NCBI GenBank assembly: GCA_039583695.1
Contig: JAVKSL010000003.1
Span: 16,313-80,312, forward strand
DNA from: Acidimicrobiales bacterium
GTDB lineage: Bacteria > Actinomycetota > Acidimicrobiia > Acidimicrobiales > JAJPHD01
Length of the DNA stretch: 64,000 bases
Direction of reading: 5' to 3'
Part shown: positions 1 to 64,000 of the stretch, piece by piece
Layout of the letters: the number at the start of each line of letters is the position of its first letter
How positions within the stretch are numbered: position 1 is the stretch's first letter
Program-made: the position numbers and the translations under genes
The notes under the pieces: generated by a model
The model's input: only the letters and a program-made list of their open reading frames with translations
What the model was told of the DNA's origin: nothing
The model's database searches: none

Positions 1-139
1 TGTTCCCGACCACGATGGGCCCGCACTGGGCCAGCGCAGCGTGGTCGGGTCCACGGTGATGCTGGAGGCGGTTGAGTGCCTCGACCCTCCTGCGGGCGCG
101 CTGCACGTCTCGATCCATGGCGCCTGCGATCCCACACAT
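1..139 (-). CDS. asparagine synthase (glutamine-hydrolysing)-like amidotransferase, 5' end only (gene continues past left edge)
   Basis: Reverse translation from ATG at 139 gives MCGIAGAMDRDVQRARRRVEALNRLQHHRGPDHAALAQCGPIVVGN. Met-Cys-Gly-Ile-Ala-Gly is the class-II glutamine amidotransferase N-terminus with the Cys2 nucleophile. Absent from the ORF track because it is truncated. It starts 3 nt after the fnlC stop. Confidence 0.55.
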   Translation of the reverse strand, partial: MCGIAGAMDRDVQRARRRVEALNRLQHHRGPDHAALAQCGPIVVGN

Positions 140-141
140 GG

Positions 142-1326
142 TCAGCCCCTCGCCATGTCGGGATCCGACGTACCCACGTTGGATGGGTCCGGAGCACCGG
201 ACTGTCCGCCGCCGTATGGCCGCCGACGTATCCCTGCCCATTCGTGGTGCACGTGAACGGTGGATCGGATGAAGTTGACCACCCGCTGGGAGCAGTTGCG
301 AACCAGGTAGTCGCTCGGCACCGGCGGCACGTCGCCGGAGCACCGCTGGGCCACCACGAGGTCGACGGCGTCGAGCACCACGCCGGCGTCGAGGCCTGTG
401 GTTATCATCCCGGCGGTCTCCACAGCCTCCGGTCGTTCGATCGTGTCACGCAGCGTGACTGCGGGAAAGCCGAGTATCGAAGACTCTTCGCTGACGGTCC
501 CGCTGTCGGAGAGGACGCAAAAGGCTCCTTGTTGGAGCTTGACGTAGTCGAAGAAACCGAATGGCTTGTGGAATGCCAGGCCCTGTGGGGCACCGCCGAG
601 CCCTTCCATGCGCTTGCGGGTACGAGGATGCGTGGAGACCACGACGGGTCGCTCGTAGCGGCGGGAGACGGCCGTGAGGGTCGAGAGCAGTTCCCGCAAG
701 CGAACCGGGTCATCGACAGTCTCCTCTCGGTGGGCGCTCACCAGCAGGTAGCCACCCGGGTCCAGTTGCAGGCGCTCCAGGACTGTCGAGTGCTCGAAGT
801 CGCCCCGGTAGTGCTCGAGCACCTCGGCCATCGGCGACCCGCTCAACATAATCCGGCGGCTGGGGAGGCCCTCCGCCAACAGGTTGCGGCGCGCGTGCTC
901 GGTGTAGACCAGGTTGAAGTCGGCGATGTGGTCAATCATCCGGCGATTGGTCTCTTCGGGGACGTTGGCGTCGAAGCAGCGGTTGCCGGCCTCCATGTGG
1001 TACACGGGCACCTGCAGGCGCTTGGCCATGAGCGCGGCAATGCAGGAGTTGGTGTCGCCCAGCACCAGGAGGGCGTCAGGGCGCAGGTCGTGGAGTGCTT
1101 CCTCGATGCCGACGAGGGCGCCGCCCAGGAATCGTCCCAAGGTGGTGGTGTCGACCCCCAGATACCGGTCCGGGGGCCGCAGGCCCAGCTCGTCGAAGAA
1201 GATCTGGTTGAGCTCGTAGTCGAAGTTCTGCCCTGTGTGAACCAGCACGTGATCGAAGCTCGCATCGAGGCGGTGAATGGTCCGAGACAGCCGGATGACC
1301 TCCGGTCGCGTGCCCACCACGGTCAT
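142..1326 (-). CDS. fnlC: UDP-2-acetamido-2,6-dideoxy-hexose / UDP-GlcNAc 2-epimerase, non-hydrolysing (FnlC/CapG type)
   Basis: Lies inside ORF 142..2043(-); the real start is ATG 1326 (MTVVGTRPEVIRLSR). Motifs HTGQNFDYELNQIFF and HMEAGNRCFDANVPEETNRR match the CapG/FnlC family. The upstream 240 codons of the ORF are Arg/Pro/Gly-rich junk that overlaps the neighbouring gene. Confidence 0.8.
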   Translation of the reverse strand: MTVVGTRPEVIRLSRTIHRLDASFDHVLVHTGQNFDYELNQIFFDELGLRPPDRYLGVDTTTLGRFLGGALVGIEEALHDLRPDALLVLGDTNSCIAALMAKRLQVPVYHMEAGNRCFDANVPEETNRRMIDHIADFNLVYTEHARRNLLAEGLPSRRIMLSGSPMAEVLEHYRGDFEHSTVLERLQLDPGGYLLVSAHREETVDDPVRLRELLSTLTAVSRRYERPVVVSTHPRTRKRMEGLGGAPQGLAFHKPFGFFDYVKLQQGAFCVLSDSGTVSEESSILGFPAVTLRDTIERPEAVETAGMITTGLDAGVVLDAVDLVVAQRCSGDVPPVPSDYLVRNCSQRVVNFIRSTVHVHHEWAGIRRRPYGGGQSGAPDPSNVGTSDPDMARG

Positions 1327-1355
1327 GACCCGTGGCTGGGGCCGCCGGGGTTCGG

Positions 1356-2297
1356 TCACGCGCAGGCCAGCCAGGAAAAATAGGCGTCCGGATCGAAAGG
1401 CCCCGGGTCGGGCTCCGGGCGATGCTCCGCCGCTTGCCTGACTGCGTCCGCCAAGGCGTCGGGGTCCTCGGCGGTGTATCCGACGAGGGCTTCCCCCGCC
1501 ACCTCCCGGTTCTGTGGCGTGTCCTTGGCGATGACCGGGACACCCGCGGCACGGGCCTCGGCCAGCGGGTAGCAGAAGGACTCGAGGGCGTACGGGACAT
1601 AGCCGGCTACTGCCTGTGCCCAGAGCTGGTCCATCTGCTCCAGGCTCTGGAGCCCGATGGGCTCGACCAGGGCGTGCGCGGACAGGCGCGGCAGGTCGGC
1701 AGGACAAGCCGTGACCTTCACGGTAAAGGGCAGCCCACAGCGGTCCAGGGCGTCGACCAGAAGGGCCAGGCCGGTCTCGAGGTCCTTGTGGGTGGCGGGG
1801 ATGCTCGGGTACAAGACGTAGGGATCCGCCGGGCCCTGGGAGCGGGAGAAGCGCGCGCTGAGCGGATGGAGGCGGACGCAGAGGCGCCGGCTGACGGCAG
1901 GCACCGCGGCCATCACCCGCTCGGCCATGCCGGTGCTGGGCACCACCACCCGGTCGGCTCGGCGAGCCAGGGCGCGCACGACGGGGACCTCGCGGCGCAG
2001 GCTCGAGGAAAGCCCCGGAATGCTCGAAGCCTCCCCAGGCCATAGGAAGTGCAGAGCGTTGCGGAGAAGGACCACCCGCTCGCCTCGACCGCTGACGAAG
2101 CTGACGTTGTTGGCGGCGATGCGGCGGCCGCCCCGGCCCACCAGCTCACGGCGGGCGAGCCAGCGGGGCTCGACCCTCTGGCCGGACCCGATCAGGCGCA
2201 CCTCGGCCTCGGGATGCCGCGCCACCCAGGCCTCGACCTCCCGCCGCCATCGGGCCGCGCCACCGGTGGTGGCCCCCGCCACGTCGATGGTCGTCAC
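1356..2297 (-). CDS. glycosyltransferase (GT-B fold, GT4-like)
   Basis: GTG start at 2297 shares GTGA with the fnlB stop (VTTIDVAGATTGG...). The C-terminal half reads ...YVPYALESFCYPLAEARAAGVPVIAKD..., a GT4-type E-x7-E region. The rest of track ORF 1356..2672 is out-of-gene extension. Confidence 0.65.
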   Translation of the reverse strand: MTTIDVAGATTGGAARWRREVEAWVARHPEAEVRLIGSGQRVEPRWLARRELVGRGGRRIAANNVSFVSGRGERVVLLRNALHFLWPGEASSIPGLSSSLRREVPVVRALARRADRVVVPSTGMAERVMAAVPAVSRRLCVRLHPLSARFSRSQGPADPYVLYPSIPATHKDLETGLALLVDALDRCGLPFTVKVTACPADLPRLSAHALVEPIGLQSLEQMDQLWAQAVAGYVPYALESFCYPLAEARAAGVPVIAKDTPQNREVAGEALVGYTAEDPDALADAVRQAAEHRPEPDPGPFDPDAYFSWLACA

Positions 2298-3400
2298 ACC
2301 ACCTCCGCGAACGTGTCGGGGTCGGCCGGGTCGTAGATCTCGTTGGCCCAGAAGATGGTGGAAAGCGGTTCGCCACCGGTGTTGGTCAGGTTGTGGGTAT
2401 GAAGAGTGGGCATGTCCACCGCCACCGGCTGGTTGCCGGTGACGTCGAAGCTGGCCACCGGTCCCCCCCAGACTGGGCGGATCGCGATGCGGGCCTGGCC
2501 GGACACCACCAGGAATCGCTCCACCTTGCGCAGGTGGAAGTGGTTGCCCCGGGTTACGCCTACCCCAGTGGTGGAGTAGGACGACTGGGAGGCGCCGCCG
2601 AGCGCCTGGCTGGTCTCGACGAAGGTGCCCCGGGCGTCGGTGTGGGAAAGGAGGGGGAGGGGAAACGCCCACGGGTGGAGGAAGGATCGGTAGGTGTTGA
2701 ACAGCCGCAGGGTGAAGGGGTCGCCGAGGTGGGGGAAGCGACCGCCACGGTAGGCGCTCGCCAGGCCCTCCAGCCTGCCCAGGACGGCTGACACCGTGGT
2801 CGGGGTGCCCGCAGGTCGCAGCGTGCCGGCCCGCGCCCCCGTTGCCAGGTGCTCCACGACGAGCGCGGCGGCGTCTTGGGCGTGGAGCAGCTCCAGGTCA
2901 CGGTCCACGTCGATCCTCGGGGTCTGTCCGCGGGCCAGCTGGTGGCAGAAGGTGGCCACGAAGGAGTTGTACTCCGGCCGCCCGCTCTCGCCGTAGAGGT
3001 TGGGCAGGACCAGGTCCACGTAGGGCGCACCCGCCCGGCCCGCCCATTGCGAGAGGATGTCCGAGGCCCGGGCCTTCCCCCGCCCGTAGGGGCTAGCGGT
3101 GCCGGCCTGCACGGAGTTTGCGAACACCAGCCGCTGAGTCCCGCCGACCTTGGCCAGCATCGCGGCCAGCCGCTCGGACGTCTCCACGTTGCCGGACTCC
3201 ACCACCTCGGGCGCCCCTCGGTTCACCCCTGCCAGGTGCACCACGGCGTCGGTGCCCGCAAGGGCGTCCAGCAGGGAGCTGTCGTCGGCGAACACCGCAC
3301 GTGGGATGCACACGATCTCGTCGCCGGGGCGCAGCGCCCGCAGGCGCACGCGGAGGTGGCGCCCGAGGAACCCGGCCGATCCCGTGACGGCGATCCTCAC
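2294..3400 (-). CDS. fnlB: bifunctional SDR reductase/epimerase with C-terminal cupin (FnlB/CapF type)
   Basis: GTG at 3400 overlaps the fnlA stop (GTGA). N-terminus VRIAVTGSAGFLGRHL is a Rossmann GxxGxxG. The C-terminal ~110 aa (GVTRGNHFHLRKVERFLVVSGQARIAI...) is a cupin barrel, matching the CapF architecture. Confidence 0.8.
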   Translation of the reverse strand: MRIAVTGSAGFLGRHLRVRLRALRPGDEIVCIPRAVFADDSSLLDALAGTDAVVHLAGVNRGAPEVVESGNVETSERLAAMLAKVGGTQRLVFANSVQAGTASPYGRGKARASDILSQWAGRAGAPYVDLVLPNLYGESGRPEYNSFVATFCHQLARGQTPRIDVDRDLELLHAQDAAALVVEHLATGARAGTLRPAGTPTTVSAVLGRLEGLASAYRGGRFPHLGDPFTLRLFNTYRSFLHPWAFPLPLLSHTDARGTFVETSQALGGASQSSYSTTGVGVTRGNHFHLRKVERFLVVSGQARIAIRPVWGGPVASFDVTGNQPVAVDMPTLHTHNLTNTGGEPLSTIFWANEIYDPADPDTFAEVV

Positions 3401-4473
3401 TGCGAGACGCCTTCGAGGGTCGGATCGGCATCGACCGCCAGGACCGGACGGCCCGCGCGGGCCAGCTCCCCGCGGATCTCGGGGAGGCTGAGCAGCAGGG
3501 CCTCGACCTCTGCAACGTCGAGCTGGCGAGTGGAGGCGGAGTCGTAGTCGCGGCTCACTGCCACCTGCGGGTCCCCCTCCTCGAAGTAGGGCGCGTAGTC
3601 GAGCCCTCGGGCGTCCAGGGCGACGCGGAAGTAGTCCGGGCCGTCGGTGCTGCGGCTCAGCTCCTCGCCGGTGGCCAGGGTCTCGTGGAGCTTCTCGCCG
3701 TGGCGTACGCCGATCGTGCGGATCACAGGGGTCACGCCGAACAGGTTGCCGAGCGCCGTGACCAGCCGCCCGATGGTCGTCGCCGGCGCCTTGCGGATGA
3801 ACAGCTCCCCGGGCTCGCCGCTGGTGAAGGCGTGCTCGACCAGGTCCACGGACTGGGCGAGGGTCATCATGAACCGCGTCATCGACGCCTCCGTGACGGT
3901 CACCGTCGCCGACGAGGTGAGCTGGCGGACGAACAGCGGGATGACGGACCCGCGTGAGTACATCACGTTGCCGTAGCGGACCAGGCACACCGTCGTCCCT
4001 GACTCCGGGTGGCTGCGGGCGAAGGCCTGGGCGGTCTTTTCCATCAGCGCCTTGCTCATGCCCATGGCGTTGACGGGGTAGACCGCCTTGTCGGTGCTCA
4101 GGCACACCACGCTACGCGCCCCGGCTCGGTGCGCAGCCTCGATCACGTTGCTGCTGCCGAGCACGTTGGTCTGGACGGCCTGGAGTGGGAAGAACTCGCA
4201 AGAGGGGACCTGCTTGAGGGCCGCCGCGTGGAATACATAATCCACCCCGGCCATGGCCTGCTCGACGCTGGCCGGGTCGCGCACGTCACCTAGGTAGAAG
4301 CGCAGGCGCGGGTCCGCCACGTCGTGGCGCATCTGGTCCTGCTTGGCCTCGTCCCGGCTGAGGACACGGATCTCCACGCACGCACCGGTGAGCAGCTTGC
4401 GGGCCATGGTCGAGCCGAAGGATCCTGTCCCTCCAGTTATGAGCACGGTCGCTCCAGCCAGATCGGCCGACAC
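3397..4473 (-). CDS. fnlA: UDP-GlcNAc 4,6-dehydratase/5-epimerase (FnlA/CapE/WbjB type)
   Basis: LITGGTGSFGS Rossmann motif. NAMGMSKALMEK carries the M-x-x-x-K signature of CapE/FnlA in place of YxxxK. The start is uncertain: GTG 4473 is preferred because it clears the upstream stop at 4499, and the ORF track start is 4539. Confidence 0.85.
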   Translation of the reverse strand: MSADLAGATVLITGGTGSFGSTMARKLLTGACVEIRVLSRDEAKQDQMRHDVADPRLRFYLGDVRDPASVEQAMAGVDYVFHAAALKQVPSCEFFPLQAVQTNVLGSSNVIEAAHRAGARSVVCLSTDKAVYPVNAMGMSKALMEKTAQAFARSHPESGTTVCLVRYGNVMYSRGSVIPLFVRQLTSSATVTVTEASMTRFMMTLAQSVDLVEHAFTSGEPGELFIRKAPATTIGRLVTALGNLFGVTPVIRTIGVRHGEKLHETLATGEELSRSTDGPDYFRVALDARGLDYAPYFEEGDPQVAVSRDYDSASTRQLDVAEVEALLLSLPEIRGELARAGRPVLAVDADPTLEGVSQ

Positions 4474-4498
4474 CGCCGTTTTCTCGTGACGGCACTCC

Positions 4499-5755
4499 TC
4501 AGGCGGCACGTGCGCCCCGCTCTGCTGCCATCTGCGCAAGGATCCCCTCGACGGCGTCTACCCCCCGGTCCAATGCAAAGTGCTCCTCATAGTGGGCTCT
4601 GGCCATCCGACCCCGTTCGTCCAGCTGCGTCCGGCTCTCCGATTGAGCCCTGCGGATGGCATCTTCGAGGTCCTCAACCCCCGCGGGCCTGGCTGTCCAG
4701 CCAGCCCCGGATTCGGACACGATGCTGGCAACGTCGCCCACTGCGCAGGCCAGGACAGGACGACCCGAGGCCAGGATGGCCGGCACCTTGCTCGGCATGG
4801 TCATCGCCGACAGCGAATCGTCGCTGAGGCTCACCAGGATTGCGCTCGCCACCGAGACAAGGCGGCCCATGTCCGCGCCTGGCCACCGCCCAAGGAAGGT
4901 CACATTAGTCAAGCCAAGTGTCTCGGCTCGCTGCCTGAGCTCGTCCTCGGCTGTGCCTGATCCGGCGATGAGACAGCGAAAACCTGGCAGGTTCATAACC
5001 CGGGAGCAGGCATCCAGCAGCACGTCGAGCCCTTGGGCGTGGCCCAGGTTCCCGGCGTAGAGGAGGGTGAAGCCGTCGCTCACGCCGAGGTCGTTGGCGA
5101 GCGCCATGTCCGGGATCCTCGGGTAGTAAACGGACTCGTCAGCCCACACCGGGATGTAGTGAAGCTTGTCGCGCGGGACGCCACGCTCGACCAGGACATC
5201 GACGATGCCTGGTGAGATACAGGCGATCGCGGTAGCCTTCCGGTAGGTGCTCTGGCACCAGCGCCCCAGGGCCGTCTCGAGGAGCCGGTAGGAGTGCTCG
5301 CGGGCCATACCGCTGAATGCGATGCTGTCGGGCCATAGGTCCATCACGTGCAGCAGGTGCGGCACGCGCCAGAGTGCGCTCGCAAGAGCGCTCGGCAGTC
5401 CCACCGTGGCCGGTGAGTTGTACACCCAGAAGGCGTCGACACCCCGCAGCGCACCGAGCCCGCTGACGGTTGCACTGGCGGCAAACGACCCATAGTTGAG
5501 AAAGCGTCGCCACTCGGAGCGATCGTGGCTGGGGTACAGGGCTACCCGACGGATCCGCTCGCCTGCCTCGCCAACCTCGTTTGTCACCGGTCGCATCTTG
5601 TAGCCGGGATAGAGCTGTCCGGTGGGGTAGTTGGGAAGGCCGGTGAGCACCGTCACGTCATGAGATCGGGCAGCCAGAGCGCGAGCCAGGACTGTGGGCA
5701 CTGCCGCGGCACCGGGCTCCGGGGCATACCACTGCGAGAGCAAACCGATCTTCAA
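4499..5755 (-). CDS. GT4 glycosyltransferase, WbuB-like (candidate L-FucNAc-type transferase)
   Basis: TTG at 5755 sits in a TTGA overlap with the upstream stop. N-terminus LKIGLLSQWYAPEPGAAAVP is WbuB-like. C-terminal GT4 core: LLYAGNLGHAQGLD...MPSKVPAILASGRPVLA. Confidence 0.75.
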   Translation of the reverse strand: MKIGLLSQWYAPEPGAAAVPTVLARALAARSHDVTVLTGLPNYPTGQLYPGYKMRPVTNEVGEAGERIRRVALYPSHDRSEWRRFLNYGSFAASATVSGLGALRGVDAFWVYNSPATVGLPSALASALWRVPHLLHVMDLWPDSIAFSGMAREHSYRLLETALGRWCQSTYRKATAIACISPGIVDVLVERGVPRDKLHYIPVWADESVYYPRIPDMALANDLGVSDGFTLLYAGNLGHAQGLDVLLDACSRVMNLPGFRCLIAGSGTAEDELRQRAETLGLTNVTFLGRWPGADMGRLVSVASAILVSLSDDSLSAMTMPSKVPAILASGRPVLACAVGDVASIVSESGAGWTARPAGVEDLEDAIRRAQSESRTQLDERGRMARAHYEEHFALDRGVDAVEGILAQMAAERGARAA

Positions 5756-6702
5756 GACGGGATACCCCCTGCCACCTTGGCCGCTAAGCGCTCCCAGGAA
5801 TCTTTGGCAGCCGGCGGCACGAAACCCTGATGGCTTAGCCAACCGGCTACCTGCGCCTGGCCGCACCACAGCAGCTCCAGGCGCCGACGGTAAGCGTAGA
5901 AGGGCTCCCGCGTGCCCAACCGGCGAGCTGGGCAGAGCACGGTCCTGGCCAGCAGGGTTGGCACCTGCCTGGGCTCATGACCACCGAGAAGCCGAAGGAA
6001 GCTACGTGTGGTCCAGCCCTCCCAAGGTTGGAGAACGACCGGAGGGGGTTGGCGCGTCAAATTGCAGAGATAGGCCACCGCCGCCGCGACGTTCTCCACC
6101 AGGACCTGGGGCGTCGGGGCATCGCCGGGGGCCATCACTGTAGCCAGGGGGGATCGCGCCAAACGGGCCAGGCTCCGGGTCAGTGATCGCTGCGGGCCGT
6201 GGACTGAGGTAGGCCGCAGGATGACGGCACTGCTGGCAGGTCGTGTCACCATCGCGGCAGCGATGCCCTGTTCACCGAGGGCCTTGACTCTCGCGTAGGC
6301 CGAACCGAGCTCGAACGTCGGCATCTCGTCCAACGGGGCCCGAGTGCCCTGGACCGCCGCTGAGCTGACATGGACAAATCGTCGGACGCTGGCCTTGGTG
6401 CAGGCCTGTGCCACCAAGGCGGGCATGACGGCGTTAGCTCCTGTCAGCCTGGCGCGGTCCATTCCCGTCGGCGTGGGGAGACCAGCGGCGTTCACGACGG
6501 CGTCGGCTCCATGCACAGCACTGACAAGGTTGGCTAGCACGCCGGCGTGTGCGGCCGCTGCCAGGAGGACCTCAGCGACATCTTTGCAGTCGGTTCGAAT
6601 CCGCGGAGCAACGAGAGGGTGGACAGCCCATCCCTGTGCAGTGAGCTCGGTGCACACTGCTGCGCCGACGAAACCTCGAGCCCCGAGGACGACTACGTCC
6701 AT
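5752..6702 (-). CDS. NAD-dependent epimerase/dehydratase (SDR)
   Basis: MDVVVLGARGFVGAAV Rossmann motif. 316 aa. First gene of the minus-strand polysaccharide operon. Confidence 0.75.
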   Translation of the reverse strand: MDVVVLGARGFVGAAVCTELTAQGWAVHPLVAPRIRTDCKDVAEVLLAAAAHAGVLANLVSAVHGADAVVNAAGLPTPTGMDRARLTGANAVMPALVAQACTKASVRRFVHVSSAAVQGTRAPLDEMPTFELGSAYARVKALGEQGIAAAMVTRPASSAVILRPTSVHGPQRSLTRSLARLARSPLATVMAPGDAPTPQVLVENVAAAVAYLCNLTRQPPPVVLQPWEGWTTRSFLRLLGGHEPRQVPTLLARTVLCPARRLGTREPFYAYRRRLELLWCGQAQVAGWLSHQGFVPPAAKDSWERLAAKVAGGIPS

Positions 6703-7051
6703 CGGTGACGCTGAGCCGGGCGGCTGCCGATGTCACCATGCAGCGCCAACACCGCCAAACTGGTCGTGATCCTGATAACGCAGGCGAGGAACGCGAACCG
6801 CCGCCGGCTCCACGCCACGCGCAACCCTGTGTATCCCACCAACCCGTTGCCCACCATTAACCCTTTACCCTTCTTTGACACCCCCCGTGGATATCCCCCA
6901 GCGCGCCACCCGTGAGAGGGCTCACGCTGCGCAACCGTAGCGTTACCTGTGGGGGCGCGCAAGTACAATCGCGCGGCATCTAGATCACAACCCCCTGGGC
7001 GGCTCCGCAGCGGACCCGGTGCCCGACGACCGGGTCGGCGTATCCTGAGCC

Positions 7052-7315
7052 GTGGTGGACGATCTCGATGCCCTGGAGGCGGACCGGCTCATCAACCTGA
7101 CCTCCGGGGGGCTGGTGACCCAGGTCATCTCCGTCGCCGCCGCCCTCGGAGTCGCGGACGCTCTCGTAGGCGCTCCCGGCACCAGCGCCGAGGTGGCGGA
7201 GCGCTGTGGCGCCGATCCCACCAGCGTCCGCCGGCTCCTGAGTGCCCTCGCCGCGCTGGGCATCGTCGAGGCACTCGACGCCGATCTGCGCGCGTCACCG
7301 AGCACCCCGCCCGGG
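7052..7315 (+). pseudogene. O-methyltransferase N-terminal (dimerisation/wHTH) fragment
   Basis: MVDDLDALEADRLINLTSGGLVTQVISVAAALGVADALVGAPGTSAEVAERCGADPTSVRRLLSALAALGIVE is the N-terminal domain of family-2 O-methyltransferases. No SAM-binding domain follows, and the reading frame dissolves near 7315. Confidence 0.55.
7061..7162 (+). repeat. direct repeat copy 1 (~100 bp, O-methyltransferase 5' segment)
   Basis: gatctcgatgccctggaggcggaccggctcatcaacctgacctccggggggctggtgacccaggtcatctccgtcgccgccgccctcggagtcgcggacgct aligns with 9884-9982, with a few mismatches and one 3-nt indel. Confidence 0.7.
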
Positions 7316-7317
7316 GA

Positions 7318-7852
7318 GCGGGCCCACTGGTCGTCACCTATCGGGTCAGCGCCGGACGGCTCCCCGAGAGCCACTGGTATCACGACCGCCGCCAGGGGGG
7401 CTGGTTGGTGGGCGAGGTGTGCCACTTCATCGACACCTGCGGAGCCATCGTGGGCGCCGATCCCACCGAAGTCCATGCGATGGGCTCGGGCGGCCACGAG
7501 GCGGCGCTGGCCGACGGGATCATCGTGAGCCCGCGCTACCCAGGGGGCTCGCTCGCGGCTGTCACCTCCGCCAGCGCCGGCCACGCCCGCACGGAGAAGG
7601 AGGAGATCCAGGTGCTCGGCCGTGGGCACACCGCCTTGGTGAGCGACTTCCGCAAGGTGGTCCTGGACGGAAAGCCAACGGCTCTCGCATCACAGGACAA
7701 GGGACATGTGGGAGAGGCGCGTGCCTTCGCCCGGGCCATCGCCACCCCCGACCTGACCCCGGCGAGCGGCGATCGCATCGTCGCGGGCCGTCCTGGATGC
7801 GGTCTCGTCCCTGTGCCGCCTGGGCGACGGCCCCGAAGACCCAATGGCCTGA
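7318..7852 (+). pseudogene. Gfo/Idh/MocA-type (bi-domain) oxidoreductase, C-terminal fragment with a frameshift
   Basis: The frame of ORF 6949..9552 reads GPLVVTYRVSAGRLPESHWYHDRRQGGWLVGEVCHFIDTCGAIVG...EIQVLGRGHTALVSDFRKVVLDG. The last ~25 codons (AIASSRAVLDAVSSLCRLGDGPEDPMA*) are in another frame, implying a frameshift near 7770. The N-terminal two-thirds of the gene is missing. Confidence 0.55.
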
Positions 7853-7855
7853 GCG

Positions 7856-8422
7856 ATGCAGACCAGAGCCGCCAGCAACCTGAAAGATGCCGTCCGGGGA
7901 TTCTGGGAAGAGTCGTCCTGCGGAGAGATCTACGCCGAAGGCGGCTCGCTCCGCCGGCAGTTCGAGACCCACGCCGCCGCTCGCTACGCGCTCGAACCCT
8001 ACATCCGGGCCTTCGCCGGCTTCGACGGGCGGGGCAGGGACGTGTTGGAGATCGGTGTGGGGATGGGGGCGGACCACGTCGAGTGGGCGAGGAGCGAATC
8101 GATCGTCGGCTACATGCTCTGGGCCCGCTACGGCCTTGGCACCGGGCATCCGCGCCGGAGCCTGGCCGACATCTACGCGCAGCATCTGGAGAGCCCGGGG
8201 ACCAAGGGCTTCACCCTCGAGGAGGGCCGGGAGCTCGCGGCGGGGTTCTCGTCCGTGACGGTGTGGAGCGAGCTCGGCTTCGGCGACCTGTTGCAGGGCG
8301 AGGTCGGCGAGCGCCACCGTGGCCCTGTCCTGGAGATCGCGACCCGGGTCTGGCCCCGAGGCCTGATCAGGCGGGTCCTGCCGCATCACGGGCTCATGCT
8401 GTTGATCAGGGCGGTCAAGTAG
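7856..8422 (+). pseudogene. class I SAM-dependent methyltransferase with an in-frame internal deletion (ORF intact, catalytic core missing)
   Basis: The N-terminus (FWEESSCGEIYAEG...LEPYIRAFAGFDGRGRDVLEIGVGMGADH) and C-terminus (IVGYMLWARYGL...LADIYAQHLESPGTKGFTLEEG...LIRRVLPHHGLMLLIRAVK) match a family I know from polysaccharide loci. About 100 residues between GADH and the LVGYMLW segment (post-motif-I SAM core) are absent. Confidence 0.5.
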
Positions 8423-8448
8423 GGCTTCTCGGACCAGGTAGCGTCGCG

Positions 8449-9552
8449 GTGGTCCGGGTCCTATGCGTGGCGGGGGCGCGGCCCAACTTCATGAAGGTCA
8501 AGCCGGTCATGGACGCCCTGGAGCGCCTGGGGGCCGAGGTGGTCCTGGTCCACACCGGCCAGCACTACGACGCCGCGATGAGCGAGGTGTTCCTTGCCGA
8601 GCTCGGCATCCGAGCTCCGGACCACCTCCTCGGCGTCGGGTCGGGTACCCAGGCGGAACAGACCGCCAAGGTGATGGTCGCCCTCGAGCCCCTGGTGGCC
8701 AGGTGTGGCGCTGACGTCGTGGTGGTGGTGGGCGACGTGAACTCGACGGTGGCGGCGGCCCTGGTCGCAGCCAAGGCTGGCTGCCTGGTGGCCCATGTCG
8801 AGGCGGGACTGCGCAGCCGTGAGTGGTCGATGCCCGAGGAGGTGAACCGCGTCGTCACGGACCGCCTGAGTGACTACCTGTTCGCCCCGTCACCCGACGC
8901 GCTCGACAATCTCAGAGCCGAGGGCTATCGGGAGGACCAGGTCCACCTTGTTGGAAACGTGATGGTCGACACCTTGCTGGCCACCCTCGACCGGGCGAGG
9001 GCCCGGCCCATCTTGGGTGAGCTGGGACTCGAGCCGAAGGGATATGGCCTGGTCACCCTGCACCGCCCCGCCAACGTGGACGATCCGGTGGTGCTGGCCA
9101 ACATCCTCGGCACCCTGGGCGAGGTAGCCCGGGAGGTTCCCCTCGTTTTCCCGGTCCACCCCCGTACCGCGGAGCGGCTGGGTGATGTCCAGGTGCCAGA
9201 TGGGCTTCGGCTCATCGATCCGGCCGGCTACCTCGACTTCCTCGCCTTGGAGGACGCCGCTCGGCTGGTGTTGACCGACTCGGGAGGCGTCCAGGAGGAG
9301 ACCACCGTGCTGGGCGTGCCATGCCTCACCCTGAGGGAGAGCACCGAGCGGCCGATCACGGTCACCGAGGGTACCAATCGGGTGGTGGGCCGCGACCCGT
9401 CCCGCATCCTTGCTGGAGCGAGGGACATCCTGGCAAAGGGGGTGGTCCCACGCTGTCCGGCTCTATGGGACGGTCGAGCCGGAGAGCGAATCGCGCGGGT
9501 GATCGTCGACGGCGGTCCGCCGCTGAGCCACAGGCGACCTACCTATCGCTGA
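8449..9552 (+). CDS. wecB: UDP-N-acetylglucosamine 2-epimerase (non-hydrolysing)
   Basis: Lies inside ORF 6949..9552. GTG 8449 gives VVRVLCVAGARPNFMKVKPV...HTGQHYD...VVGDVNSTVAAA...HVEAGLRS...MPEEVNR...DSGGVQEE, the canonical WecB motifs. Confidence 0.85.
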   Translation: MVRVLCVAGARPNFMKVKPVMDALERLGAEVVLVHTGQHYDAAMSEVFLAELGIRAPDHLLGVGSGTQAEQTAKVMVALEPLVARCGADVVVVVGDVNSTVAAALVAAKAGCLVAHVEAGLRSREWSMPEEVNRVVTDRLSDYLFAPSPDALDNLRAEGYREDQVHLVGNVMVDTLLATLDRARARPILGELGLEPKGYGLVTLHRPANVDDPVVLANILGTLGEVAREVPLVFPVHPRTAERLGDVQVPDGLRLIDPAGYLDFLALEDAARLVLTDSGGVQEETTVLGVPCLTLRESTERPITVTEGTNRVVGRDPSRILAGARDILAKGVVPRCPALWDGRAGERIARVIVDGGPPLSHRRPTYR

Positions 9553-9826
9553 GCGGAACGCAGGAGTCGAGTAGGGGCGCTCGTCGTGATCCTCAACAGC
9601 CACTGCGTCCCACTGGCAGGGACGTCGCTTATCAGCGAAAATGGGGGCGGGCCTACCCGCCGACGCCGATGCTTCTTGGCCTCTGAGGCCGTTCAACAGC
9701 CTGGCGCCGGGTCCCCCGTTGAGGGTCGCACATTGTCGCTACGAGCACGCCGGTCAGTTTTCGGTTCACCCACCGGACCCCGGGTAGGCCCGCACACACA
9801 ACCTACCCCATGCGAGGAGGACAACT

Positions 9827-10540
9827 ATGCAAGTACCGACCGAGGTCAGTGTCGATGAAAGCCAACAGATCGTGGAGCGCGTCGATCTCGATGCTTTGGA
9901 GGCGGCCCGGCTCATCAACCTGACCTCCGGGGCGCTGGTGACCCAGGTCATCTCCGCCGCCGCCCTCGGAGTCGCGGGCGCTGGCCCAGACGGCGCTGGC
10001 CTGGTTCGACGACGACGGGCTACTCGGGATCGTGGACTGGGCCGAGTGAGCCGGGTGGTCGACGTCGGAGGGGGACTGGGGGCGATGCTGGCCATCTTGC
10101 TGCGTCGACATCGGCATCTGCTCGGCCTCCTCTACGATCAGGCCAACGCGCTGCAAGGCGCTGCGGCGTTCCTAGAGGCGGCCGGGGTGGCCCACCGGGT
10201 CGAGGTGAGGACCGGCAACTTTTTCGAATCGGTGCCGGCGGGCGCGGACCTGTAGCTGTTGGCTCGGGTGGTCTTCAACTGGGGCGACGACGAGGCTTCG
10301 ATGATCTTGAGGGCGGTCCCGTCGGCCATGGCCGACGACGCACGCGTGTTGGTGATCGATCACGTGTTGGGCGACGGGGACGCCTCGGACCCGGTCCGGC
10401 TGAACGATTTGAGCCTCATGGCCATGGGCGGATCCTCGAAGGCGGGCGAGCCCTCGGCGGCCCGCGCGCCTTGGACCTGCGTTTAGTGCGAGCCAGGGAG
10501 TCCTGGCCCGTTTCCGTCGCAGAACTGCAGCCCGTTGGCC
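9827..10540 (+). pseudogene. family-2 O-methyltransferase pseudogene (internal deletion, frameshifts, in-frame TAG)
   Basis: An intact SD (GAGGAGG) and ATG at 9827 are followed by the dimerisation segment. About 100 aa are then missing. There is a frame change around 10045 (..GIVDWAE / VSRVVDVGGGLG). An in-frame TAG at 10253-10255 replaces the Tyr of the usual ADLY-LLARV motif. The C-terminal ..ALDLRLVRARESWPVSVAELQPV is readable only in another frame. Confidence 0.6.
9884..9982 (+). repeat. direct repeat copy 2 (O-methyltransferase 5' segment)
   Basis: gatctcgatgctttggaggcggcccggctcatcaacctgacctccggggcgctggtgacccaggtcatctccgccgccgccctcggagtcgcgggcgct is the counterpart of 7061-7162, in the same orientation. 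Confidence 0.7.
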
Positions 10541-10548
10541 ATACCAAT

Positions 10549-10565
10549 GTGGTATGCTTTGGCTA
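10549..10565 (+). promoter_or_regulatory. candidate extended -10 promoter giving a leaderless antitoxin mRNA
   Basis: tgGTATGCT (TGn plus TATGCT) ends 7 nt before ATG 10566, and there is no SD upstream of that ATG. Confidence 0.3.
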
Positions 10566-10820
10566 ATGGCCGCCGAGCAGATCGCCGTCCGTGTCCCCAA
10601 AGAGCTTCTCAGAGCTGTCGACCAGCTCGTGACCGAGGGGATCTACGAGAGCCGGGCCGCTGCGGTGCGGGCCGGCATGGAGGCGATCATGGCGCTGCAG
10701 CAGCGAGAGCGCACCGACCGAGGGATCGTCGCTGGCTATGAGCGCATACCCGCCAGAAAGGCAGAGACTGCGGCCGCGATGGCGTCATTGCGAGACGCCA
10801 TAGCCGAGGAGCCCTGGTGA
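10566..10820 (+). CDS. ribbon-helix-helix (CopG-like) antitoxin
   Basis: [41 protein letters not shown] is an RHH beta-alpha-alpha pattern. Its stop overlaps the toxin start (GTGATG). Confidence 0.7.
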
Positions 10821-11134
10821 TGGAGCCGCGCCGTGGCGAGGTTTGGTGGGGAGAGATCGCAGACGTTGGGCGTCGGCCCTTCCTGGTCATGACGAGATCA
10901 GTGGCGATACCGGTACTCAACAGCGTCCTTGCTGCCCCCGTGACGCGCACCATTCGCGGCATCCCCACCGAGCTGTCACTCGGTCCCGACGACGGCATGC
11001 CAACCGAGTGCGCGGCGAGCTTCGACAACCTCCGGGTGGTGGCCAAGGCCTTCCTTGTGCAGCGAGTATGTGCCTTGCACCCCGCACGGCTTGCCGAAGC
11101 ATGCGCAGCACTTCGAGCCGCCGTGGATTGCTGA
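10817..11134 (+). CDS. mazF: MazF/PemK family endoribonuclease toxin
   Basis: [24 protein letters not shown]...[35 protein letters not shown] is the typical MazF/PemK core. 105 aa. Confidence 0.8.
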
Positions 11135-11239
11135 CCTACGGACAGCCCCACCGCTCAGCGGGACGGACCACCGGGCCGCATAGAGTACCGCTCCTCCCAG
11201 CACCTTATAGAGGGAGCACCGACGAGCCTGAGCGTGGGG

Positions 11240-11578
11240 TGTTCGGTGCTGGGCTCTACACCACCGAGGCGGCGGTAGCGGCCTCGGTCCGCTGCGGTGT
11301 GCCGACCGCGGTGGCGGACCTGCACCCTGGCGAGACCTGGCTCGACCTGGGCTCGGGCGCCGGGGCCGACGTGCCAATCTCAGCACGCCGGGTCGGCCCG
11401 ACCGACAAGGCGAAAATCGGGCTCGACATGACCACCGAGATGCTCGAGCTGGCCCGCCGAAACGCCACAGAAGCGGGGTGCCACGAACGTCGAGTTCTTC
11501 CGCGGCTACCTGTTGGGCATCCCACTGCCCGACGCGAGCGTCGACGTGGTGACCTCCAACTGCGCGGAACCGGTGTAG
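11240..11578 (+). pseudogene. ArsM-like SAM methyltransferase fragment (N-terminally truncated, frameshifted)
   Basis: [75 protein letters not shown], then a 1-nt frame change after which [32 protein letters not shown] reads in another frame. Confidence 0.55.
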
Positions 11579-11825
11579 GCCCAGCACGAGCGGCCGGCAC
11601 CCCGCATTGCTGTGCCGTATGATCGGCTGGCCGGGGAGCGGCCCTCGGTCACCGACGGCTGTGAGCGACGTTGCAAGCACTTGCCTAGGTGCACCCTCTC
11701 CTGCTCGGCTCGGAGGCAGCTGATCCGGAAGCGGGCCGATCGGGAGCACCAGGAACCCGGCAGGGGCTCCCGGTAGGGGATGGCGTGCGGCTGGCCGGGA
11801 CCGCCGCCCCGACGGCGGCAGGCGC

Positions 11826-13361
11826 TCAGCTCGGCGTGGCCGACCCAGTCGCGGCAGCGGCGAGGTCGACCTCGAACTCGGCCCGCTCGATCGGCCGGGC
11901 GGGCCGGTGGGCGAGCCCCAGCAGGCGCAGGAGAGCCGTGCCCCCGACGGCCACGATCAGGTTGGCCACCAGCGGCGGCATCCCCAGGAACAGGCTCGTG
12001 TGCGCCAGGAAGCCAAAGGTGTAAAAGGACGTCTTGAAGCCCACCGAAACCAGCAGGTACGTGGTCCAACCGATCCCAACGGCCCAGCCAGTCAGGGTGG
12101 CCCAGCGGTCGAGCCAGCCCGTCCAGATGGCCAGGAACACTGCCGGGAGGGTCTGCAGCATCCACGCCCCGCCCGCGGTCTGGAAGTACAGGACGTACTT
12201 GGTGGTCACCGCCAGGATGAACGCCAGGGCCCCGAACTTGAGCACCGCGGAGAACACTTTGGCGACGGTCGCTTGCTCCCAGGCACTGGCCCGGGGCCTG
12301 AAGAACTCCCGCCAGATGTTGCGGCTGAAGACGTTGGCTGCCGCGACGGACATGATCGCCGCGGGAACGAGGGCCCCGATGGCGATGGCCGCGAAGGCGA
12401 ACCCGGCGAACCACCCGGGGAAGAAGCGCTCGAACAGGGCCGGCACGATGCTGTTGGCGCCGTAGGCCTTGGACGGGTGGATGCCAGCGGCGATGGCGAA
12501 GTAGCCCAGCAGCGCGATGAGTCCGAGCAGGACCGAGTACGCCGGCAGCAAGGCCGCGTTGCGCTCCACTGCCTTCTTGCTCGAGGCTGCCAGCGTTCCG
12601 GTCACCGAGTGGGGGTAGAGGAACAAGAACAGTGCCGAGCCGAGCGCCAGGGTCGAGTAGGCGGCGTAGCTCTTGGAGGGCAGGACGAGCTTGGCGTGGG
12701 GGACGAGGGAAAAGATGTGGGCGTAGCCGCCCAGCCGGATCGGCAGGTAGATCACCGCCACCAGCACCGTGGCCCAGATCAGCGTGTCTTTGATGGCTGC
12801 GATCAGCGTCGGCGCCCGCAGCCCGCTGACCGCGGTGAAGGTCACCAGCACCACGAAGGCCACCGTTAGGGAGAGGTCTACCGGTATCCCCATCTGGGCG
12901 ATCGACACCTCGATGCCGTAGATCTGAAGGGCTATGTAGGGGATCAGGGCGACGATCCCCGTGAGGCCCACCACAGCTGCCAGCAGCCGGCTGTCGAAGC
13001 GGTCTTGGACGAAGTCGGCCACGGTCACGTACCCTCGGTTGCGCGAGACCTGCCAGAGCTTGGGCATCACCAAATAGATGATGGGGAAGACGATGATCGT
13101 GTAGGGCAGCGCGAAGAGCCCGAGCGCCCCGGCACCGAAGACCAGGGCCGGCACCGCGACGAAGGTGTAGGCGGTGTAAATGTCGCCACCCACCATGTAC
13201 CAGGTGACGAAGGTGCCGAACCGCCTGCCCCCGAGGCCCCACTCAGTCAGATCCGAAAGGTTGCCCCTGCGCCAGCGCGCCGCCAGGAAGCCAACCACGG
13301 TGATGCCGCCGAAAAGGACTGCGAACACGGCCAGCGCTCCCACCTGGATGGTCGCGAGCAT
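11826..13361 (-). CDS. sodium:solute symporter family transporter
   Basis: ATG 13361 (MLATIQVGALAVFAVLFGG...). 511 aa with many TM segments and the SSS-type pattern. The start overlaps the DUF3311 stop by 1 nt (TGATG). Confidence 0.9.
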   Translation of the reverse strand: MLATIQVGALAVFAVLFGGITVVGFLAARWRRGNLSDLTEWGLGGRRFGTFVTWYMVGGDIYTAYTFVAVPALVFGAGALGLFALPYTIIVFPIIYLVMPKLWQVSRNRGYVTVADFVQDRFDSRLLAAVVGLTGIVALIPYIALQIYGIEVSIAQMGIPVDLSLTVAFVVLVTFTAVSGLRAPTLIAAIKDTLIWATVLVAVIYLPIRLGGYAHIFSLVPHAKLVLPSKSYAAYSTLALGSALFLFLYPHSVTGTLAASSKKAVERNAALLPAYSVLLGLIALLGYFAIAAGIHPSKAYGANSIVPALFERFFPGWFAGFAFAAIAIGALVPAAIMSVAAANVFSRNIWREFFRPRASAWEQATVAKVFSAVLKFGALAFILAVTTKYVLYFQTAGGAWMLQTLPAVFLAIWTGWLDRWATLTGWAVGIGWTTYLLVSVGFKTSFYTFGFLAHTSLFLGMPPLVANLIVAVGGTALLRLLGLAHRPARPIERAEFEVDLAAAATGSATPS

Positions 13362-13573
13362 CACTGCCTGCCTCCCCCGGAGGGCGTCTCGCGCCGCAGC
13401 ACGTACACCAGCCCGGTTATCACCGCGGTCAGCACCACCCATACGAGCAGGTACCAGTCGAAGAACGGCAGGCCACCCACGCTCGGGGTCACCGAGTTGT
13501 AGAAGCTGGCCGGCAGCGTCGCCACGAACGGGACCAACAGCAGCCAGAGGCTCCAGTTGTTTCGTCTTCTCAT
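13361..13573 (-). CDS. DUF3311-type small membrane protein (SSS transporter partner)
   Basis: MRRRNNWSLWLLLVPFVATLP...WYLLVWVVLTAVITGLVYVL has two TM segments. SD GGGGGA lies upstream of ATG 13573. This is the canonical position ahead of an SSS gene. Confidence 0.7.
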   Translation of the reverse strand: MRRRNNWSLWLLLVPFVATLPASFYNSVTPSVGGLPFFDWYLLVWVVLTAVITGLVYVLRRETPSGGGRQ

Positions 13574-13671
13574 TCGTCCCCCAACCAAAATCCCTTACGA
13601 GGATGATCGCGCCCGCCGGGGGAGGCGTCAAGCTCGTGGAGACTCGGGAAGCTAGCGACCTCGACTGCCGC

Positions 13672-13794
13672 CTAGCTCGCGGTTGATGATGGCAGCGCCT
13701 GCGGGAACTGTCCTGAGATGACAGGCTGCTGCTTGTCGGCCTCGCTGCCCCGTATGGGATCGAGATTGACCAGGCGAACCTCTCCGCGACGCAT
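13672..13794 (-). pseudogene. MazF/PemK toxin N-terminal stub
   Basis: MRRGEVRLVNLDPIRGSEADKQQPVIS matches the MazF N-terminal strand region (RGxVWLVxLDPxxGxE), then degenerates. Only 40 codons. Confidence 0.45.
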
Positions 13795-14067
13795 CAGGAC
13801 AGGCCGTCGCCTGTCGCTGTCTCCCAACCCGGGTAGTACTGAGGATGCCAGCAGCGGCGCTCTGCGCACGGCGTGATTGGCCCGGCCGCGGAACGGATCG
13901 TCAGCTCGGCGTGCGAAGCTGGCGACGACGAGCGCGATGACGACGATCCACTGCGCAACAACAAGCGCGCTGGTGCTCCGACCCGTCGTTGCCGGCCGGT
14001 GATCGGCGACGATGCCTGGCGCGACGGCGCGCACCGCGTCGAGGACGGCCCGATCCGAGCGAGTAGA

Positions 14068-14367
14068 GGAGACGACCTTGGGGTCCTGGCGGAAGTCGCC
14101 CTCGACGGCCTCCTGGGAGCGGTAGTCGGCGACGACCTGTGCGGTCGAGGCCCGCTCGGGGGTCTTGTCGGTGAACAGGGTCCGCTTGTCGAAGAGATCC
14201 TCTTCCAGTTCGGCACGGGCCTGCTTGTCGACAGAGAAGCTGAGGCGCAGCTCTGGCGGCTTCTCGCCGCTGAGCTGGTTCGCAGCACCCGGGCGATCCG
14301 GCGCGGGGCCGAGATGGCCGTTCAGCGTGACAGGATGGCCATCGGTGGATGGTTTCTTGAAGCGCAT
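14068..14367 (-). mobile_element. DDE transposase internal fragment (IS4/IS1634-like)
   Basis: ..LRLSFSVDKQARAELEEDLFDKRTLFTDKTPERASTAQVVADYRSQEAVEGDFRQ(L)DPKVVS resembles the ..FGKRxLxTD..W.t.eVvxaYRxQxxVExxFRxLKDP.. block of IS1634-type transposases. No intact ORF and no terminal repeats were seen. Confidence 0.4.
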
Positions 14368-14833
14368 AGCTCGGACGGTCGGTAGAGCGTGTTGAACGGG
14401 GCGAAGCCGGCCGCCGCACCGAGGGCGATGGCGCCACTGCTGGCGCAACTAGGAACAGGGGAGTCTCACCTACGATGCACACCTCGCTGCACTGGCGGTC
14501 GCGCGGCGCCCTCCAGGGAATCCTCGGGTCGAGGACCTGGAGGTCCACCGATCCGAGCTGATGGCCGTGGCACGGTGCCGGCGAGTGGCAAGGACCACTG
14601 ACATGTCAATGACATCTGCCGTTCCCGCAGCACCGCCCAAGACCCCTGGCGTCACTTCATCGACACCACCGTCACAGTCGTGGTGGAGGCCGACCACGTG
14701 CGCGTCGATCTGGCGCTGCGCACCTACACTCCCGTAGGGACTGTACGACAACAACCTGAGCGGCGAAGCCGCTCAAATGCGACCCTCACCAGGGAGGGCT
14801 ATAGTGTGCCCGCCGTTGCTCTCTCCCAGGCCT

Positions 14834-15784
14834 TCAGATCAGCTGCAGAGCGGCTTCCAGGGCGGAAAGCGTTGGCGGGTCGGCGCCTGGCCGAGCGCAG
14901 GTCAGGCTGGCCGCGGCGCAAGAGCGCGCGAGCAGCCAGGCAAGGTCCTGCTCGGATAGCTGCTCGATGGCCTGCCGGTGGGGCCCACCCAAGTGCCCTT
15001 TCATATGAAGCCCCTGCAGGAGAGCGGCAGTGAACGCATCGCCAGCACCGACGGTGTCCACGACGTTCACCTGTGGGGCAGTGGCAGCGACCCGTCCACC
15101 ACGACCCCCGTAAGCCAGCGCCCCATCCTCGCCCATCGTCACGACGGCCAGCGCCGGCCCAAGGCCCCGCCACAGCTCGGCCACGTCCCCGCAGTCCGAG
15201 CCTGGGTAGAGCCAGGCAAGGTCCTCCTCACTCACCTTGACCACGTGAGCAAGGGCCACCACGCGTTCAATCCACCGGCGTGTGGCTTTCACGTCGGGCG
15301 ATACCTGCGGCCGGATATTTGGATCGAAGCTGATGGTGACTGCCCCGCGGTCCCTCTCGCGGCTCAGGAACTCTTCCAGCACCCCGGAGCCAGGGGGCAC
15401 AGCCAAGGCTAGAGATCCGGCGTGCAGGGCCAAGACCTCCCCGGGCAGCGGCTCGGGTAACTCCTGCGGTCGCCACTGCCAGTCCGCAGTGCCGGCAAGG
15501 TAGAATTGGTAATCCGGTGGTTTGCCCACGTCGAGGCTGGCGATTGCCAGGGTCGTCGGTTCGGTCGCCTCGATCAGGAAGCGCTCGTCGACGCCGTTGC
15601 CGATCAAATGCTGGCGCAGGCGCTCACCAAATCGGTCGGTGGATATCCGCGCCATCATTGCCACGGGTACGTCCAACCTGGCTAGCCCCACAGCGACGTT
15701 GGCGGGGCTCCCCCCGGGTATCGCGGTGAAGGTCGTGCCGTCACCGACCAGGTCGACGAGAGCTTCGCCGAGCACGGTTATCAC
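14834..15784 (-). CDS. PfkB-family carbohydrate kinase (fructokinase-like)
   Basis: MITVLGEALVDLV...GGSPANVAVGLARL...DTVGAGDAFTAALL carries the PfkB signatures. Confidence 0.85.
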   Translation of the reverse strand: MITVLGEALVDLVGDGTTFTAIPGGSPANVAVGLARLDVPVAMMARISTDRFGERLRQHLIGNGVDERFLIEATEPTTLAIASLDVGKPPDYQFYLAGTADWQWRPQELPEPLPGEVLALHAGSLALAVPPGSGVLEEFLSRERDRGAVTISFDPNIRPQVSPDVKATRRWIERVVALAHVVKVSEEDLAWLYPGSDCGDVAELWRGLGPALAVVTMGEDGALAYGGRGGRVAATAPQVNVVDTVGAGDAFTAALLQGLHMKGHLGGPHRQAIEQLSEQDLAWLLARSCAAASLTCARPGADPPTLSALEAALQLI

Positions 15785-16089
15785 CGAAATTCACTTCCTC
15801 CCGAAAGCACGCGACAACTCCGGCTTGCCGCCAATCCCGCGCCAATCGCTTCGCGATCTGGAGGGCGCTTGGCTATCTGGAGGAAATGGGGTTGGCAGGC
15901 CGTCGTCGGGTTGACGGTAGCACGTGGATTGGCGCACGGTAGCCGCGGTCTCGGCGCCCGATGTTGACGTGCCACGAGCCCGGTTGTAGCATCGGCACTG
16001 GCAGGGCACTCGGCCCTTGCAGCAGTGCTGGGCGAGACCTGCGAACGAGGTGGAGCCAGGGCCAGACCGTAAAGGATAGGGGGGGACTG

Positions 16090-17163
16090 ATGCCAAAGGG
16101 AAGACTCCGGACAGTTTCAAGCCTGGTAGCGCTGGGTTTGGCTTCGGTCATGGTGCTGGCGGCATGCGGGACGTCGAAGCCGACCTCCACGTCGGCCACG
16201 TCGAGCCCGTCGAGCCCGTCGAGCCCGTCGAGCAAGCACATCACCATCGGCTTCGTGCCGAGCCTGGCCTCGGACCCGTTCTTTATCTCGATGCAGTACG
16301 GGGCGCAGCAGGAGGCCAACAAGCTCGGTGTCAAGCTCATCTGGCAGGGCGCCAGTGGGGTCTATTCGCCGTCAGCGCAGATCCCGTTTGTCGACGCGGT
16401 CCTGGCAGACAAACCCAGCGCGTTCATCCTCGTACCCACTGACGCCAGCGCCCTGATGCCGTCGGTGCAGCAGGCCAAGTCGGCCGGCATCCCGGTCATC
16501 ACCGTCGATACGACGGTCACGAACACAAGCGTGCTCACGAGCCACATCACCGGCGACAACGTCGGCGGTGGAACACTTGCCGCGAAGCTGCTGGGGGCCG
16601 CGATGGGTGGGAAGGGCCAGGTCTACCTGATGACGGGTGACCCCGGCGTGAGCACCGAACAGCTTCGCCAGCAGGGATTCCTGTCGGGCCTCAAGAAGGT
16701 ATCCGGCCTCAACTACCTGGGCTACGAGTACACCAAGGACCAGCCGAGCCTGGCCGAGACCGAGATGCAGGCGGTGCTCTCGCGCTACCCACACCTCGGT
16801 GGGGTCTTCGCGGTGGACGACACCACGGCCGAAGGTGTGATCCTGGGGCTCAAGAACGCTGGCGCTCTCGGCAAGGTGAAGGTGGTGGCCTACGACGCGG
16901 AGCCGCCGGAGGTAGCCGCTCTGCGGGCCGGCGTGCTCACGGCCCTGGTTGCACAGCGCCCAGCCGTAGAGGGTGCCCTGGCAGTCCTTTACGCCTACGA
17001 CGCGGTGACACACAAGACAGCCTCGATACAGCACTCAGTAATCGTGCCGGACGTGCTGTTGAAGCAGAGCTCGCTCTCCAAGGACACTCAGTGGTTCTAC
17101 TGCACCAAGCTTGCCAGTTGCTCCACGACGTGGCAGCCCACAAGCGCCAACGGCGCCCCGTGA
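16090..17163 (+). CDS. sugar ABC transporter substrate-binding lipoprotein (CUT2/RbsB-FrcB type)
   Basis: SD GGGGGA then ATG 16090. Lipobox LAAC. Periplasmic-binding-protein type-I pattern (ITIGFVPSLASDPFF...GIPVITVDT...). Confidence 0.85.
   Translation: MPKGRLRTVSSLVALGLASVMVLAACGTSKPTSTSATSSPSSPSSPSSKHITIGFVPSLASDPFFISMQYGAQQEANKLGVKLIWQGASGVYSPSAQIPFVDAVLADKPSAFILVPTDASALMPSVQQAKSAGIPVITVDTTVTNTSVLTSHITGDNVGGGTLAAKLLGAAMGGKGQVYLMTGDPGVSTEQLRQQGFLSGLKKVSGLNYLGYEYTKDQPSLAETEMQAVLSRYPHLGGVFAVDDTTAEGVILGLKNAGALGKVKVVAYDAEPPEVAALRAGVLTALVAQRPAVEGALAVLYAYDAVTHKTASIQHSVIVPDVLLKQSSLSKDTQWFYCTKLASCSTTWQPTSANGAP
16201..16233 (+). repeat. 9-bp tandem repeat (tcgagcccg x3.7) encoding (SSP)n lipoprotein linker
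   Basis: tcgagcccgtcgagcccgtcgagcccgtcgagc, directly visible in the sequence. It encodes SSPSSPSSPSS just after the lipobox. Confidence 0.8.
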
Positions 17164-17334
17164 CGGGGGCGCGATGATCGCGCCCAGGCTAGGACGATGG
17201 CGGTGGGGTCTTGCGATCCCCACCGCCGTGAGTTCCCCGTCATCAATCCGGAGAAGGAAAACCGCGGGTTCCTCCCCCCTGTTGGTTCGTTTCTGAGCAA
17301 GCCTTATACGGCTGACAGAGAAAGGCAGGTGCCG

Positions 17335-18390
17335 ATGAGCATGAGAGGACGACTCGTCAAGGGCCGGGCCACACCGGTAGTGCTACCGGTAGGAACGGCT
17401 CCCTCCAGCATCCTGGCACCGGGCAGGAGGGCAGCCAAGCTGCGCCAAGAAGGCATACTGTTGGCTGCTCTTGCCCTGACGATAATCGTGTTCGGAGTGG
17501 TCAATGCCCACTTCGTCTCGAGGTTCAACCTGGTGAGCACGGCGCAGGACTCCACTGAGGTCGCCCTGCTCGCCATCGGCGAGCTCTACGTCATCGTGAC
17601 GGCTGGCATCGACCTGTCGGTGGGGGCGATCCTGGGCCTCGCTGGCGTGGTAGGGGCGATGGCGGCCGGCAATCTCAGCGCCAATCCGGTCCTCGCGCTG
17701 ATCGTTGGTGCCGCGGTGGCGATCGGCATCGGCATCGTCTGCGGGGTGATCAACGGCCTCATGATCGTGCGCCTACGGATCACGCCGTTCGTGGCGACGC
17801 TCGCGATGCTCGGCGTGGCCACGGGGATCACCCTGGTCCTCACGTCGGGGGTGGATGTCGGCGGTCTTCCGGCCCTTGCCTCCTCGGTCGGCAACCACAT
17901 CTTCCTCGACGTGCTCACCATGCCGATCGTCGTCACGGTCGTGTTGGCCATCGTGTTCGGCCTCATCCTCCAGGGGGGGGTGTTCGGGCGTTGGACCTAC
18001 GCCATCGGCTCCGACATGCGAGCAGCGCGCCAGAGCGGGATCTCCGTGCGGCGCCACCTGGTGAAGGTTTACATGATCTCCGGCCTCCTGGCCGGGATCG
18101 CCGGATTTGTCGTCATGACCCGCTTGGGAGTCGGCTCACCGGTGGAGGGAGCCAACGACGAGCTGAGCGCCATCACGGCCGTGGTGATCGGAGGGGCGAG
18201 CCTCTTCGGAGGGCGGGGTTCGATGGTCGGCACGATGATCGGTGCCGTCCTACTCTCGGTCCTGCTGAGCGGGCTCATCATCAGCGGTGTGCAGCCATAC
18301 TGGCAGACCGTGGTCACCGGGCTGATGCTCGCGGTGGCAGTGATCATCCAGACAATCGGCAGGCGCGGGGGACGAGAGGAGGTCATGTGA
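17335..18390 (+). CDS. sugar ABC transporter permease (CUT2)
   Basis: ATG 17335 (MSMRGRL...). Multi-TM with a conserved ..TAGIDLSVGAI.. and ..VIGGASLFGGRGS.. pattern. Confidence 0.9.
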   Translation: MSMRGRLVKGRATPVVLPVGTAPSSILAPGRRAAKLRQEGILLAALALTIIVFGVVNAHFVSRFNLVSTAQDSTEVALLAIGELYVIVTAGIDLSVGAILGLAGVVGAMAAGNLSANPVLALIVGAAVAIGIGIVCGVINGLMIVRLRITPFVATLAMLGVATGITLVLTSGVDVGGLPALASSVGNHIFLDVLTMPIVVTVVLAIVFGLILQGGVFGRWTYAIGSDMRAARQSGISVRRHLVKVYMISGLLAGIAGFVVMTRLGVGSPVEGANDELSAITAVVIGGASLFGGRGSMVGTMIGAVLLSVLLSGLIISGVQPYWQTVVTGLMLAVAVIIQTIGRRGGREEVM

Positions 18391-19145
18391 GCGACCAACC
18401 CCTCCTTCAGCTGAAGGAGGTCTCGAAGAGCTACGGCGCCGTACGCGCCCTGGACGGCGTGTCCTTCGACGTGAATGCCGGCGAGATCGTGGCGTTGGTG
18501 GGTGACAACGGCGCCGGCAAGTCCTCCACGGTGAAGGTGGTTGCCGGCACTATCCAGGCCGACGGAGGTAAGGTCGTCTTCGACGGGGCGGAACGACGTT
18601 GGGCGTCTCCCCGCCAAGCCCAGGAGTCCGGTATCGAGACTCTCTATCAGGACATGGGGCTCGCCCCGCACCTATCGGTAAGCGGGAACATCTTCTTGGG
18701 CCGCGAGCTGCGCCGGAAGGGCCTGCTGGGCAGGCTCGGGTTCATGGACAACGACGCCATGTCGCTCCGGGCGCACGAGGAGATCGAGAAGCTGAAGGTC
18801 AACGTGCCGGCCGGCGAGTACGCTACTGAGGAGCTGTCGGGAGGGCAGCGCCAGGCGGTGGCCATCGCCAAGTCGATGGCGTGGGCGAGCAAGCTGATCC
18901 TGCTGGACGAGCCGACCAACCACCTCGGCGTGCAGGGCGTCAGCCAGGTGCTCGACCTGTTGCGGCGGATACGGGACCTGGGTCTCGGGATCCTCCTGGT
19001 CTCTCACACCATCCCCCACGTCCTGGAGGTGTCCGACCGCATCGTCGTGCTCTGGCAAGGTCATGTCGCCACAACGCTGGACGCTGCCAGCACCGACATC
19101 GACGAGGTGGTCCGGGAGATCACGGGAGGCTCGGCGGCGGCGTGA
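18387..19145 (+). CDS. sugar ABC transporter ATP-binding protein, single-NBD short form (FrcA-like)
   Basis: GTG 18387 in a GTGA overlap. Walker A GDNGAGKSS, signature LSGGQRQ, Walker B LILLDEPT. Only ~252 aa, so one NBD. Confidence 0.9.
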   Translation: MSDQPLLQLKEVSKSYGAVRALDGVSFDVNAGEIVALVGDNGAGKSSTVKVVAGTIQADGGKVVFDGAERRWASPRQAQESGIETLYQDMGLAPHLSVSGNIFLGRELRRKGLLGRLGFMDNDAMSLRAHEEIEKLKVNVPAGEYATEELSGGQRQAVAIAKSMAWASKLILLDEPTNHLGVQGVSQVLDLLRRIRDLGLGILLVSHTIPHVLEVSDRIVVLWQGHVATTLDAASTDIDEVVREITGGSAAA

Positions 19146-20128
19146 ACGCCGAGTTGCCACGACCACGACCACCGCCGTCGGGGCGACAGGTCGTGGCCGT
19201 GGCGACTCGGTCCCTGCCGGGCGACGCGCTGGAACGACTGGCGCGGGCAGCGCCCGTCGAAGTGTGGCAACACCTGCGCCAGCCCAGCTCGGACGAGCTG
19301 CGAGCGCTCAGCACCGACGCCACCGTCATCGTGTGCACCAGCGCGGCGACGATCGACGCCGCAGTGCTCGACGGCTGTGAGCGCCTCGGGCTGGTCGCTT
19401 CGGTGAGCGCGGGGACCGACCACATCGACCTGGTCGGCTGCGAACGGCGCGGCATTCGCGTCACGAACACCCCTGGAGTGCTCCACGAGGCGACGGCAGA
19501 TCTCACCTGGGCTCTGATCCTGGCCACGGCTCGTAGGGTCGTGGAGGCCGCGCTGCTGGTACGCAGCGGCGGATGGGAGCGGGTCGACCTCGACGTCATG
19601 GTCGGCACGGACATTCACGGCGGGAGGCTGGGCCTCGTCGGCTATGGCGAGATCGCCCGGGCAGTAGCCGCGCGGGCCGCTGGTTTCGCCATGGAGGTCG
19701 TTCACCACTCCCGCCACCGCGGGGAGGACCCGGGGTGGGTCCCCCTCGACGAGCTTCTGCAAAGCTCCGACGTGGTCAGCCTGCACGTCCCGCTCACCCC
19801 GGCCACCGAGGCTCTGATCGGGGAGCGCGAGCTGTCGCTGATGAAGCCCACTGCCATCCTGGTCAACACGTCACGAGGTGGCGTCGTCGACCAGGACGCG
19901 CTGCTACAGGCCCTCCGGGAGGAGCGGCTCTTCGGCGCAGGACTGGATGTGAATGTCACTGAGCCGCTCCAAAACATCGCCGATCCGCTGCTCGCGCTGG
20001 ACAACTGCATCGTGCTGCCCCACATCGGCTCGGCGTCGCGACAGGCTCGTGCGGCGATGGCCAGCTTGGCCGTCGACAACGTGCTCGCCTTTCTGGCCGG
20101 CGCCCCTCTCCTCACGCCGCTCGTCTGA
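19142..20128 (+). CDS. D-isomer-specific 2-hydroxyacid dehydrogenase (glyoxylate/hydroxypyruvate reductase-like)
   Basis: GTG 19142 in a GTGA overlap. GLVGYGEIARAVA NAD-binding motif, ...LVNTSRGGVVD..., ...VLPHIGSAS.... Confidence 0.85.
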   Translation: MNAELPRPRPPPSGRQVVAVATRSLPGDALERLARAAPVEVWQHLRQPSSDELRALSTDATVIVCTSAATIDAAVLDGCERLGLVASVSAGTDHIDLVGCERRGIRVTNTPGVLHEATADLTWALILATARRVVEAALLVRSGGWERVDLDVMVGTDIHGGRLGLVGYGEIARAVAARAAGFAMEVVHHSRHRGEDPGWVPLDELLQSSDVVSLHVPLTPATEALIGERELSLMKPTAILVNTSRGGVVDQDALLQALREERLFGAGLDVNVTEPLQNIADPLLALDNCIVLPHIGSASRQARAAMASLAVDNVLAFLAGAPLLTPLV

Positions 20129-20158
20129 CCGCGCGGCTCAACGGCCCTGCGGCAGTGC

Positions 20159-20665
20159 CTACGGGACTGCAAGTATTGCGCGGACCACTGCCTCCGGGGT
20201 CTGGGTGGCATCTACCACCACCGAGGCAGCCGCAACGAGCCGGGAGTCCCGGGCGGCGACCATTGCACCCAGCGAGGCTGCGGCGGCGTCACCCAGCAAC
20301 GGTCTGGGCGGGTCGACCGCCACCCGCGCAGCCAAGGTTTCCGCATCGGCCCGCAGGTAGACCAACAACCCCCGGCTCCTCAACAGGATGAGGTCGTCGG
20401 CTCGTTCGGCGATGCTGGCGGGGATGCCGGCCACCAGCGGGGGGTCGAGGTCAGCGACAACATGGACAAAGGCGGACTCCCAGGCGTGGAGAACCTCGGT
20501 GCCGGAGACCCCCAGCTCGACGGTGGAACGCCCGGCAAGCGTGGCGATCGTTGAGTCGTTGTCCACGTAGCGACCGCCGATAGCCGAGGCGATCAGACGG
20601 CCGGTGGTCGATTTTCCACTCCCCATCAGGCCGATCAGCCAGATTCGGCCAGCGGGCTGGGTCAC
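20159..20665 (-). CDS. shikimate kinase-like P-loop kinase
   Basis: IWLIGLMGSGKSTTGRLIA..YVDNDS is the AroK-like Walker A/DxD pattern. GTG 20665 is the preferred start. The ATG 20722 extension would run into the intron-RT remnant. Confidence 0.65.
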   Translation of the reverse strand: MTQPAGRIWLIGLMGSGKSTTGRLIASAIGGRYVDNDSTIATLAGRSTVELGVSGTEVLHAWESAFVHVVADLDPPLVAGIPASIAERADDLILLRSRGLLVYLRADAETLAARVAVDPPRPLLGDAAAASLGAMVAARDSRLVAAASVVVDATQTPEAVVRAILAVP

Positions 20666-20669
20666 GCGA

Positions 20670-21320
20670 GCCCGAACTCTGGCTGACTGAGGATGGGCCG
20701 TGCATGGAATGATCGACGCCACTTTTCGTCCGTTATCATGCCATGAACGTCCTCAGTGCCTGAGCCCCGCACCATCTTCCACAAGTTGGTGGCGCGGTTG
20801 CCACATATCCCTGGTGCGGAGTGACAATCGAGCGACGCCACAGGTCCACCCACCGGCACCACGTGCGGCCCGTTCTCCGGATGCTGTCCTGCCTTGTGCT
20901 GGCGGCATCTGTCACGTTCACCCTCCTTTGGATGCAGTTCGACGGTACTCGGTTCGCCATGCCCGGGATTGCGTGACACATGCAACAAGCCAACCGCCTC
21001 CCCTCCAGCGATGGACGTGATCTATAAGACTAGAGAAGCTTCAGATTCTCACGCAAGAACCCTGGAGGATGACCAGCGCTGGCGCTCTTCCAAGACTCTT
21101 TCGTGGGGCCGCGCGGTTTCAGGTCGCCCAAGGGACGGGAGCACTGGCAAATTATGCCGACCAACAGCGGCGCAAGAACACAGCTGCATCAAGGTCGCTT
21201 TCCCTGACCAACGGCCCGAAGCCGCTTTTTCTGAGAAGGTTCTTCGATGCCATGCTCCATCCTCGCTTCCACCTATGGAGTCTCCAAGGAACCCCGGCCG
21301 GTTCACCGCGCGGTGACGGA
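20670..21320 (-). mobile_element. truncated group II intron (domains I-III plus first ~60 codons of the intron-encoded reverse transcriptase)
   Basis: On the minus strand: GGGAAAGCGACC (21204-21193), CCUGAAACC (21123-21115), GAGAAUCUGAA (21050-21040), CCGAGUACCGUC (20952-20941). Then AAAGGAGGG-N5-GTG (20929-20913), and an RT-N-terminus-like frame ..NLWKMVRGSGTEDVHGMITDEKW.. (about 20787-20725). These blocks match Ll.LtrB and other group II introns as I remember them. Domains IV(3')-VI and the RT body are absent. Both boundaries are approximate. Confidence 0.55.
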
Positions 21321-21654
21321 ATGCTCGGAGGCCGCAGCGGGTTCCTGGAAGCGTGACTTCTCTGACGACCACAGCCGCCAGCGTCTTCTCAAGCAGCTTG
21401 GTCGGCTACCGGAAGGGCCAGTCCAGCCCCGAGGATATTGGCCGCGGCGTGCTCGGCGGCGTGGGCATTGTGTTTAGACGCTTGACATTGAAACACCGCC
21501 TGGCTAGCACAGCTCTCCCTGGCGATTTGACCACAGCGACATCGCTCAGAGGTATTCCGGGCAGGTGCAGGCCGAGGGAGCTGACCCTCGCCGCGAAGAT
21601 CAGCGTTGGACCCCGAGCAGGGATGCTCGGGGCTTCACCCCTCGGGGAGATCTG

Positions 21655-23022
21655 ATGGACTACGACTTGTTGGTGATCGGTGGCGGTGCAGCAGGGATCA
21701 GCGCGGCGCGCACAGCGGCGCGCCGCGGCGCGCGCGCGGTGCTCGTTCAGGCTGGCCCGGTCGGAGGTGACTGCACCTTCGTCGGCTGTGTGCCCTCTAA
21801 GACCCTGATCGAGTCAGCGGCACAGGGCGCCGACTTTTCCACCGCGATGACCCGGGTTCACACCGCCATCAGCCAGCTCGCGGCCACCGAGTCGGCAGAC
21901 GTGCTGCGCGGCGAGGGGATCGACGTGGCGGAAGGCTGGGCCCGGCTGATCGCCGCCGACCGCGTGCAGGTCGACTCTCGACAGCTGCGGGCCCCACGCC
22001 TCGTGATCGCTACCGGTGCCAGTCCGTTGGTACCGCCGATCGCGGGGCTCGGCGCCCTCGACATCCTCACCAACGAGAACGTGTTCGCGCAAAGCGAGCA
22101 GCCGGAGTCGCTCATCGTGATCGGCGGCGGAGCGATCGGCGTCGAGCTGGCCCAGGCTTTCGCCCGTCTCGGCACGAGCGTCACGGTCATCGAGGCCGCC
22201 AACCGGATCCTGCCGCGCGAGGAGCCCGAGGCATCGGCGATCATCACAGCTGCGCTCGCCCGGGACGGAGTCCGGGTCCTGAGCGGCCGCAAGGTCACAG
22301 ATGCTTCGCCGGATCCAATTGGCGTCCGGGTCGGCCTCGACAACGGCACCGATATCCACGGATCGCGGGTCCTCGTGGCAATCGGCCGGCAGGCAAGCAC
22401 CGCGGACCTGGGCCTCGACGCTGCGCGGGTGGAACTCGACGGGCGGGGATTCATCCGTACCGACGAACACCTGCGCACCAATGTGGCGGGCATCTGGGCA
22501 GCGGGTGATATCGCCGGGCGGGTGCAGTTTACCCACGCAGCCGAGGAGATGGGTCGGGTCGCTGCCAACAATGCGCTTGGCAGGGTGGGCTACCGGCGAT
22601 TTCGCGACCGCTGGATCCCCGGGGTGACCTACACGGCGCCCGAGGTTGCCCGCGTTGGCCTGACCGAGGGGGCCGCCGCAGCCCTGGGAGCCCGGGTCGC
22701 CTACCTGCCGACGAGCGAGGTCGACCGGGCGATCACCGCGGATCGCACCGAAGGATACGTGAAGCTGATAGTGGGTCCCCGCCGTGGCACCCGCAGCCTC
22801 GCCGGTGGTCGCCTCCTCGGAGCAACTGTCGTTGCCGCCAGGGCCGGGGAGATGATCTACGGGCCGACCCTCGCCATGCGCAGCCACATGTTTCCCGCTC
22901 GCCTGGCGCTTACCACGCAGGCCTACCCGACCTGGTCTCTCGCCATTCAGCAGGCTGCCGTGCAGCTGTTTACCGAGATTGGAGGCCGCCGGGCCCGCCC
23001 AGCCGAACCGGATCCCACCTGA
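21655..23022 (+). CDS. pyridine nucleotide-disulfide oxidoreductase (flavoprotein disulfide reductase, Lpd/MerA-like)
   Basis: MDYDLLVIGGGAAGISAA is the FAD motif. Redox-active CTFVGCVPSK (CxxxxC). Second Rossmann IVIGGGAIGVELA. C-terminal dimerisation domain present. Confidence 0.85.
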   Translation: MDYDLLVIGGGAAGISAARTAARRGARAVLVQAGPVGGDCTFVGCVPSKTLIESAAQGADFSTAMTRVHTAISQLAATESADVLRGEGIDVAEGWARLIAADRVQVDSRQLRAPRLVIATGASPLVPPIAGLGALDILTNENVFAQSEQPESLIVIGGGAIGVELAQAFARLGTSVTVIEAANRILPREEPEASAIITAALARDGVRVLSGRKVTDASPDPIGVRVGLDNGTDIHGSRVLVAIGRQASTADLGLDAARVELDGRGFIRTDEHLRTNVAGIWAAGDIAGRVQFTHAAEEMGRVAANNALGRVGYRRFRDRWIPGVTYTAPEVARVGLTEGAAAALGARVAYLPTSEVDRAITADRTEGYVKLIVGPRRGTRSLAGGRLLGATVVAARAGEMIYGPTLAMRSHMFPARLALTTQAYPTWSLAIQQAAVQLFTEIGGRRARPAEPDPT

Positions 23023-23074
23023 GGTCTCCTGCGGCCCCAAGCAGCGCCTGGGCACGCCAGCCGAACGTGACGGC

Positions 23075-23515
23075 TCATCGACGGGTGAGGCGGAAGGCGG
23101 CAAGAGTGGCGAGAGCCACGCCGTCGAGCCCCCAGCTCATGAGATGATCGCCGAGAGAGTCGACGATAAAGCTACCGGCAATGATTGCAGCGATCACCAT
23201 CCACTGGGCCACCCTGTGCCACGTCCATGAGCGCTCACGGGTCGCGCCAGCGGGCTGAGGCTTGCCTTCCAGAAGCCCCAGCACGGCCCGAGCCGACGGG
23301 TTTACCAGCGCCTTCCCACCGATCAGCACCGTGGGCACCGTCTCGTCCCCGCCTGTGAGCTCACGGAGCACGCCAGCGGCGCCAGGGTCCTGCCAGATGT
23401 TGACCTCATTGGTCGCCACCCCGAGCTTGCGGAGGCGGCGGCGCAGGCTCGAGCAGTACGGGCAGCCTGGGCGCCAGTACAGCGTCGGGACCTGTGGGAC
23501 GACTTGGTTGGTCAT
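23075..23515 (-). CDS. glutaredoxin/NrdH-like redoxin with C-terminal membrane segment
   Basis: TLYWRPGCPYCSSLRRRL carries the CPYC active site. ..TVPTVLIGG... C-terminal hydrophobic stretch WMVIAAIIAGSFIV. Confidence 0.7.
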   Translation of the reverse strand: MTNQVVPQVPTLYWRPGCPYCSSLRRRLRKLGVATNEVNIWQDPGAAGVLRELTGGDETVPTVLIGGKALVNPSARAVLGLLEGKPQPAGATRERSWTWHRVAQWMVIAAIIAGSFIVDSLGDHLMSWGLDGVALATLAAFRLTRR

Positions 23516-23660
23516 GCCCTGCTAAACGCTTCCCGCAGCACCGTGCATTCCGCTCCAGCCCGAACCAGGACCGCCCAGGGCTGCGGGCGTCGCCGGACAC
23601 GGGCGCCTGCTCCCTGCCGACCTCGGAGGCGATCTGGTCCCGGTCAGCAGCCCGTTAGAG

Positions 23661-24284
23661 TTGCCCGGTGACACCATGGGGGCTGGATCGCGTCCACCAT
23701 GTGAAAGGAACGCAACGAGCTCGGCGGTCAAGGGGCTAGAGGTGACGGTTCCTTCCGAGCGTCGTGAAGCGTTCGAGCGATACGTGCTCCCCGAGCTCGA
23801 GACGATGTTCAGGGTGGCACTGGCCATGACACGCAATCGCGCAGAGGCGGAGGACCTGGTCCAAGACACCCTGCTGCGGGCGTTCCAGGCGATCGAGCGC
23901 TTCGACGGCCGCCATCCTCGGGCCTGGCTGTTGACGATCTTGCGAAATACCCAGATCAACCGGCATCGGCGCCGACGGCCCGGACTCTTGCGCGACTGGG
24001 ATGGCGACCAGCGAGCTCGCGAGCCGGCATCGACCGATTCGGGACCGGAGGAGACGGTTATGGCCACGATGCTCGACTTCGTGGTCGAGGCCGCCTTCTC
24101 GGCGCTCCCCGACCACCAGCAGATCGTGATCTGGCTGGTGGATGTCGACGGCCTGTCCTACAGGGAAGCGGCGGAGGTCCTCGCGGTGCCGATCGGCACG
24201 GTCATGAGCCGCTTGCATCGGGGACGGAAGCGGATCATGCACCAGCTGGTGGGCTCAGAGGTGGCAACCGGGAGGATCTCGTGA
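23661..24284 (+). CDS. ECF (group IV) RNA polymerase sigma factor
   Basis: Region 2 EDLVQDTLLRAFQAIERFDGRHPRAWLLTILRN. Region 4 LSYREAAEVLAVPIGTVMSRLHRGR. The start is uncertain (ATG 23661 or an internal GTG near 23741). Confidence 0.85.
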   Translation: MPGDTMGAGSRPPCERNATSSAVKGLEVTVPSERREAFERYVLPELETMFRVALAMTRNRAEAEDLVQDTLLRAFQAIERFDGRHPRAWLLTILRNTQINRHRRRRPGLLRDWDGDQRAREPASTDSGPEETVMATMLDFVVEAAFSALPDHQQIVIWLVDVDGLSYREAAEVLAVPIGTVMSRLHRGRKRIMHQLVGSEVATGRIS

Positions 24285-24553
24285 GGTTCCGGTCCCGACG
24301 GGAACTGAACATGAGCTGCCTGAGGGTCATCCGGGTCCTGCAGGCCTACCTCGACGGGGAGGTGGACGAGTCCACAGCCCGGCTGGTGAGCGTCCATCTG
24401 GCAGATTGTGGCCGCTGCGGGATGCGGGCTGACACCTATCGCGCGATCAAGGCGGCCATGGCCCGGCGCGGGCCAGGCTGGGACGACGACACGTGCCAAC
24501 GCTTCGAGCGCTTCGCCCGCCAGGTCGCCCGATCCGATCCCGACCGGATCTGA
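24281..24553 (+). CDS. zinc-binding anti-sigma factor (ZAS, RsrA/RshA-like, soluble)
   Basis: GTG 24281 in a GTGA overlap with the sigma stop. HLADCGRCG is the HxxxCxxC ZAS motif. 90 aa with no TM segment. Confidence 0.7.
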   Translation: MRFRSRRELNMSCLRVIRVLQAYLDGEVDESTARLVSVHLADCGRCGMRADTYRAIKAAMARRGPGWDDDTCQRFERFARQVARSDPDRI

Positions 24554-24623
24554 GGCTCGCCAGGGCGCCCCGTCGATCAGGCCGTGCGTCGCCGGACAGG
24601 CACCCAAACGAGTAGCCCGGGGA

Positions 24624-25361
24624 ATGGCAGTCGGGCGGAGCGGGTTCCTTTCCCGTCAGCGAGGGCCGGGTGTGGCCGTGGAGGTATTTGACCAGGTGAG
24701 ACGTGTTCCTAAAGCGGTACGGGCCCAGCGCCACCCTTCGTCGAAGTCCGCGATTACATGGATCCGCGGTCACCGCTCCGCCAGGATTGGTCTCTCGGGG
24801 CTTTCGGGCGTGCTGATGCTGGCGGCGATAGGCCTCATCGGCTTCCCGCTGTTCACCAACCTCATCCAGGCTGGCAACGAGGGGCACCTGGCCCAGGAGC
24901 TCCTTAGCCCAGGCCTGCGCCAGCAGTACATCAACGGTGACGTAGGGGTCGGCCAGAGCCTGACGAGGATCAAGATCCCCGCCATCGGCGTCAACGTCGT
25001 GGTCGTACAGGGGACGACGGACTCTGCGCTGCGATCCGGGGCTGGGCACTACACCAACACACCCCTGCCGTGCACCGTTGGAAACGTTGCAATCGCCGGC
25101 CATCGGACCACATATGGCAAGCCCTTTTCCCAGCTTCAAGCACTTGTCCCGGGCGACACCATCGAGCTGGACACGCCGGTCGGCACGTGCGTTTACAAGG
25201 TCACCGAGGCGCCCTACAAGGTGCTGCCGACAGATGTCTCGGTGGTGGACAACACCCCGGGCCGGCACAACCTCACGCTGACTACCTGCGCACCCAGGTA
25301 CTTTGCAACGCATAGGATGATCGTCAAGGCGACGATGGTGTCTACGGAGCCAGCCGCCTGA
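24624..25361 (+). CDS. class E sortase
   Basis: N-terminal TM (VLMLAAIGLIGFPLF). ..GNVAIAGHRTTYG.. catalytic His region. ..LTLTTC.. is the TLxTC catalytic Cys motif. The start is uncertain. Confidence 0.8.
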   Translation: MAVGRSGFLSRQRGPGVAVEVFDQVRRVPKAVRAQRHPSSKSAITWIRGHRSARIGLSGLSGVLMLAAIGLIGFPLFTNLIQAGNEGHLAQELLSPGLRQQYINGDVGVGQSLTRIKIPAIGVNVVVVQGTTDSALRSGAGHYTNTPLPCTVGNVAIAGHRTTYGKPFSQLQALVPGDTIELDTPVGTCVYKVTEAPYKVLPTDVSVVDNTPGRHNLTLTTCAPRYFATHRMIVKATMVSTEPAA

Positions 25362-25375
25362 TGATCTCGGTCCGG

Positions 25376-26044
25376 CTAGCCGAGGGCGCCGGCAAGCTCG
25401 GACAGCGAGGCGACGCAATGGTCCGGGGCAAGGAAATAGCCCGGATACGGCCGGGCCCGACGGTTGACCCAGGCAGTGCGCATTCCGGCTCGCCTGGCGC
25501 CGTCGATGTCCCAGGGGTGCACGGCGACGAGCAGCATGTCGGCAGGTTCGACCGAGCAGCTGCGCCAGGCGTGCTCGTAGGCGCCCGGAGCCGGCTTCCA
25601 CACGCCAGCGTCCTCGACCGACAACAGTCGCTCCAAGTGGTCGCGGATTCCGGCGGCGGCCAATAAACGCTCGGCGATCTCGGTCGAGCCGTTGGTGAGC
25701 GTGACCAGTCGTGCTCCGGCCGCGGCGAGAGCTCGGACGCCGTCAGGCACATCAGGATGGACCGGCAGGTCGAGGAACCCGCTCATGACGTGCTCGACCG
25801 CCGCGTCAGGATCACAGTTCAGCGGCAGGCCAGCCAGGACATCGCGAAGCGCTCCTTCGCCGAGCGTCGAGAAGCGCTCGGAGGCGCGGGCCGCGGCGAG
25901 CGCGAACCCGTCGCGCAAGAGCGACGCGAACCACACCTTCGCCGCCCATTCGGGCGCGCCGACCTCGGTGAAGCGTTGGCCCATCGGAGTCAGGTCAGAG
26001 AGGGTCTCGTTGACATCGAAAACCACCACCCTAGGCATGTTCAC
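25376..26044 (-). CDS. HAD-superfamily hydrolase (haloacid dehalogenase type II-like)
   Basis: VVVFDVNETL is the DxxxT-type motif I. ..LVTLTNGS.. is motif II. ..WKPAPGAY...VAVHPWDIDGA. Confidence 0.8.
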   Translation of the reverse strand: MNMPRVVVFDVNETLSDLTPMGQRFTEVGAPEWAAKVWFASLLRDGFALAAARASERFSTLGEGALRDVLAGLPLNCDPDAAVEHVMSGFLDLPVHPDVPDGVRALAAAGARLVTLTNGSTEIAERLLAAAGIRDHLERLLSVEDAGVWKPAPGAYEHAWRSCSVEPADMLLVAVHPWDIDGARRAGMRTAWVNRRARPYPGYFLAPDHCVASLSELAGALG

Positions 26045-26114
26045 GACTTGTTCCTTGGTTCGCCGTCCATGGCGTCGAGGAGCAGTGGTGGGTGAACCGG
26101 TGCCGATCCCATCC

Positions 26115-26474
26115 TCAGCGCCGCTGCAGGCGCTCCAACAGCGGCTGCCTGGCTCGGCCCCCCGGCGTGGTGACGCCGCCGGAGGGCCCGACCTGCGCCA
26201 CCGTCACTCCCCGCCAGAAGGCCACCCGCCCGGCGATGGTGTGGGCAGCCGGGCTCGGCTCGGGGTAGTACCAGGCAGCGTCGGGGTTCTGCTTTCCGTT
26301 GACGACCAGGCTGTAGTAGCTGGCAGTTCCTTTCCACGGGCAGTGGGAATGCGTGGTGCTCTCGCGCAGGTACTGCCGGTCGACGGCGTCAAGTGGGAAG
26401 TAGTGGTTCCCCTCTACGACCACCGTGTCGTCGCTCTCGGCAAGCACCGCGCCGTTCCAGGTGGCTCTGACCAT
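26115..26474 (-). CDS. DUF427 domain protein
   Basis: MVRATWNGAVLAESDDTVVVEGNHYFPLDAV..CPWKGTASYYSL.. is the characteristic DUF427 pattern. Confidence 0.7.
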   Translation of the reverse strand: MVRATWNGAVLAESDDTVVVEGNHYFPLDAVDRQYLRESTTHSHCPWKGTASYYSLVVNGKQNPDAAWYYPEPSPAAHTIAGRVAFWRGVTVAQVGPSGGVTTPGGRARQPLLERLQRR

Positions 26475-26648
26475 GAACACATAACCCCCTCCGCTCGGCG
26501 AGCATTCCCCCCAGGACACTATTGGCATTGCAGGGAATGTAGGTCAAGCCGAGCGGGTTGCGGGTCCCGGGCTATAGCTGTGCCCGCCGCCCAGGTTGTG
26601 CTCTGCCAGGCCCTGACCTCGGTGCTCGCAGGCCCGGGCACGCCGATC

Positions 26649-27635
26649 TCAGGGAAGGGCGAGCAGGACGGAGTGGCGGGAACGCTCGATGTCCATCACC
26701 TCGAGCGAGCTGTAGCCGGCGTCGGCCAGCCACCGCCGGTAGTCGTCCTCACCGTGGGTGTCCCCACCGTTCGCCCCCACGAGCATCTGCACGGCGAAGA
26801 GGTCGGCAACCGGGCCGCTCCCCCTGAGCAGGGTGACGATCACGAGAGCCCCCGCGGGGGCGACAATCCCTTTTAGCCGGCGGAACAGCTCGAGGTTGTG
26901 CTCTGCGTCGTATGTGTGGGTGACGCCGGCGCAGAAGACGATGTCGAAGCTTGTGCCGGGCAGGGTCTCGAAGAAGTCGCCGCCGAAGAGGTCGATGCCC
27001 GCCCGGGGGAACCGATCGTCCCCCCTCAGGGCCTCGATAACGGCCGGCCGGTCCTGTACGGTGGCGTGCAGGCCGCGGCAGGCGAACTCCAGGGCGTACT
27101 CTCCGTGCAGGCCGCCCAGATCGAGCACGGTTCGGGCCTCCGGCATCCGCGCCAGGCACGCATCCACGACCGACGCTGCGGATTGGCGGGAGGTGGCAGC
27201 GAGAGCGCCCAGGAAGACGTCGAGGCGGGGTGGGCCACCGGCTTGGCCCGAGGAGACGGGCGCCCCCTGCAGCCGGTTCCCGATGTCGGCGCTCCAACGC
27301 CGGATAGCGCGGGCGTGGTGGCGAAGGACAAATCCTTGCTCGCCTGTGGGACATCCGGCGCCCTCGACATAGCGGCCGTCGTCGCAGGCCTGCACGATGT
27401 CCCAGACCGCCAACGCCGCGAGGACCACCCGAACGGCTCCGGCGTCGAGCGATGATCGCTCAGCCACCTCGGAGGCACTCGCGGGCAGGCTGGCCAGGAG
27501 CCCGGTCTCCACGGCAGCGTCATAGATCAGCACCTTCCGCCAGTCGAGGACAAGGTCTGGCGGGGCCAGGAACGACATCTCGACCGGCGATAGCGCCACC
27601 GCAGGGGCGCCGTCGCCTCTTGCTGGCTCAACCAC
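26649..27635 (-). CDS. class I SAM-dependent (O-)methyltransferase
   Basis: N-terminal wHTH-like segment. VLDLGGLHGEYAL is motif I. ..DIVFCAGVTHTYD... 328 aa and apparently intact. Confidence 0.75.
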   Translation of the reverse strand: MVEPARGDGAPAVALSPVEMSFLAPPDLVLDWRKVLIYDAAVETGLLASLPASASEVAERSSLDAGAVRVVLAALAVWDIVQACDDGRYVEGAGCPTGEQGFVLRHHARAIRRWSADIGNRLQGAPVSSGQAGGPPRLDVFLGALAATSRQSAASVVDACLARMPEARTVLDLGGLHGEYALEFACRGLHATVQDRPAVIEALRGDDRFPRAGIDLFGGDFFETLPGTSFDIVFCAGVTHTYDAEHNLELFRRLKGIVAPAGALVIVTLLRGSGPVADLFAVQMLVGANGGDTHGEDDYRRWLADAGYSSLEVMDIERSRHSVLLALP

Positions 27636-27677
27636 GGGTTTCCCGAGCGGCGCCGCCGCTGACGAGCATGCGCTCGT

Positions 27678-27870
27678 TCATCCCCACGCCGCAGGCCGGG
27701 CCTGCTCGGCAGAGTGGGCCTTGAAGGCGGGACTGGCATATCTGCGCAGAAAAATGGACGTATTGCGCTTGGAGTTGAAGCGCTGCACCAAGAGGCTCGA
27801 GTTCCTTCCCAGACCTCCGAAATGCATGATCGGCATCCTATAGTGGCCGGTGACGTGGGCTGCATGCTCA
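27678..27870 (-). mobile_element. possible integrase-core (IS481/IS3-like) C-terminal remnant in a lower-GC ORF-free gap
   Basis: A minus frame reads ..YRMPIMHFGGLGRNSSLLVQRFNSKRNTSIFLRRYASPAFKAHSAEQAR. This weakly resembles ..RPYxPQTNGKVERFNRTLxxExxyxRxYxSxxE.. The match is weak and degenerate. Confidence 0.25.
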
Positions 27871-28091
27871 ACCCGGCGACACGGAGAGCAGTGTCATGGG
27901 CTTATATACTACCTAATTACACACACTCGCAAGGAGCAGGGGATCGGCGTCCTCCAGTCATGAGCTGGAGGCGATCGCCCGGCTGGTGTGACCAACCCGT
28001 TTGCGCGAGGTAGGCGGCGGCGAACTCGTCCTTCCCCGTCATGATCCGCCCACCTCCGAGGGCGACAGTGCTCAGCCTCGGGATCGCCTGC

Positions 28092-28832
28092 TCAAATCGT
28101 CGTGTTCGCGAGCGCGATGTACCGGGAAGTCTGGGCTCTCAGCGCGTCCAGATCCTTCGCTGCCAGCGTCTCACAAGCCCAGTCCCAGTGGATCGAGACG
28201 TCGTCGCCGGGCTGGACCTGCTCGAAGAGGCTTCGTCCGCCGGCTCGCCAGGTCACCGTCTTGGTTTGCGGCGACCCCAGGGCGAGCTTCCCGTCCGCCA
28301 GGACCAGTGGGCACCGCTCCACCACCAGCTCGTCGCCGCACACCGACGCGACGGTCGCCCAGCTGATCCGACAGGAGTCCATGGGGACGAGCGCGATCTC
28401 AGCCCGGTGATCGCGCATGAGTCCGGCGCGCACGTAGATGTCGAAGACATGGAAGTTGTGGTGGGGACGAGCACCGAGGTCTAGCTTGGAGCCCAGCCAG
28501 GCGAAGTCGCTCTGGGCCATCACTGGCTTGAAGCGCTCCGTCAACAGCTCGGAGAGCTGAGCTGGCCCCACCCGGTCGAGCAGCGAGTTCCCCAACCAGT
28601 ACGCGGCGACGACGCGGTCGTCGAACGGGTCACCAATCCCGTTGGCGTGGGCGATCAGGACGAGGTAAGGATATGCGCCCTCGAAGCGCCGGGCGAGCTC
28701 CAGCAGGCCCCGATCGGGCTCGCCGCTGGCCACGTACTCGAGCAGTGCCCCGTGATCGGGCGGCCCGCAGTAGCCCAGGCGGTTCGGCGGGAACGCGTAC
28801 CGCCCGAAACGCAACACCCCACTCAGAGTCAT
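28092..28832 (-). CDS. conserved hypothetical protein (DUF6390-like)
   Basis: MTLSGVLRFGRYAFPPNRLGYCGPPDHGALLEY... is a pattern I associate with DUF6390. Its ATG shares one base with the upstream DMT stop (TGATG). Confidence 0.55.
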   Translation of the reverse strand: MTLSGVLRFGRYAFPPNRLGYCGPPDHGALLEYVASGEPDRGLLELARRFEGAYPYLVLIAHANGIGDPFDDRVVAAYWLGNSLLDRVGPAQLSELLTERFKPVMAQSDFAWLGSKLDLGARPHHNFHVFDIYVRAGLMRDHRAEIALVPMDSCRISWATVASVCGDELVVERCPLVLADGKLALGSPQTKTVTWRAGGRSLFEQVQPGDDVSIHWDWACETLAAKDLDALRAQTSRYIALANTTI

Positions 28833-29878
28833 CAGGCACCTTCACCTTTCGGGTGGGCCGATCCTGTCGCGAGCGTAGCCGCCGCCCCCTCCTCCCGGAG
28901 CCCGACGACGAGAATCGCCACGACCGCGACGAAGGTCAAGACCAAGCCTGCCTCGTCCCCAGCGAGATGCAGGGGGCGGTTGGCGATGAGATCGACGGCG
29001 ATCGTCACGATCGGGGCGCCCGTACCGATCGCGGTCACCGCCGCTACCCGGATCAGACGGATCGCCAGGAAGGCGGTGACCGTGAAGAGGAGCAGGATGA
29101 CCCCAGTAGCGACGACGTAGGACCACTGGAGCGAGTCGAGATGGGCGATCGGCGCCAGCTCACCGCGGGTGGCCAGGTACGCGAAGAGGATCGCCGACCC
29201 GAGAGTGAGCTGGGCCGTCATCGCGACCATCGTGCTGAGGCGCCCCTGGAACAGATGCTTGGTGACGACGAATCCGACCGAGAACAGCACTGTGGAGGCG
29301 CCTATGAGAACCGTCCCCTCGTTGAATCGGACAAGCCCGAGGCTCGTGCTGAGCAGGACGCCAGCCAGAAGCACGGCTAGCCCTGCCCACATCGACCGAC
29401 CCAGCCGCTCGCCGAGGAACGCCACGGCCAGAAGCGCCACGACAACGAACTCAAGGTGACTCCCGAGCGAGCCCGTCACCGGGCTCGTCATCTTGAGGCC
29501 GGTGAAATAGAGGGCGAACGGCACGCTTCCGCCGGTCAGCGCGAGCAGGACCAGCCATCCCCAGTCACGACGGCGGAGCCCGCGGTAGAGTCTGCGCTGG
29601 CTCGAGAGGAGCGCAAACGGGATGAGAAGTAGGATTCCCGATACGCCGTTCTTGAGCGACGTGTACACCACGGCATTTTGGAAGTGGGCAACGCCCAGGC
29701 TATTCACGTAGATGGCGACACCGCTCACCAGGGCGTTGAGCACGGCGAGGCCATAGCCGAGTCGCACCGCGGAGCGCGGGTGACCCTCTGACAGTCGCTC
29801 CAGGAGCGGCCTCCGGCGGGGGCCCTCATCAGGCCACCGCTGTCGCCGGGGTATCGGAGAGCTTGGCTGCGCAGGCAA
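28832..29878 (-). CDS. EamA/DMT-family transporter
   Basis: About ten TM segments in two EamA-like halves. The start is uncertain (ORF start 29878). Confidence 0.8.
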   Translation of the reverse strand: MPAQPSSPIPRRQRWPDEGPRRRPLLERLSEGHPRSAVRLGYGLAVLNALVSGVAIYVNSLGVAHFQNAVVYTSLKNGVSGILLLIPFALLSSQRRLYRGLRRRDWGWLVLLALTGGSVPFALYFTGLKMTSPVTGSLGSHLEFVVVALLAVAFLGERLGRSMWAGLAVLLAGVLLSTSLGLVRFNEGTVLIGASTVLFSVGFVVTKHLFQGRLSTMVAMTAQLTLGSAILFAYLATRGELAPIAHLDSLQWSYVVATGVILLLFTVTAFLAIRLIRVAAVTAIGTGAPIVTIAVDLIANRPLHLAGDEAGLVLTFVAVVAILVVGLREEGAAATLATGSAHPKGEGA

Positions 29879-30064
29879 CTATCCCTCGCTCATGATACGG
29901 ACACGCATCACGGAACTCACCTCCTCACAGGCACCTACAGCCTACGGTGGACCGCCAAAAATCCCCTCGGGAATGATGGCGGCCCCAAGGACGCGTTCGT
30001 CTGGTCGGCGGCAACGCTGAGATCGTGGCGAGCGCGTGCGGCTGAGCTTCTTATGTGATGCCAT

Positions 30065-30089
30065 CTTGCCCTTGACGTAAGAGGGCAAG
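30065..30089 (-). terminator. perfect 8-bp hairpin 7 nt downstream of the ATPase stop
   Basis: cttgccct-tgacgtaag-agggcaag. It is not followed by a U-run, so intrinsic-terminator status is uncertain. Confidence 0.3.
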
Positions 30090-30095
30090 CCAAGC

Positions 30096-32606
30096 TCAAA
30101 GCCCGGCGACCACCGCCGCGCCGAGGGCGACGACCCAGGCCACGCCTATGCCGAAGCACAGGCCGACCGCCACGAGCACCGCGCCTGCCCGAGCATTGAG
30201 CGCCCAGCACCGCAGCTCTGCCGGGGTGAGCTTTCCGAGGGCCGAGAGTCCCGAGCGGGCGAGGAACCCGCCTATGTCTTTGGCGAGGCCGCCGGTAAGG
30301 CGCGCAGCAAAGGAGTTGGCGAGCACGATCGACACCGAGGAGATCATGGCGATCATCGCCCAGGCAGGCTGGACCAGCCCGGTGATCGCGAGCGGAACCC
30401 CGATCCCGTTGAAGGCGAACGCTATGGCGAGATTCTGCCGGGTCTTCTTGAAGCTGGCGGCACCGATGTCCCGGGCATCGGCCACGGCAGTGAGACGGTT
30501 GCCGACCAGCACGACATCGGCGGACTCGATGGCGATGTCGGTGCCCGCTCCCATGGCGATGCCGATGTCGGCCTGGGTGAGTGCCGGCGCGTCGTTGATG
30601 CCCTCGCCCACCATGATCACCCGGTGCCCCTGGCCCTGCAGCTCACGGATCACCTGGGCCTTGCGGTCGGGGAGCATGCCGGCATGGACCGCTTCGATGC
30701 CAACCTCGGCGGCCACGGCTCGGGCGGTAGCGCCGTTGTCGCCAGTCACCATGATCGGGGTGATCCCAGCGGCGCGAAGCCGGGCGACGGCGTCTCTCGC
30801 GTCTGGCTTGACGGCATCCGCGATGCCGATGAGGCCGGCGAGGGTCCCATCTCGGGCGACGACGACCACGGTCTGGGCGGCTTCCTGCATGGTTTGGATG
30901 CGCTCGGCCAGGGGCGCCAGGTCGGCGCCGTGGGTGGCGACCCAGCCCGGCTTGCCGACCGCCACGGTGACACCGGCGAGGCTGGCGATGACGCCCTGGC
31001 CGGTGCTGGAGGAGAACCCGCCGGCCTCGGGGATGGTGAGGTTACGTTCCTTGGCGGCGGTGACCACGGCCCGGGCGAGGGGATGCTCGGAGGAGATCTC
31101 GACGGCCGCCGCCATGGCGAGAAGCTCGTCCGGGCCGCCCCCCCCGGCGGCCACGACCTCCACGACGCTCGGCTTGCCGGCGGTGAGCGTGCCGGTTTTG
31201 TCGATCACCGCGGTGTCGATGTCCCCGAAGACCTGGAACGCCTCGCCAGAGCGCATCAAGATGCCCCGCTCGGCGGCCATGCCCCCGCCGCGCATCATGG
31301 CAAGTGGGGTGGACATGCCCAGGGCGCACGGATAGCCCATCACGAGGGCGGCCAAGGTGGCGAAGATACCACGGGAGAGGTCCATCTGGCCGGTCGCCGC
31401 CCAGGCCCCCAGCGTCCAGACGACAAGCGACAGCCCGGCGGCGCCGAGCACGAGCGGTACGAAGACCTTGAGGACCCGGTCGACAACTTGGATGATGCCG
31501 GGTTTCAGCGCCCGGGCCTCTTCGATGTGGCGGGCGACCTGGGCCAAGAAGGTGTTGTCTCCGATGTTGGTCACCTTGACCACGAGCGCCCCGGTGGTGT
31601 TGACCGAACCGCCGATGACCTCGTCACCGGCAGCCTTGTCGGCAGGAATCGGCTCGCCGGTCACCATCGACTCGTCAATCGCCGAGGTCCCCGAGATGAC
31701 CTTCCCGTCGAGGGGGACCCGCTCGCCCGGACGCACCCTGATCTGCTCGCCGAGGGCCACCTCGTCGATGGGCACCTCGATCTCTGTTCCGTGGCGCAGC
31801 ACCCGGGCGGTTTCGGGCTGCAAGTCGAGCAGGCGACGCACCGACGCTGAGGAGGAGGAGCGCACCAGCGAGGACACATAGCCAGAGAGCAGGTGGTAGG
31901 TGGTGATGAACACCGCCACTGAACCGAAGTCCCCGGCTGGGAACACCTTGGGTGCGACGAACAGTCCGAGCAGCCCTCCGATCAGCCCGCCGAAGGCGCC
32001 GACTTCGAGCAGCACGTGCTGGTTGAAGATGCGCCGTCGGGCACTGGCGATGGCCATGGTGAGGATCGGTCGTCCAACCACGAAGATCATCGAGACGGCC
32101 ATGCCGAGGATCAGCCACGGGCCGTAAGCGAAGAGGCGGCCGGCCCAGGTGACCGACAGGGGATGTCCGGTCACCCACACGTAGCTCATCAACCCGAGCG
32201 TCACAACGGTGAGGACAAGGCCGACCTGGAAGCGGTCCCGCTCGGCGTCCAGCTCAGCCTGTTCCTCCTCGAACAGGCCGACCTTTCGAGGGTCGCGCAC
32301 GGAGTAGCCGACCGCTCGAAGGGTGTCCACGATGCGCTGGGGGCCTACCTCGCCAGGACGGTAGGTGACCAGGCCCTCCTCATGCGCCAGCGACACCGAG
32401 ACCGCGTCGACCCCCTCCAGGTGCCCGACGGCCTTCTCGATCGTGGACACGCAGAAGCTGCAGTGCAGGTTGCCCAGCTTGACCTGTAGCCGAGCGCTGC
32501 CGTCCTCACCGGTGCGCACCCGGTCGGCCAGCCAGCCCTCCTCGGTATTGATCGCCTCTCTGGGGCCTCCGGGGGACTTGCTGTTCTGCTCGAGTGCGGT
32601 TGCCAT
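30096..32606 (-). CDS. heavy-metal-translocating P1B-type ATPase with atypical transmembrane metal motif (YPC)
   Basis: N-terminal HMA domain (GNLHCSFCVSTIEKAV). DKTGTLT. GDGINDAP-type (VGEGINDAP). The TM motif reads GYPCALGMSTP where CopA/ZntA types have CPC. The TM7/8 motifs also deviate (AFNGIGVP, AMISSVS). Confidence 0.9.
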   Translation of the reverse strand: MATALEQNSKSPGGPREAINTEEGWLADRVRTGEDGSARLQVKLGNLHCSFCVSTIEKAVGHLEGVDAVSVSLAHEEGLVTYRPGEVGPQRIVDTLRAVGYSVRDPRKVGLFEEEQAELDAERDRFQVGLVLTVVTLGLMSYVWVTGHPLSVTWAGRLFAYGPWLILGMAVSMIFVVGRPILTMAIASARRRIFNQHVLLEVGAFGGLIGGLLGLFVAPKVFPAGDFGSVAVFITTYHLLSGYVSSLVRSSSSASVRRLLDLQPETARVLRHGTEIEVPIDEVALGEQIRVRPGERVPLDGKVISGTSAIDESMVTGEPIPADKAAGDEVIGGSVNTTGALVVKVTNIGDNTFLAQVARHIEEARALKPGIIQVVDRVLKVFVPLVLGAAGLSLVVWTLGAWAATGQMDLSRGIFATLAALVMGYPCALGMSTPLAMMRGGGMAAERGILMRSGEAFQVFGDIDTAVIDKTGTLTAGKPSVVEVVAAGGGGPDELLAMAAAVEISSEHPLARAVVTAAKERNLTIPEAGGFSSSTGQGVIASLAGVTVAVGKPGWVATHGADLAPLAERIQTMQEAAQTVVVVARDGTLAGLIGIADAVKPDARDAVARLRAAGITPIMVTGDNGATARAVAAEVGIEAVHAGMLPDRKAQVIRELQGQGHRVIMVGEGINDAPALTQADIGIAMGAGTDIAIESADVVLVGNRLTAVADARDIGAASFKKTRQNLAIAFAFNGIGVPLAITGLVQPAWAMIAMISSVSIVLANSFAARLTGGLAKDIGGFLARSGLSALGKLTPAELRCWALNARAGAVLVAVGLCFGIGVAWVVALGAAVVAGL

Positions 32607-32922
32607 GGTTGACCTCCTGTCTTCCTCCTAGAGTATCTAGTCAACTATAATGTTAGCGAAAAAATTTCCGGTGCTGCCCCGAGTCGAACTGTCCAAGAAC
32701 CGTACGTGTCAATGGAGTTTAGAGCTGGTGCTGGTGCTAGATCGCCGACAGCTCCCGATATCGGGCCTTCGACGACAATGCGTATGGCAGGATCTCAGAC
32801 TTCCAGTAACTGGAAGCTACTGGGCGATGGTGAGGCTGGAGTAGACCCACCAAGCCGAGAGGGCACGGGTATCTGCGAGCGCCTGGGCCTATTTTTTAGA
32901 TAAGCCAGCTCCAGTGATCAGC

Positions 32923-34359
32923 TCACGGCCTGAGCGCTGCCTCGCGCTCCAGCCAACGCCCGTAGGAATCGCGGAGCAGGCCGACCGTTGGCGCCTCAGG
33001 TCGCACCACGGTCACCGCGGGGCCGGGCACTGGTAGCTCGTGGACGATCCCAGCTGCCATCCCACCAATCAGGGCTGCACCTCGACAAGACGCATTGGCC
33101 GACCCGGTGATCCTGAGCGGGCGGTCCAGGGTGTCCGCCAAGAGCTGTCGCCATATCGGACTGAGACTGCCACCTCCAGCCAGGAGCATCTGTGAGGCGC
33201 GCTCGAACTCGGGCAAGGTCGTCGCGGCTGCTCGGATGGAGAAGGCGATCCCTTCGAACACGGACCGGATGAGGTCGTCGCGGACATGGCCCAGGCGCAG
33301 GCCGACAAAGGCAGCGGATGCCCGAGCGCTCATCGACGGGGAGCCGGCCCCTGCGAGGTGCGGGATGAAGCTCACCCCGTTGGCTCCAGGTGCCGAGCCC
33401 GCGAGCGTGCCGTAGGCGATGGGCCAGTCGCAACCGAGGGTCGACCACGCCCACTCAAAGGCCAGTCCGGCCGCCTGCACCGCGGCCAGGGCGTAGTACT
33501 GGCCGGACAGAGCAGAGGCAAACACATGGTAGCGCCGATCCTCGTCCGGGCTCGGTTCTTGGCGCAAAGCGACCACCTGCGCCCCCGTTCCGATTGTCAG
33601 TTGCGGAGGGTCGCTGGCGGTCGTGCCAGTGCCCACGAGGGCGGCCGCTGTGTCCGCTGCGCCAAAGCTCACGGGCAGGCCCGCGTCGAGCCCGAGCCCC
33701 TCAGCTGCTGCAGGACTCAGGCATCCCGCCAGGGACCCCGCTTCGCCGAGCGGAGCGAGGAGCTCGCGGCGCAGACCGAGCTCGCTTATCACACCGTCTG
33801 CCCACCGCCGCCGGGCGAGGTCGTAGAGCAAGGTGGCGGAGGCATCGCTGGGCTCGCTCGCGGCCTCACCGACGAGTCGGAGGCGCAACCAGTCCTTGGC
33901 TTGCAGGGCCCAAGACGCCTGAGCGTAGCGCTCAGCCTCGTGCTCGGCCAGCCAACAAAGGACTGGGCCGGTCATGCCAGCCCGAAGCGGGTTGCCCAGG
34001 AGGGCCGAAGCGGTCTCGGAAAGCGAGCGGTAGCGGGTGAGCTCTGGCTCGGCACGCTGGTCTGCCCACAAGATCGCCGGGCGGAGCGCAGATCCGTCCG
34101 CACGGACGAGAACCGCACCGTGCATCTGGCCGGATATGCCTACAGAGCAGACACCGACCCCCGCTGCCGTCACCGCGGCGCCAACTGCCTCGCAGGTGGA
34201 GCGCCACCAATCCTCGGGGTCCGTCTCCACCCAGCCCTGGCGGGGACGCTGCAGGGGGTGGGGGGAGCGGGCGACGCCAAGCTCATGGCCCCGTGGGTCA
34301 AGGACCACCGCCTTGGTGGAGCTTGTGCCGACGTCGATCCCGAGCAGACCCGGCGTCAT
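32923..34359 (-). CDS. FGGY-family carbohydrate kinase (xylulokinase-like)
   Basis: ATG 34359 in an ATGA overlap. MTPGLLGIDVGTSSTKAVVLD...GISGQMHG...GGGSLSPIWRQLLADTL. The upstream 176 codons of ORF 32923..34890 are out-of-gene. Confidence 0.85.
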   Translation of the reverse strand: MTPGLLGIDVGTSSTKAVVLDPRGHELGVARSPHPLQRPRQGWVETDPEDWWRSTCEAVGAAVTAAGVGVCSVGISGQMHGAVLVRADGSALRPAILWADQRAEPELTRYRSLSETASALLGNPLRAGMTGPVLCWLAEHEAERYAQASWALQAKDWLRLRLVGEAASEPSDASATLLYDLARRRWADGVISELGLRRELLAPLGEAGSLAGCLSPAAAEGLGLDAGLPVSFGAADTAAALVGTGTTASDPPQLTIGTGAQVVALRQEPSPDEDRRYHVFASALSGQYYALAAVQAAGLAFEWAWSTLGCDWPIAYGTLAGSAPGANGVSFIPHLAGAGSPSMSARASAAFVGLRLGHVRDDLIRSVFEGIAFSIRAAATTLPEFERASQMLLAGGGSLSPIWRQLLADTLDRPLRITGSANASCRGAALIGGMAAGIVHELPVPGPAVTVVRPEAPTVGLLRDSYGRWLEREAALRP

Positions 34360-35276
34360 GCGGTGACGGGCGTTGCCTCTGGTGGCTGCGAGCCTCCCTC
34401 CCTCGCCGCCGCCAGGACGGCTTCGATGTAGGCCCGGGCCCGCATTGCCACATCCATGGGATCGTCCCAGTTGTGACGCCACACAGCCAACGTCCCCGCT
34501 AATGCCTCGAGCGTGGCGGGTGCGGAGAAGCTCTCGAAGGTGATCGTTCCGTCGTAACCCACCTCGACGAGGGCCCTGAAGAACGACCCGAAGTCGACCT
34601 GGCCGGCACCGAGATAGCCCCGATGACTCTCGCCGACGTGCACGTAGCCCAGCCGGTCTGCGCAGGCGAAGACCGGTCCCGCGAAGTCGCCCTCCTCGAT
34701 GTTCATGTGGTAAGTGTCCAGGTGGATGACGACGTTCTCCCGCCCGACATCTTCGATCATGCGCCTCGCGGCTGCGGCCGTGTTGACGAGGTTGCTCTCG
34801 TAGCGGTTGACCACCTCGAGGCCGAGCGTCACGCCCAGGGGCATGGCCCGGTCGGCGAGGCGACCGAGCGCCCCAACAGCGTTCGACCACCCGATCTGGC
34901 TTGGCGGGCTCTGGTACTTTCCCAGAGCCGAATAGAGCACGCCGGTGAGCAGCGTGGCTCCGAGGTCGCTCGTAGCCTCGAGTGACCTGCCGAGGAGGGA
35001 CTCACCTTTGGCTACCACGCTGATGTCCGCACTCGAGATGTCTGCGTCGAAGGGTAGGCCCAGCGAGCAACGGACTCCGAGAGCCGCTCTGTCGAGGGCC
35101 GCCCGAACCGACCTCACATCGATGGCCTCGGGGTCCAGCATGGGTAGCTCCACCACGTCGAAGCCGGACTCCGCGCTCAGGCCCACCGCGAGCTTGGCGT
35201 TGGCGGTGTCCCACTCGCGCACCCAGATCAGCGCGTGGACGCCCAGGGGGTTGCGACCACGACGGGTGCTCGTCAT
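34356..35276 (-). CDS. ketose 3-epimerase (D-tagatose/D-psicose 3-epimerase family, TIM barrel)
   Basis: ..LEVVNRYESNLVNT..HLDTYHMNIEE..VHVGESHRGYLG.. are metal-ligand motifs typical of DTE/DPE-family sugar epimerases. Confidence 0.8.
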   Translation of the reverse strand: MTSTRRGRNPLGVHALIWVREWDTANAKLAVGLSAESGFDVVELPMLDPEAIDVRSVRAALDRAALGVRCSLGLPFDADISSADISVVAKGESLLGRSLEATSDLGATLLTGVLYSALGKYQSPPSQIGWSNAVGALGRLADRAMPLGVTLGLEVVNRYESNLVNTAAAARRMIEDVGRENVVIHLDTYHMNIEEGDFAGPVFACADRLGYVHVGESHRGYLGAGQVDFGSFFRALVEVGYDGTITFESFSAPATLEALAGTLAVWRHNWDDPMDVAMRARAYIEAVLAAAREGGSQPPEATPVTA

Positions 35277-36067
35277 GCTGGTCGATCCTTCACGCCGGTG
35301 ATGAGGGCTACCAGCTGTTCACCGTCGAGCCCCCCGGTCGGCCCTCCGCCGGCCAAGCGGCCCCCCCGGAGCACCCACACCCGGTCCGTAAGACGCAGCA
35401 CCTGTTGCATGTCGTGGCTGATCAAGATTATGGGGACACCTTGATCACGCAGCCGGCAGATTACGTTCTCCACCCGGACTGTCTCTTGGACGCCGAGCGA
35501 GGCAGTGGGCTCGTCCATGATCACCAGGTGCGAGCCGAAGGTGGCCGCCCGGGCGATGGCGATCGCTTGGCGCTGCCCGCCGGAGAGCCGTCGCACGCGC
35601 GCGCTCGGGGATGGAACGTTCACTGAGAGCAGCGAGAGCAACTCCGCCACACGCCGTGCCATGCCCCTACGATCCAGCCAGCGCAGCGGTCCGAGCGAGC
35701 AGGTGTCCTCTCGGCCGAGGAAGAAGTTCTGCACCACGCTGAGGTCGTCGACCAGAGACAGATCCTGGTAGACGGTTTCCACTCCGGCCTTGCGAGCGAC
35801 CTCCGGGCTCGAGAGATCAACGTCGTGGCCCGCGAGGCGGATCGTGCCCCGCTCGGGACGGTGGATGCCGGTCACACACTTGATAAGAGTCGACTTGCCG
35901 GCCCCGTTGTCTCCGACGATCGCAGTTACCTCGCCGCGCGCTGCCCACAAGCTGACCCCGTCAAGCGCAACGATGCCACCGAAGCTCTTGGTGAGGTCGT
36001 CTACCTCCAGTGCCAACGCGGGGGTAGCCGGCTTGGTGATCTCTTGGCCCAGGCCTACGTCCATCAC
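35273..36067 (-). CDS. sugar ABC transporter ATP-binding protein, single-NBD short form
   Basis: Walker A GDNGAGKST, LSGGQRQ, Walker B LVIMDEPT. 264 aa. ATGA overlap with the epimerase gene. Confidence 0.9.
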   Translation of the reverse strand: MMDVGLGQEITKPATPALALEVDDLTKSFGGIVALDGVSLWAARGEVTAIVGDNGAGKSTLIKCVTGIHRPERGTIRLAGHDVDLSSPEVARKAGVETVYQDLSLVDDLSVVQNFFLGREDTCSLGPLRWLDRRGMARRVAELLSLLSVNVPSPSARVRRLSGGQRQAIAIARAATFGSHLVIMDEPTASLGVQETVRVENVICRLRDQGVPIILISHDMQQVLRLTDRVWVLRGGRLAGGGPTGGLDGEQLVALITGVKDRPA

Positions 36068-36070
36068 TGG

Positions 36071-37048
36071 CTATCCCCTCTGGTAACGCATCAAGCCAGC
36101 GGCGCCAACCACCACGAGGCCGACGACCAGCGGCTCGTAGAACTGCGACACAGCCATCAGGGTCAGGCCATTGGCGAGCGCCGTCAACAGGACGGCCCCG
36201 ACAGCGGGTCCGAGGATGGTGCCGCGCCCACCGAACAGGCTCACACCGCCCAGAACAGTGGCGGCAATCGCGTCGAGCAGGAGCGTCGTGTCCGGCGCTG
36301 GCTCCGCGGCCCCGATTCGGGCCGTGTACAGGACCGCGGTCAGCCCCGCCAGGATGCCCGAGATGAGATACACGGCGATGCGGACCCGGTCGATGCGGAC
36401 GCCCATCGCCCGGGCCGCCTCTCGGTCCCCACCCGTGGCCAGGACGTGGGCGCCGAAGCGCGTATGAAACAAGGTCCAATGGCCAGCGATGACCACGGCG
36501 ACGGCGACCAAGACCGGATAGCCGATCGGACCCACCGACCCGGTGGATAACCGGAGGAGAAAGTTGCTCGTGATCTGCGTCGGGGTGCCCGAGGTCAGGA
36601 CCAGGGCCAGCCCGCTTGCCACACCCAGAGCGCCCAAGGTGACGATGAAGTCGGTTATGCGCACCTTGGCAATGGTGAGCCCGTTCAAGAGTCCCATCGC
36701 CGCTCCACCAGCGACGGCCGCCAAGCAGGCAAATCCGATCCCGAGTCCGCCGGCATGGGTGACGACCTCGCCCAGCAGAACGGCGCCCAGCGTGAGGATC
36801 GCCACCTCGGAGAGGTCGATCCCCGCTGTAAGGATCACGAAGCTCTGTCCGACCGCCAGGATGACCAGGACGGCCGACTCGGTGAGGACGTCCTCGACGT
36901 TACCGGCGGATAGGAAGTGGCTGGCGCCGATCCCAAAGACCAGGCACAACACGGCCAGGGCGATAAGCGCAGTCCAGTTCGACCAGAAGTCGGGCCGGGA
37001 TCCGAGCAGGCGGGCCCCCTGCCACGTTGGGAGCCGGTTCGAGAGCAT
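36071..37048 (-). CDS. sugar ABC transporter permease (CUT2)
   Basis: Multi-TM. ..TAGIDLSEVAI.., ..VLGGVSLFGGRGT... Confidence 0.9.
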   Translation of the reverse strand: MLSNRLPTWQGARLLGSRPDFWSNWTALIALAVLCLVFGIGASHFLSAGNVEDVLTESAVLVILAVGQSFVILTAGIDLSEVAILTLGAVLLGEVVTHAGGLGIGFACLAAVAGGAAMGLLNGLTIAKVRITDFIVTLGALGVASGLALVLTSGTPTQITSNFLLRLSTGSVGPIGYPVLVAVAVVIAGHWTLFHTRFGAHVLATGGDREAARAMGVRIDRVRIAVYLISGILAGLTAVLYTARIGAAEPAPDTTLLLDAIAATVLGGVSLFGGRGTILGPAVGAVLLTALANGLTLMAVSQFYEPLVVGLVVVGAAGLMRYQRG

Positions 37049-37063
37049 CCTGCCGGCCCGGGC

Positions 37064-38119
37064 TCAGTGGCCGAGGAGGCTGGTGAAGGGGTCGCTGAAG
37101 GACTGGAATGGCTTGGGGAATGCTGCCAACGCCTGGCTGGCGTTGGATTGGGTGACCACCTCCGCCGGTGTTGCCACCGAGGCGGGGAGGTGCTTGCCCT
37201 GCGCTGCTGCAGTGCAGGCCTCCACTCCTAGGGCGCCGATCGTGTACGGGAACTGCTCGACGACAGCGGCCATCGTGCCTGCCTTGACCTCTTGAAGCAC
37301 GGCGGTGTCGCCGATGATGGCGGTGGTGTCGACCTTGCCCTGCTTGCCGACGGTGCCGATCGCACGCTGCACTCCCAGCGCCATGTCGCCGTTGGCCACA
37401 AAGAACGCCTTGAGGTTGGGGTGCGTCTCCATGATGCTGGTGGCATCGGCCAGAGCGGTGGCGCGATCCCAGTTCCCCGCCACGGTCTGGACTATGTCGA
37501 GCCTTCCCGCGGCACCCTCGTTGAAGCCCTTGATCCGGGCTTGGCTCGTCGGGTCGCTGGCAAGTCCGCCGATGATGGCCACCTGCGAGCCGGAGGGCAG
37601 CATGCTTGCCAGCTGTGTGGCCATCAGCTTGCCGGCAGCAACGTTGTCGGTGCCGATGTAGGTGGCCAGTTGAAGACCAGCCGCCTGAGCGGCGCTGGTC
37701 GAGATCGGCAGGTCCACGTTCACGATCGGCTTGTGCTGGGACCGCGCCTGGAGGAGGGGCTGTACCAGGTTCGTGGAATCCACCGGGTTGGCGATGTAGC
37801 AGGAGTAGCCATGGGCGACGAGAGCTGAGAGGGCATTGGCCTGACCGGCCGCGTCTGCCAGGTTGCTTGCGGCGTCCACGGTGAGGGGTACGCCGAGCTT
37901 CGCTGCTTCGGCCTGCGCGCCCTGGTTCATGGCGGCAAAGTAGGGGTTGCTGACCGGCTTCAGGATGAAGCCGATGCTCAGGGAGCTGGGCTTGGTCGAG
38001 CTGGTTACCCCGGTGCTGGTCGAGGTTGTCGAAGGCGAAGAAGTGCCGCAGGCGGCGGCCAGTAGGGCGAGTGCGGTCCCCATGGCGGCGATCCCGAGTG
38101 TCCGGGCACGAAGACTCAT
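37064..38119 (-). CDS. sugar ABC transporter substrate-binding lipoprotein
   Basis: SD GAAGGAGG then ATG 38119. Lipobox LAAAC. PBP type-I pattern (LSIGFILKPVSNPYF...PIVNVD...). Confidence 0.85.
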   Translation of the reverse strand: MSLRARTLGIAAMGTALALLAAACGTSSPSTTSTSTGVTSSTKPSSLSIGFILKPVSNPYFAAMNQGAQAEAAKLGVPLTVDAASNLADAAGQANALSALVAHGYSCYIANPVDSTNLVQPLLQARSQHKPIVNVDLPISTSAAQAAGLQLATYIGTDNVAAGKLMATQLASMLPSGSQVAIIGGLASDPTSQARIKGFNEGAAGRLDIVQTVAGNWDRATALADATSIMETHPNLKAFFVANGDMALGVQRAIGTVGKQGKVDTTAIIGDTAVLQEVKAGTMAAVVEQFPYTIGALGVEACTAAAQGKHLPASVATPAEVVTQSNASQALAAFPKPFQSFSDPFTSLLGH

Positions 38120-38143
38120 GAGCGGGTCCCTCCTTCTTTGGTT

Positions 38144-38181
38144 GGCCAAAAACTGGCCCTTCGGTCGGCCAATCACTGGCC
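38144..38181. promoter_or_regulatory. two tandem 15-bp palindromes GGCCA-N5-TGGCC (candidate ROK-repressor operators)
   Basis: GGCCAAAAACTGGCC (38144-38158) and GGCCAATCACTGGCC (38167-38181), centres 23 bp apart, in the divergent gap between the SBP gene (start 38119) and the ROK gene (start 38287). Confidence 0.35.
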
Positions 38182-38286
38182 GCTACGGTAAGGATACAAC
38201 AACCTTCTGATCTTGTCAAGCAGAAGTATGGGTAAATAAGAGAAAAGATTGGGGCCCTGGCGTAGAAGGTCCGGTATCCTGATGCG

Positions 38287-39489
38287 GTGCCCACCCGGAC
38301 AGTGCTCGCTACCACCGCCAGCGCAGGGACCCTCCTGCAGGTCATCCGCGAGGATGCCCTGGGGACCCGAGCTGCCTTGAGCGACCGTACGGGGCTGTCG
38401 CGAACCGCTATCAACCAACGTCTCGCCGTGCTCCTCACGCACGGCCTCGTCGTTCCTGACGGACAAGACCATTCGAGCGGCGGGCGGCCGCCGGCACAGT
38501 TCTGCTTCAATGCCCTGGCTGGGCTCGTGCTCGGCGTGGACATCGGGATCACCGCCACCCGGGTGGGGGTAGCCGATCTGTCCGGACATATTCTCGCCGA
38601 GACAAGTGGTGACCTCTCCGTCGAGGACGGGCCGGGTGCCGTGCTCGGGTGGGTCGCGAAGCACGCGGACGGGCTGCTCCACGAGGTGGGGACAAGTCCT
38701 GGGCGCCTATGGGGGATCGGTGTGGGCGTACCAGGACCAGTCGAGTTCGGGGCAGGCCACGTGGTGAACCCCCCCTTCATGCCCGGCTGGGACCGCTTCC
38801 CCATAGGGCACTGGTTCACCGACCACTACGGCTGTCCCGCTGTCATCGACAAAGACGCCAACATCATGGCCCTGGGTGAGTACCGGAACGCCTGGCGCCA
38901 TCTCCGCCATGTGCTCTTCGTAAAGGCCGGTACAGGCGTCGGCTGTGGAGTGATCGCCGATGGACGGGTCCACCGCGGGGCCCGCGGTGCAGCCGGTGAC
39001 ATCGGTCACATCCAGCTACAAGGACATGGTGACCCAACCTGCCGTTGCGGCAACCGAGGCTGCGTGGAAGCCATTGCTGGCGGGTGGGCCCTGGTACGAG
39101 ACCTTCGGGCGGCAGGATCCTCAGTCCGAACTGCTCGCGACGTGGCTGGACTGGCACATGACCTGGACCATGATTGCCTCCTCGCGATCCGCCGGGCGGG
39201 CCGGGTGGTAGGCGAAGCGCTCGCCGACGCAGTGAACTTCTTCAACCCTTCCGTCGTCATCGTTGGTGGCTCGATCGGCCTCGCCCATGGCGAGTTTCTG
39301 GCCGGTGTCCGTGAGGTCGTCTATCAACGGTCTCTGCCCCTCGCAACACAAGACCTTCAGATCGTGCCGTCGTCGCTGGGCGACCAAGCAGGAATCATCG
39401 GGGCGGCGTACCTGGTCGCGGACCTCATCTTGGAGCCCCAGAGAGTGGACAAGCGGCTTACCCGAACCGAGCCTCAAGCGAGCCGATGA
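38287..39489 (+). CDS. ROK-family transcriptional regulator
   Basis: GTG start. N-terminal wHTH (TRAALSDRTGLSRTAINQRLAVL). ROK sugar-kinase-like body with the zinc motif GHIQLQGHGDPTCRCGNRGCVEA. Confidence 0.85.
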   Translation: MPTRTVLATTASAGTLLQVIREDALGTRAALSDRTGLSRTAINQRLAVLLTHGLVVPDGQDHSSGGRPPAQFCFNALAGLVLGVDIGITATRVGVADLSGHILAETSGDLSVEDGPGAVLGWVAKHADGLLHEVGTSPGRLWGIGVGVPGPVEFGAGHVVNPPFMPGWDRFPIGHWFTDHYGCPAVIDKDANIMALGEYRNAWRHLRHVLFVKAGTGVGCGVIADGRVHRGARGAAGDIGHIQLQGHGDPTCRCGNRGCVEAIAGGWALVRDLRAAGSSVRTARDVAGLAHDLDHDCLLAIRRAGRVVGEALADAVNFFNPSVVIVGGSIGLAHGEFLAGVREVVYQRSLPLATQDLQIVPSSLGDQAGIIGAAYLVADLILEPQRVDKRLTRTEPQASR

Positions 39490-39685
39490 TCCCGGAGCTG
39501 AGCAGAGCGATCGCTTCCGCCGCAAGTCGTGGTCGCCCACCCGGTACAAGCCGTGAACCTGTGTACAGTAGATCATGGTGTGCTCGCCGTCCCGGCATTG
39601 GCGATCGCGACCAGCCCTCGCGCTGCGGGCTGGTGTGCCGTCACCATGGCATGAACCATCTCGCCCACATCAGGCACCGATTGCT

Positions 39686-40105
39686 TCACGGCGGGTCGTC
39701 GCGCATCGGCCACAGCGCTTGGAGCTCGGCGGTAGCAGCGTCGAGCGGCTGGAGCCGGCGAAGGCGGTGCCCGTCGGTGCGCAGGTAGTCGGCCAGCTTG
39801 TAGCTGTCGCCGGGATCGGACTTGGCCCGGCTGGCCCCCCAGCGGGGGCGGGCCGCGTTGAACGCGTTGGGGTGGATCGGCACCACCGGGTGACCGGCGG
39901 CGAGCAGCCGGTCAACGACCAGCGCGCTGGTCGTCTCGATCGCCACCGGCAGCTGCTCGGACGGCCCCAGCCCGGCGAGCCGGCCGATGACGGCATCGAT
40001 CCCGGCCTCGTCGTGGGTGAACGGCCAGTGGGCCACCGTCGTCCCGGCGTCGTCGATGACTGTCACGTCGTGGGTGGCGGCCGCCCAATCCCATCCTACG
40101 AACAT
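39686..40105 (-). mobile_element. IS110-family transposase, N-terminal (DEDD) third only
   Basis: MFVGWDWAAATHDVTVIDDAGTTV...LPVAIETTSALVVDRLLAAGHPVVPIHPNAFNAAR...KSDPGDSYKLADYLR is the IS110 DEDD domain. The ORF stops after 139 aa and the C-terminal domain is not recoverable in any frame. Confidence 0.65.
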
Positions 40106-40353
40106 CGGCTTGTCTCGCCTCGTTGTTGTCGTCTGTCGCTGCTTGACTGGTCGGTGTCGGGGCCCTGTCGCCGCTTGCTCATTGTTCGGCCCTCAGCCGG
40201 GCATGTTCCTAAAGGCGGTCACGGGGTCCCGGCGCGTCGGGGGCGGCAGTACTCATGTTGGCCGTTCACCTCCAAGCGACCTTGGCCGTCCCCCGGGCGT
40301 CACCGAGAAGCCACACCAACTCTGACCGAAGCTCACCCCGCAATGGTGGACCA

Positions 40354-41296
40354 ATGAGCGACCGACTGCATGTTGTGGTGATCGGTGGGGGTCTCGGCGG
40401 GTTGTGCCTAGCCCAGGGCCTGCGCCAGGCCGGCGTCGGGGTCAGCGTCTACGAGCGCGACGCCGCCCCGGACAGCCGCTGGGAGGGCTACTGCATTCAG
40501 GTCAACCCGGCGGGGAGCCGATCGCTGCACGCCTGCCTCCCCGAGCCCCTGTGGCGGGCGTTCCTGGGCACCGCCGGCCCTGGCGGCGAGTTCGGGTTCC
40601 TCACCGAGCAGCTCAGGGAGCTGGTGGTGGTCGAGGAGTCGGTGATGTACCCGGTCGCGGCCACCGACCCGGCCGAGGGCCACTACACCGTCGACCGGCG
40701 CGCCCTGCGCCGGCTGCTGCTACACGGCCTCGACGACGTGGTGCGCTTCGGCGCCGAGTTCGCCAGCTTCGAACCGACCGAAGACAGCCGGATCGCAGCG
40801 AACTTCGCCGACGGCCGCCGCGCGGTCGGCGATGTGCTCATCGGCGCCGACGGCCCGTCCTCCCGGCTGCGCCGGCAGTACCTTCCCCAGGCGCGGCGGA
40901 CCCCACTCGGTGTCGGCGGCGTCGGCCACAAGCTGGCGCTCACCCCGTCGAGCCGTAGCTGGCTGCCGCCGCGCCTGCTGGGGGGCATGAACTCGGTCAA
41001 CGTCGCTGCGCGACGCCCACCTGCTCTCCCAGATGCTCACCGCCGCCGACAGCGGCCGTCGGCCCCTGCTCGATGCCATCGCCTACTACGAGGCGGAGGT
41101 GCGCGACTACGGCTTCGCCGCCGTCCGCTCCTCACTGCGGATGCAACAGCAGTCCCTGACCACCGGAACGCTCCCCACCCTCGCCACCCGCAGCTGGTTC
41201 CGGCTCTGCCGTGCCCTACCACCGGTGCGCCGCCTCACCTTCGCCCACGGCTGGGACCGGCTCTCCTCCCCCCGCCCCTGGGAACAGGAGGCGTGA
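40354..41296 (+). pseudogene. FAD-dependent monooxygenase with internal deletion/frame break
   Basis: The N-terminus is intact (MSDRLHVVVIGGGLGGLCLA...VLIGADGPSSRLRRQ). After ..LLGGMNSVN the frame turns to junk. The C-terminal part (..SLRDAHLLSQMLTAADSGRRPLLDAIAYYEAEVRDYGF..) reads in another frame (ORF 41033..41296). The central ~100 aa are missing. Confidence 0.6.
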
Positions 41297-41416
41297 AAAG
41301 GGGCTACGTCCGCCGGCCCCACTCGTGGCGACTCGCCACGACCTCTCCGGGATCCTCGCGCCCCTGTGCCGCGCACGGATCGGCCAACGAGACGGGGGTG
41401 AGGGCTCTGACGTAGC

Positions 41417-41700
41417 TCAGCGTGCGAGGCGGATGTCGAGTTCGCGTTCCACGTAGTCCCACTCCGGGTCGCGCGGAGCCGGGACACCAGCTCCTCGAAC
41501 GCAGGCGCGCCTCGGGGGGCGTATCGAACCAGGTGAGGAAGTCGAAGGGCTCGTCCAGATCCCGGCCGCGGTAGAGCCGGCGGGCCACCGCAGGCAGGTA
41601 TTGCATCCCGATGGCGATGTGGCGAGAGGTCTCCTCAAACAGCTCCCGCCGAGGCTCGCATGTCGAGCCGTCTTGGCGGCCTCGCCGATTGGGACCAACT
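41417..41700 (-). pseudogene. small conserved protein remnant spread over three reading frames
   Basis: ..LFEETSRHIAIGMQYLPAVARRLYRGRDLDEPFDFLTWFDTPPEA (frame a) / APAFEELVSRLRAT (frame c) / PEWDYVERELDIRLAR* (frame b). Two frame changes occur within ~60 nt. The family is uncertain. Confidence 0.3.
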
Positions 41701-41749
41701 CCATCCCACCATTTGACATCAAGTCGGCTTGAACCGCCATCATGGGTCC

Positions 41750-42361
41750 ATGCCGTCGTTGACGTCCTGGTCGAGGACCGAACCGATCCGCTCAGCCTTC
41801 GCGCTGCCCAGCGGATTGCGCGGGCGCCTCGCCGGGCACCTGATGCTGTGGACCAACCCGCAGCGGGACCTGCCCGACCTGATGGACATCCAGGTCGGTG
41901 ACCAGGTCCTGGAAGTCGGATACGGGCCGGGCGCGCTGATCCGGCTACTCGCCCGCACTCCAGCCGGGCAGATCTCCGGGGTGGATCCCTCACCGCAGAT
42001 GTGGGATATGGCCTCTCGGCAAACCCGCGCAGAGGTCGCCGCCGGGCGGATCGACCTGCGGATTGGAACCGCCGAGCATTCCGGCTTCGCCGACGAACAG
42101 TTCGACCGTGTGGTCTCGGTCAACAACGTGGCGATCTGGTCCGACCTGGAGGCCGGACTGGTTGAGCTGCACCGGGTGGCATGCCCCGGCGGACAGATCC
42201 TCATCGCCTGGCACGGCGGAACACGGCCCTCCCGGATCGCCCAGCACATGCTGCTGACCGACGACCAGCTTGACCGCATCCAGCACGCGCTCGCCGGCCT
42301 CTGCTCCGACGTCACCCGCCGGGGACTGGCGACCCTCACCGTCTTCGATGCCACCCGGTGA
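41750..42361 (+). CDS. class I SAM-dependent methyltransferase
   Basis: VLEVGYGPGALIRLLA is motif I. ..FDRVVSVNNVAIW.. ..PGGQILIAW... Confidence 0.75.
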   Translation: MPSLTSWSRTEPIRSAFALPSGLRGRLAGHLMLWTNPQRDLPDLMDIQVGDQVLEVGYGPGALIRLLARTPAGQISGVDPSPQMWDMASRQTRAEVAAGRIDLRIGTAEHSGFADEQFDRVVSVNNVAIWSDLEAGLVELHRVACPGGQILIAWHGGTRPSRIAQHMLLTDDQLDRIQHALAGLCSDVTRRGLATLTVFDATR

Positions 42362-42529
42362 CTCCGCAACGGCTGCGACTGGGAACCCCTACCGGTGCCG
42401 GCGATGCGTGAGTGGTGGGAAGACCACACTGAGCGTGCCCGGTGACGGATCCTCGGGTAACGGGCGGGGAGATCAACGACGCCGTGAGCCAGTCGTCGGT
42501 CCTCAGGGGCGCTGCTGGCTGCCTCGAGG

Positions 42530-43060
42530 TCATGGGGCCCCGACGCTCGGCTCTCCTCCGGCTGCCGAGAGGTCAGGATCGCTCGCGTCTGAGCGGCCAC
42601 GCAGCGCTCTTGGGATGAGGACCGCGCTTCTCCCGGTGACCTCGACGAGGGCCATCAGGGTGAGCGCGGAGGTCCATGCTCCCAAGGTGAGGTCTTTGGC
42701 GGCGCTGAAGCGGGCGATGGCGGGACCGCCCCCGTTGGTGGCATACAGGGCGAACACGAGCAGCCAGCTGGTGCCAAGAGTCCAGTACGCGACCGTGGTG
42801 GCCGTCGAGCGGGCCATGAGCCGGCCGTCGCCACCCCAGTAGACGCTCGTGGAGCGCCCCGCAAGGGTGCCGAGGATGCCACCGGCGACAGCGCAGCCGA
42901 TGACCAGTGCGAGATCAGCGCTGCGGGCGGGGAAGCCTCGGGTATAGGTTACTGCCGCCCAGGCAACGATCCCCATCGGCCACGCCAAGGCGAACGCGCT
43001 CAGGTGCTTTCCTCGCAGCTGGCGGACGACTGAGGAGTAGATGGATCCCAAGAGGTGCAT
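42530..43060 (-). CDS. integral membrane protein, function unknown
   Basis: ATG 43060. 4-5 hydrophobic segments. Divergent from, and only 8 nt away from, the MarR start. Confidence 0.5.
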   Translation of the reverse strand: MHLLGSIYSSVVRQLRGKHLSAFALAWPMGIVAWAAVTYTRGFPARSADLALVIGCAVAGGILGTLAGRSTSVYWGGDGRLMARSTATTVAYWTLGTSWLLVFALYATNGGGPAIARFSAAKDLTLGAWTSALTLMALVEVTGRSAVLIPRALRGRSDASDPDLSAAGGEPSVGAP

Positions 43061-43068
43061 CAACAGTG

Positions 43069-43509
43069 ATGTATCCTGGGGTGGTGGTGACCGTCGGTGA
43101 GCTGTTCCGCCTGTCGCGGGTGTTACGTGAGGTTGCACTCGAAGCGGCGACCGATCCGGGGGAGGCGCCCCCGAGCGCCGGGCTGGTCGCAGTGACCGAC
43201 GACATCGCCCACCACGAGCAGACCACCGTGGGTGAGATCGCCGCCCGCACCGGGCTGGCGCAGAGCCTGGTCTCGAAGGTGGTCGCCGAGCTGCGAGACG
43301 GCGGCGCGGTCGAGATGACCCTCGACGAGAACGACCGGCGCCGCAACCTGATCCGGATCACCGACTCGGCGCGCACCCAGGTCCTCGCCGACCGGGGCAG
43401 CCGCACCGTTGGCGAGGCACTACGGCACCGGTTTCCCGAGCGCTCCGAGGAGAAGCTCACCGGGATCGAAGCTGCACTTGAGGCACTGGCCGACCAGCTT
43501 CAGGATTGA
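43069..43509 (+). CDS. MarR-family transcriptional regulator
   Basis: ..TTVGEIAARTGLAQSLVSKVVAELRDGGAVEMTLDENDRRRNLIRIT.. is the MarR wHTH. Confidence 0.8.
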   Translation: MYPGVVVTVGELFRLSRVLREVALEAATDPGEAPPSAGLVAVTDDIAHHEQTTVGEIAARTGLAQSLVSKVVAELRDGGAVEMTLDENDRRRNLIRITDSARTQVLADRGSRTVGEALRHRFPERSEEKLTGIEAALEALADQLQD

Positions 43510-43752
43510 CCCAGCCGATCGTCTCCGAGGTCACCGATGACCAGCTAGTCGGCAACCGAAGGGCCCGATTGCGATGGGGGTCACTCAACAACTCGATCCG
43601 TTTGCTGGCATGTAGCAGTACCCGAACCTCCTGCGGGGCAGTCCGAGTGGCGACCTGACCACGCTGAGCGTGCCCGCTGAGGGATCGGTCAGCGGGGCAT
43701 CGCCGGCCGCAGAATTGTGGCGGCCGGCGGAGCCTGACGACATACTCAGGAC

Positions 43753-44023
43753 ATGGACGTCCAGCTGTTCAGCGACGCCGGCGCCTTCTTGCAGGAAGCG
43801 GAGGGCTACCTCCCGCCGACCCGTTCAGTGCCAGCGTGATCGCCGTGTACGCGAGTCGTGTAGGCGTCGGTGCCCAGCCACTGGGACCGGACGACATGTG
43901 GTTCACGGTAACCGACGACGGGCGTGTGGTGGGACTTGCCATGCACACGCCACCCCACCGTCTCTTCGTCTCCCGGATGCCCGAGACGGCCGCGGCCACC
44001 CTGGCCGCAGCGCTCGCCCCGCC
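43753..44023 (+). pseudogene. N-terminal fragment of a GNAT-type protein (frameshifted, truncated)
   Basis: MDVQLFSDAGAFLQEAEGYL then a 1-nt shift to ADPFSASVIAVYASRVGVGAQPLGPDDMWFTVTDDGRVVGLAMHTPPHRLFVSRMPETAAATLAAALA. It ends at the junction with the RelE-like piece. Confidence 0.4.
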
Positions 44024-44251
44024 GCCGCTCGGGCGTTGCGCAAGCTCGATCCCGATGTTCGGCCACGGATTCGGGCCGCCATCGCCCTGCTGGCCGAGGA
44101 CCCCCGACCTCCCTCGTCACGCCGCCTGCGAGGCCGTGACGGCTATCGGGTAAGGGTTGGGGCCTGCCGGGTGCTCTACACCGTCGCCGACGATGTGCTC
44201 TTGGTAGTCGTCGTCTCCCTCGGTCATCGCCGCGATTTCTACGACCGCTGA
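44024..44251 (+). pseudogene. RelE/ParE-family toxin lacking its N-terminus
   Basis: ..ARALRKLDPDVRPRIRAAIALLAEDPRPPSSRRLRGRDGYRVRVGACRVLYTVADDVLLVVVVSLGHRRDFY is the classic RelE/ParE core. There is no own start codon and no antitoxin gene upstream. Confidence 0.6.
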
Positions 44252-44390
44252 GCCGATCGCCTACCGGGACGGACGCAGATCAGGGAAGCCCTCGGCTGAA
44301 GACCGTCCGGATGAGGATGGACAACTGCGACCTGCCGCTGTGGAGCAACGCTGGATACGTGGTCCACCGGGCCTCGCCACCGTTCGTCTG

Positions 44391-44700
44391 ATGCAGGTTG
44401 TGGTTTCCGAAGAGCGCCCGGATGTGGACGACCAGGTGCGAGCGGCGTTCCGGGTGCGCTGGCCCGAGTTCATCTTCCACGACCTGGTGTCCAACGCCCA
44501 CGTCGAGCGGGTCGGCGCTTATTTCGGCTCCTGGGATCTGTGGCTCATCGACAACGAGCGCGTCTGGGCGGCGGCTGGGGTGCGCCCTTGCGGTGGGCGC
44601 CATGTCGAGCGCGGCGAACAGCTGGTCTTTCGTCGCTGCACCAACGAGTACTCCTGATCCGCAACCGGATCCCGCCGCGGTACAAACGAGCGGTGGTTTC
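44391..44700 (+). pseudogene. GNAT-like acetyltransferase remnant (frameshifted)
   Basis: MQVVVSEERPDVDDQVRAAFRVRWPEFIFHDLVSNAHVERVGAYFGSWDLWLIDNERVWAA, then GGWGAPLRW is only readable in another frame. No intact C-terminal half. Confidence 0.4.
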
Positions 44701-44789
44701 GACGGTGGCCCCGCGGGCCTGGTAGAGTTGGTGCACCGCGGCTCCGACGATCCGCCACGATGGAGTTGCGCATCGAGGGAGGACGTGTC

Positions 44790-45692
44790 GTGGCGAGGTT
44801 CGTGGGGACCAGTGACCTGGTGAAGTGCTCGTTCTGCGGGAAGTCGCACAAGCAGGTTGACAAGCTGATCGCCGGTCCGGGCGTCTACATCTGCAACGAG
44901 TGCATCGAGTTGTGCAACGACATCATCATCATCGAAGGACCCGGCGGGCCGGGTGGCGCCGAGAGCCCCGAGGTGCCTCGCTCCGACGACCAGCGCCGGT
45001 GGCGGGAGGCGCAGCGTGCCCTCGTCGGACGTCTGGGCCGACAGCCCACGGTCTCGGAGCTGGCCGCCGAGCTCGGCTGGACCGAGGAGAGGCTCACTAC
45101 CGTCCGCCGGGGTGCATGGGCTGCGCTGACTCGGGCTGCTGCGAGCCCGACAGATGTCGCCGGTGAGCTTCGAGGCTTGCAACGCCAGCTCGAACGCCTC
45201 GCCCGGCGGGTGGCCGGCCTGGTCGGCCAGTCCCGGGACGGCGACCCCGGCGAGACGGTCATCGCCTCGGGGAGCTTCGAGGGTGGGATCGCTTGGATCA
45301 TCGACGCTGGCGGTGACGACGAGCAGTACTGGACCGGCCTGCGCCTGGCTTACACACACGGCGGCGGGATGGCTGGGCCGAAGCTGTGGGGTGATGAGCT
45401 GATCAACGTCTATACGGGCCGTGATGATGACGGTCCGCTCGGGATCGCGGTCCGCGCTGAGCCGCGCGTGGTCGGCGTTGAGCTGGTTGACCTCGGCGGG
45501 GCTGCTCGCCCGCTGGTTGCCTGTGGGGGCGGGGTTATCGACGGGTTGCGTTTCTACGTCGGCCTGGCCTGGGCCGCCCCGCCCGAAGCCGAGCAGGCGG
45601 GCACCTTCGGGCTGAGAGAGCTCCGAGCCCGCGACCAGGCCGGCGGGGTGGTCGCAACCTACGACCTCACCTTCTGGGATCGAAAGGACTGA
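44790..45692 (+). CDS. ClpX-type C4 zinc-finger (N-domain) protein fused to an unrelated ~250-aa C-terminal region; no AAA+ module
   Basis: SD GAGGGAGGA-N6-GTG 44790 gives (M)[45 protein letters not shown], nearly collinear with the actinobacterial ClpX N-terminus. Next comes a sigma-region-3/4-like helix ([22 protein letters not shown]) and a Gly/Asp-rich beta-type tail. The track ORF starts at 44760. Confidence 0.7.
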
Positions 45693-45801
45693 ACGGAACG
45701 AGAGCGAATTCTTCGCCCCTCACGACCGACCGACCCAGCGTCGTCGCACAAGCGGATCGGGCTACGGGATGTCAGCCGGCGCGCCAGGGTAGGATGCCGT
45801 C

Positions 45802-46173
45802 ATGGGTTTGCGGGACCGCAAGGGCCGTCGGCAGGCGTCGGGGCCGGGACCAGACGGGCTGGCCATGGTCATCAAGGAGGTCTTTTGGGTCGGGGCCCCG
45901 CCTGACGCCAAGCTAGGCCCTGCGCAGCGTCGCCTCGCCGCCCAGGCCCCAGGCACCGTGCTGGTCGGTGTGCTCGACGGCACCGGGTCGTTGCGGGCCG
46001 GAGACCTGGTCGTCCACCCCTCCGGCCGGTTCTCGGTCCAGACGATCGAGGCGTTCCAAAAGCTGCTCGATACCGCCCAGCCGCCACAGTCCGTCGGCCT
46101 GCGCCTAGGGACGGCCGTGGACCGGGCGCTGTTTTCGCCTGGCGACCAGGTCGGCTTCGAGCGGCCAACCTGA
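45802..46173 (+). CDS. stand-alone EF-Tu domain-II-like beta-barrel protein
   Basis: ..MVIKEVFWV..GTVLVGVLDGTGSLRAGDLVVHPSGRFSVQTIEAFQKLLDTAQPPQSVGLRLGTAVDRALFSPGDQV parallels EF-Tu domain 2 (..GRVERG.ikvGdeveivg....t.VtgiEmFrK.ldea.AGdNvG.lLRG...e.ieRGqVl). An alternative start is ATG 45865. Confidence 0.5.
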   Translation: MGLRDRKGRRQASGPGPDGLAMVIKEVFWVGAPPDAKLGPAQRRLAAQAPGTVLVGVLDGTGSLRAGDLVVHPSGRFSVQTIEAFQKLLDTAQPPQSVGLRLGTAVDRALFSPGDQVGFERPT

Positions 46174-46409
46174 CCAACCCGCGCGGCGTCGGGAGATCGA
46201 GCGGAGCGCTCCCCTCGGTGAGCGGACGCTGGAGGAGGAGTGTTTTCGTGCCCTGCTCGACGGCCGAGCAGGTTCGGACGACCGCCGACCGGTTCTACGG
46301 CGGCAGGGCCGACGTGGTACTCCCAACCATCTACCCGCGTTACCCCTATTAACCGGCCAATCGTGATTCGCCTCGAAGACAATGAAACGGCATCGATTGG
46401 CGGCGGTTA

Positions 46410-46802
46410 TTAGGCGTTATCCGGGCCGTCAGGCGGACCAATCTCCGATTGGAACGCGTCGTGGGGCTCTTGGCGCCCGGTGTAGCCCGCTGTGGTCAGT
46501 ACCTGGTAGCGCTCGTCGACTGCTTGTCGGGACGGCAGTGAGAAGCCGAGGACCACCGGGCGGGCCTCGGCGTCGGGCGAGCGCCAACCGCTGTGCCATA
46601 TCCTCGCCATGGCCAGGTTGTCGAGCTCAAAGATCGCACCGTCGCCGTTGTCGAGTGCGACGTGGCGGGCGCCGCTGCCCGGTGGCCACTCGCCACCGTC
46701 GGAGCGGACCGTCATGCCGAGGGCCTGGTAGAACGCCACAGCGGCGTCCATGTCGGCGACCACGAGGTTCAGCTGGTTGAAGCGAGGGTTCGTGTCGGTC
46801 AT
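46410..46802 (-). CDS. VOC/glyoxalase-family protein
   Basis: MTDTNPRFNQLNLVVADMDAAVAFYQALGM... Start in an ATGA overlap with the cupin stop. Confidence 0.75.
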   Translation of the reverse strand: MTDTNPRFNQLNLVVADMDAAVAFYQALGMTVRSDGGEWPPGSGARHVALDNGDGAIFELDNLAMARIWHSGWRSPDAEARPVVLGFSLPSRQAVDERYQVLTTAGYTGRQEPHDAFQSEIGPPDGPDNA

Positions 46803-47248
46803 TGCGGTCCTCCTGGTGTCGGCTCGGGCAGTGGACGGTGTTGCCCGGAGGGTCCCGGGGTGAGGTGGAGAAGGCGGGCCGGTCGATCGACCTCGATGCG
46901 GTGCCACAGCCCTCGTGACACGATGAGGGCATCGCCGGGGCAAAGGCTGTGGTGCTCCTCGGCGCCTGGTGCCTCGATCACGACCGTTACATCTCCGGAG
47001 ACCAGATAGATCAACTCGTCGCCGTCGGGGTGGCGCTCGCCGAGGTGCGCAGGCGAGTGTTCGAGGTCGGTGAGGGCCAGCAGGTAGCCGTCGACTCGCG
47101 GTGGCGGACCGGGCAGGCGGGGAGCGAAGCGTACGCAGCCGTGTCTTGTGACCTCGGCCACGACGCTGTCGAAGGCCACCGCCATTACGCTTTGGTGCGC
47201 GCCCAGGCGATCAGCGGTTGGCTCGTTAGCAGCGGTTGGCTCGTTCAC
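46799..47248 (-). CDS. cupin-domain protein
   Basis: ..GERHPDGDELIYLVSGDVTVVIE...GDALIVSRGLWHRI are cupin motifs 1 and 2. The 5' end carries an 18-bp tandem duplication (NEPTAANEPTAD). Confidence 0.7.
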   Translation of the reverse strand: MNEPTAANEPTADRLGAHQSVMAVAFDSVVAEVTRHGCVRFAPRLPGPPPRVDGYLLALTDLEHSPAHLGERHPDGDELIYLVSGDVTVVIEAPGAEEHHSLCPGDALIVSRGLWHRIEVDRPARLLHLTPGPSGQHRPLPEPTPGGPQ

Positions 47249-47293
47249 CTCCTCCAGGCTAGGGATCAGCGCCGGGGCTGTCTTGGACGAATG

Positions 47294-48133
47294 TCACGGG
47301 TCGGCTGGCCCACCAGAGGCGAGCTCGCCGGCCAGCTCCGCGGGAGTGCAGCCGGCGAGGCCAGCCACGTCGCGACACAGGTGTGCCTGGTCGTAGTAGC
47401 CGGCCTGGAACCCAACCTCGGCGAGCGAGCAAGCACCCTGGGCGAGGAGCCGGCACGCTCTTTCGAAGCGAACGACCCGGGCGAAGCGCTTTGGTGAGAG
47501 ACCCACCTGTTCGCAAAAGCGAGAAGCGAGCCGGGTGCGGCTCCATCCGACCTCGGCCGCAAGATCGGCGATGGGTGCCAGCGGCTCCGAGCAAAGCTTG
47601 CGCCATACCCACACCACCTCGGGCGAGACGATCGGACCGCCACCGAGACGCCCGGCGAGGGTTGCCTCGACCAGTGCCATGCGCCCGGCCGGTGTTGGTT
47701 CGCTTGACAGCTGGTCCACCAGAGCCTCGCCAGCATGGCCGAGGACCTCGTCGAGGCCGACGCAGCGATTCGCCAGCTCTGCTCCTGGCACCCCGAGCAG
47801 CGCGGAGACGCCCAGCGCGCTCAGACCGGCCCCGACCCCTTCCTGGGACCCTCCATGGCCGGTGCGAGCCGGTCGGTCCTGCACCCCGGCGACGAACGCC
47901 GCCAGCGACGAGGAGACCCCGCCGATGCTCACCTCCATGGGCGCGCCCCAGGCCACGACCACCACGGCGCCGCTCGTGGCTACCTGGCGGCGTGATATCG
48001 GCCCCGGCCAGCGCTCGCCGTAGCAGGTCAGGGCCTTCACATATCCCGCCAGGCGAGGCGTAGGGGCCAACAGCCCCATGCGCCAGCGGCCCTCGGCTCC
48101 CTCGGTCCAGGTGTCCGGGTCAGACAAGGCCAT
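47294..48133 (-). CDS. AraC-family transcriptional regulator
   Basis: The C-terminal double HTH (..IADLAAEVGWSRTRLASRFCEQVGLSPKRFARVVRFERACRLL...SLAEVGFQAGYYDQAHLCRDV) is AraC-type. Confidence 0.8.
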   Translation of the reverse strand: MALSDPDTWTEGAEGRWRMGLLAPTPRLAGYVKALTCYGERWPGPISRRQVATSGAVVVVAWGAPMEVSIGGVSSSLAAFVAGVQDRPARTGHGGSQEGVGAGLSALGVSALLGVPGAELANRCVGLDEVLGHAGEALVDQLSSEPTPAGRMALVEATLAGRLGGGPIVSPEVVWVWRKLCSEPLAPIADLAAEVGWSRTRLASRFCEQVGLSPKRFARVVRFERACRLLAQGACSLAEVGFQAGYYDQAHLCRDVAGLAGCTPAELAGELASGGPADP

Positions 48134-48270
48134 GCATCCAGTCTCGCATTCGAGCCGCCGGTCCGCTCCGTGCCATCGGCGAAAAACCAAGTCCTCCCTT
48201 CGCCCTGCCGTCTCGATAGGCGATTGGTCAGCGGACTTGCCGGTCCGGGCGGCTTCTGTCGGACAGAAGG

Positions 48271-48627
48271 CTATGCGGCGGGCTCAACGTCATGGAGAGC
48301 TGGAACGGCGCCAACGCAGTCATCCACTACGGCCGCGGTGGGGAGTTCACCACCAACCGCCGAGACGAGCAGGAGATGGGCGCTATCGCCCTGCACATCC
48401 TCCAAGCCGCCCTCGTGTACGTCGACACCCTCATGATCCAAGATGTCCTCTCCGACCCAGCGTGGAGCGGCGTCCTCACCGAAGAGGACCTCCGAGGGCT
48501 CACCCCGCCGTTCTGGACCCACATGTCGCCCTACGGAGACTTCCGGCTCGAGATGGACCAACGACTCGCCAGCGCCGCCCCAGCACTCGACCCCGACCGA
48601 ATGGGTGGCTCAGCCGGCCTCGGCTAG
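48271..48627 (+). mobile_element. Tn3-family transposase, extreme C-terminal fragment
   Basis: ..GLNVMESWNGANAVIHYGRGGEFTTNRRDEQEMGAIALHILQAALVYVDTLMIQDVLSDPAWSGVLTEEDLRGLTPPFWTHMSPYGDFRLEM matches the conserved Tn3 TnpA C-terminus. The upstream ~900 aa are absent. Confidence 0.65.
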
Positions 48628-48748
48628 ATGGCACGTCGTGACACGCTCCTTACCGGCACCCCACCTGCCGGACCTAACTGGTTGATCTCTGCGAGGTCGC
48701 TGGTTGCCGCCATGAAGGTCTTGGGGAGCTGCCAGTATCATCGGGCCA

Positions 48749-48961
48749 ATGACCGACACCGAAGCGTCCTTCGCCAGGACCTGGCTGTACCGATTCTCGC
48801 GACCAGGCGGCATCGAGATCGAGACCCAGGAGATGAATGGCGACGATACTGCAGGGACATACGCTCGCCAGCTATCCACAGCGCAAGAGACCCCGGTCAT
48901 CGTCGAGCGTCACGACCGCGTTGACTGGGAGTACGTGACCGAGGTCGACGAACGAGCCTGA
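48749..48961 (+). CDS. hypothetical small acidic protein (70 aa)
   Basis: Ordinary amino-acid composition, unlike the shadow ORFs. No motif recognised. Confidence 0.4.
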   Translation: MTDTEASFARTWLYRFSRPGGIEIETQEMNGDDTAGTYARQLSTAQETPVIVERHDRVDWEYVTEVDERA

Positions 48962-49073
48962 CTGCGGGTCGCTGCGGTTCGGGGCCCGACTGGCGCGCCT
49001 TGGCTAGCATGCTGGACGCATGACTGTGCTTGGCGGAGCCGGGCCGGCGCGGCCCGGGGCGAGGAGAGGATTC

Positions 49074-50507
49074 ATGCATCGGCTCAGCGGTGAAGCCGCA
49101 GGATTCCTCTCTCTCGAGCTTCCCATCCAGCCGATGAGCATCATGGCGCTTGCCGTGCTGCGCCCGGCGAGCGACCCGGATGGGTCACCGGTCCCGCTCG
49201 ACCTGCCCTATGTGGGCCTTCACATGGCCTCTCGCCTGGATGAGCTGCCAGCCTTGCGATGGCGGGTCCAAACGGTGCCCTTCGGGCTGCACCAGCCTGT
49301 GCTCGTCGAGGACCAGGCCTTCGATCTGGGCTTTCACCTTCGCGAGCACGTCCTGCCAGCACCGGGATCTGCCGATCAGCTGGACCGCTACTGCGCCGGG
49401 CTCGCAGAGCAGGCACTTGACCGGCGCCACCCGCTCTGGCAGCTCGTCTTGATCCATGGGCTGCACGGCGGTAGGCAGGTCGTGGTGTTGCGCATCCATC
49501 ACTGCCTCATGGATGGCTTTGCCGCCGTCGAGACCCTTTCGCGCATCTTCCCCCTAGGCGAGCACCAACCGGCGGCCCCTGGCCCTGAGTGGTATCCCGG
49601 TCCTCCCCCCCGTGCGTGGCGCCTGATCGTCGACGCTGCGGGTGGCCAGGCCCAGTCCGCAGCTCGCCTCCCGGCTCTTGTCAGCAAGACCCTCCGCAAC
49701 AACGCCGCCCTCAGGGCCCATCGAGCTGGGTCGGTCGCCGTACCCAAGCCACGGGTGGACGCGCCGCCGAGCCTGATCAACCAGGCCTATACCGCGGACC
49801 GTCGATTTGCCCGGGCCTCACTGTCCCTCGCGGCGGTAGGCCTGGTCAAGGAGGTGGCCGGCGCGAGCGTCAACGACGTAGCTATGGCGGTCGTTGCCGG
49901 GTCCCTGCGGTCCTACCTCCAGGCCCGGAGCGCTCTGCCGGCGAGGCCTCTGGTGGCGGCTGTGCCTGTGGGAATGGAGGAGCCGGGCGCGGCCCTCCGG
50001 ACCCACGGCAACCGCTTCTCCGGTCTGGTGACGTCGCTGGCGACCGACGTCGCTGAGCCATGGGACCGGCTCCGAGCCATCACCGCGGTGACTGCGGAGG
50101 CGAAGCGTCAGCTCGCAGTTCGCGGTCCCGAGCTGCTCCCGGACTGGCTCGACGTGCTGCCGCCGGCATTGGTCGAGCACGCCGTGCGGCATTACCATCG
50201 CAGGCGTCGCCGGCATCCGGCCAGGCTCGACGTCAACGTGGTGATCTCCAACCTTCGCGGCCCGAGCCCGGGACGCTACCTCGGTGCAGCCGTCGTCGAG
50301 GAGATGTACGTGGCCGGGCCGCCGAACAATGGCGTGGGGATCAACGTCGCCCTGATGGACTACGGAGACCGCCTGTTCTTCGCCCTCATGTGCTTCGCGG
50401 ACTCCGTCGAAGTGCCAGGGGAGCTGGTAGGGGGGCTCCATCACGCTCTGGATGACTTGGTGAGGGCCGCCGGGGCTATTGCTCCGCGCCGGCCCTCCCT
50501 GCGCTGA
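49074..50507 (+). CDS. wax ester synthase/diacylglycerol acyltransferase (WS/DGAT)
   Basis: SD GAGGAGAGGA then ATG 49074. Catalytic HHCLMDGFA (HHxxxDG). C-terminal ..NVVISNLRGP.. ..VGINVALMDYGDRLFF... Confidence 0.85.
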   Translation: MHRLSGEAAGFLSLELPIQPMSIMALAVLRPASDPDGSPVPLDLPYVGLHMASRLDELPALRWRVQTVPFGLHQPVLVEDQAFDLGFHLREHVLPAPGSADQLDRYCAGLAEQALDRRHPLWQLVLIHGLHGGRQVVVLRIHHCLMDGFAAVETLSRIFPLGEHQPAAPGPEWYPGPPPRAWRLIVDAAGGQAQSAARLPALVSKTLRNNAALRAHRAGSVAVPKPRVDAPPSLINQAYTADRRFARASLSLAAVGLVKEVAGASVNDVAMAVVAGSLRSYLQARSALPARPLVAAVPVGMEEPGAALRTHGNRFSGLVTSLATDVAEPWDRLRAITAVTAEAKRQLAVRGPELLPDWLDVLPPALVEHAVRHYHRRRRRHPARLDVNVVISNLRGPSPGRYLGAAVVEEMYVAGPPNNGVGINVALMDYGDRLFFALMCFADSVEVPGELVGGLHHALDDLVRAAGAIAPRRPSLR

Positions 50508-51690
50508 GGCTGGCTTGGGCGGCGAGCCTCTGGAGGCGCTCGGCTGCACCGGCGGGGCCGGGAGCAGCGGCAAAGGATCGACGCACGCGGTCGACCTCCG
50601 CCCTCATGCCCGGATCTGACAGCGCGCTCTGAACGGCCGCCCGCAGCTCGGGGGCGCGAACCCTGAGGAAGCTGATGCGGATGCCGCAGCCAGCCCGAAC
50701 GACCTGGTCGGCCACGATCGGCTGATCGTCTCTGATGGGCGCCATCACCAAGGGTACGCCCGCGGCCAGGCTCTCGCACACGGTGTTGTGCCCGGCGTGG
50801 GTCACCACCGCCTGCATCTGACCCAAGAGGGCGAGCTGGGGCACCTTGGGCCGGACCAGGATGTTGGCTGGCGTATCCGCCACAAGCCCGGGCGGCGCCA
50901 CGATCACCGCCTGGACGGGCAGGGATCCGAGCGCCTCGACCGCCACCGCGAAGAAGCGCTCACCTTCGATGTGGTTTATGGTGCCCAGGGACACCAGCAC
51001 TGCGGGCAGCCTGGCGTCCAGCCACGACCAGGGAAACTCGACTGTCTCGACGCGGCCAGCAATCGATGGCCCGATGAGCTCGTAATGCTCTGGAAACGCC
51101 CGCTCGCTGCTGACAAGGGCTTCGGTGGTGAACGCCAGCACCAGATACGGGGAGAAGAGAAGGTCCCCATCCTCGGCCAGTGCCCTGGGCAGGCCGGCTT
51201 CCAGCTGCAGGGCCAACCGGGCATCCCGGATGGCCCGGTCGACGAGGGGCCAGCCTGCCAGTGGGTCGGCAAGCTCTGCGGAAGTGGTGGCCAACGTGGC
51301 CCAGCGCAGGCCCAGCTTGCGGGCAACGACCGCACCGGCCAGCGCTTGCTGGTCGACCACCATGACGTCGGGCCGGAACTTTTCGACGGCCGCCCCGACA
51401 CCCTCGATCATGGCCCGGGCCATGGGAAGCAGCACCTCGAACCACAAGAACTTGAAGGCCGCGGCGGCACCCATCCCGAGGGCGCGGCCATTCAAAGTGT
51501 CGGCGAGCTCCTCCGCGTAGTCGGGAGCGGTCGGGAAGAAGCGCTGTCCTGCAGGCAGCAGCTCGTTGAGGACGCCTGGGATGCCGGCCCAGGCCGTCTC
51601 GTGGCCACGGCGAGCAAGCTCAGCTCCCACGGGGATGGTCGGGTAGATGTGGCCGGCGAAGTCGGGCACGACGAAGAGGAACCTGGCCAT
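50476..51690 (-). CDS. GT1-family (UDP-glycosyltransferase, MGT/macrolide-GT-like) glycosyltransferase
   Basis: MARFLFVVPDFAGHIYPTIPVGAELARRGHE... C-terminal donor-binding ..VVTHAGHNTVCESLAAGVPLVMAPIRDDQP... Confidence 0.85.
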   Translation of the reverse strand: MARFLFVVPDFAGHIYPTIPVGAELARRGHETAWAGIPGVLNELLPAGQRFFPTAPDYAEELADTLNGRALGMGAAAAFKFLWFEVLLPMARAMIEGVGAAVEKFRPDVMVVDQQALAGAVVARKLGLRWATLATTSAELADPLAGWPLVDRAIRDARLALQLEAGLPRALAEDGDLLFSPYLVLAFTTEALVSSERAFPEHYELIGPSIAGRVETVEFPWSWLDARLPAVLVSLGTINHIEGERFFAVAVEALGSLPVQAVIVAPPGLVADTPANILVRPKVPQLALLGQMQAVVTHAGHNTVCESLAAGVPLVMAPIRDDQPIVADQVVRAGCGIRISFLRVRAPELRAAVQSALSDPGMRAEVDRVRRSFAAAPGPAGAAERLQRLAAQASLSAGRAGAEQ

Positions 51691-51699
51691 GCCGTGGCG

Positions 51700-52491
51700 T
51701 CAGGTGCAGGGGGTGAGAGCTTTGTTCTGGCCCCTGACCCACTTGACGGCATGATCGCGAACCACCAGGCTGGCCTCGGCGAGCACACGGTGGGTGCACC
51801 CCGGGACGATCAGCTGCTGGCATCCGGGAATGTGGCGGTCACGCGCCCCAGCCTCCTCAACGACATCCGAACCGCTGCCGTAGATGCTGAACACCGGGCA
51901 GCGAAGCGCCTCCAGCGACTCGCTCGGCAGGTGTGCCTCGGTCAAGAGGTCCTCGAGCACGCTGGTAGTCCGGAGCAAGGTCTCGGCGCGTTGCGCCCAG
52001 CGGATACGCGACGGGCTGTTGCCGATCACGCTCTGGCGGTCGGCTTCGTCGTCGCCAAAGCCGACGATGCCCTCTGCCAGGCGCCGGCCCCAGCCCTCTC
52101 CGGAGAGGTGTGGCTCGATGAGGAACAGGCTTGCCACACGCTCGGGGTGGTGATGAGCGAAGAAAAGCGCCACGATTCCCCCGAAGCTGTTGCCGAAAAG
52201 ATGAACAGGTTCGTGGATGTCCCAGGCATCAAGCAGGCCAACCAGGTCGGCGAGATGGTCGGCGACGGAGTAGCTGCGCTCCGGCACCTCGGAGCGACCG
52301 TGGCCGCGCAGGTCGTAGAGGTACACGTCTGACTCGACTGCAACTCCGCCCACGATGGTGAGGTAGAAGCTCGACATGTCCACCGAGAGCCCGTGAACCA
52401 TCACGACCTTGGGCCGGCGCTCGCAAGGTCCGGGGGCCCTTTGCAGCACCTCGACATGGAAGCGCAGGCCGTTGGCCACCGTCTCAGACAC
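51700..52491 (-). CDS. alpha/beta-hydrolase (candidate chain-releasing thioesterase/esterase)
   Basis: GTG 52491 lies 8 nt inside the ACP 3' end. ..VVMVHGL.. Nucleophile elbow GNSFGG (GxSxG). ..PGCTHRV.. is the His region. Confidence 0.8.
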   Translation of the reverse strand: MSETVANGLRFHVEVLQRAPGPCERRPKVVMVHGLSVDMSSFYLTIVGGVAVESDVYLYDLRGHGRSEVPERSYSVADHLADLVGLLDAWDIHEPVHLFGNSFGGIVALFFAHHHPERVASLFLIEPHLSGEGWGRRLAEGIVGFGDDEADRQSVIGNSPSRIRWAQRAETLLRTTSVLEDLLTEAHLPSESLEALRCPVFSIYGSGSDVVEEAGARDRHIPGCQQLIVPGCTHRVLAEASLVVRDHAVKWVRGQNKALTPCT

Positions 52492-52816
52492 CGGGGACCC
52501 TGTTGATCGAGTCCACGATGAGCTCCACCAGGCTGCCGACGCGCAGCGCGATGATCGTGTCCAGGTCCATGCCGGCCAGCCAGGCCACAAAGTCCACCTT
52601 CTCGCCGTAGTGTGCCCGGAGCTCTTCTGCCAGGATGACGAACTGGATGCTCTCCAGGCAGAGGTCTTCACTGAACGAAGATTGCATGCCGACGTCTTCC
52701 TCGGCGAGGAAGTCGGTGCCGATGACCTTGACGAGCATCTGGGTCACCTCGAGGAGGACCTCCTCGGGTCGGGCTGGAGCAGCGCTGCGGTCAAAGATGG
52801 GTGAGGACGTTGACAA
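52484..52816 (-). CDS. discrete acyl carrier protein
   Basis: ..PEEVLLEVTQMLVKVIGTDFLAEEDVGMQSSFSEDLCLESIQFVILAEELRAHYG.. is an ACP four-helix pattern with the phosphopantetheine Ser in LES(I). The start is uncertain. TTG 52816 is preferred (AAAGGGG SD, 26-nt overlap with PKS-B). Alternatives are GTG 52747 and ATG 52738. Confidence 0.65.
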   Translation of the reverse strand: MSTSSPIFDRSAAPARPEEVLLEVTQMLVKVIGTDFLAEEDVGMQSSFSEDLCLESIQFVILAEELRAHYGEKVDFVAWLAGMDLDTIIALRVGSLVELIVDSINRVPGV

Positions 52817-55800
52817 CCTCAGCCCCTTTCGTCGTGAGTGAGACGACGGGCTCGTTCGATGCGGCTGACCCCAGGCGGGTCCAGCCGACGACAAGCTCGC
52901 CTCCGTCGTGGCCCTGGACGATCTCGGTGTCCACCCACCGCTCGCCGACGCAAAGGGACAGGCCTGCGACAGCGGTCACCTCGAACTGCCTCGGGCGTCC
53001 GGACAGGCCCGTGCGGGCGGCCTTGGCGACCGCCTCCTTGGCGACCCAGAACCGGGTGACCCAACGGTCGCGCTCTGCGTCGGGGAGCAGATCCTGCTCG
53101 GCGGGAGTGAGCACAAGTCGATCGAAGCGACCATCACGCGGCGCCACCGACTCGATATCGATGCCGACGGACGCCCCCTCGCTCGCGATGGCGACGGCAA
53201 GGGTACTGCTGTGCGCCAGGGAGATCTGCAGGTCGGCGGGGAAGCTCCCCCGGACCAGTGGCTCGCCGTGCTCGCCGGTGGCGAGCTCGACCTCCGCCGG
53301 GAACACCGGCCCCGCACCGTGGCTCCACAGCCAGTCGCGCACGGCGTCCTTTGCCGCAATCCTGCCCAGGAACCACTGCCTCTGTCTGAGTGGGTTGAAC
53401 GCCGCGTACTGGGCCTGCTCGGGGCCGGTCAGGTACTGGCGCATCACCAGGTCGCGAGAGGCCGTCCGGCGCCACCGCTCCGGGGCCAGCACCCAGCCAC
53501 CGGGCTGGGCCTGTGACGCGAGGTGATGCTCGGGGAAGCGCAACAACTCCCACAACACCTCGTCAGTCTCGAAGCGATGCTCGGTCCAACCGATCACCCT
53601 GGCGAACAGCCGTTTGCCCACGACCAGGTCGAGGTCGGCGCGTATGGTGGTGTCCAGGACACTTGTGATGCGCGCGGTGCAGTCCACCACAGTACCGACG
53701 GGGGGCTCGGGCCCGAAGAGATCGATGGACTCCACCCCTGTTGGCAGCACGATGCGGTCAAGGCCGGTACGGGCCATGGCCCAGTAGCCGACCAGCTGGC
53801 CGGCACCGTCGAGGAGGGAGCCCGGCGCGTCGAGGACCTGGATTCGTCCCCGGATGCCGGCGTCGCAGATCCCTTGGATATCGCGTACGGCCTGGAACTG
53901 CGGTCCGTGAAACATCCACCTCTGCTCGTAGAGCTCCTCGGCGCCGATCACGGAGGGCTCCTCGTGGGGCAGGAGAGCCGGCTGCACCTCGGGGGCGCTG
54001 GGTGCTCGCTCGCTCGTGACCACCCTCGCCTGCGAGTAGCCCTCGATCGCCACCCTGACCTGGTCTGTGCCCTCGGTGACTGCGCTCAGCACGACATCGG
54101 CGGTCGGCACCACAGCCAGCCAGCGCGTGGAGCGGATCCGCTCCACCCTGGTGACCACACGGTCGGGTCGCATAGCCGCTGCGCGCTCGACGAGCCAGCC
54201 GATCATGGTGGTGAGCGGGACCACCGGGAACCGGTCGGAGATCGAAGGCCATCGATCTCGCTGGCGCACCAGGCAATGGTCTGCCAGCCACGGGAGCTCC
54301 TCGACGGAGATGTGCCGCTCGATCCGGTTGGGCGAGGCCGGCGCCGGAGCCGCTGGGGCGAGTGCAGCGGGGACTGGAGCCGCTGGGGCCGGAGCCGTTG
54401 GGGCTGGCGCGGGGACCGGAGCCCCTGGGGCCGGAGCCGCTGGGGCTGGCGCGGGCGGGGTGGCCGGGAGTGGAGAGGCTCCGGGAAGGCGTCCCAAGGG
54501 TGGAAGGGCCGACAGCGACACCAGCGGGGTGCCGAGGAGCACCGGGCGCGTGTGGATCGAAGAGGCGGGGGCAGCGGGCAGACGCGGGCGGTGCCCAGCG
54601 ACCTCCGTGTCGGGCATGAGCCGATCGAAGCAGACGTCGGCTCCCTCGACCCACAGCGCGGCCGCCACCCTACGCAGCTGCTCCAACCCTTGCGACCTGG
54701 CGGTGGCGGCGGCGGCAGCCAGATGATCGCGTTCCGCCAGCGTGTCGTCCACGAAGGCCGCCAGCGAGCCGATGCCGACCTGGACGAACGCGCGGACCCC
54801 CTCCTCGTGCAGGCGCAGCACCAGCTCACGGAAGCGAACGGGCTCGACCAGGTGGCGGATCGCCAGGTCTCGTACGGCCTCGGGATCGTCGGGATAGGGC
54901 TCGCACGTCGTCGCCGACCACAACGGTAGCGAGGCCGCCTCGAGCGGGAGGAGGGCCAGCGCCTCGCGTACCCTGGCGAGCTGCGGTGAGAACATAGGTG
55001 AGTGAAACCCCGACCGGAACGCGAGCTTGGAGGCGATGACCTGTCGTGCCAGTAGACACCCCAAGGCCTGCTCGATGGCTGCCTCGGTTCCGCACAGGAT
55101 CGACTGGTGGGGACAGTTGTCATGAGAGACCACCACTTCAGCGATCCCCTGGATGGCCGCAGCTGCCTCTTCGGCAGCGCAGCCTGCCGAGGCGTACACC
55201 AACCCGGGCATGCCAATGGCGGCCGGGTCGAGCCGGGCCAGAAAGGGCCCAGCTGTCTGCGGACGGACCATGCCGGCGGTGACCATCCCGTTCCATTCGC
55301 CGATGCTGTGGCCAGCGACCATGTCGGGGCGCACTCCGATCCCGCCCAGGGCGCTATCCAGCAACCGGCCCAGAGCGAATACGGCCAGCCCGTGTCGACC
55401 TAGCTCGGCGGTATCGGCCGGCTCCGGAGGGAGCAGGCCAAAGCGGGCGGCCACGTCGTCGAGCCGTGCGGGCATGGTGGCCTCGATCCCAGGGAAGAGG
55501 AACGCCACGCTCCCCCCGCCGGCCACAAGGGGCCGGGGGCTGAACCAGATATCCATGCGGCCACGCCAGGCTTCCCCCCTGGACACCACCTTGCGGGCCA
55601 GCGCCATCCGCTGGGGCGTCGGGCTGACGACGGCGAGGCGCAAGGAGCCCCGGGCGCCCGGGGCGCATGAGGCCTCGCCGAGCTGGGCCAGTAACGATCG
55701 GACGTCCTCGGCGGCGCAAAGGACGAGAGCAGGTGTGCCGGGCGTCCGGCGCCTGAGCACGCTGAGCCCAGCCCGGTGCTCCTCGAGCACGGCGTGGGCG

Positions 55801-57185
55801 TTGATGCCGCCAAAGCCGAAGCTGTTGACACCGGCCCGGCGGGGGTCTCGGGTCGCCTCCCACGGGCTGGTCTGGGTGACCGGGCGGAAGCGGGTCCCGG
55901 CCATCGCTGGGTGCGGGTCCTCACAGTGCAGCGTGGGTGGCAGGGTCTGGTGGTGGATGGCCAAAGCCGCTTTTATGAGCCCCGCTGCCCCCGCCGCGGG
56001 CATGGCATGGCCGATCATGGACTTCACTGCGCCGATCGGCACCGGGCCGAGGCCGCCGCCTCCACTGCCCGAGGTCCCGGACCCGAACACCTCAGCCAGG
56101 GTGGCCAGCTCTGCCGCGTCGCCAGCTGGGGTGGCCGTGCCGTGGGCCTCGATCAGCCCGATAGTGGAGGGATCCAGCCGGGCCGCCTCCCATGCCCGGC
56201 GCACGGCCAGCACCTGTCCGGCGACGTTGGGGCGCATGACCGTGGAATCGCGGCCGTCACTGGACATGCCGATACCCCGGATCACGGCGTAGATCCTGTC
56301 GTCGTGGCGCTCTGCGTCGGCCTCGCGCTTGAGGACCATCATCCCGGTTCCCTCGCCGATCAGCAAGCCGTCTGCGGCGCGTGAGAAGGGCCGGCTGTTG
56401 CCACTGGCGCTGATTGCTCCCAGGTGGGAGAACACCCCCCACAAGGTGAGATCGTGGCAGTGGTGCACGCCACCGGCGATCACCACGTCGCAATCGCCGC
56501 TGTGCAGCAGGCGCACCGCGTGATCGATGGCGATGAGGGAGCTGGCGCAGGCGGCGTCCAACGTGTAGGCAGGGCCGGAGAAGTCGAAGCGATTGGCGAT
56601 TCGCGATGCCACCAGGTTGGGTACCAACCCGACAGCGTCGTCGCGCTGGTAGGGGCCTAGCTGGTGCTGAAACTCCGCCCGCACGGCGCGCAGCTCGTCC
56701 TCAGTGACGTCGGGGACCAGCTGGCGGAGGCTGTGCACGAGCTGCTCCGCCATGCGCACCAGTTGGTCGAGCCGGCCCTGTCCGGCGCTCAGGTACCCGC
56801 CCCGGCCGATGACGATCCCGACCTTCTCGCGCCTGGCTATAGCGTCGGGGCCGCCCGCGTCCTGGATGGCAGCCGCCGCGGTGCTCAAGGCGATGAGCTG
56901 GTCCGGCTCGGCAGCCGCCACCGATACAGGCATCATCCCGAACGCCACCGGATCGAACAGCGCCAGCCCGTCCACGAAGCCACCGCGGCGGCAGGCGAAG
57001 CGGTCGAGAGCAGAGGAGTCGCCCTCGAAGAAGACCGGGTCGAGGCGCCCCGCTGGCACCTCGCGGATCGCGTCGACACCATGAGACAGGTTGTGCCAGT
57101 AGGCATCGAGGTCAGCAGCTCCAGGGAAGACGGCGCCCATCCCGACTATGGCGATACCGGACCTGTTGGAGTCGGTGTATCTCAA
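52791..57185 (-). CDS. type I PKS/Pfa-like synthase subunit B: KS-AT-(Pro/Ala linker)-DH-PPTase
   Basis: TTG 57185 in a TTGA overlap. KS ~55775-57165 (DAACASS, EAHGTAT, GHAMPAAG). AT ~54750-55515 (GHSIGEW). Linker 54335-54480. PKS-type DH ~53520-54330 (LADHCLV..P, LLDGAGQL). Sfp-type PPTase ~52880-53400 (VGIDIE, FWVAKEAVAKA). Confidence 0.9.
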   Translation of the reverse strand: MRYTDSNRSGIAIVGMGAVFPGAADLDAYWHNLSHGVDAIREVPAGRLDPVFFEGDSSALDRFACRRGGFVDGLALFDPVAFGMMPVSVAAAEPDQLIALSTAAAAIQDAGGPDAIARREKVGIVIGRGGYLSAGQGRLDQLVRMAEQLVHSLRQLVPDVTEDELRAVRAEFQHQLGPYQRDDAVGLVPNLVASRIANRFDFSGPAYTLDAACASSLIAIDHAVRLLHSGDCDVVIAGGVHHCHDLTLWGVFSHLGAISASGNSRPFSRAADGLLIGEGTGMMVLKREADAERHDDRIYAVIRGIGMSSDGRDSTVMRPNVAGQVLAVRRAWEAARLDPSTIGLIEAHGTATPAGDAAELATLAEVFGSGTSGSGGGGLGPVPIGAVKSMIGHAMPAAGAAGLIKAALAIHHQTLPPTLHCEDPHPAMAGTRFRPVTQTSPWEATRDPRRAGVNSFGFGGINAHAVLEEHRAGLSVLRRRTPGTPALVLCAAEDVRSLLAQLGEASCAPGARGSLRLAVVSPTPQRMALARKVVSRGEAWRGRMDIWFSPRPLVAGGGSVAFLFPGIEATMPARLDDVAARFGLLPPEPADTAELGRHGLAVFALGRLLDSALGGIGVRPDMVAGHSIGEWNGMVTAGMVRPQTAGPFLARLDPAAIGMPGLVYASAGCAAEEAAAAIQGIAEVVVSHDNCPHQSILCGTEAAIEQALGCLLARQVIASKLAFRSGFHSPMFSPQLARVREALALLPLEAASLPLWSATTCEPYPDDPEAVRDLAIRHLVEPVRFRELVLRLHEEGVRAFVQVGIGSLAAFVDDTLAERDHLAAAAATARSQGLEQLRRVAAALWVEGADVCFDRLMPDTEVAGHRPRLPAAPASSIHTRPVLLGTPLVSLSALPPLGRLPGASPLPATPPAPAPAAPAPGAPVPAPAPTAPAPAAPVPAALAPAAPAPASPNRIERHISVEELPWLADHCLVRQRDRWPSISDRFPVVPLTTMIGWLVERAAAMRPDRVVTRVERIRSTRWLAVVPTADVVLSAVTEGTDQVRVAIEGYSQARVVTSERAPSAPEVQPALLPHEEPSVIGAEELYEQRWMFHGPQFQAVRDIQGICDAGIRGRIQVLDAPGSLLDGAGQLVGYWAMARTGLDRIVLPTGVESIDLFGPEPPVGTVVDCTARITSVLDTTIRADLDLVVGKRLFARVIGWTEHRFETDEVLWELLRFPEHHLASQAQPGGWVLAPERWRRTASRDLVMRQYLTGPEQAQYAAFNPLRQRQWFLGRIAAKDAVRDWLWSHGAGPVFPAEVELATGEHGEPLVRGSFPADLQISLAHSSTLAVAIASEGASVGIDIESVAPRDGRFDRLVLTPAEQDLLPDAERDRWVTRFWVAKEAVAKAARTGLSGRPRQFEVTAVAGLSLCVGERWVDTEIVQGHDGGELVVGWTRLGSAASNEPVVSLTTKGAEVVNVLTHL
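54335..54480 (-). repeat. imperfect short tandem repeats encoding a Pro/Ala linker
   Basis: Repeated ggagccgctggggc(c/t)gg units. They encode PATPPAPAPAAPAPGAPVPAPAPTAPAPAAPVPAALAPAAPAPA between AT and DH. Confidence 0.7.
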
Positions 57186-60100
57186 GCTGTCAGCACCCCC
57201 TCAGGCCCGGCGTCGGTACTCGCCATGCCCCCCGCCACGTCGTGCCGGTCCGTTTGCGCCCGCATCACGATCACCGCTGCGCTCGACGGGGAGCCAAGGG
57301 CCAGCTCGCGCAAGATGCAGGCAACCCCGTCCTCGGGATCGATCAGTCCGACCCCACGTCGGGCAAACTCCCGCTCGAGGCTCTCCGACACCATCCCGGT
57401 GCCGCCCCACGGACCCCAGTGGATGCAAACGACCCGGTCGGCAACGGTCCTGTTGTGAGCCCAGGCCAGGGCTTCGAGGGCCTCGTTCGCGGCGGCATAG
57501 TCGATCTGGCCTCGGTTGCCGAATGCACCGGCCATGCTGCCGAACAGGATGACGAAGCGCAAACCGGGCCGCACAGCCCCCAGCAGGATCCGTGCGCCAT
57601 CGACCTTGGTGTCGTAGACGCGAGCAAAGGACTCGACGGTCTTGTCCGCCGCCAGACGGTCCTCGACCACCCCCGCCCCGTGGATGATGCCGTCGAGGCG
57701 GTCCCAACGGCGGTAGATGTCATCCACCAGGGCGCTCATCGCGGGTGTGTCGCGCACGTCGAGGGCGTGGTAGTTGACAGACCCGCCGCAGGCCTGGACC
57801 TCGGCCAGGGTGCGACGGAGCTGGCGCTGGGCCATGATCCGCCGGCAGTCGGACTCTATGGCGCTCGCGACGTTGTTGCCCGCGCCTGCCAGGAGCTGGC
57901 GCAACGCCTTGTGATCCGCACAGGCGGCGGTGGCTGGCGCCTCGGGCCCATCGGGCAACGGGGTCCGCCCGACGAGCTCGAGATGGCAGCCCTGGTGAGC
58001 CAGGGCGACAGCCACTGCCGCGGTGATTCCCCGGCCGCCGCCCGTGATAAGCACAACATCGCCCGCCTCGGGGCGAACAGCGCAGCCGCCTTGCTGGACG
58101 AGCGGTTCGGGGACCGTGCGAAGCCGCAGGCGGCGCCCTGAGCGATAACCCACTTCCACCAACAAGTCGGTGGAGGTCAGCTCGGCTAGCAGCTGGCGCG
58201 CGGCGAGCTCTGGTGCGTCCCGGGGGTCGAGGTCCACCGAACGAACCCTGAGGTCGGGGTACTCCCGAGCCAGGCTCCTGGCCATACCCCGCACGCCAGC
58301 GCCCGGCGGGACCTGCCCCGCTTCGCTGGCGAGCACATCGCGACCGAAGCTCCCCCCGGTCCCGGTGACCATCAGGAGGAATCGCAGACCAGCTAGGCGG
58401 CCGACTAGCTGGGAGAACACCGTTGCGGGCGGGGCTGCGCAGGCTGAGAGCGCTCCGAGATGGATGAGGTGCTCGACAGCCCACGGCTCATCCAGGGCGC
58501 CGACGCTGGCGTGCGCCCCGCACCGTCGGAGCAGCTCTGCGAGAGCCTGGGCGATCCCGGCTCCGTCGTCGGTGATGAAAAGGCTCTGCCCAGCCAGCGC
58601 CGCGTCGCTGCCGAACGGCGAGCCGGCCTGCTCGACCCTCTGGACGAAGCGCGCCGCTCGTAGGGGTGGCTGGGGAACAGGGGCAGCAGCTGGTCTCATG
58701 GGCTCCGGAGGGACGTCGGCCCGGGCCACGATCCACTCCACGATGGCCGACAGGGTCTTGAGGACCGAAAGCTCCTCGACCATGGAATCGTCGAGCCCAT
58801 CAGCTCCTGTGCTGAGGCCCACCCGGCCCACGAGGTCCCCGACGATCTCTATGCGCTTGATCGAGTCGATGCTGAGATCGGCCTCCAGGTCGAGATGCGC
58901 CCCGAGCATCTCGACCGGGTAGCCGGTCCGTTCGCTCACCACCGCGACGACGGCTGCCAGCAGGTCCTCGCGGCTGCGGGGTGGCCGTGGCGCAATGGCG
59001 CGAGTCAGCTCCACCTCCGGGCCGGGCGGGCTGGTAGCGCCGACCGCGGCCCCGTTCGAGTCGACTGGAAGCATCGCCGGCACCACAAGCGGGAGTACAG
59101 GCATCGCGGGTGGTGTCACGGGCGCCATCGGCGGACCGTTCCGGGCATCCAGGTAGCGGGCTATGGCCACCTGACCGGCGCTGGCCACCTGGCTGAGCAT
59201 GCGCATGTACTCGAGCATCACGGGGTCGCCCTCCGGCATCGGCACCGCCAAGGCCAAGGGGGCGGAGGCGGTGGGGGCGGTGGGGGCGGTGGGGGCGGAG
59301 GCGGTGGGGGAGGAGGCGGTGGGGGAGGAGGCGGTGGGGGCGGAGGCGGTCGGGGCGGTCGAGGCGGAGCGGATGCCTCGAAGCTTCGTCGCTGGCTGCA
59401 AACCGCCCGCCACCTGGGTGCCGTCGGGGCCGCGCACCAGGTGACCGTCGATCGCCCACACCCCCGCAGTCGATTGCCGGGCCCCGATCTGGGCTATGTC
59501 CCGACCCTCGAAGAGGGGGGCGAGGAGGAGCGGCACCCCGGCGACACCAAGGGAGGCTACGGCGTGAAGGAGCTGCTCGATCCCGTGGACACCGGGCGCA
59601 TCGACGCAGATGCTCTGGTGGGGCCGGCCGGCGAGGATCTGGCCCACCAGGCGGGTGAGGACCTGGCCGGGTCCGGTCTCGACGAAGGTGCCAATACCCG
59701 AGTCGTACATCGCTTCGACCTGCTCTCGAAATCGCACCGGGTTGTCGATCTGCGCGGCGAGGGTCCGCCGGATGCCGGCGGCGTCGTTGGGGTAGGCGGT
59801 GGCCGTGAGGTTGGACCACACTGTCAGAGCCGGGGAGCAGATCTCGACCTTGTCGAGCGCCGTCGCGAACCTGGTGGCTGCGGCGCCCATGAGCGGGCTG
59901 TGGAAGCCACACGACACCGGTAGCGCACGGTTGGCCAGTCCCTGCGCGGCCAGCCACCTTGCGGCCTCGGCCACGTCGCGCGCCGGACCCGAGATGACCA
60001 CCTGGTTGGGCGAGTTGTCGTTGGCCACGACCAGGCCTGGCCAGGCTCCCACCAGCGCGGCCACCCGCTCAGCGGGTGCGGCGACGGCGACCATTGCGCC

Positions 60101-63100
60101 GGGGTCGTGCGGGCACGACTCTGCCATCGCCTCGGCCCGCTGCTCGCTCAGGCGGATGAGGTCTGCCGCGTCGAACGCTCCGGCGGCCGACAGGGCCACC
60201 ATCTCTCCATAGCTGTGACCACCGAGGGCATCGGGGACCACACCCAGGCGGTCGAGCAGCCGGGCCACCGCCAGCCCGGCCATCCCCAGGGTGGGCTGGG
60301 CCACGCGGGTGTCGTCCTGGGCAACCCGCTGGCCTTCGGTCCGACCCGGAACCGCGGAGGTCGGCGGGAACATGAGTGTGAGATAGGACTCGCCCAGACG
60401 GAGGAGCTCGTGCAGCCAGGGAAAAGCCACGAACAGCTCCGCCAGCATGGCGGGACGTTGGCTGCCCTGCCCGGGGAAGAGGAAGGCCAGCCCCCCCGGC
60501 CCGGCCCTGTCGGCGCTGAGATAGACCCCCTGGCCCGCACATCCGGCGGCTGCTGCGGCGAGCTTGGCCCGCAGGTCTTCCATGCCCGTGGCCACGATCG
60601 CCGCGCGGGTCGGACCCGATCCCCGGCACCAAAGGTCGCCGGCCAGATCGCGCAACCGGGCCCCGTTTGGCTCGTCGAGTCGACGGGTCAGGCCCTCGAT
60701 CTGCTCGGCGAGGTCCCGTCGATCTTCGCCGCGAAAGCAGAACAGCTCTGCAGGCCAGCGCTCCAGGCCGTGGGCGGCGCGATCGCGGTCGTGAGAATCC
60801 ATGACCACATGGAAATTGGATCCGCCGAACCCGAACGCGCTGACACCCGCGCGCCGGCGCGTCTCCGACCACGGCAGGGCCGTCGCGCTGAAGGTGAATG
60901 GGCTGGTGAAGGGGTCGTAGGCTGTGCTCGGATGGGTGATGTGCGCGCTCGGGGGGCGCACGGCGTGGTACAGGGCCAGGCTTGCTTTGACGAGCCCGGC
61001 CATGCCCGCCGCGCATTTGGTGTGCCCGATCTGGGCTTTCACGGAGCCGAGGGTGCAGGAGCCCGGCGCGCTGCCCGCATCGGAGAAGAAGCCCGTGAGA
61101 GTCGACAGCTCGGTCCGGTCGCCGACGACTGTCCCGGTGCCGTGGGCCTCGACGAGGCCGACCGTTGCTGGTGAGGCTCCCGCCCGCTGGTAAGCCCGCT
61201 GGAGGGCCACCCTCTGGCCTTCGCCCCGCGGGGCGGTCAGCCCGAGGCCGCGGCCGTCGCTCGACGCCCCGATGCCCTTTATGACCGCGTAGATGCGGTC
61301 ACCGTCGCGGGTGGCGTCGGCCAGTCGTTTGAGCACCACGCAGGCCACACCTTCGCCGAGGACGATCCCGTCGGCGTCCTCGTCGAAGCTCTTGCAGGCG
61401 CCGGTCGGCGACAGGGCGCCGACGCTGGCGAATAGCTGGTAGTCGTAGATGCCGTTGTGGAGGTCAGCCCCGCCGCACAGGACCATGTCGCTTCCGCCGC
61501 CGCCCAGCTCCTGGCAGGCCAGATGGATCGCGGCCAGGGAGGCTGCGCAGGCGGCGTCGACGGAGTAGTTGGCCCCACCGAGGTCGAGCCGGTTGGCGAT
61601 GCGCCCGGCAACCACGTTGCTCAGCACCCCGGGGAAGGAGTCCTCGGTCAGCGCCGGCAGGTGTTCGTCGAGGGCAGGAGGCAGCGAGCCGAGATAGCCT
61701 GGAGCGAGGGCCCGGAAGACATAGGCACTGGAAAGGTCCGATGCGCCCTCGACGCCGAAGATCACCGAGGTGCGTGAGCGGTCGAACCACCGTCTGGCAT
61801 AGCCGGCATCGGCGAGGGCGTTGGCCGCAACATCCAGGCTGAGCAGCTGGACCGGCTCGATCGCCCCCAGGGACGAAGGCGGGATCCCGTATTTCATCGG
61901 GTCGAACGGGGCCGCTCCCAGGAAGCCACCCCAGCGTGACGGGGTGACGGTCTCCGCTGGCCCCATCGCCTCCGCCGAGCAGTACAGCTCGGCGTCCCAC
62001 CTCCCGGCGGGGACCTCGCCCACGTGGTTGGTGCCGGCGACGATGTTCGCCCAGTATTGGGCGACATCCTCAGCGCCAGGAAACAGGCAGGCTATGCCTA
62101 TCACGGCCACGTCGAGCGGTGCGGCCAGGGGGGCCTCGGCCAGGAGCGCGCCGTCCAGCACGGCGGCGCTGGCCACCGACACGTCGTGGTGGAGGGTGGC
62201 AATAGTCGTTGGTTCGCTCCGCAGGGTGGCCACCTCTCCGATCATGTAGAGGCCTTCGCGGCGCTGCTGGTCCTCGTCGACCTCGACCAGGTGGTCCCCG
62301 TCACGCCTTAGGCCCTTGGCCGCCATCCGCAGGCGTCCGAGATTGAGGTCCTCGAGAGCGGCCCAGCGGTCGGGTCCGGTTACGCCCGCTGCCTCCAGCG
62401 CCCTGCGCTCATCGTCGAAGCGACGCAGAAATGGGGTCTGTGCGCAGCGGGTGCTGTGGCCCGGAGACGTCTCGAGCAGCGCCGTGGCCTCACAGGCTAT
62501 CGCCGCCGCCTGGAAAGGTTCCCTTATGGCCCCGGTCGACACGGCCTCTTGGGTGAACAGGTAGGCGGTCCCCATAAGCAGGCCGATGCGGGCACCTCGC
62601 TCTGCCAGCGGCGCCGTCATGGCTGCGACCATCGCGGCGGACCGAGCGTCGTGGATGCCACCGGCGAAGAGCAGGTCCATGCCCTCGACGTCGCCCTCGA
62701 GCAGTTGGGTTACCTGTTGCTCCCAGAGCACGAAGCTGGACCTGGGACCGACGTGGCCACCGCACTCGCGACCCTCGAAGACGAATCGCCGCGCTCCCTG
62801 CCTGACGAACAGCGCGAGCAGCCCGGGCGAGGGAACGTGCAGGAAGGTGGCGATGCCCGCCTCTTCGAGAGGGCGCGCCAAGGATGGCCGGCCGCCGGCG
62901 ATGAGCGCGGCTGTCGGGCGGGCTTCCAGGACAGCTGCCAGCTGCCCGGCCCGAAGCTCGGGGGGCACGAAGCCGAGGATGCCCGCTCCCCAAGGCCGGC
63001 CGGCCAGCGCGGTGCTGGTCTCGGCGAGCAGTGCGCGGACCGCCTCCGGCGTCATCAGGGCCAGAGCCAGGAAGGGCAGGCCGCCCCCTTGCGCCACGGC

Positions 63101-64000
63101 CAGAGCGAACTCCGGGCGGTCGCTGACCCTAGTCATGGGGCCTTGGACGATCGGATAGCGCAGCCCGAAAGCGGCGGCGAAGGCCGACCCCGATCCGAGC
63201 ACCTGGCTGGCGGCAGCCGAACGCAGCTGGGACCTGATGGCGCTGCGCACCGCATGGACCACGCCTCCGCCAGTGTGGAACCTCTCGTGCATCCTCGCCG
63301 CGAAGGCCGCATCCTGGCCGGCTGGGAGCAGCGCGGTGGCAAGCTCGACCCCGAGACGCGACGCCACCCCTGCAGGATCTGTGTCCTCGGCGGTGTCGCC
63401 AGCAGCGATGCCCGGTCGGACCAGAAGCCGGTGACCGCCCAACACCGCAGTCTCGCTGCCGTCCATGGAGGCGATTGCGGCGCGCACCTCGGCGACCAGG
63501 TTCATCTCCCTCACTAGGGCGAGCTGCGCATCCAGCACGACGCCGGTGGCGCCGCCCGCGATCGCGGCCGCGGCCGTGTGCAGTCCGATGCCCCCCTGGC
63601 ACCACAGGGGAACATCCAGTGCCGCGACGAGCTGTTGGAGCAGGACGAATGCCCCGGTCCCTCCGACGCGGCCCCCGCTCTCGCTGCCTTTGGCTACGAG
63701 GCCGTCGGCGCCCTTGTCGACGGCGTCGCGTCCTGAGCCCAGCGAGGTCACCTCCACGATCACCCGACGGTCACCCCAACGCTCCAACGAGGCTTGGCAC
63801 AGCGCGGACCCGCCAGCCAGGACCACGGTGCTGACTGCCGCGGGCAGCTCCGAGGGTGCGACGACATCGGTGTCGCCGACCCGGATACCGAAGGTGGCGT
63901 CCCTGTCAATACCGGCGGCACAGCTGGCGATGGCGGCATGCGCGTGGGCGGCACAGGGCCCGACGTCGAGCACACCGAAGGCCCCCGCTCGGACAAGCGC
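57182..64000 (-). CDS. type I PKS/Pfa-like synthase subunit A (5'-truncated by window edge): ER'-ER-KS-AT-ACP-KR
   Basis: The frame stays open to 64000 (..ALVRAGAFGVLDVG..). FMN/NMO-type domain 1 ~63400-64000+ (KGSESGGRVGG). PfaD-like ER ~62400-63180 (YPIVQGPMTRVSD, GRECGGHVGP). KS ~60790-62115 (VDAACAASL, EAHGTGT, GHTKCAAG). AT ~59640-60500 (GHSYGE). ACP ~58760-58990 (LSIDSIKR). KR ~57300-58650 (ITGGGRGIT, YAAANE). Confidence 0.9.
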   Translation of the reverse strand, partial: ALVRAGAFGVLDVGPCAAHAHAAIASCAAGIDRDATFGIRVGDTDVVAPSELPAAVSTVVLAGGSALCQASLERWGDRRVIVEVTSLGSGRDAVDKGADGLVAKGSESGGRVGGTGAFVLLQQLVAALDVPLWCQGGIGLHTAAAAIAGGATGVVLDAQLALVREMNLVAEVRAAIASMDGSETAVLGGHRLLVRPGIAAGDTAEDTDPAGVASRLGVELATALLPAGQDAAFAARMHERFHTGGGVVHAVRSAIRSQLRSAAASQVLGSGSAFAAAFGLRYPIVQGPMTRVSDRPEFALAVAQGGGLPFLALALMTPEAVRALLAETSTALAGRPWGAGILGFVPPELRAGQLAAVLEARPTAALIAGGRPSLARPLEEAGIATFLHVPSPGLLALFVRQGARRFVFEGRECGGHVGPRSSFVLWEQQVTQLLEGDVEGMDLLFAGGIHDARSAAMVAAMTAPLAERGARIGLLMGTAYLFTQEAVSTGAIREPFQAAAIACEATALLETSPGHSTRCAQTPFLRRFDDERRALEAAGVTGPDRWAALEDLNLGRLRMAAKGLRRDGDHLVEVDEDQQRREGLYMIGEVATLRSEPTTIATLHHDVSVASAAVLDGALLAEAPLAAPLDVAVIGIACLFPGAEDVAQYWANIVAGTNHVGEVPAGRWDAELYCSAEAMGPAETVTPSRWGGFLGAAPFDPMKYGIPPSSLGAIEPVQLLSLDVAANALADAGYARRWFDRSRTSVIFGVEGASDLSSAYVFRALAPGYLGSLPPALDEHLPALTEDSFPGVLSNVVAGRIANRLDLGGANYSVDAACAASLAAIHLACQELGGGGSDMVLCGGADLHNGIYDYQLFASVGALSPTGACKSFDEDADGIVLGEGVACVVLKRLADATRDGDRIYAVIKGIGASSDGRGLGLTAPRGEGQRVALQRAYQRAGASPATVGLVEAHGTGTVVGDRTELSTLTGFFSDAGSAPGSCTLGSVKAQIGHTKCAAGMAGLVKASLALYHAVRPPSAHITHPSTAYDPFTSPFTFSATALPWSETRRRAGVSAFGFGGSNFHVVMDSHDRDRAAHGLERWPAELFCFRGEDRRDLAEQIEGLTRRLDEPNGARLRDLAGDLWCRGSGPTRAAIVATGMEDLRAKLAAAAAGCAGQGVYLSADRAGPGGLAFLFPGQGSQRPAMLAELFVAFPWLHELLRLGESYLTLMFPPTSAVPGRTEGQRVAQDDTRVAQPTLGMAGLAVARLLDRLGVVPDALGGHSYGEMVALSAAGAFDAADLIRLSEQRAEAMAESCPHDPGAMVAVAAPAERVAALVGAWPGLVVANDNSPNQVVISGPARDVAEAARWLAAQGLANRALPVSCGFHSPLMGAAATRFATALDKVEICSPALTVWSNLTATAYPNDAAGIRRTLAAQIDNPVRFREQVEAMYDSGIGTFVETGPGQVLTRLVGQILAGRPHQSICVDAPGVHGIEQLLHAVASLGVAGVPLLLAPLFEGRDIAQIGARQSTAGVWAIDGHLVRGPDGTQVAGGLQPATKLRGIRSASTAPTASAPTASSPTASSPTASAPTAPTAPTASAPLALAVPMPEGDPVMLEYMRMLSQVASAGQVAIARYLDARNGPPMAPVTPPAMPVLPLVVPAMLPVDSNGAAVGATSPPGPEVELTRAIAPRPPRSREDLLAAVVAVVSERTGYPVEMLGAHLDLEADLSIDSIKRIEIVGDLVGRVGLSTGADGLDDSMVEELSVLKTLSAIVEWIVARADVPPEPMRPAAAPVPQPPLRAARFVQRVEQAGSPFGSDAALAGQSLFITDDGAGIAQALAELLRRCGAHASVGALDEPWAVEHLIHLGALSACAAPPATVFSQLVGRLAGLRFLLMVTGTGGSFGRDVLASEAGQVPPGAGVRGMARSLAREYPDLRVRSVDLDPRDAPELAARQLLAELTSTDLLVEVGYRSGRRLRLRTVPEPLVQQGGCAVRPEAGDVVLITGGGRGITAAVAVALAHQGCHLELVGRTPLPDGPEAPATAACADHKALRQLLAGAGNNVASAIESDCRRIMAQRQLRRTLAEVQACGGSVNYHALDVRDTPAMSALVDDIYRRWDRLDGIIHGAGVVEDRLAADKTVESFARVYDTKVDGARILLGAVRPGLRFVILFGSMAGAFGNRGQIDYAAANEALEALAWAHNRTVADRVVCIHWGPWGGTGMVSESLEREFARRGVGLIDPEDGVACILRELALGSPSSAAVIVMRAQTDRHDVAGGMASTDAGPEGVLTA
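59261..59370 (-). repeat. 9/15-bp tandem repeats encoding (A/S)PTA(S) linker between AT and ACP
   Basis: ggcggaggcggtgggggcggtgggggcggtgggggcggaggcggtgggggaggaggcggtgggggaggaggcggtgggggcggaggcggt... It encodes TAPTASAPTASSPTASSPTASAPTAPTAPTASAP. Confidence 0.8.

Follow-up and report, generated by a model that had tools for sequence, protein, structure and literature searches.

The far end of the window (the whole 64,000-nucleotide stretch that was analysed) raises two questions: whether the compact lipid synthase encoded there is a new kind of machine, and what it is likely to make. Positions 49074-64000 hold an intact six-gene lipid-building cluster, composed of five minus-strand genes and a convergent gene for a WS/DGAT-family acyltransferase. 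The genes and the domains of the first synthase protein are as follows.

57182-64000, minus strand: PKS-A, ArsA-like (Pfam and NCBIfam), with pseudo-ER, ER, KS, AT, ACP and KR
63209-63973, minus strand: ER1 of PKS-A, degenerate NMO/FabK-like pseudo-domain (partial FabK match, profile positions 111-225)
62174-63190, minus strand: ER2 of PKS-A, enoyl reductase of the FMN type (FabK/NMO), intact (match covers positions 8-265 of the 307 in the FabK model)
60668-62113, minus strand: KS of PKS-A (PF00109/PF02801)
59633-60484, minus strand: AT of PKS-A (PF00698 and FabD-like TIGR00128; GHSYGE at 60203-60220)
58739-59011, minus strand: in-line ACP of PKS-A, single copy (Ser in LSIDSIKR, 58853-58876)
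57380-58054, minus strand: KR of PKS-A (PF08659, E 1.1e-32; ITGGGRGIT, Tyr in YAAANE)
52791-57185, minus strand: PKS-B, 1464 aa, TTG start, with KS, AT, DH and PPTase (Pfam)
52484-52816, minus strand: discrete ACP, about 110 aa (weak PF00550 match; carrier Ser in LCLESIQF)
51700-52491, minus strand: alpha/beta-fold serine hydrolase, 263 aa (Pfam Abhydrolase_1/6)
50476-51690, minus strand: GT1-family (GT-B fold) glycosyltransferase, 404 aa (UDPGT and EryCIII-like_C matches)
49074-50507, plus strand: WS/DGAT-family O-acyltransferase with the active-site motif HHCLMDG (PF03007 and PF06974)

Gene junctions and synthase domains

The minus-strand genes follow each other in the order PKS-A, PKS-B, small ACP, hydrolase and GT1, overlapping or tightly spaced, all four junctions being either an overlap or a 9-nt gap. 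The PKS-A stop (TGA, 57184-57182) and the PKS-B start (TTG, 57185-57183) have the letters TTGA in common, the ACP starts (TTG 52816) 26 nt within the 3' end of PKS-B, whose stop is at 52793-52791, and the hydrolase, starting at GTG 52491, shares 8 nt with the end of the ACP gene (stop 52486-52484). The hydrolase stop (51702-51700) is followed after 9 nt by the GT1 start (ATG 51690), and the 3' end of GT1 (50476) is overlapped over 32 nt by the WS/DGAT gene (49074-50507, plus strand). These coordinates bear out the five-gene layout with a convergent WS/DGAT given in the initial annotation. Upstream of GTG 63973 the PKS-A frame stays open without a stop as far as the end of the window, where the N-terminus is cut off. 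The full-length orthologue in a relative that is 92% identical (L001) has 2302 aa as compared to 2263 aa here, which suggests that about 39 N-terminal residues are missing; judged from this same relative, the cluster is not the end of a larger modular PKS continuing beyond position 64000, a possibility that had been raised earlier.

Every domain previously listed from motifs was confirmed, and the catalytic motifs quoted for them are all present, each conserved across 64-90 relatives. The exception in interpretation concerns the enoyl reductases, described before as two FMN-type domains. ER2 is intact, with the motif GRECGGHVGP at 62744-62773 (invariant form GxECGG-H), the His of which is kept throughout the 64 aligned relatives with one exception, a non-homologous alignment. 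ER1 is self-similar to ER2 within PKS-A and carries GSESGG-R at 63659-63688, in which the catalytic His is absent; as nearly all relatives, and the ArsA-like protein of Beijerinckia, lack this His too, ER1 is a degenerate NMO-like domain conserved as a pseudo-domain. The description of the reductase as PfaD-like could be verified solely at the level of the FabK/NMO type.

The PKS-A KS has its active-site Cys in DAACAAS (61538-61558) and its two His in EAHGTGT and GHTKCAAG, motifs conserved in 64-66 relatives. The GHSYGE of the AT is invariant in 67/67 relatives and the KR Tyr in 73/73. The in-line ACP was missed by Pfam, its motif Ser being kept in 72/72 relatives; the region aligns with both of the tandem ACPs of the Beijerinckia ArsA-like protein.

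In PKS-B the domains lie at residues 10-504 (KS), about 545-860 (AT), about 955-1245 (DH) and about 1250-1440 (a PPTase of the Sfp type), and the catalytic residues C213, H348, H393, S627, H970, D1126, D1343/E1345 and K1383 are kept in 85-90 of 90 homologues. Residues 963-1464 gave an AF2 model with a pLDDT of 90.7, on which Foldseek matched the DH to the DH domains of MAS-like, CurJ and PpsC proteins; by its modelled fold this DH is a PKS-type double hotdog and not of the FabA type. Together PKS-A and PKS-B hold all activities for a fully reducing cycle, and this domain content agrees with the earlier description of a compact Pfa-related lipid synthase with built-in ER and PPTase.

Downstream genes

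The discrete ACP keeps its Ser in 83/83 relatives; an orthologue on a Streptomyces plasmid (L087) is annotated as acyl carrier protein, and the one of S. avermitilis (L088) has a PP-binding match. The hydrolase has a triad of Ser102 (the nucleophile, in GNSFGG), Asp209 and His234, invariant or nearly so in 39 homologues. Its AF2 model (pLDDT 89.9) has generic esterases and an enol-lactonase as Foldseek neighbours. In relatives its gene always lies between those for the ACP and GT1, it is duplicated in tandem in 16/80 loci, and in one locus (L005) it is fused to GT1. We propose the hydrolase as a candidate off-loading enzyme, whether as a thioesterase or as an O-acyltransferase. For GT1 the nearest curated subfamily is MGT, with 170 bits against a cut-off of 260 bits, and the nearest solved chains are Kcn28, YjiC and CalG. 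The donor-site motifs HAGHNT..E and DDQ are kept in 75 relatives.

The WS/DGAT protein scores 344 bits against TIGR02946, over the cut-off of 310 bits, and probably starts at 49074 (477 aa, as in L001) and not at the ORF maximum of 49020. As its gene is convergent with GT1, it does not share a transcript with the other five. A WS/DGAT adjoins GT1 directly in 8 of the 85 related loci, with 88% identity in the close relatives L001 and L002 and 51-55% identity in six distant ones, in both orientations. This association with the cassette is more than chance. The part in the pathway assigned to it before stands to this extent, with the correction that WS/DGAT is a lineage-specific accessory gene outside the conserved core.

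Known synthases of the same type and their distribution

The statement that this architecture matches no characterised system does not hold as far as the architecture is concerned. The three-gene core was tabulated as Type M (and N/O), alongside ArsA, in the supplement of Shulse & Allen 2011, who give the Type M secondary-lipid synthase as ER-KS-MAT-ACP-KR, KS-AT-PPTase and ACP, with SAV_7360-7362 of S. avermitilis as an example. SAV_7361 is discussed in PMC6042109, and PMC13291983 describes the arrangement as "fused pfaDA and pfaBC with PPTase"; these papers, of 2018 and 2026 respectively, both still give the cassette product as unknown, and no product of any cassette member was found in the searchable literature. 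SAV_7361 is the direct orthologue of PKS-B (55% identity over KS-AT, 41% over DH-PPTase) and has the identical five-gene neighbourhood. The locus is thus a widespread orphan pathway of an already catalogued type and not a new kind of machine.

By sequence, the nearest characterised relative is the Azotobacter ArsA/ArsD type I fatty acid synthase, which makes C22-26 acids that stay on the ACP domain of ArsA and are passed directly to type III PKSs. The comparison was made with the Beijerinckia cluster, itself just a homologue of the characterised Azotobacter system, and gave 42.8% identity over 1618 aa between PKS-A and the pBIND02 ArsA homologue, and 31% identity (E 2.5e-58) between PKS-B residues 913-1402 (DH-PPTase) and the ArsD homologue. 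ArsD is without the KS-AT pair which is present in PKS-B, and the Beijerinckia ArsA-like protein has tandem ACPs whereas PKS-A has a single in-line one.

A relative is encoded in at least 493 species genomes, and gene context was counted in 85 fetched related loci. Whole cassettes, with the full set of 12 core parts in unchanged order including ACP-hydrolase-GT1, are present in 62 of these. The gene after GT1 is a methyltransferase in 37 loci or a WS/DGAT in the 8 mentioned, never both. The cassette is common in Streptomyces and Pseudonocardiaceae and occurs also in Acidobacteriota and Myxococcota, a patchy distribution across phyla that extends to plasmids, both linear and circular.

Proposed product and alternatives

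We consider it probable that the locus belongs to the ArsA/ArsD-related cassettes of Type M and makes a long-chain glycolipid. PKS-A and PKS-B would act as an iterative type I fatty-acid-synthase-like enzyme, the domains being observed and the activity assigned by homology. The PPTase of PKS-B would turn both ACPs, in-line and discrete, into holo-ACPs, and malonyl units would be condensed and fully reduced many times to a long, largely saturated acyl chain, as ArsA/ArsD suggests, probably retaining at least one hydroxyl or free carboxyl. By analogy to the KS domains of PfaA and PfaC, the KS-AT of PKS-B might handle part of the elongation range. The hydrolase would then take the chain off the in-line or discrete ACP, through hydrolysis or by passing it on to a hydroxyl acceptor, a role suggested because of gene order, translational coupling and the fusion in a relative. 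GT1 would add a sugar from a nucleotide-sugar donor, and in this lineage the cluster-specific WS/DGAT may add or form an ester on the product, at a position where most relatives have a SAM methyltransferase instead. Release of a long, reduced chain followed by its glycosylation, as originally envisaged, remains the best reading, with ACP-hydrolase-GT1 downstream of the synthase in essentially every relative. The end product is most likely a long-chain glycolipid, its chain length, degree of reduction, sugar and site of glycosylation or acylation being features that we infer.

A specific version of this explanation, which we regard as unlikely, is that the products are macrocyclic dilactone glycolipids of the glucolipsin, fattiviracin and cycloviracin type. 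The synthase would build a 3-hydroxy very-long-chain acid, GT1 would glucosylate the 3-OH, the hydrolase would dimerise or cyclise the product by esterifying C1 to the glucose C6', and the methyltransferase variants would yield 2-O-methyl sugars. The actinomycete compounds have C19 to C33 hydroxy acids with glucose on the 3-OH and the carboxyl ester-linked to the sugar C6', and cycloviracins contain 2-O-methylglucose (PMC4365757). The cassette supplies the long-chain synthase, the glycosyltransferase, an ester-handling Ser hydrolase and often a methyltransferase, its family is common in Streptomyces and Pseudonocardiaceae, and no gene cluster for these compounds was found in the searchable literature. 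The argument is, however, purely one of enzyme inventory fitted to structure. The 2-methyl and iso-branched chains of glucolipsins and the several glucoses and extra hydroxyls of fattiviracins are not accounted for by a single GT and no C-methyltransferase, and the cassette is spread far more widely (Acidobacteriota, Myxococcota) than the known producers, such as S. microflavus No. 2445, Kibdelosporangium albatum, S. purpurogeniscleroticus and Nocardia vaccinii.

The very-long-chain acids could alternatively serve for neutral or envelope lipids that carry no sugar (wax esters, triacylglycerols and the like) via WS/DGAT, GT1 being unrelated or protective. The WS/DGAT protein truly belongs to its family, with HHxxxDG intact, plain saturated acids are what the ArsA/ArsD relatives make (C22-26), and GT1 falls in a broad macrolide-GT-like group which includes inactivating enzymes. 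This is quite unlikely, with GT1 in the core of essentially all relatives and WS/DGAT in only 8/85, and with a hydrolase-GT1 fusion in existence; the methyltransferase in place of WS/DGAT in most loci suggests the tailoring of a common glycosylated scaffold.

A heterocyst-glycolipid-like pathway to long-chain fatty alcohol or diol glycosides has in its favour the logic of a long chain with a sugar and the presence of Pfa-related KS-AT, FMN-type ER, glycosyltransferase and PPTase. The proteins of the hgl island include a thioester-reductase domain and a CLF, neither of which was found in any of the six proteins here; the cluster has no HgdBC-type exporter beside it, its glycosyltransferase is GT1/MGT-like and PKS-A resembles the ArsA type much more closely, so that we hold this pathway to be improbable.

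That the cassette encodes a true PUFA synthase or a polyene synthase of the enediyne type (PKSE) is highly improbable, even though both KS regions match PfaA (TIGR02813) best among the curated models and the PPTase fused C-terminally to the DH resembles PKSE. Also in favour is the second-best PDB sequence match of PKS-B, 6riw "ORF10", which we take for the KS-CLF didomain of PfaC from the PUFA synthase of Moritella marina. The PfaA model gives 819 bits, below its cut-off of 1010 bits, and the single in-line ACP, the lack of a CLF and the PKS-type DH in place of FabA-type DH/isomerase domains uphold the earlier view that this is not a true PUFA synthase. The intact ER speaks against a conjugated polyene, and neither a hotdog thioesterase nor enediyne cassette genes were found.

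Finally, the cassette might be the housekeeping fatty acid synthase of the organism, as once suggested for Renibacterium, which is without fabA and fabZ and in which Type M might be the only complete pathway (Shulse & Allen). The patchy distribution across phyla and on plasmids and the tight coupling to GT1 and variable tailoring genes make this scarcely credible. Streptomyces hosts, for their part, are known to possess FAS II.

Gene layout and borders of the cluster

The cluster is located between 49 and 64 kb of the window, which has a GC content of about 68%, and is composed of five co-directional genes on the minus strand, encoding two polyketide synthase proteins (PKS-A and PKS-B), a discrete ACP, an alpha/beta hydrolase and a GT1 glycosyltransferase, and of one convergent gene on the plus strand encoding a WS/DGAT. 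The genes and their junctions are the following:

57185-57182, minus strand, PKS-A stop and PKS-B TTG start, with TTGA common to both
52484-52816, minus strand, discrete ACP, with a TTG start at 52816, 26 nt within the 3' end of PKS-B
52491 (GTG start), minus strand, hydrolase, overlapping the ACP stop by 8 nt
51690 (ATG start), minus strand, GT1, starting 9 nt after the hydrolase stop
49074-50507, plus strand, WS/DGAT, overlapping the 3' end of GT1 by 32 nt

The translational coupling and the overlaps reported in the initial annotation are borne out by these coordinates. The PKS-A frame has no stop upstream of the GTG at 63973, and the protein counts 2263 aa in the window versus 2302 aa in the closest relative (L001, 92% identical), so that the window end removes approximately 39 N-terminal residues of PKS-A. 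The sequence past 64000 was judged from this same relative, where upstream of PKS-A are found a 447-aa protein without Pfam match, a 52-aa ORF, a GerE regulator and an ABC transporter. Judged from L001, the synthase is thus not one end of a larger modular PKS, a possibility raised initially. In L001 the gene of the 447-aa protein (1751-3094) stops 2 nt short of the start of PKS-A and is therefore probably co-translated with it; its counterpart would lie beyond position 64000 of the window, and the other loci showed no homologue.

On the opposite side, L001 is collinear with window positions 48930-64000 and then continues with the genes of window positions 33413-39477. The 9.4-kb segment 39478-48929, located between the ROK/sugar-ABC genes and the WS/DGAT, is thus an insertion relative to L001. 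It encodes a FAD-binding protein, a small class I methyltransferase, a ParE-toxin-like ORF, a ClpX-type zinc-finger/sigma70-region-3 protein, a glyoxalase and an AraC regulator. As these genes are unrelated and absent from L001, the segment was rejected as part of the cluster, and it resembles an insertion specific to the strain. Elsewhere the window carries ordinary transport, sugar and redox genes, and neither tRNA nor Rfam matches were found in it.

Domain organisation and catalytic residues

The domain order that had been read from motifs agrees with Pfam and NCBIfam. PKS-A is composed of an NMO/FabK-type ER region, KS, AT and KR, and its ACP, absent from the Pfam matches, is evident from the LSIDSIKR motif, while PKS-B is composed of KS, AT, PS-DH and an ACPS-type PPTase. 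In Pfam the discrete ACP is a weak PP-binding match and the third minus-strand product an alpha/beta hydrolase. GT1 has UDPGT and EryCIII-like domains and scores 170 bits with TIGR01426 (MGT subfamily), below the cut-off of 260 bits; its nearest solved relatives are natural-product and promiscuous UDP-glucosyltransferases. The WS/DGAT has the two domains PF03007 and PF06974, exceeds the cut-off of TIGR02946 (344.4 versus 309.95 bits) and contains the motif HHCLMDG. The top solved-structure matches to the KS regions are generic modular PKS KS-AT domains, which do not discriminate between synthase classes.

PKS-A carries two enoyl-reductase-like regions, which the initial annotation had counted as two FMN-type ERs. 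This holds for the second, ER2, which aligns to positions 8-265 of the 307 positions of FabK and keeps the GxECGG-H motif, in which the His serves catalysis in FabK/NMO enzymes. The first, ER1, aligns to the middle of the FabK model only and reads GSESGG-R. Across 64 related loci the His of ER2 is kept, except in one non-homologous alignment, and the corresponding position of ER1 is occupied by Arg, Leu, Ser, Pro or Ala. Since the catalytic His is replaced, ER1 is a conserved pseudo-domain. In the window ER1 extends over 63209-63973, and the His of its GxExGGH motif is exchanged for Arg here, for Gln in Beijerinckia and for other residues elsewhere, the second copy being intact. This N-terminal NMO-like region is a pseudo-enzyme conserved among ArsA-type synthases, found in most related loci, and perhaps has a structural or docking role.

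All other catalytic positions are conserved across the family. In PKS-B the KS residues Cys213, His348 and His393, the AT residue Ser627, the DH residues His970 and Asp1126 and the PPTase residues Asp1343/Glu1345 and Lys1383 are kept in 90 homologues, and in PKS-A the KS Cys-His-His, the GHSYGE motif, the ACP Ser and the KR Tyr are kept in 64 to 73 relatives. The Ser of the discrete ACP (LESI) is found in 83 of 83 relatives, the hydrolase triad Ser102/Asp209/His234 is conserved across its family, and so are the donor-site motifs of GT1 and the HHxxxDG motif of the WS/DGAT in their relatives. With these catalytic residues conserved family-wide, the enzymes are, from their sequences, likely to be active. 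As the KS of PKS-B keeps Cys-His-His, it is not a chain length factor (CLF).

The AlphaFold model of PKS-B 963-1464 (pLDDT 90.7) has an N-terminal double hotdog, and the Foldseek neighbours of the DH are PKS dehydratases, namely those of a MAS-like PKS, of CurF/H/J and of PpsC (TM approximately 0.6 on the target). The domain had been called a PKS-type DH from its motifs, and model and neighbours confirm that name. A FabA-type DH/isomerase in PKS-B is ruled out by the same data, together with the match to PF14765.

For the hydrolase, the Foldseek neighbours of the predicted structure are generic esterases and an enol-lactonase, and since these are generic, hydrolysis and O-acyl transfer are indistinguishable. 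The model of the OlsI-type O-acyltransferase spans most of the protein at 35 bits versus a cut-off of 385, which gives only a hint of such a likeness. A role like that of RhlA was rejected, as the match to RhlA (8ik2) is weak (E 3.5e-5, N-terminal half) and worse than those to generic esterases.

Relationship to known secondary-lipid synthases

The cluster is a new member of a catalogued cassette, the Type M secondary-lipid synthases of Shulse & Allen 2011. It shares homology with the fatty acid synthase ArsA/ArsD and carries the less common WS/DGAT accessory. The supplementary table of that work lists the core ER-KS-MAT-ACP2-KR / KS-AT-PPTase / ACP, with Type M members in Actinosynnema mirum, three Frankia, Renibacterium salmoninarum and S. 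avermitilis (SAV_7360-7362; NP_828538-828536), and with Types N and O in Chryseobacterium and Dinoroseobacter/Parvularcula. Type P of the same table, composed of ER-KS-MAT-ACP-KR and a 'PPTase' protein, includes ArsA/ArsD from the alkylresorcinol operon of Azotobacter vinelandii. In the window the first protein is ER-KS-MAT-ACP-KR with a single ACP, according to Pfam, NCBIfam and motif conservation, the second is KS-AT followed by the PPTase, with the PKS-type DH in between, and the discrete ACP (52484-52816) is directly downstream, overlapping the 3' end of PKS-B. The core ER-KS-MAT-ACP-KR / KS-AT-(DH)-PPTase / ACP is therefore common to both. There are differences, since the window has one in-line ACP versus two in the 2011 table and a WS/DGAT beside GT1, and the table omits the DH domain and the hydrolase and GT1 genes.

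Orthology to the S. avermitilis protein SAV_7361, which was recovered by a search seeded with the Actinokineospora orthologue, extends to the gene neighbourhood. PKS-B of the window shares 55% identity with SAV_7361 over KS-AT and 41% over DH-PPTase, and the neighbourhood of SAV_7361 consists of PKS-A, PKS-B, ACP, alpha/beta hydrolase and GT1. The same genes, together with a SAM methyltransferase, form the annotated cassette of a linear Streptomyces plasmid (L087). The interpretation put forward initially, of a Pfa-related assembly line for a glycolipid or wax-type lipid, is largely sound; its claim that the architecture matches no characterised system fails, given that the core is the catalogued Type M and the relative ArsA/ArsD is characterised. 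No characterised member of the Type M cassette itself was found in the searchable literature. For SAV_7361 and SACE_2343, both PKSs that carry a PPTase, a 2018 paper (PMC6042109) states that the products 'have not been identified', and a 2026 paper (PMC13291983) likewise leaves the Type M product without identification.

The closest characterised system is ArsA/ArsD. A tblastn search of plasmids with the DH-PPTase half led to pBIND02 of Beijerinckia indica, the second Type P genome, whose cluster carries a type I PKS of 2674 aa, two type III PKSs and a 629-aa 'PPTase superfamily' protein, and also an unrelated glycosyltransferase and ABC/RND transport genes. The sequence comparison refers to this Beijerinckia homologue and not to the Azotobacter vinelandii protein itself, and PKS-A shares with it 42.8% identity over 1618 aa (ER1-ER2-KS-AT) and 37.8% over KR, which makes it almost as close as the Streptomyces orthologue (47.6%). 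In the Beijerinckia protein too a pseudo-ER (GHEAGG-Q) precedes the intact ER, and PKS-A has the whole ArsA-like ER-KS-MAT-ACP-KR architecture of this homologue, including the tandem of pseudo-ER and ER. PKS-B 913-1402 shares 31% identity with the 629-aa ArsD-like protein (E 2.5e-58), and the DH His, FHGP, LLDxxGQ and the PPTase motifs are common to the two. This homology means that PKS-B is an ArsD-type DH-PPTase, a stand-alone protein in Beijerinckia, fused here behind an extra KS-AT pair.

The chemistry expected of the cluster is like that of ArsA/ArsD, iterative and fully reducing, the long saturated chain remaining attached to the ACP. In the 2008 work of Miyanaga, C22-C26 acids were reportedly obtained from malonyl-CoA. 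The two systems differ in their surrounding genes. With both Beijerinckia type III PKSs (ArsB/ArsC) as tblastn queries no match was found in the 64-kb window or in the related loci L001-L085, and in place of the type III PKS genes the window has the discrete ACP, the alpha/beta hydrolase and GT1. This exchange would point to glycosylation, and not to a phenolic head group, as the downstream chemistry. On pBIND02 (L086, 15728-20351) the Ars-like cluster is followed by a glycosyltransferase unrelated to GT1 of the window and by ABC/RND export genes, and these genes suggest possible glycosylation and export of the phenolic lipid of Beijerinckia as well.

The heterocyst glycolipid (Hgl) synthase islands resemble the cluster in combining a Pfa-related synthase with a glycosyltransferase for a long-chain glycolipid, whereas the window is without thioester reductase, CLF and HgdBC exporter and has a different GT family and domain packaging. 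In Pfam searches none of the six proteins has an NAD_binding_4-type reductase domain, and no HglC containing a CLF was found among them. For the Pfa PUFA synthases the likeness is in the FMN/FabK-type ER, in the iterative mode and in the KS regions, each of which has PfaA as its best-scoring curated model. For this model (TIGR02813, cut-off 1010) PKS-A with 819 bits and PKS-B with 441 bits remain below the family level. Against a Pfa synthase are also the single DSI-type ACP motif in PKS-A instead of tandem ACPs, the lack of a KS-CLF didomain, both KSs keeping Cys-His-His and no third KS-like region being present in PKS-A/PKS-B, and the sole DH, which is a PKS-type double hotdog (PF14765) and not a FabA-type DH/isomerase. 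In addition, the functions are packed in two polypeptides with a fused PPTase, versus a separate PPTase in Pfa.

The rhamnolipid pair RhlA/RhlB, an alpha/beta-fold enzyme acting on acyl-ACP and then a GT-B glycosyltransferase in the same gene order, is comparable by analogy only. An enediyne PKSE, a single KS-AT-ACP-KR-DH-PPTase polypeptide without ER that is accompanied by a hotdog thioesterase and enediyne cassette genes, does not correspond to a cluster which has its domains split over two proteins, an intact ER, a second KS-AT and an alpha/beta-fold hydrolase.

Distribution, accessory genes and proposed product

Full-length homologues of PKS-B number in the thousands, at identities around 50%, and come mostly from soil metagenomes, assigned to Acidimicrobiales, Pseudonocardiaceae and other Actinomycetota. 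The best named relative is 70% identical and from an Acidimicrobiales MAG, by which the uncultured, high-GC host probably belongs to the Acidimicrobiia. In a scan of GTDB species, each represented by a single genome, with the aligned DH-PPTase region as query, at least 493 species encode a relative, and 80 loci were retrieved. These include many Streptomyces, Aquihabitans, Thermomonospora echinospora, Spirillospora and Actinokineospora, and MAGs of Kofleriaceae/Myxococcales, Acidobacteriaceae, WPS-2 and Lysobacterales.

Synteny was analysed by tblastn of each domain of the window against the related loci. The order pseudoER-ER-KS-AT-ACP-KR / KS-AT-DH-PPTase / ACP / hydrolase / GT1 is kept in every locus that is long enough; sixty-two out of 85 loci carry all twelve parts, and the remaining ones are interrupted by contig ends. 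Downstream of GT1 a methyltransferase-domain protein (Methyltransf_23, often about 600 aa) is present in 37 loci, a WS/DGAT in eight and neither in 27, and there are no loci with the two together. In six distant loci the WS/DGAT shares 51-55% identity with that of the window and abuts GT1 convergently or co-directionally, so that the association is recurrent, though the WS/DGAT lies outside the core. A restricted clustering of downstream ORFs gave no other widely conserved accessory gene besides these two.

Some loci show variations of the downstream genes. Two tandem alpha/beta hydrolase paralogues are located between the ACP and GT1 genes in 16 of 80 loci, mostly Myxococcota and some Actinomycetota, and the hydrolase of the window resembles the GT1-proximal paralogue of such pairs. 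In one related locus (L005, 15278-17254) hydrolase and GT1 are fused in a 658-aa protein. The accessory methyltransferase, for example that at 16943-18871 of the related locus L004, has about 600-640 aa, of which the N-terminal 330-400 or so have no Pfam match, and carries a Cys-rich CxxC...CxxC stretch before Methyltransf_23.

Type M synthases are known from genomes since 2011 and occur in actinomycetes used as models or in industry (S. avermitilis, Amycolatopsis, Frankia) and in many uncultured soil bacteria. The window adds one more member, the machinery is not new in kind, and a specialist would recognise the cluster. What is added here are the conserved hydrolase-GT1 pair and the alternation of methyltransferase or WS/DGAT, from which a concrete and testable glycolipid hypothesis follows. 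The question of the product dates from 2011 and is now approachable in cultivable hosts.

Condensing, reducing and carrier domains are all present in the cluster, along with a PPTase in cis, translational coupling and conserved synteny with ACP, hydrolase and GT1. By homology to ArsA/ArsD, malonyl units would be elongated iteratively and fully reduced to a long saturated chain, and the second KS-AT could, speculatively, extend the range of chain lengths. From the gene context, the Ser-Asp-His hydrolase would take the chain from a carrier protein and GT1 would then glycosylate it. A synthase almost always followed by ACP, serine hydrolase and GT1 points to a glycolipid, and a sixth gene that alternates between methyltransferase and WS/DGAT, the two never occurring together, points to capping of a hydroxyl or carboxyl of the product. 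These alternatives suggest that this group of a common scaffold may be capped by methylation or by acylation.

The enzyme inventory fits the macrodiolide glycolipids of actinomycetes, and, speculatively, the product class may match them; the Type M cassette may be linked to orphan antiviral glycolipids. Glucolipsin, fattiviracin and cycloviracin contain C19-C33 3-hydroxy acids that bear a 3-O-glucose and are esterified through C1 to glucose C6', and some have 2-O-methyl sugars (PMC4365757). In the literature searched no gene cluster is assigned to any of the three. Taken as a whole we consider it rather unlikely, though worth stating, that the five-gene cassette is the route to a very-long-chain glycolipid class, perhaps including macrodiolides of the fattiviracin/cycloviracin/glucolipsin type, made by hundreds of soil species of Actinomycetota, Myxococcota and Acidobacteriota, with methyltransferase and WS/DGAT as alternative caps and with an additionally O-acylated, not yet described glycolipid as the product of the WS/DGAT sub-lineage.

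The copy of Streptomyces sp. NBC_00984 (L087, 4066-19037), a full cassette with a 355-aa SAM methyltransferase, is located on an 846-kb mobilizable linear plasmid beside IS3 transposase genes, a position that fits horizontal spread of the cassette.

Follow-up and report, generated by a model that had tools for sequence, protein, structure and literature searches.

A predicted C-terminal Sfp-type phosphopantetheinyl transferase on a KS-AT-DH protein in a PUFA-synthase-like locus of an Acidimicrobiales bacterium

The closest described relatives of the locus analyzed here are the Type M or secondary lipid synthases in which, going by the accessible text of the source papers, an ER-KS-AT-ACPn-KR protein is paired with a KS-AT-DH-PPTase protein whose 4′-phosphopantetheinyl transferase (PPTase) is of the Sfp type and carries the WxxKEAxxK motif. 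Shulse and Allen (2011; PMC3098273) list Renibacterium salmoninarum, S. avermitilis, Actinosynnema mirum and Frankia as Type M and report for Types M-T two PPTase motifs, x(G/D)xP (P1a) and hShxH (P1b′). C-terminal PKS-integrated Sfp-type PPTases of actinomycetes, SAV_7361 and Amir_2494 among others, have been described (Kim et al., 2018; PMC6042109), and a "fused pfaDA + pfaBC-PPTase" arrangement is set out in words in a 2026 paper for clusters of Aquimarina and Flavobacterium (PMC13291983). On the accessible text of these sources, the PKS-integrated PPTases SAV_7361 and Amir_2494 belong with the secondary lipid synthases that have the fused pfaDA and pfaBC-PPTase proteins. The Type M hosts are mostly high-GC actinomycetes and, as far as the same texts go, the Type M product is uncharacterized, as is that of the cassette described below.

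The window, a stretch of 64,000 nucleotides that was analyzed as a whole, encodes on its minus strand two large synthase subunits that, judged by domain content, constitute a PUFA-synthase-like secondary lipid synthase of the composition [ER-KS-AT-ACP-KR] + [KS-AT-DH-PPTase]. The first subunit, PKS-A (57182..64000, minus strand; its N-terminus lies beyond the window end), is a single ORF in which Pfam and NCBIfam delineate, in this order, a FabK/NMO-type ER, KS, AT, one ACP domain and KR; the ER is thus N-terminal to the KS-MAT-ACPn-KR series, as in the first subunit of Type M. The dedicated PfaD family model of NCBIfam does not match PKS-A, for which FabK alone registered. The attachment motif of the ACP domain, LSIDSIK, maps to 58856-58876, and the excised domain matches the Pfam PP-binding model with 25 bits; the Streptomyces orthologue of PKS-A is 2313 aa long. 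The second subunit, PKS-B, is a KS-AT-DH-PPTase protein and corresponds to the pfaBC-like protein with a PPTase that is the second subunit of Type M; HGEP at residues 1306-1309 and ISLAH at 1321-1325 are the P1a and P1b′ motifs of Types M-T. In the accessible text of the Type M literature, the match to Type M is one of described architecture and shared organisms rather than of reference sequences, and the ACP, α/β hydrolase and GT1 genes that follow the synthase in the window are not mentioned there. As a literal string, "KS-AT-DH-PPTase" was not found in the searchable literature. The fusion in PKS-B is nonetheless already known and common, and the locus is an ordinary member of a documented family, not a novel architecture.

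The PKS-B ORF (52791..57185, minus strand; 1464 aa) starts with a TTG that overlaps the TGA stop codon of PKS-A (TTGA). Its KS (residues 1-504; 55674..57185, minus strand) is matched by Pfam ketoacyl-synt, Ketoacyl-synt_C and KAsynt_C_assoc and has the Cys-His-His triad (DAACASS, EAHGTAT, GHAMP), and its AT (residues ~561-830; 54696..55505, minus strand), with the motifs GHSIGE and GFHSP, is matched by Pfam Acyl_transf_1 (57 bits) and by the NCBIfam FabD model and the AT region of PfaA. The PKS-type DH (residues ~955-1230; 53496..54323, minus strand) was delimited by Pfam PS-DH and family conservation, contains the conserved motifs LADH (H970), RWMFHGPxFQ and LLDxAGQL, and abuts the PPTase directly. 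The Pfam matches themselves extend over residues 10-422 (KS), 613-823 (AT) and 1065-1189 (PS-DH). At the other end, the C-terminal tail with the stop codon (52791..52877, minus strand; delimited by pLDDT and the family alignment) is predicted to be disordered, with pLDDT below 50 over the last ~24 residues, shows no conservation in the family alignment and contains, in another frame of its DNA, what is probably the first part of the ACP gene.

Judged by its motifs and its structural model, the C-terminal portion of ~205 residues of PKS-B (residues ~1231-1436; 52878..53495, minus strand; Pfam, AlphaFold, hhalign and conservation) is an intact monomeric two-lobed PPTase of the Sfp/HetI type and the WxxKEAxxK subtype. 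PF01648 (ACPS; curated cut-off 25 bits) matches the whole protein with 54.9 bits at residues 1339-1405 and the excised 222 aa with 60.3 bits (E 2e-16); 4PPT_N matches weakly at residues 1264-1334, and the nearest PPTase models in NCBIfam are HetI, AcpT and EntD. A motif search located ISLAHS (1321-1326), GIDIES (1341-1346) and WVAKEAVAK (1380-1388), which include the key residues H1325, D1343 and E1345 of GIDIE, and K1383-E1384 and K1388 of WxxKEAxxK. In hhalign alignments, D1343, E1345 and E1384 coincide with the Mg2+-binding residues D107, E109 and E151 of Sfp, and the other catalytic residues align with Sfp H90 and K155; these residues are invariant in all 15 aligned relatives, and the GxDxE and WxxKEAxxK motifs were found in most of 120 relatives. 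The sequence-only reading had recognized an Sfp-type PPTase fused C-terminally to a KS-AT-DH protein and had staked this on an HMM match and on conservation of the acidic Mg2+ ligands of GIDIE and KEA. It is borne out by the PF01648 matches (55-60 bits, above the cut-off), an Sfp-like model, the presence of the quoted motifs and the alignments; the interval that it proposed, 52880-53400, lies inside the domain but misses ~30 residues of the N-terminal lobe.

The AlphaFold model of the domain (pLDDT 87.6, pTM 0.84), the folded part of which comprises residues ~1231-1436, consists of two AcpS-like lobes, the pseudo-dimer of ~220-240 aa that distinguishes Sfp-type enzymes. In Foldseek searches, the best PDB match was Sfp 4MRT (TM 0.65/0.69, E 2e-10, 219 columns), followed by AASDHPPT, MuPPT, PptAb, PptT and PcpS, with the single-lobe AcpS enzymes ranking lower and covering just half of the model; with the profile of the domain, AcpS is matched two times, each lobe accounting for one match. 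Since domains of this integrated kind occasionally decay, PKS-B could carry a degenerate, purely structural remnant, with priming performed by a housekeeping PPTase. Nothing specific to PKS-B points to such decay, and it is very unlikely, and was rejected, given the confident model with the full two-lobe fold and the retention of H1325, D1343, E1345, K1383/E1384 and K1388 in relatives whose overall identity is no higher than ~40-55%.

The fused architecture is widespread. A scan of species-representative genomes yielded at least 570 confirmed sites with relatives of the PPTase domain, spanning Actinomycetota, Acidobacteriota, Myxococcota, Eremiobacterota and Pseudomonadota, and the fused PPTase family comprises 628 clusters at 50% identity (E<=1e-30); in nearly all of the best 150 of these clusters, the PPTase is at or near the C-terminus. 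Among the best 80 of the at least 570 sites, which include species of Streptomyces, Amycolatopsis and Actinomadura, PKS-A is found upstream in 62 of 62 testable loci, and the ACP, hydrolase and GT genes are found downstream in 67 of 69. The rarity of the fusion that was implied by the sequence-only reading is at odds with these numbers and with the description, in the accessible text of the 2018 paper, of integrated PPTases of this kind (PMC6042109). The window probably derives from a metagenome-assembled genome, in which an assembly error or a frameshift could merge two separate genes, one for a PKS and one for a PPTase. The probability of such an artefact is practically negligible and it was rejected, because the same unbroken ORF is conserved in complete genomes, on plasmids and at hundreds of other sites; uninterrupted PKS-B-type ORFs are present in complete replicons including Streptomyces chromosomes, Aquihabitans sp. 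G128 and the Streptomyces plasmid NZ_CP108492.1, on which the RefSeq counterpart of PKS-B is a single CDS of 1492 aa. Upstream of PKS-A, this plasmid encodes hypothetical proteins only. The closest named relative of the source lineage is an Acidimicrobiales MAG (70% identity).

Downstream of PKS-B lie three smaller genes, and the overlapping or abutting arrangement indicates that PKS-A, PKS-B, ACP, hydrolase and GT1 form one tight operon. The first encodes a discrete ACP (52484..52816, minus strand; 110 aa from the TTG at 52816, with an alternative GTG start at 52747), as had been noted from the sequence; the assignment draws on the PP-binding match, which at 19.1 bits is just under the Pfam cut-off of 20.8, on conservation, and on the RefSeq orthologue, which is annotated "acyl carrier protein". 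The presumed attachment residue is Ser56 (52649-52651) in the motif DLCLESIQF, where the site reads ES instead of DS; the serine is kept in 77 of 78 sequences (77 related loci and the window), and the atypical site (L/M)ESI(E/Q)F is strictly conserved in the related loci. The next gene encodes an α/β-fold hydrolase (51700..52479, minus strand; Pfam Abhydrolase_1, Abhydrolase_6 and a weak Thioesterase match), possibly a thioesterase or an acyltransferase by its sequence; its NCBIfam matches are generic, and one of them, to the OlsI O-acyltransferase, is weak but full-length. The operon is closed by a GT1 glycosyltransferase of the macrolide-glycosyltransferase family (50476..51690, minus strand; Pfam UDPGT and EryCIII-like_C), which scores 170 bits against TIGR01426 MGT, under the cut-off of that model. 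No specific NCBIfam equivalog was obtained for the ACP, the hydrolase, the GT or the DH.

The enediyne synthases (PKSEs) SgcE, CalE8 and DynE8 likewise are iterative type I synthases with a C-terminal PPTase after the DH, and their KS, AT, ACP, KR and DH activities recur at this locus; it was from this likeness that the sequence-only reading framed the locus. Taken further, the likeness would make the locus a split PKSE that produces a conjugated polyene and whose PPTase shares role and origin with those of SgcE and CalE8. PKSEs are also distantly related to PUFA synthases. However, the PKSE architecture is KS-AT-ACP-KR-DH-PPTase on one polypeptide, with neither an ER nor a second KS-AT (PMC3107222), and the window differs throughout: ACP and KR reside on the other subunit, which, as had also been read correctly, further contributes an ER, here of the FabK type, and a second KS-AT. 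The PKSE-specific ACP motif H(L/M)(S/T/N)S(I/L), of which HMSSI is an example, and the hot-dog thioesterase partner (PMC3107222) have no counterpart in the window, where the two ACPs carry LSIDSIK and LCLESIQ and where neither a thioesterase of the SgcE10/CalE7 type nor enediyne cassette genes are among the downstream genes; the ACP, α/β hydrolase and GT1 neighbors recur in the 67 of 69 related loci. Among the 150 best matches to the PPTase profile, the three that stood out most by length or by unusual make-up likewise lack the PKSE order. Furthermore, the closest PDB entry with known biology is 6RIW, presumably the PfaC KS-CLF entry, and DynE8 is absent from the top 60. With every testable PKSE feature failing in comparison with the published descriptions of SgcE, CalE8 and DynE8, a PKSE identity is unsupported and highly improbable, even more so than decay of the domain; the locus instead matches the fused pfaDA and pfaBC-PPTase arrangement.

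A nearer parallel is provided by the phenolic-lipid (ars) operon of Azotobacter vinelandii and the ars-like operon of Beijerinckia, in which, as in the window, a DH-PPTase didomain is partnered with an ER-KS-AT-ACP-KR protein. The ars-like operon on plasmid pBIND02 of Beijerinckia indica served as the homologue for the ArsA/ArsD architecture: its ArsA-like protein has the domain order of PKS-A, and its ArsD-like protein of 629 aa aligns collinearly with the DH-PPTase part of PKS-B (E 3e-60; 32% identity across 498 aa) but, in contrast to PKS-B, lacks an N-terminal KS-AT. The Azotobacter ArsD has been described as the PPTase by which ArsA, a fatty acid synthase, would be modified (PMC4824345). 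Besides a GT4, the ars operons encode two type III PKSs for which the acyl chain is the substrate, whereas the glycosyltransferase in the window is a GT1 and no type III PKS was found between or after the synthase genes in the Pfam and ORF annotation of the window; conversely, the free ACP and the α/β hydrolase of the window are missing from the ars operons.

The analysis shows what the domain is, its predicted fold and catalytic residues, how well it is conserved and which genes surround it. The best explanation, and one that we consider probable, is that the PPTase of PKS-B is an intact enzyme, fused to a two-subunit synthase, that primes the ACP of PKS-A and the free ACP in trans. The domain would use CoA and Mg2+, the latter predicted from the alignment and the model to be bound by D1343, E1345 and E1384, and would most likely transfer 4′-phosphopantetheine to the serine of the PKS-A ACP domain, the presumed main substrate, and probably to Ser56 of the free ACP. 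The choice of these two carriers is inferred from linkage. Because neither ACP resides on the PPTase-bearing polypeptide, the PPTase would have to act in trans, on other polypeptides of the same co-translated operon, for both of them and not just for one as initially suggested; the exceptions are rare relatives in which both synthase subunits are fused (P0062). Self-priming by the fused PPTase is a reasonable inference and would make the cassette independent of host PPTases.

A PPTase active on one carrier only, for instance the free ACP with its LESI site, with a genomic AcpS or Sfp enzyme priming the other, is unlikely, though less so than either decay of the domain or a PKSE identity. The atypical site and the sub-threshold PP-binding score of the free ACP could call for a dedicated enzyme, and the ars-like systems keep the DH-PPTase in the absence of a free ACP, which suggests that at least there an ACP of the PKS-A type is the substrate. 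Against such a restriction, Sfp-type enzymes are usually broad in substrate.

Once the synthase is primed by its fused PPTase, its acyl chain would be long and for the most part reduced, given that an ER and a KR are combined with just one DH, of the PKS type, and that no FabA-type DH/isomerase was detected. The conserved α/β hydrolase would release this chain and the GT1 would glycosylate it, so that by its domain content the cassette possibly produces a glycosylated long-chain lipid; no characterized glycolipid product of such a cassette was found in the searchable literature. It is tentatively conceivable, if rather doubtful, that the product of the five genes is a glycosylated very-long-chain lipid of a class not yet described and that the PPTase is fused because host enzymes cannot prime the unusual free ACP, in which case the cassette would be a self-sufficient, horizontally mobile lipid module. 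The fusion as such is of little import, integrated Sfp-type PPTases on such synthases being documented and common. With its activator built in, the cassette should lend itself well to heterologous expression that dispenses with sfp co-expression, and the identity of the product of this widespread soil-bacterial cassette would fill a gap to which Shulse and Allen (2011) as well as Kim et al. (2018) draw attention in their accessible text.

The locus shares with the pfaEABCD and cyanobacterial heterocyst-glycolipid synthases the KS, MAT, ACP, KR, second KS, AT, DH, FabK-type ER and Sfp/HetI-type PPTase, its best full-length NCBIfam models being PfaA (partial) and HetI, and, as in the hgl clusters, a glycosyltransferase is linked to the synthase. 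In canonical pfa and HetI systems, however, the PPTase stands alone as a protein of its own (Pseudoalteromonas DS-12 is given as an exception in the accessible text of PMC3098273), and a FabA-type DH/isomerase and a CLF are present, whereas the window has a single PKS-type DH and an AT in the place of the CLF; PUFA production was rejected because neither of the two was detected in the synthase. The α subunit of fungal FAS resembles PKS-B in being a megasynthase subunit that ends in an integrated PPTase. That PPTase is AcpS-type and, according to the accessible text of PMC6042109, acts on the ACP of its own polypeptide, whereas the PPTase of PKS-B is of the two-lobed Sfp type and the ACPs are located on other polypeptides.

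On the minus strand of the window, two very long, translationally coupled ORFs encode the upstream synthase subunit PKS-A (57182 to beyond 64000, the N-terminus being cut at the window end) and the downstream subunit PKS-B (52791-57185; 1464 aa), with the TTG start of PKS-B overlapping the TGA stop of PKS-A. Downstream of PKS-B, on the same strand and overlapping or almost abutting, are the genes for a free ACP (52484-52816; 110 aa, motif DLCLESIQF), an alpha/beta hydrolase (51700-52479) and a GT1 macrolide-glycosyltransferase-family enzyme (50476-51690). Domain-model searches identify in PKS-A a FabK/NMO-type ER, KS, AT, a single ACP (LSIDSIK) and KR, in agreement with the sequence-only reading, which placed ACP and KR on the other subunit, together with an ER, and a free ACP next to PKS-B.

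The ER region of PKS-A looks partially duplicated: Pfam NMO matches occur in three stretches, the FabK model covers residues 277-562 of the region, and an additional partial NMO-like segment occupies the N-terminal ~270 aa (63190-64000, minus strand), ahead of the FabK-like ER proper. Low-complexity inter-domain spacers are present in both subunits, namely a long Pro/Ala-rich linker (PAPAPAAPAPGAPVPAPAPTAPAPAAPVP...) between the AT and DH of PKS-B (approximately 54330-54450, minus strand) and a repetitive APTAS(A/S)PTAS linker ahead of the ACP of PKS-A (approximately 59100-59250, minus strand).

In PKS-B, Pfam matches delineate KS (residues 10-422), AT (613-823), PS-DH (1065-1189), a weakly matching 4PPT_N (1264-1334) and ACPS (PF01648, 1339-1405). 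With a cut-off of 25 bits, PF01648 reaches 54.9 bits when full-length PKS-B is searched and 60.3 bits (E 2e-16) when the 222-aa segment is searched by itself, and the nearest NCBIfam PPTase models are HetI, AcpT and EntD. [quoted passage not shown] An AlphaFold model (pLDDT 87.6, pTM 0.84), built from an alignment of the C-terminal 240 residues of 15 relatives, is ordered between about residues 1231 and 1436, beyond which comes a disordered tail. In a Foldseek search of the PDB, the top match is Sfp (4MRT; E 2e-10, 219 columns, TM 0.65/0.69), followed by human AASDHPPT, MuPPT, PptAb, PptT and PcpS; single-lobe AcpS enzymes cover only half of the model, and the sequence profile matches AcpS twice, once per lobe. 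H1325, D1343, E1345, E1384 and K1388 of PKS-B, aligned by hhalign to H90, D107, E109, E151 and K155 of Sfp (the Sfp sequence used agrees with the profile match to 1QR0), are invariant across the 15 sequences, and motifs of the GIDIE and WxxKEAxxK types were found in most of 120 homologues. The PF01648 match and the conserved Mg-binding acidic residues thus dispose of both refutations named in the sequence-only reading, lack of a PPTase HMM match and loss of those residues, and the domain is, as modeled, a two-lobed Sfp-type PPTase with an intact predicted active site.

This fusion is neither an artefact nor a one-off, as indicated by its wide distribution, conserved synteny and annotation in RefSeq as a single CDS. 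A protein search recovered more than 120 clusters (90% identity) of PKS-B-like proteins of ~1400-1550 aa, almost all with the KS-AT-DH-ACPS Pfam composition, at ~50% identity; the closest named relative (70% identity) comes from an Acidimicrobiales MAG. Scanning one genome per species with a family-specific peptide pattern yielded at least 570 confirmed sites, and the matches listed include Streptomyces, Amycolatopsis, Actinomadura, Nocardioides, Aquihabitans, many Pseudonocardiaceae and Acidimicrobiales MAGs, as well as Acidobacteriaceae, Myxococcia, Burkholderiales, Hyphomicrobium and Eremiobacterota. A PPTase-profile search run exhaustively gave 628 representatives (clusters at 50% identity) at E<=1e-30, and nearly all of the best 150 have the PPTase at the C-terminal end or close to it. 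When the domains from the window were mapped onto the best 80 of the at least 570 loci, PKS-A was directly upstream of PKS-B in all 62 loci whose upstream DNA extended far enough, and the ACP, hydrolase and GT genes followed directly on the same strand in 67 of the 69 with enough downstream DNA. The free-ACP serine is kept in 77 of 78 sequences, and PKS-A orthologues carry one (38 loci, as in the window), two (23) or four (1) tandem ACPs. The same five genes are found on a Streptomyces plasmid, where RefSeq annotates PKS-B as a single 1492-aa CDS.

In two metagenome proteins, P0062 and P0177, the ACP-KR end of PKS-A and PKS-B share a single ORF (ACP-KR-KS-AT-DH); P0062 has a GIDVE motif close to its C-terminus. 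Such ORFs would place ACP and PPTase on one polypeptide; they are either candidate fusions or gene-calling or assembly artefacts.

The inventory of the cassette is that of pfaEABCD, condensed into two polypeptides. According to PMC13291983, the fused pfaDA and pfaBC-PPTase arrangement resembles a secondary lipid synthase, itself uncharacterised, in Renibacterium salmoninarum. Shulse and Allen (2011; PMC3098273) assign Renibacterium, S. avermitilis, Actinosynnema mirum and Frankia to Type M and give x(G/D)xP and hShxH as PPTase motifs of Types M-T, which appear in PKS-B as HGEP and ISLAH. Kim et al. (2018; PMC6042109) listed "undefined type I PKSs" that carry a PPTase domain at the C-terminus (SAV_7361, SACE_2343, Amir_2494, AMED_4605 and others), placed these PKS-integrated PPTases in the Sfp-type clade and proposed that they may be widespread in Actinomycetales, with products unidentified. 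PKS-B is accordingly an added example, from an Acidimicrobiia-like lineage, of an already known, widespread architecture.

Of the sequence-only interpretation, which is upheld in part, the likeness to enediyne PKSE is not supported. As described (PMC3107222), PKSE carries KS-AT-ACP-KR-DH-PPTase on one chain, with an HMSSI-type ACP motif and a hot-dog thioesterase partner, whereas the cassette has an ER, places ACP and KR on PKS-A, shows canonical ACP motifs ((D/E)S(I)) and has ACP, hydrolase and GT genes next to PKS-B; on these grounds it was rejected as a member of the PKSE family. Of the best 150 PPTase-profile matches, the three that were longest or oddest are two-subunit fusions or long forms of PKS-B, and none of the three is PKSE-like.

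A counterpart of the DH-PPTase didomain is found on the 67-kb Beijerinckia indica plasmid pBIND02 (NC_010578.1), where an ars-like operon (2635-17137) encodes, in order, an ER-KS-AT-ACP-KR protein in which PP-binding matches fall in two stretches, a pair of type III PKSs, a DH-PPTase protein of 629 aa (named in RefSeq only as a PPTase superfamily protein), GT4 and ABC/RND transporter proteins. This DH-PPTase protein aligns collinearly with the didomain of PKS-B (32% identity over 498 aa, E 3e-60). In the characterised ars system of Azotobacter, ArsD is taken to be the PPTase that serves the fatty acid synthase ArsA (PMC4824345). Judging from sequence, DH-PPTase is therefore an evolutionary module common to ars-like proteins and PKS-B, to which PKS-B adds KS-AT ahead.

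An intact, strictly conserved two-lobed Sfp-type active site is thus linked in one operon to two carrier proteins. The PPTase would use CoA and Mg2+ to prime the ACP domain(s) of PKS-A and the free ACP, presumably both in trans, because both sit on polypeptides other than PKS-B; the earlier proposal of one priming in cis and one in trans is not borne out. The DH of PKS-B is PKS-type, with conserved LADH, HGPxFQ and LLDxAGQL motifs, and neither a FabA-type DH/isomerase nor a CLF was detected in the cassette. Together with the ER and KR, this single DH makes a long reduced chain more likely as the product than a PUFA or polyene. That the hydrolase and GT1 are conserved points to release and glycosylation of the product.

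A WS/DGAT wax-ester/triacylglycerol synthase gene (49020-50507, plus strand) converges on the operon end, sharing ~30 nt with the 3' end of the GT1 gene. Among 69 related loci, 6 (L009, L016, L028, L044, L066 and L078) likewise have such a gene next to the cassette, so that a functional link may exist in one subclade. Beyond it lie unrelated genes and transposase fragments of the Tn3-family DDE (48220-48627, plus strand) and IS110 (39686-40105, minus strand) types, and on the Streptomyces plasmid IS3 and IS6 transposases follow the cassette, consistent with horizontal movement. In another ORF (44658-45692, plus strand), a ClpX-type C4 zinc finger (residues 56-90) is, unusually, paired with a match to sigma-70 region 3 (residues 116-149).
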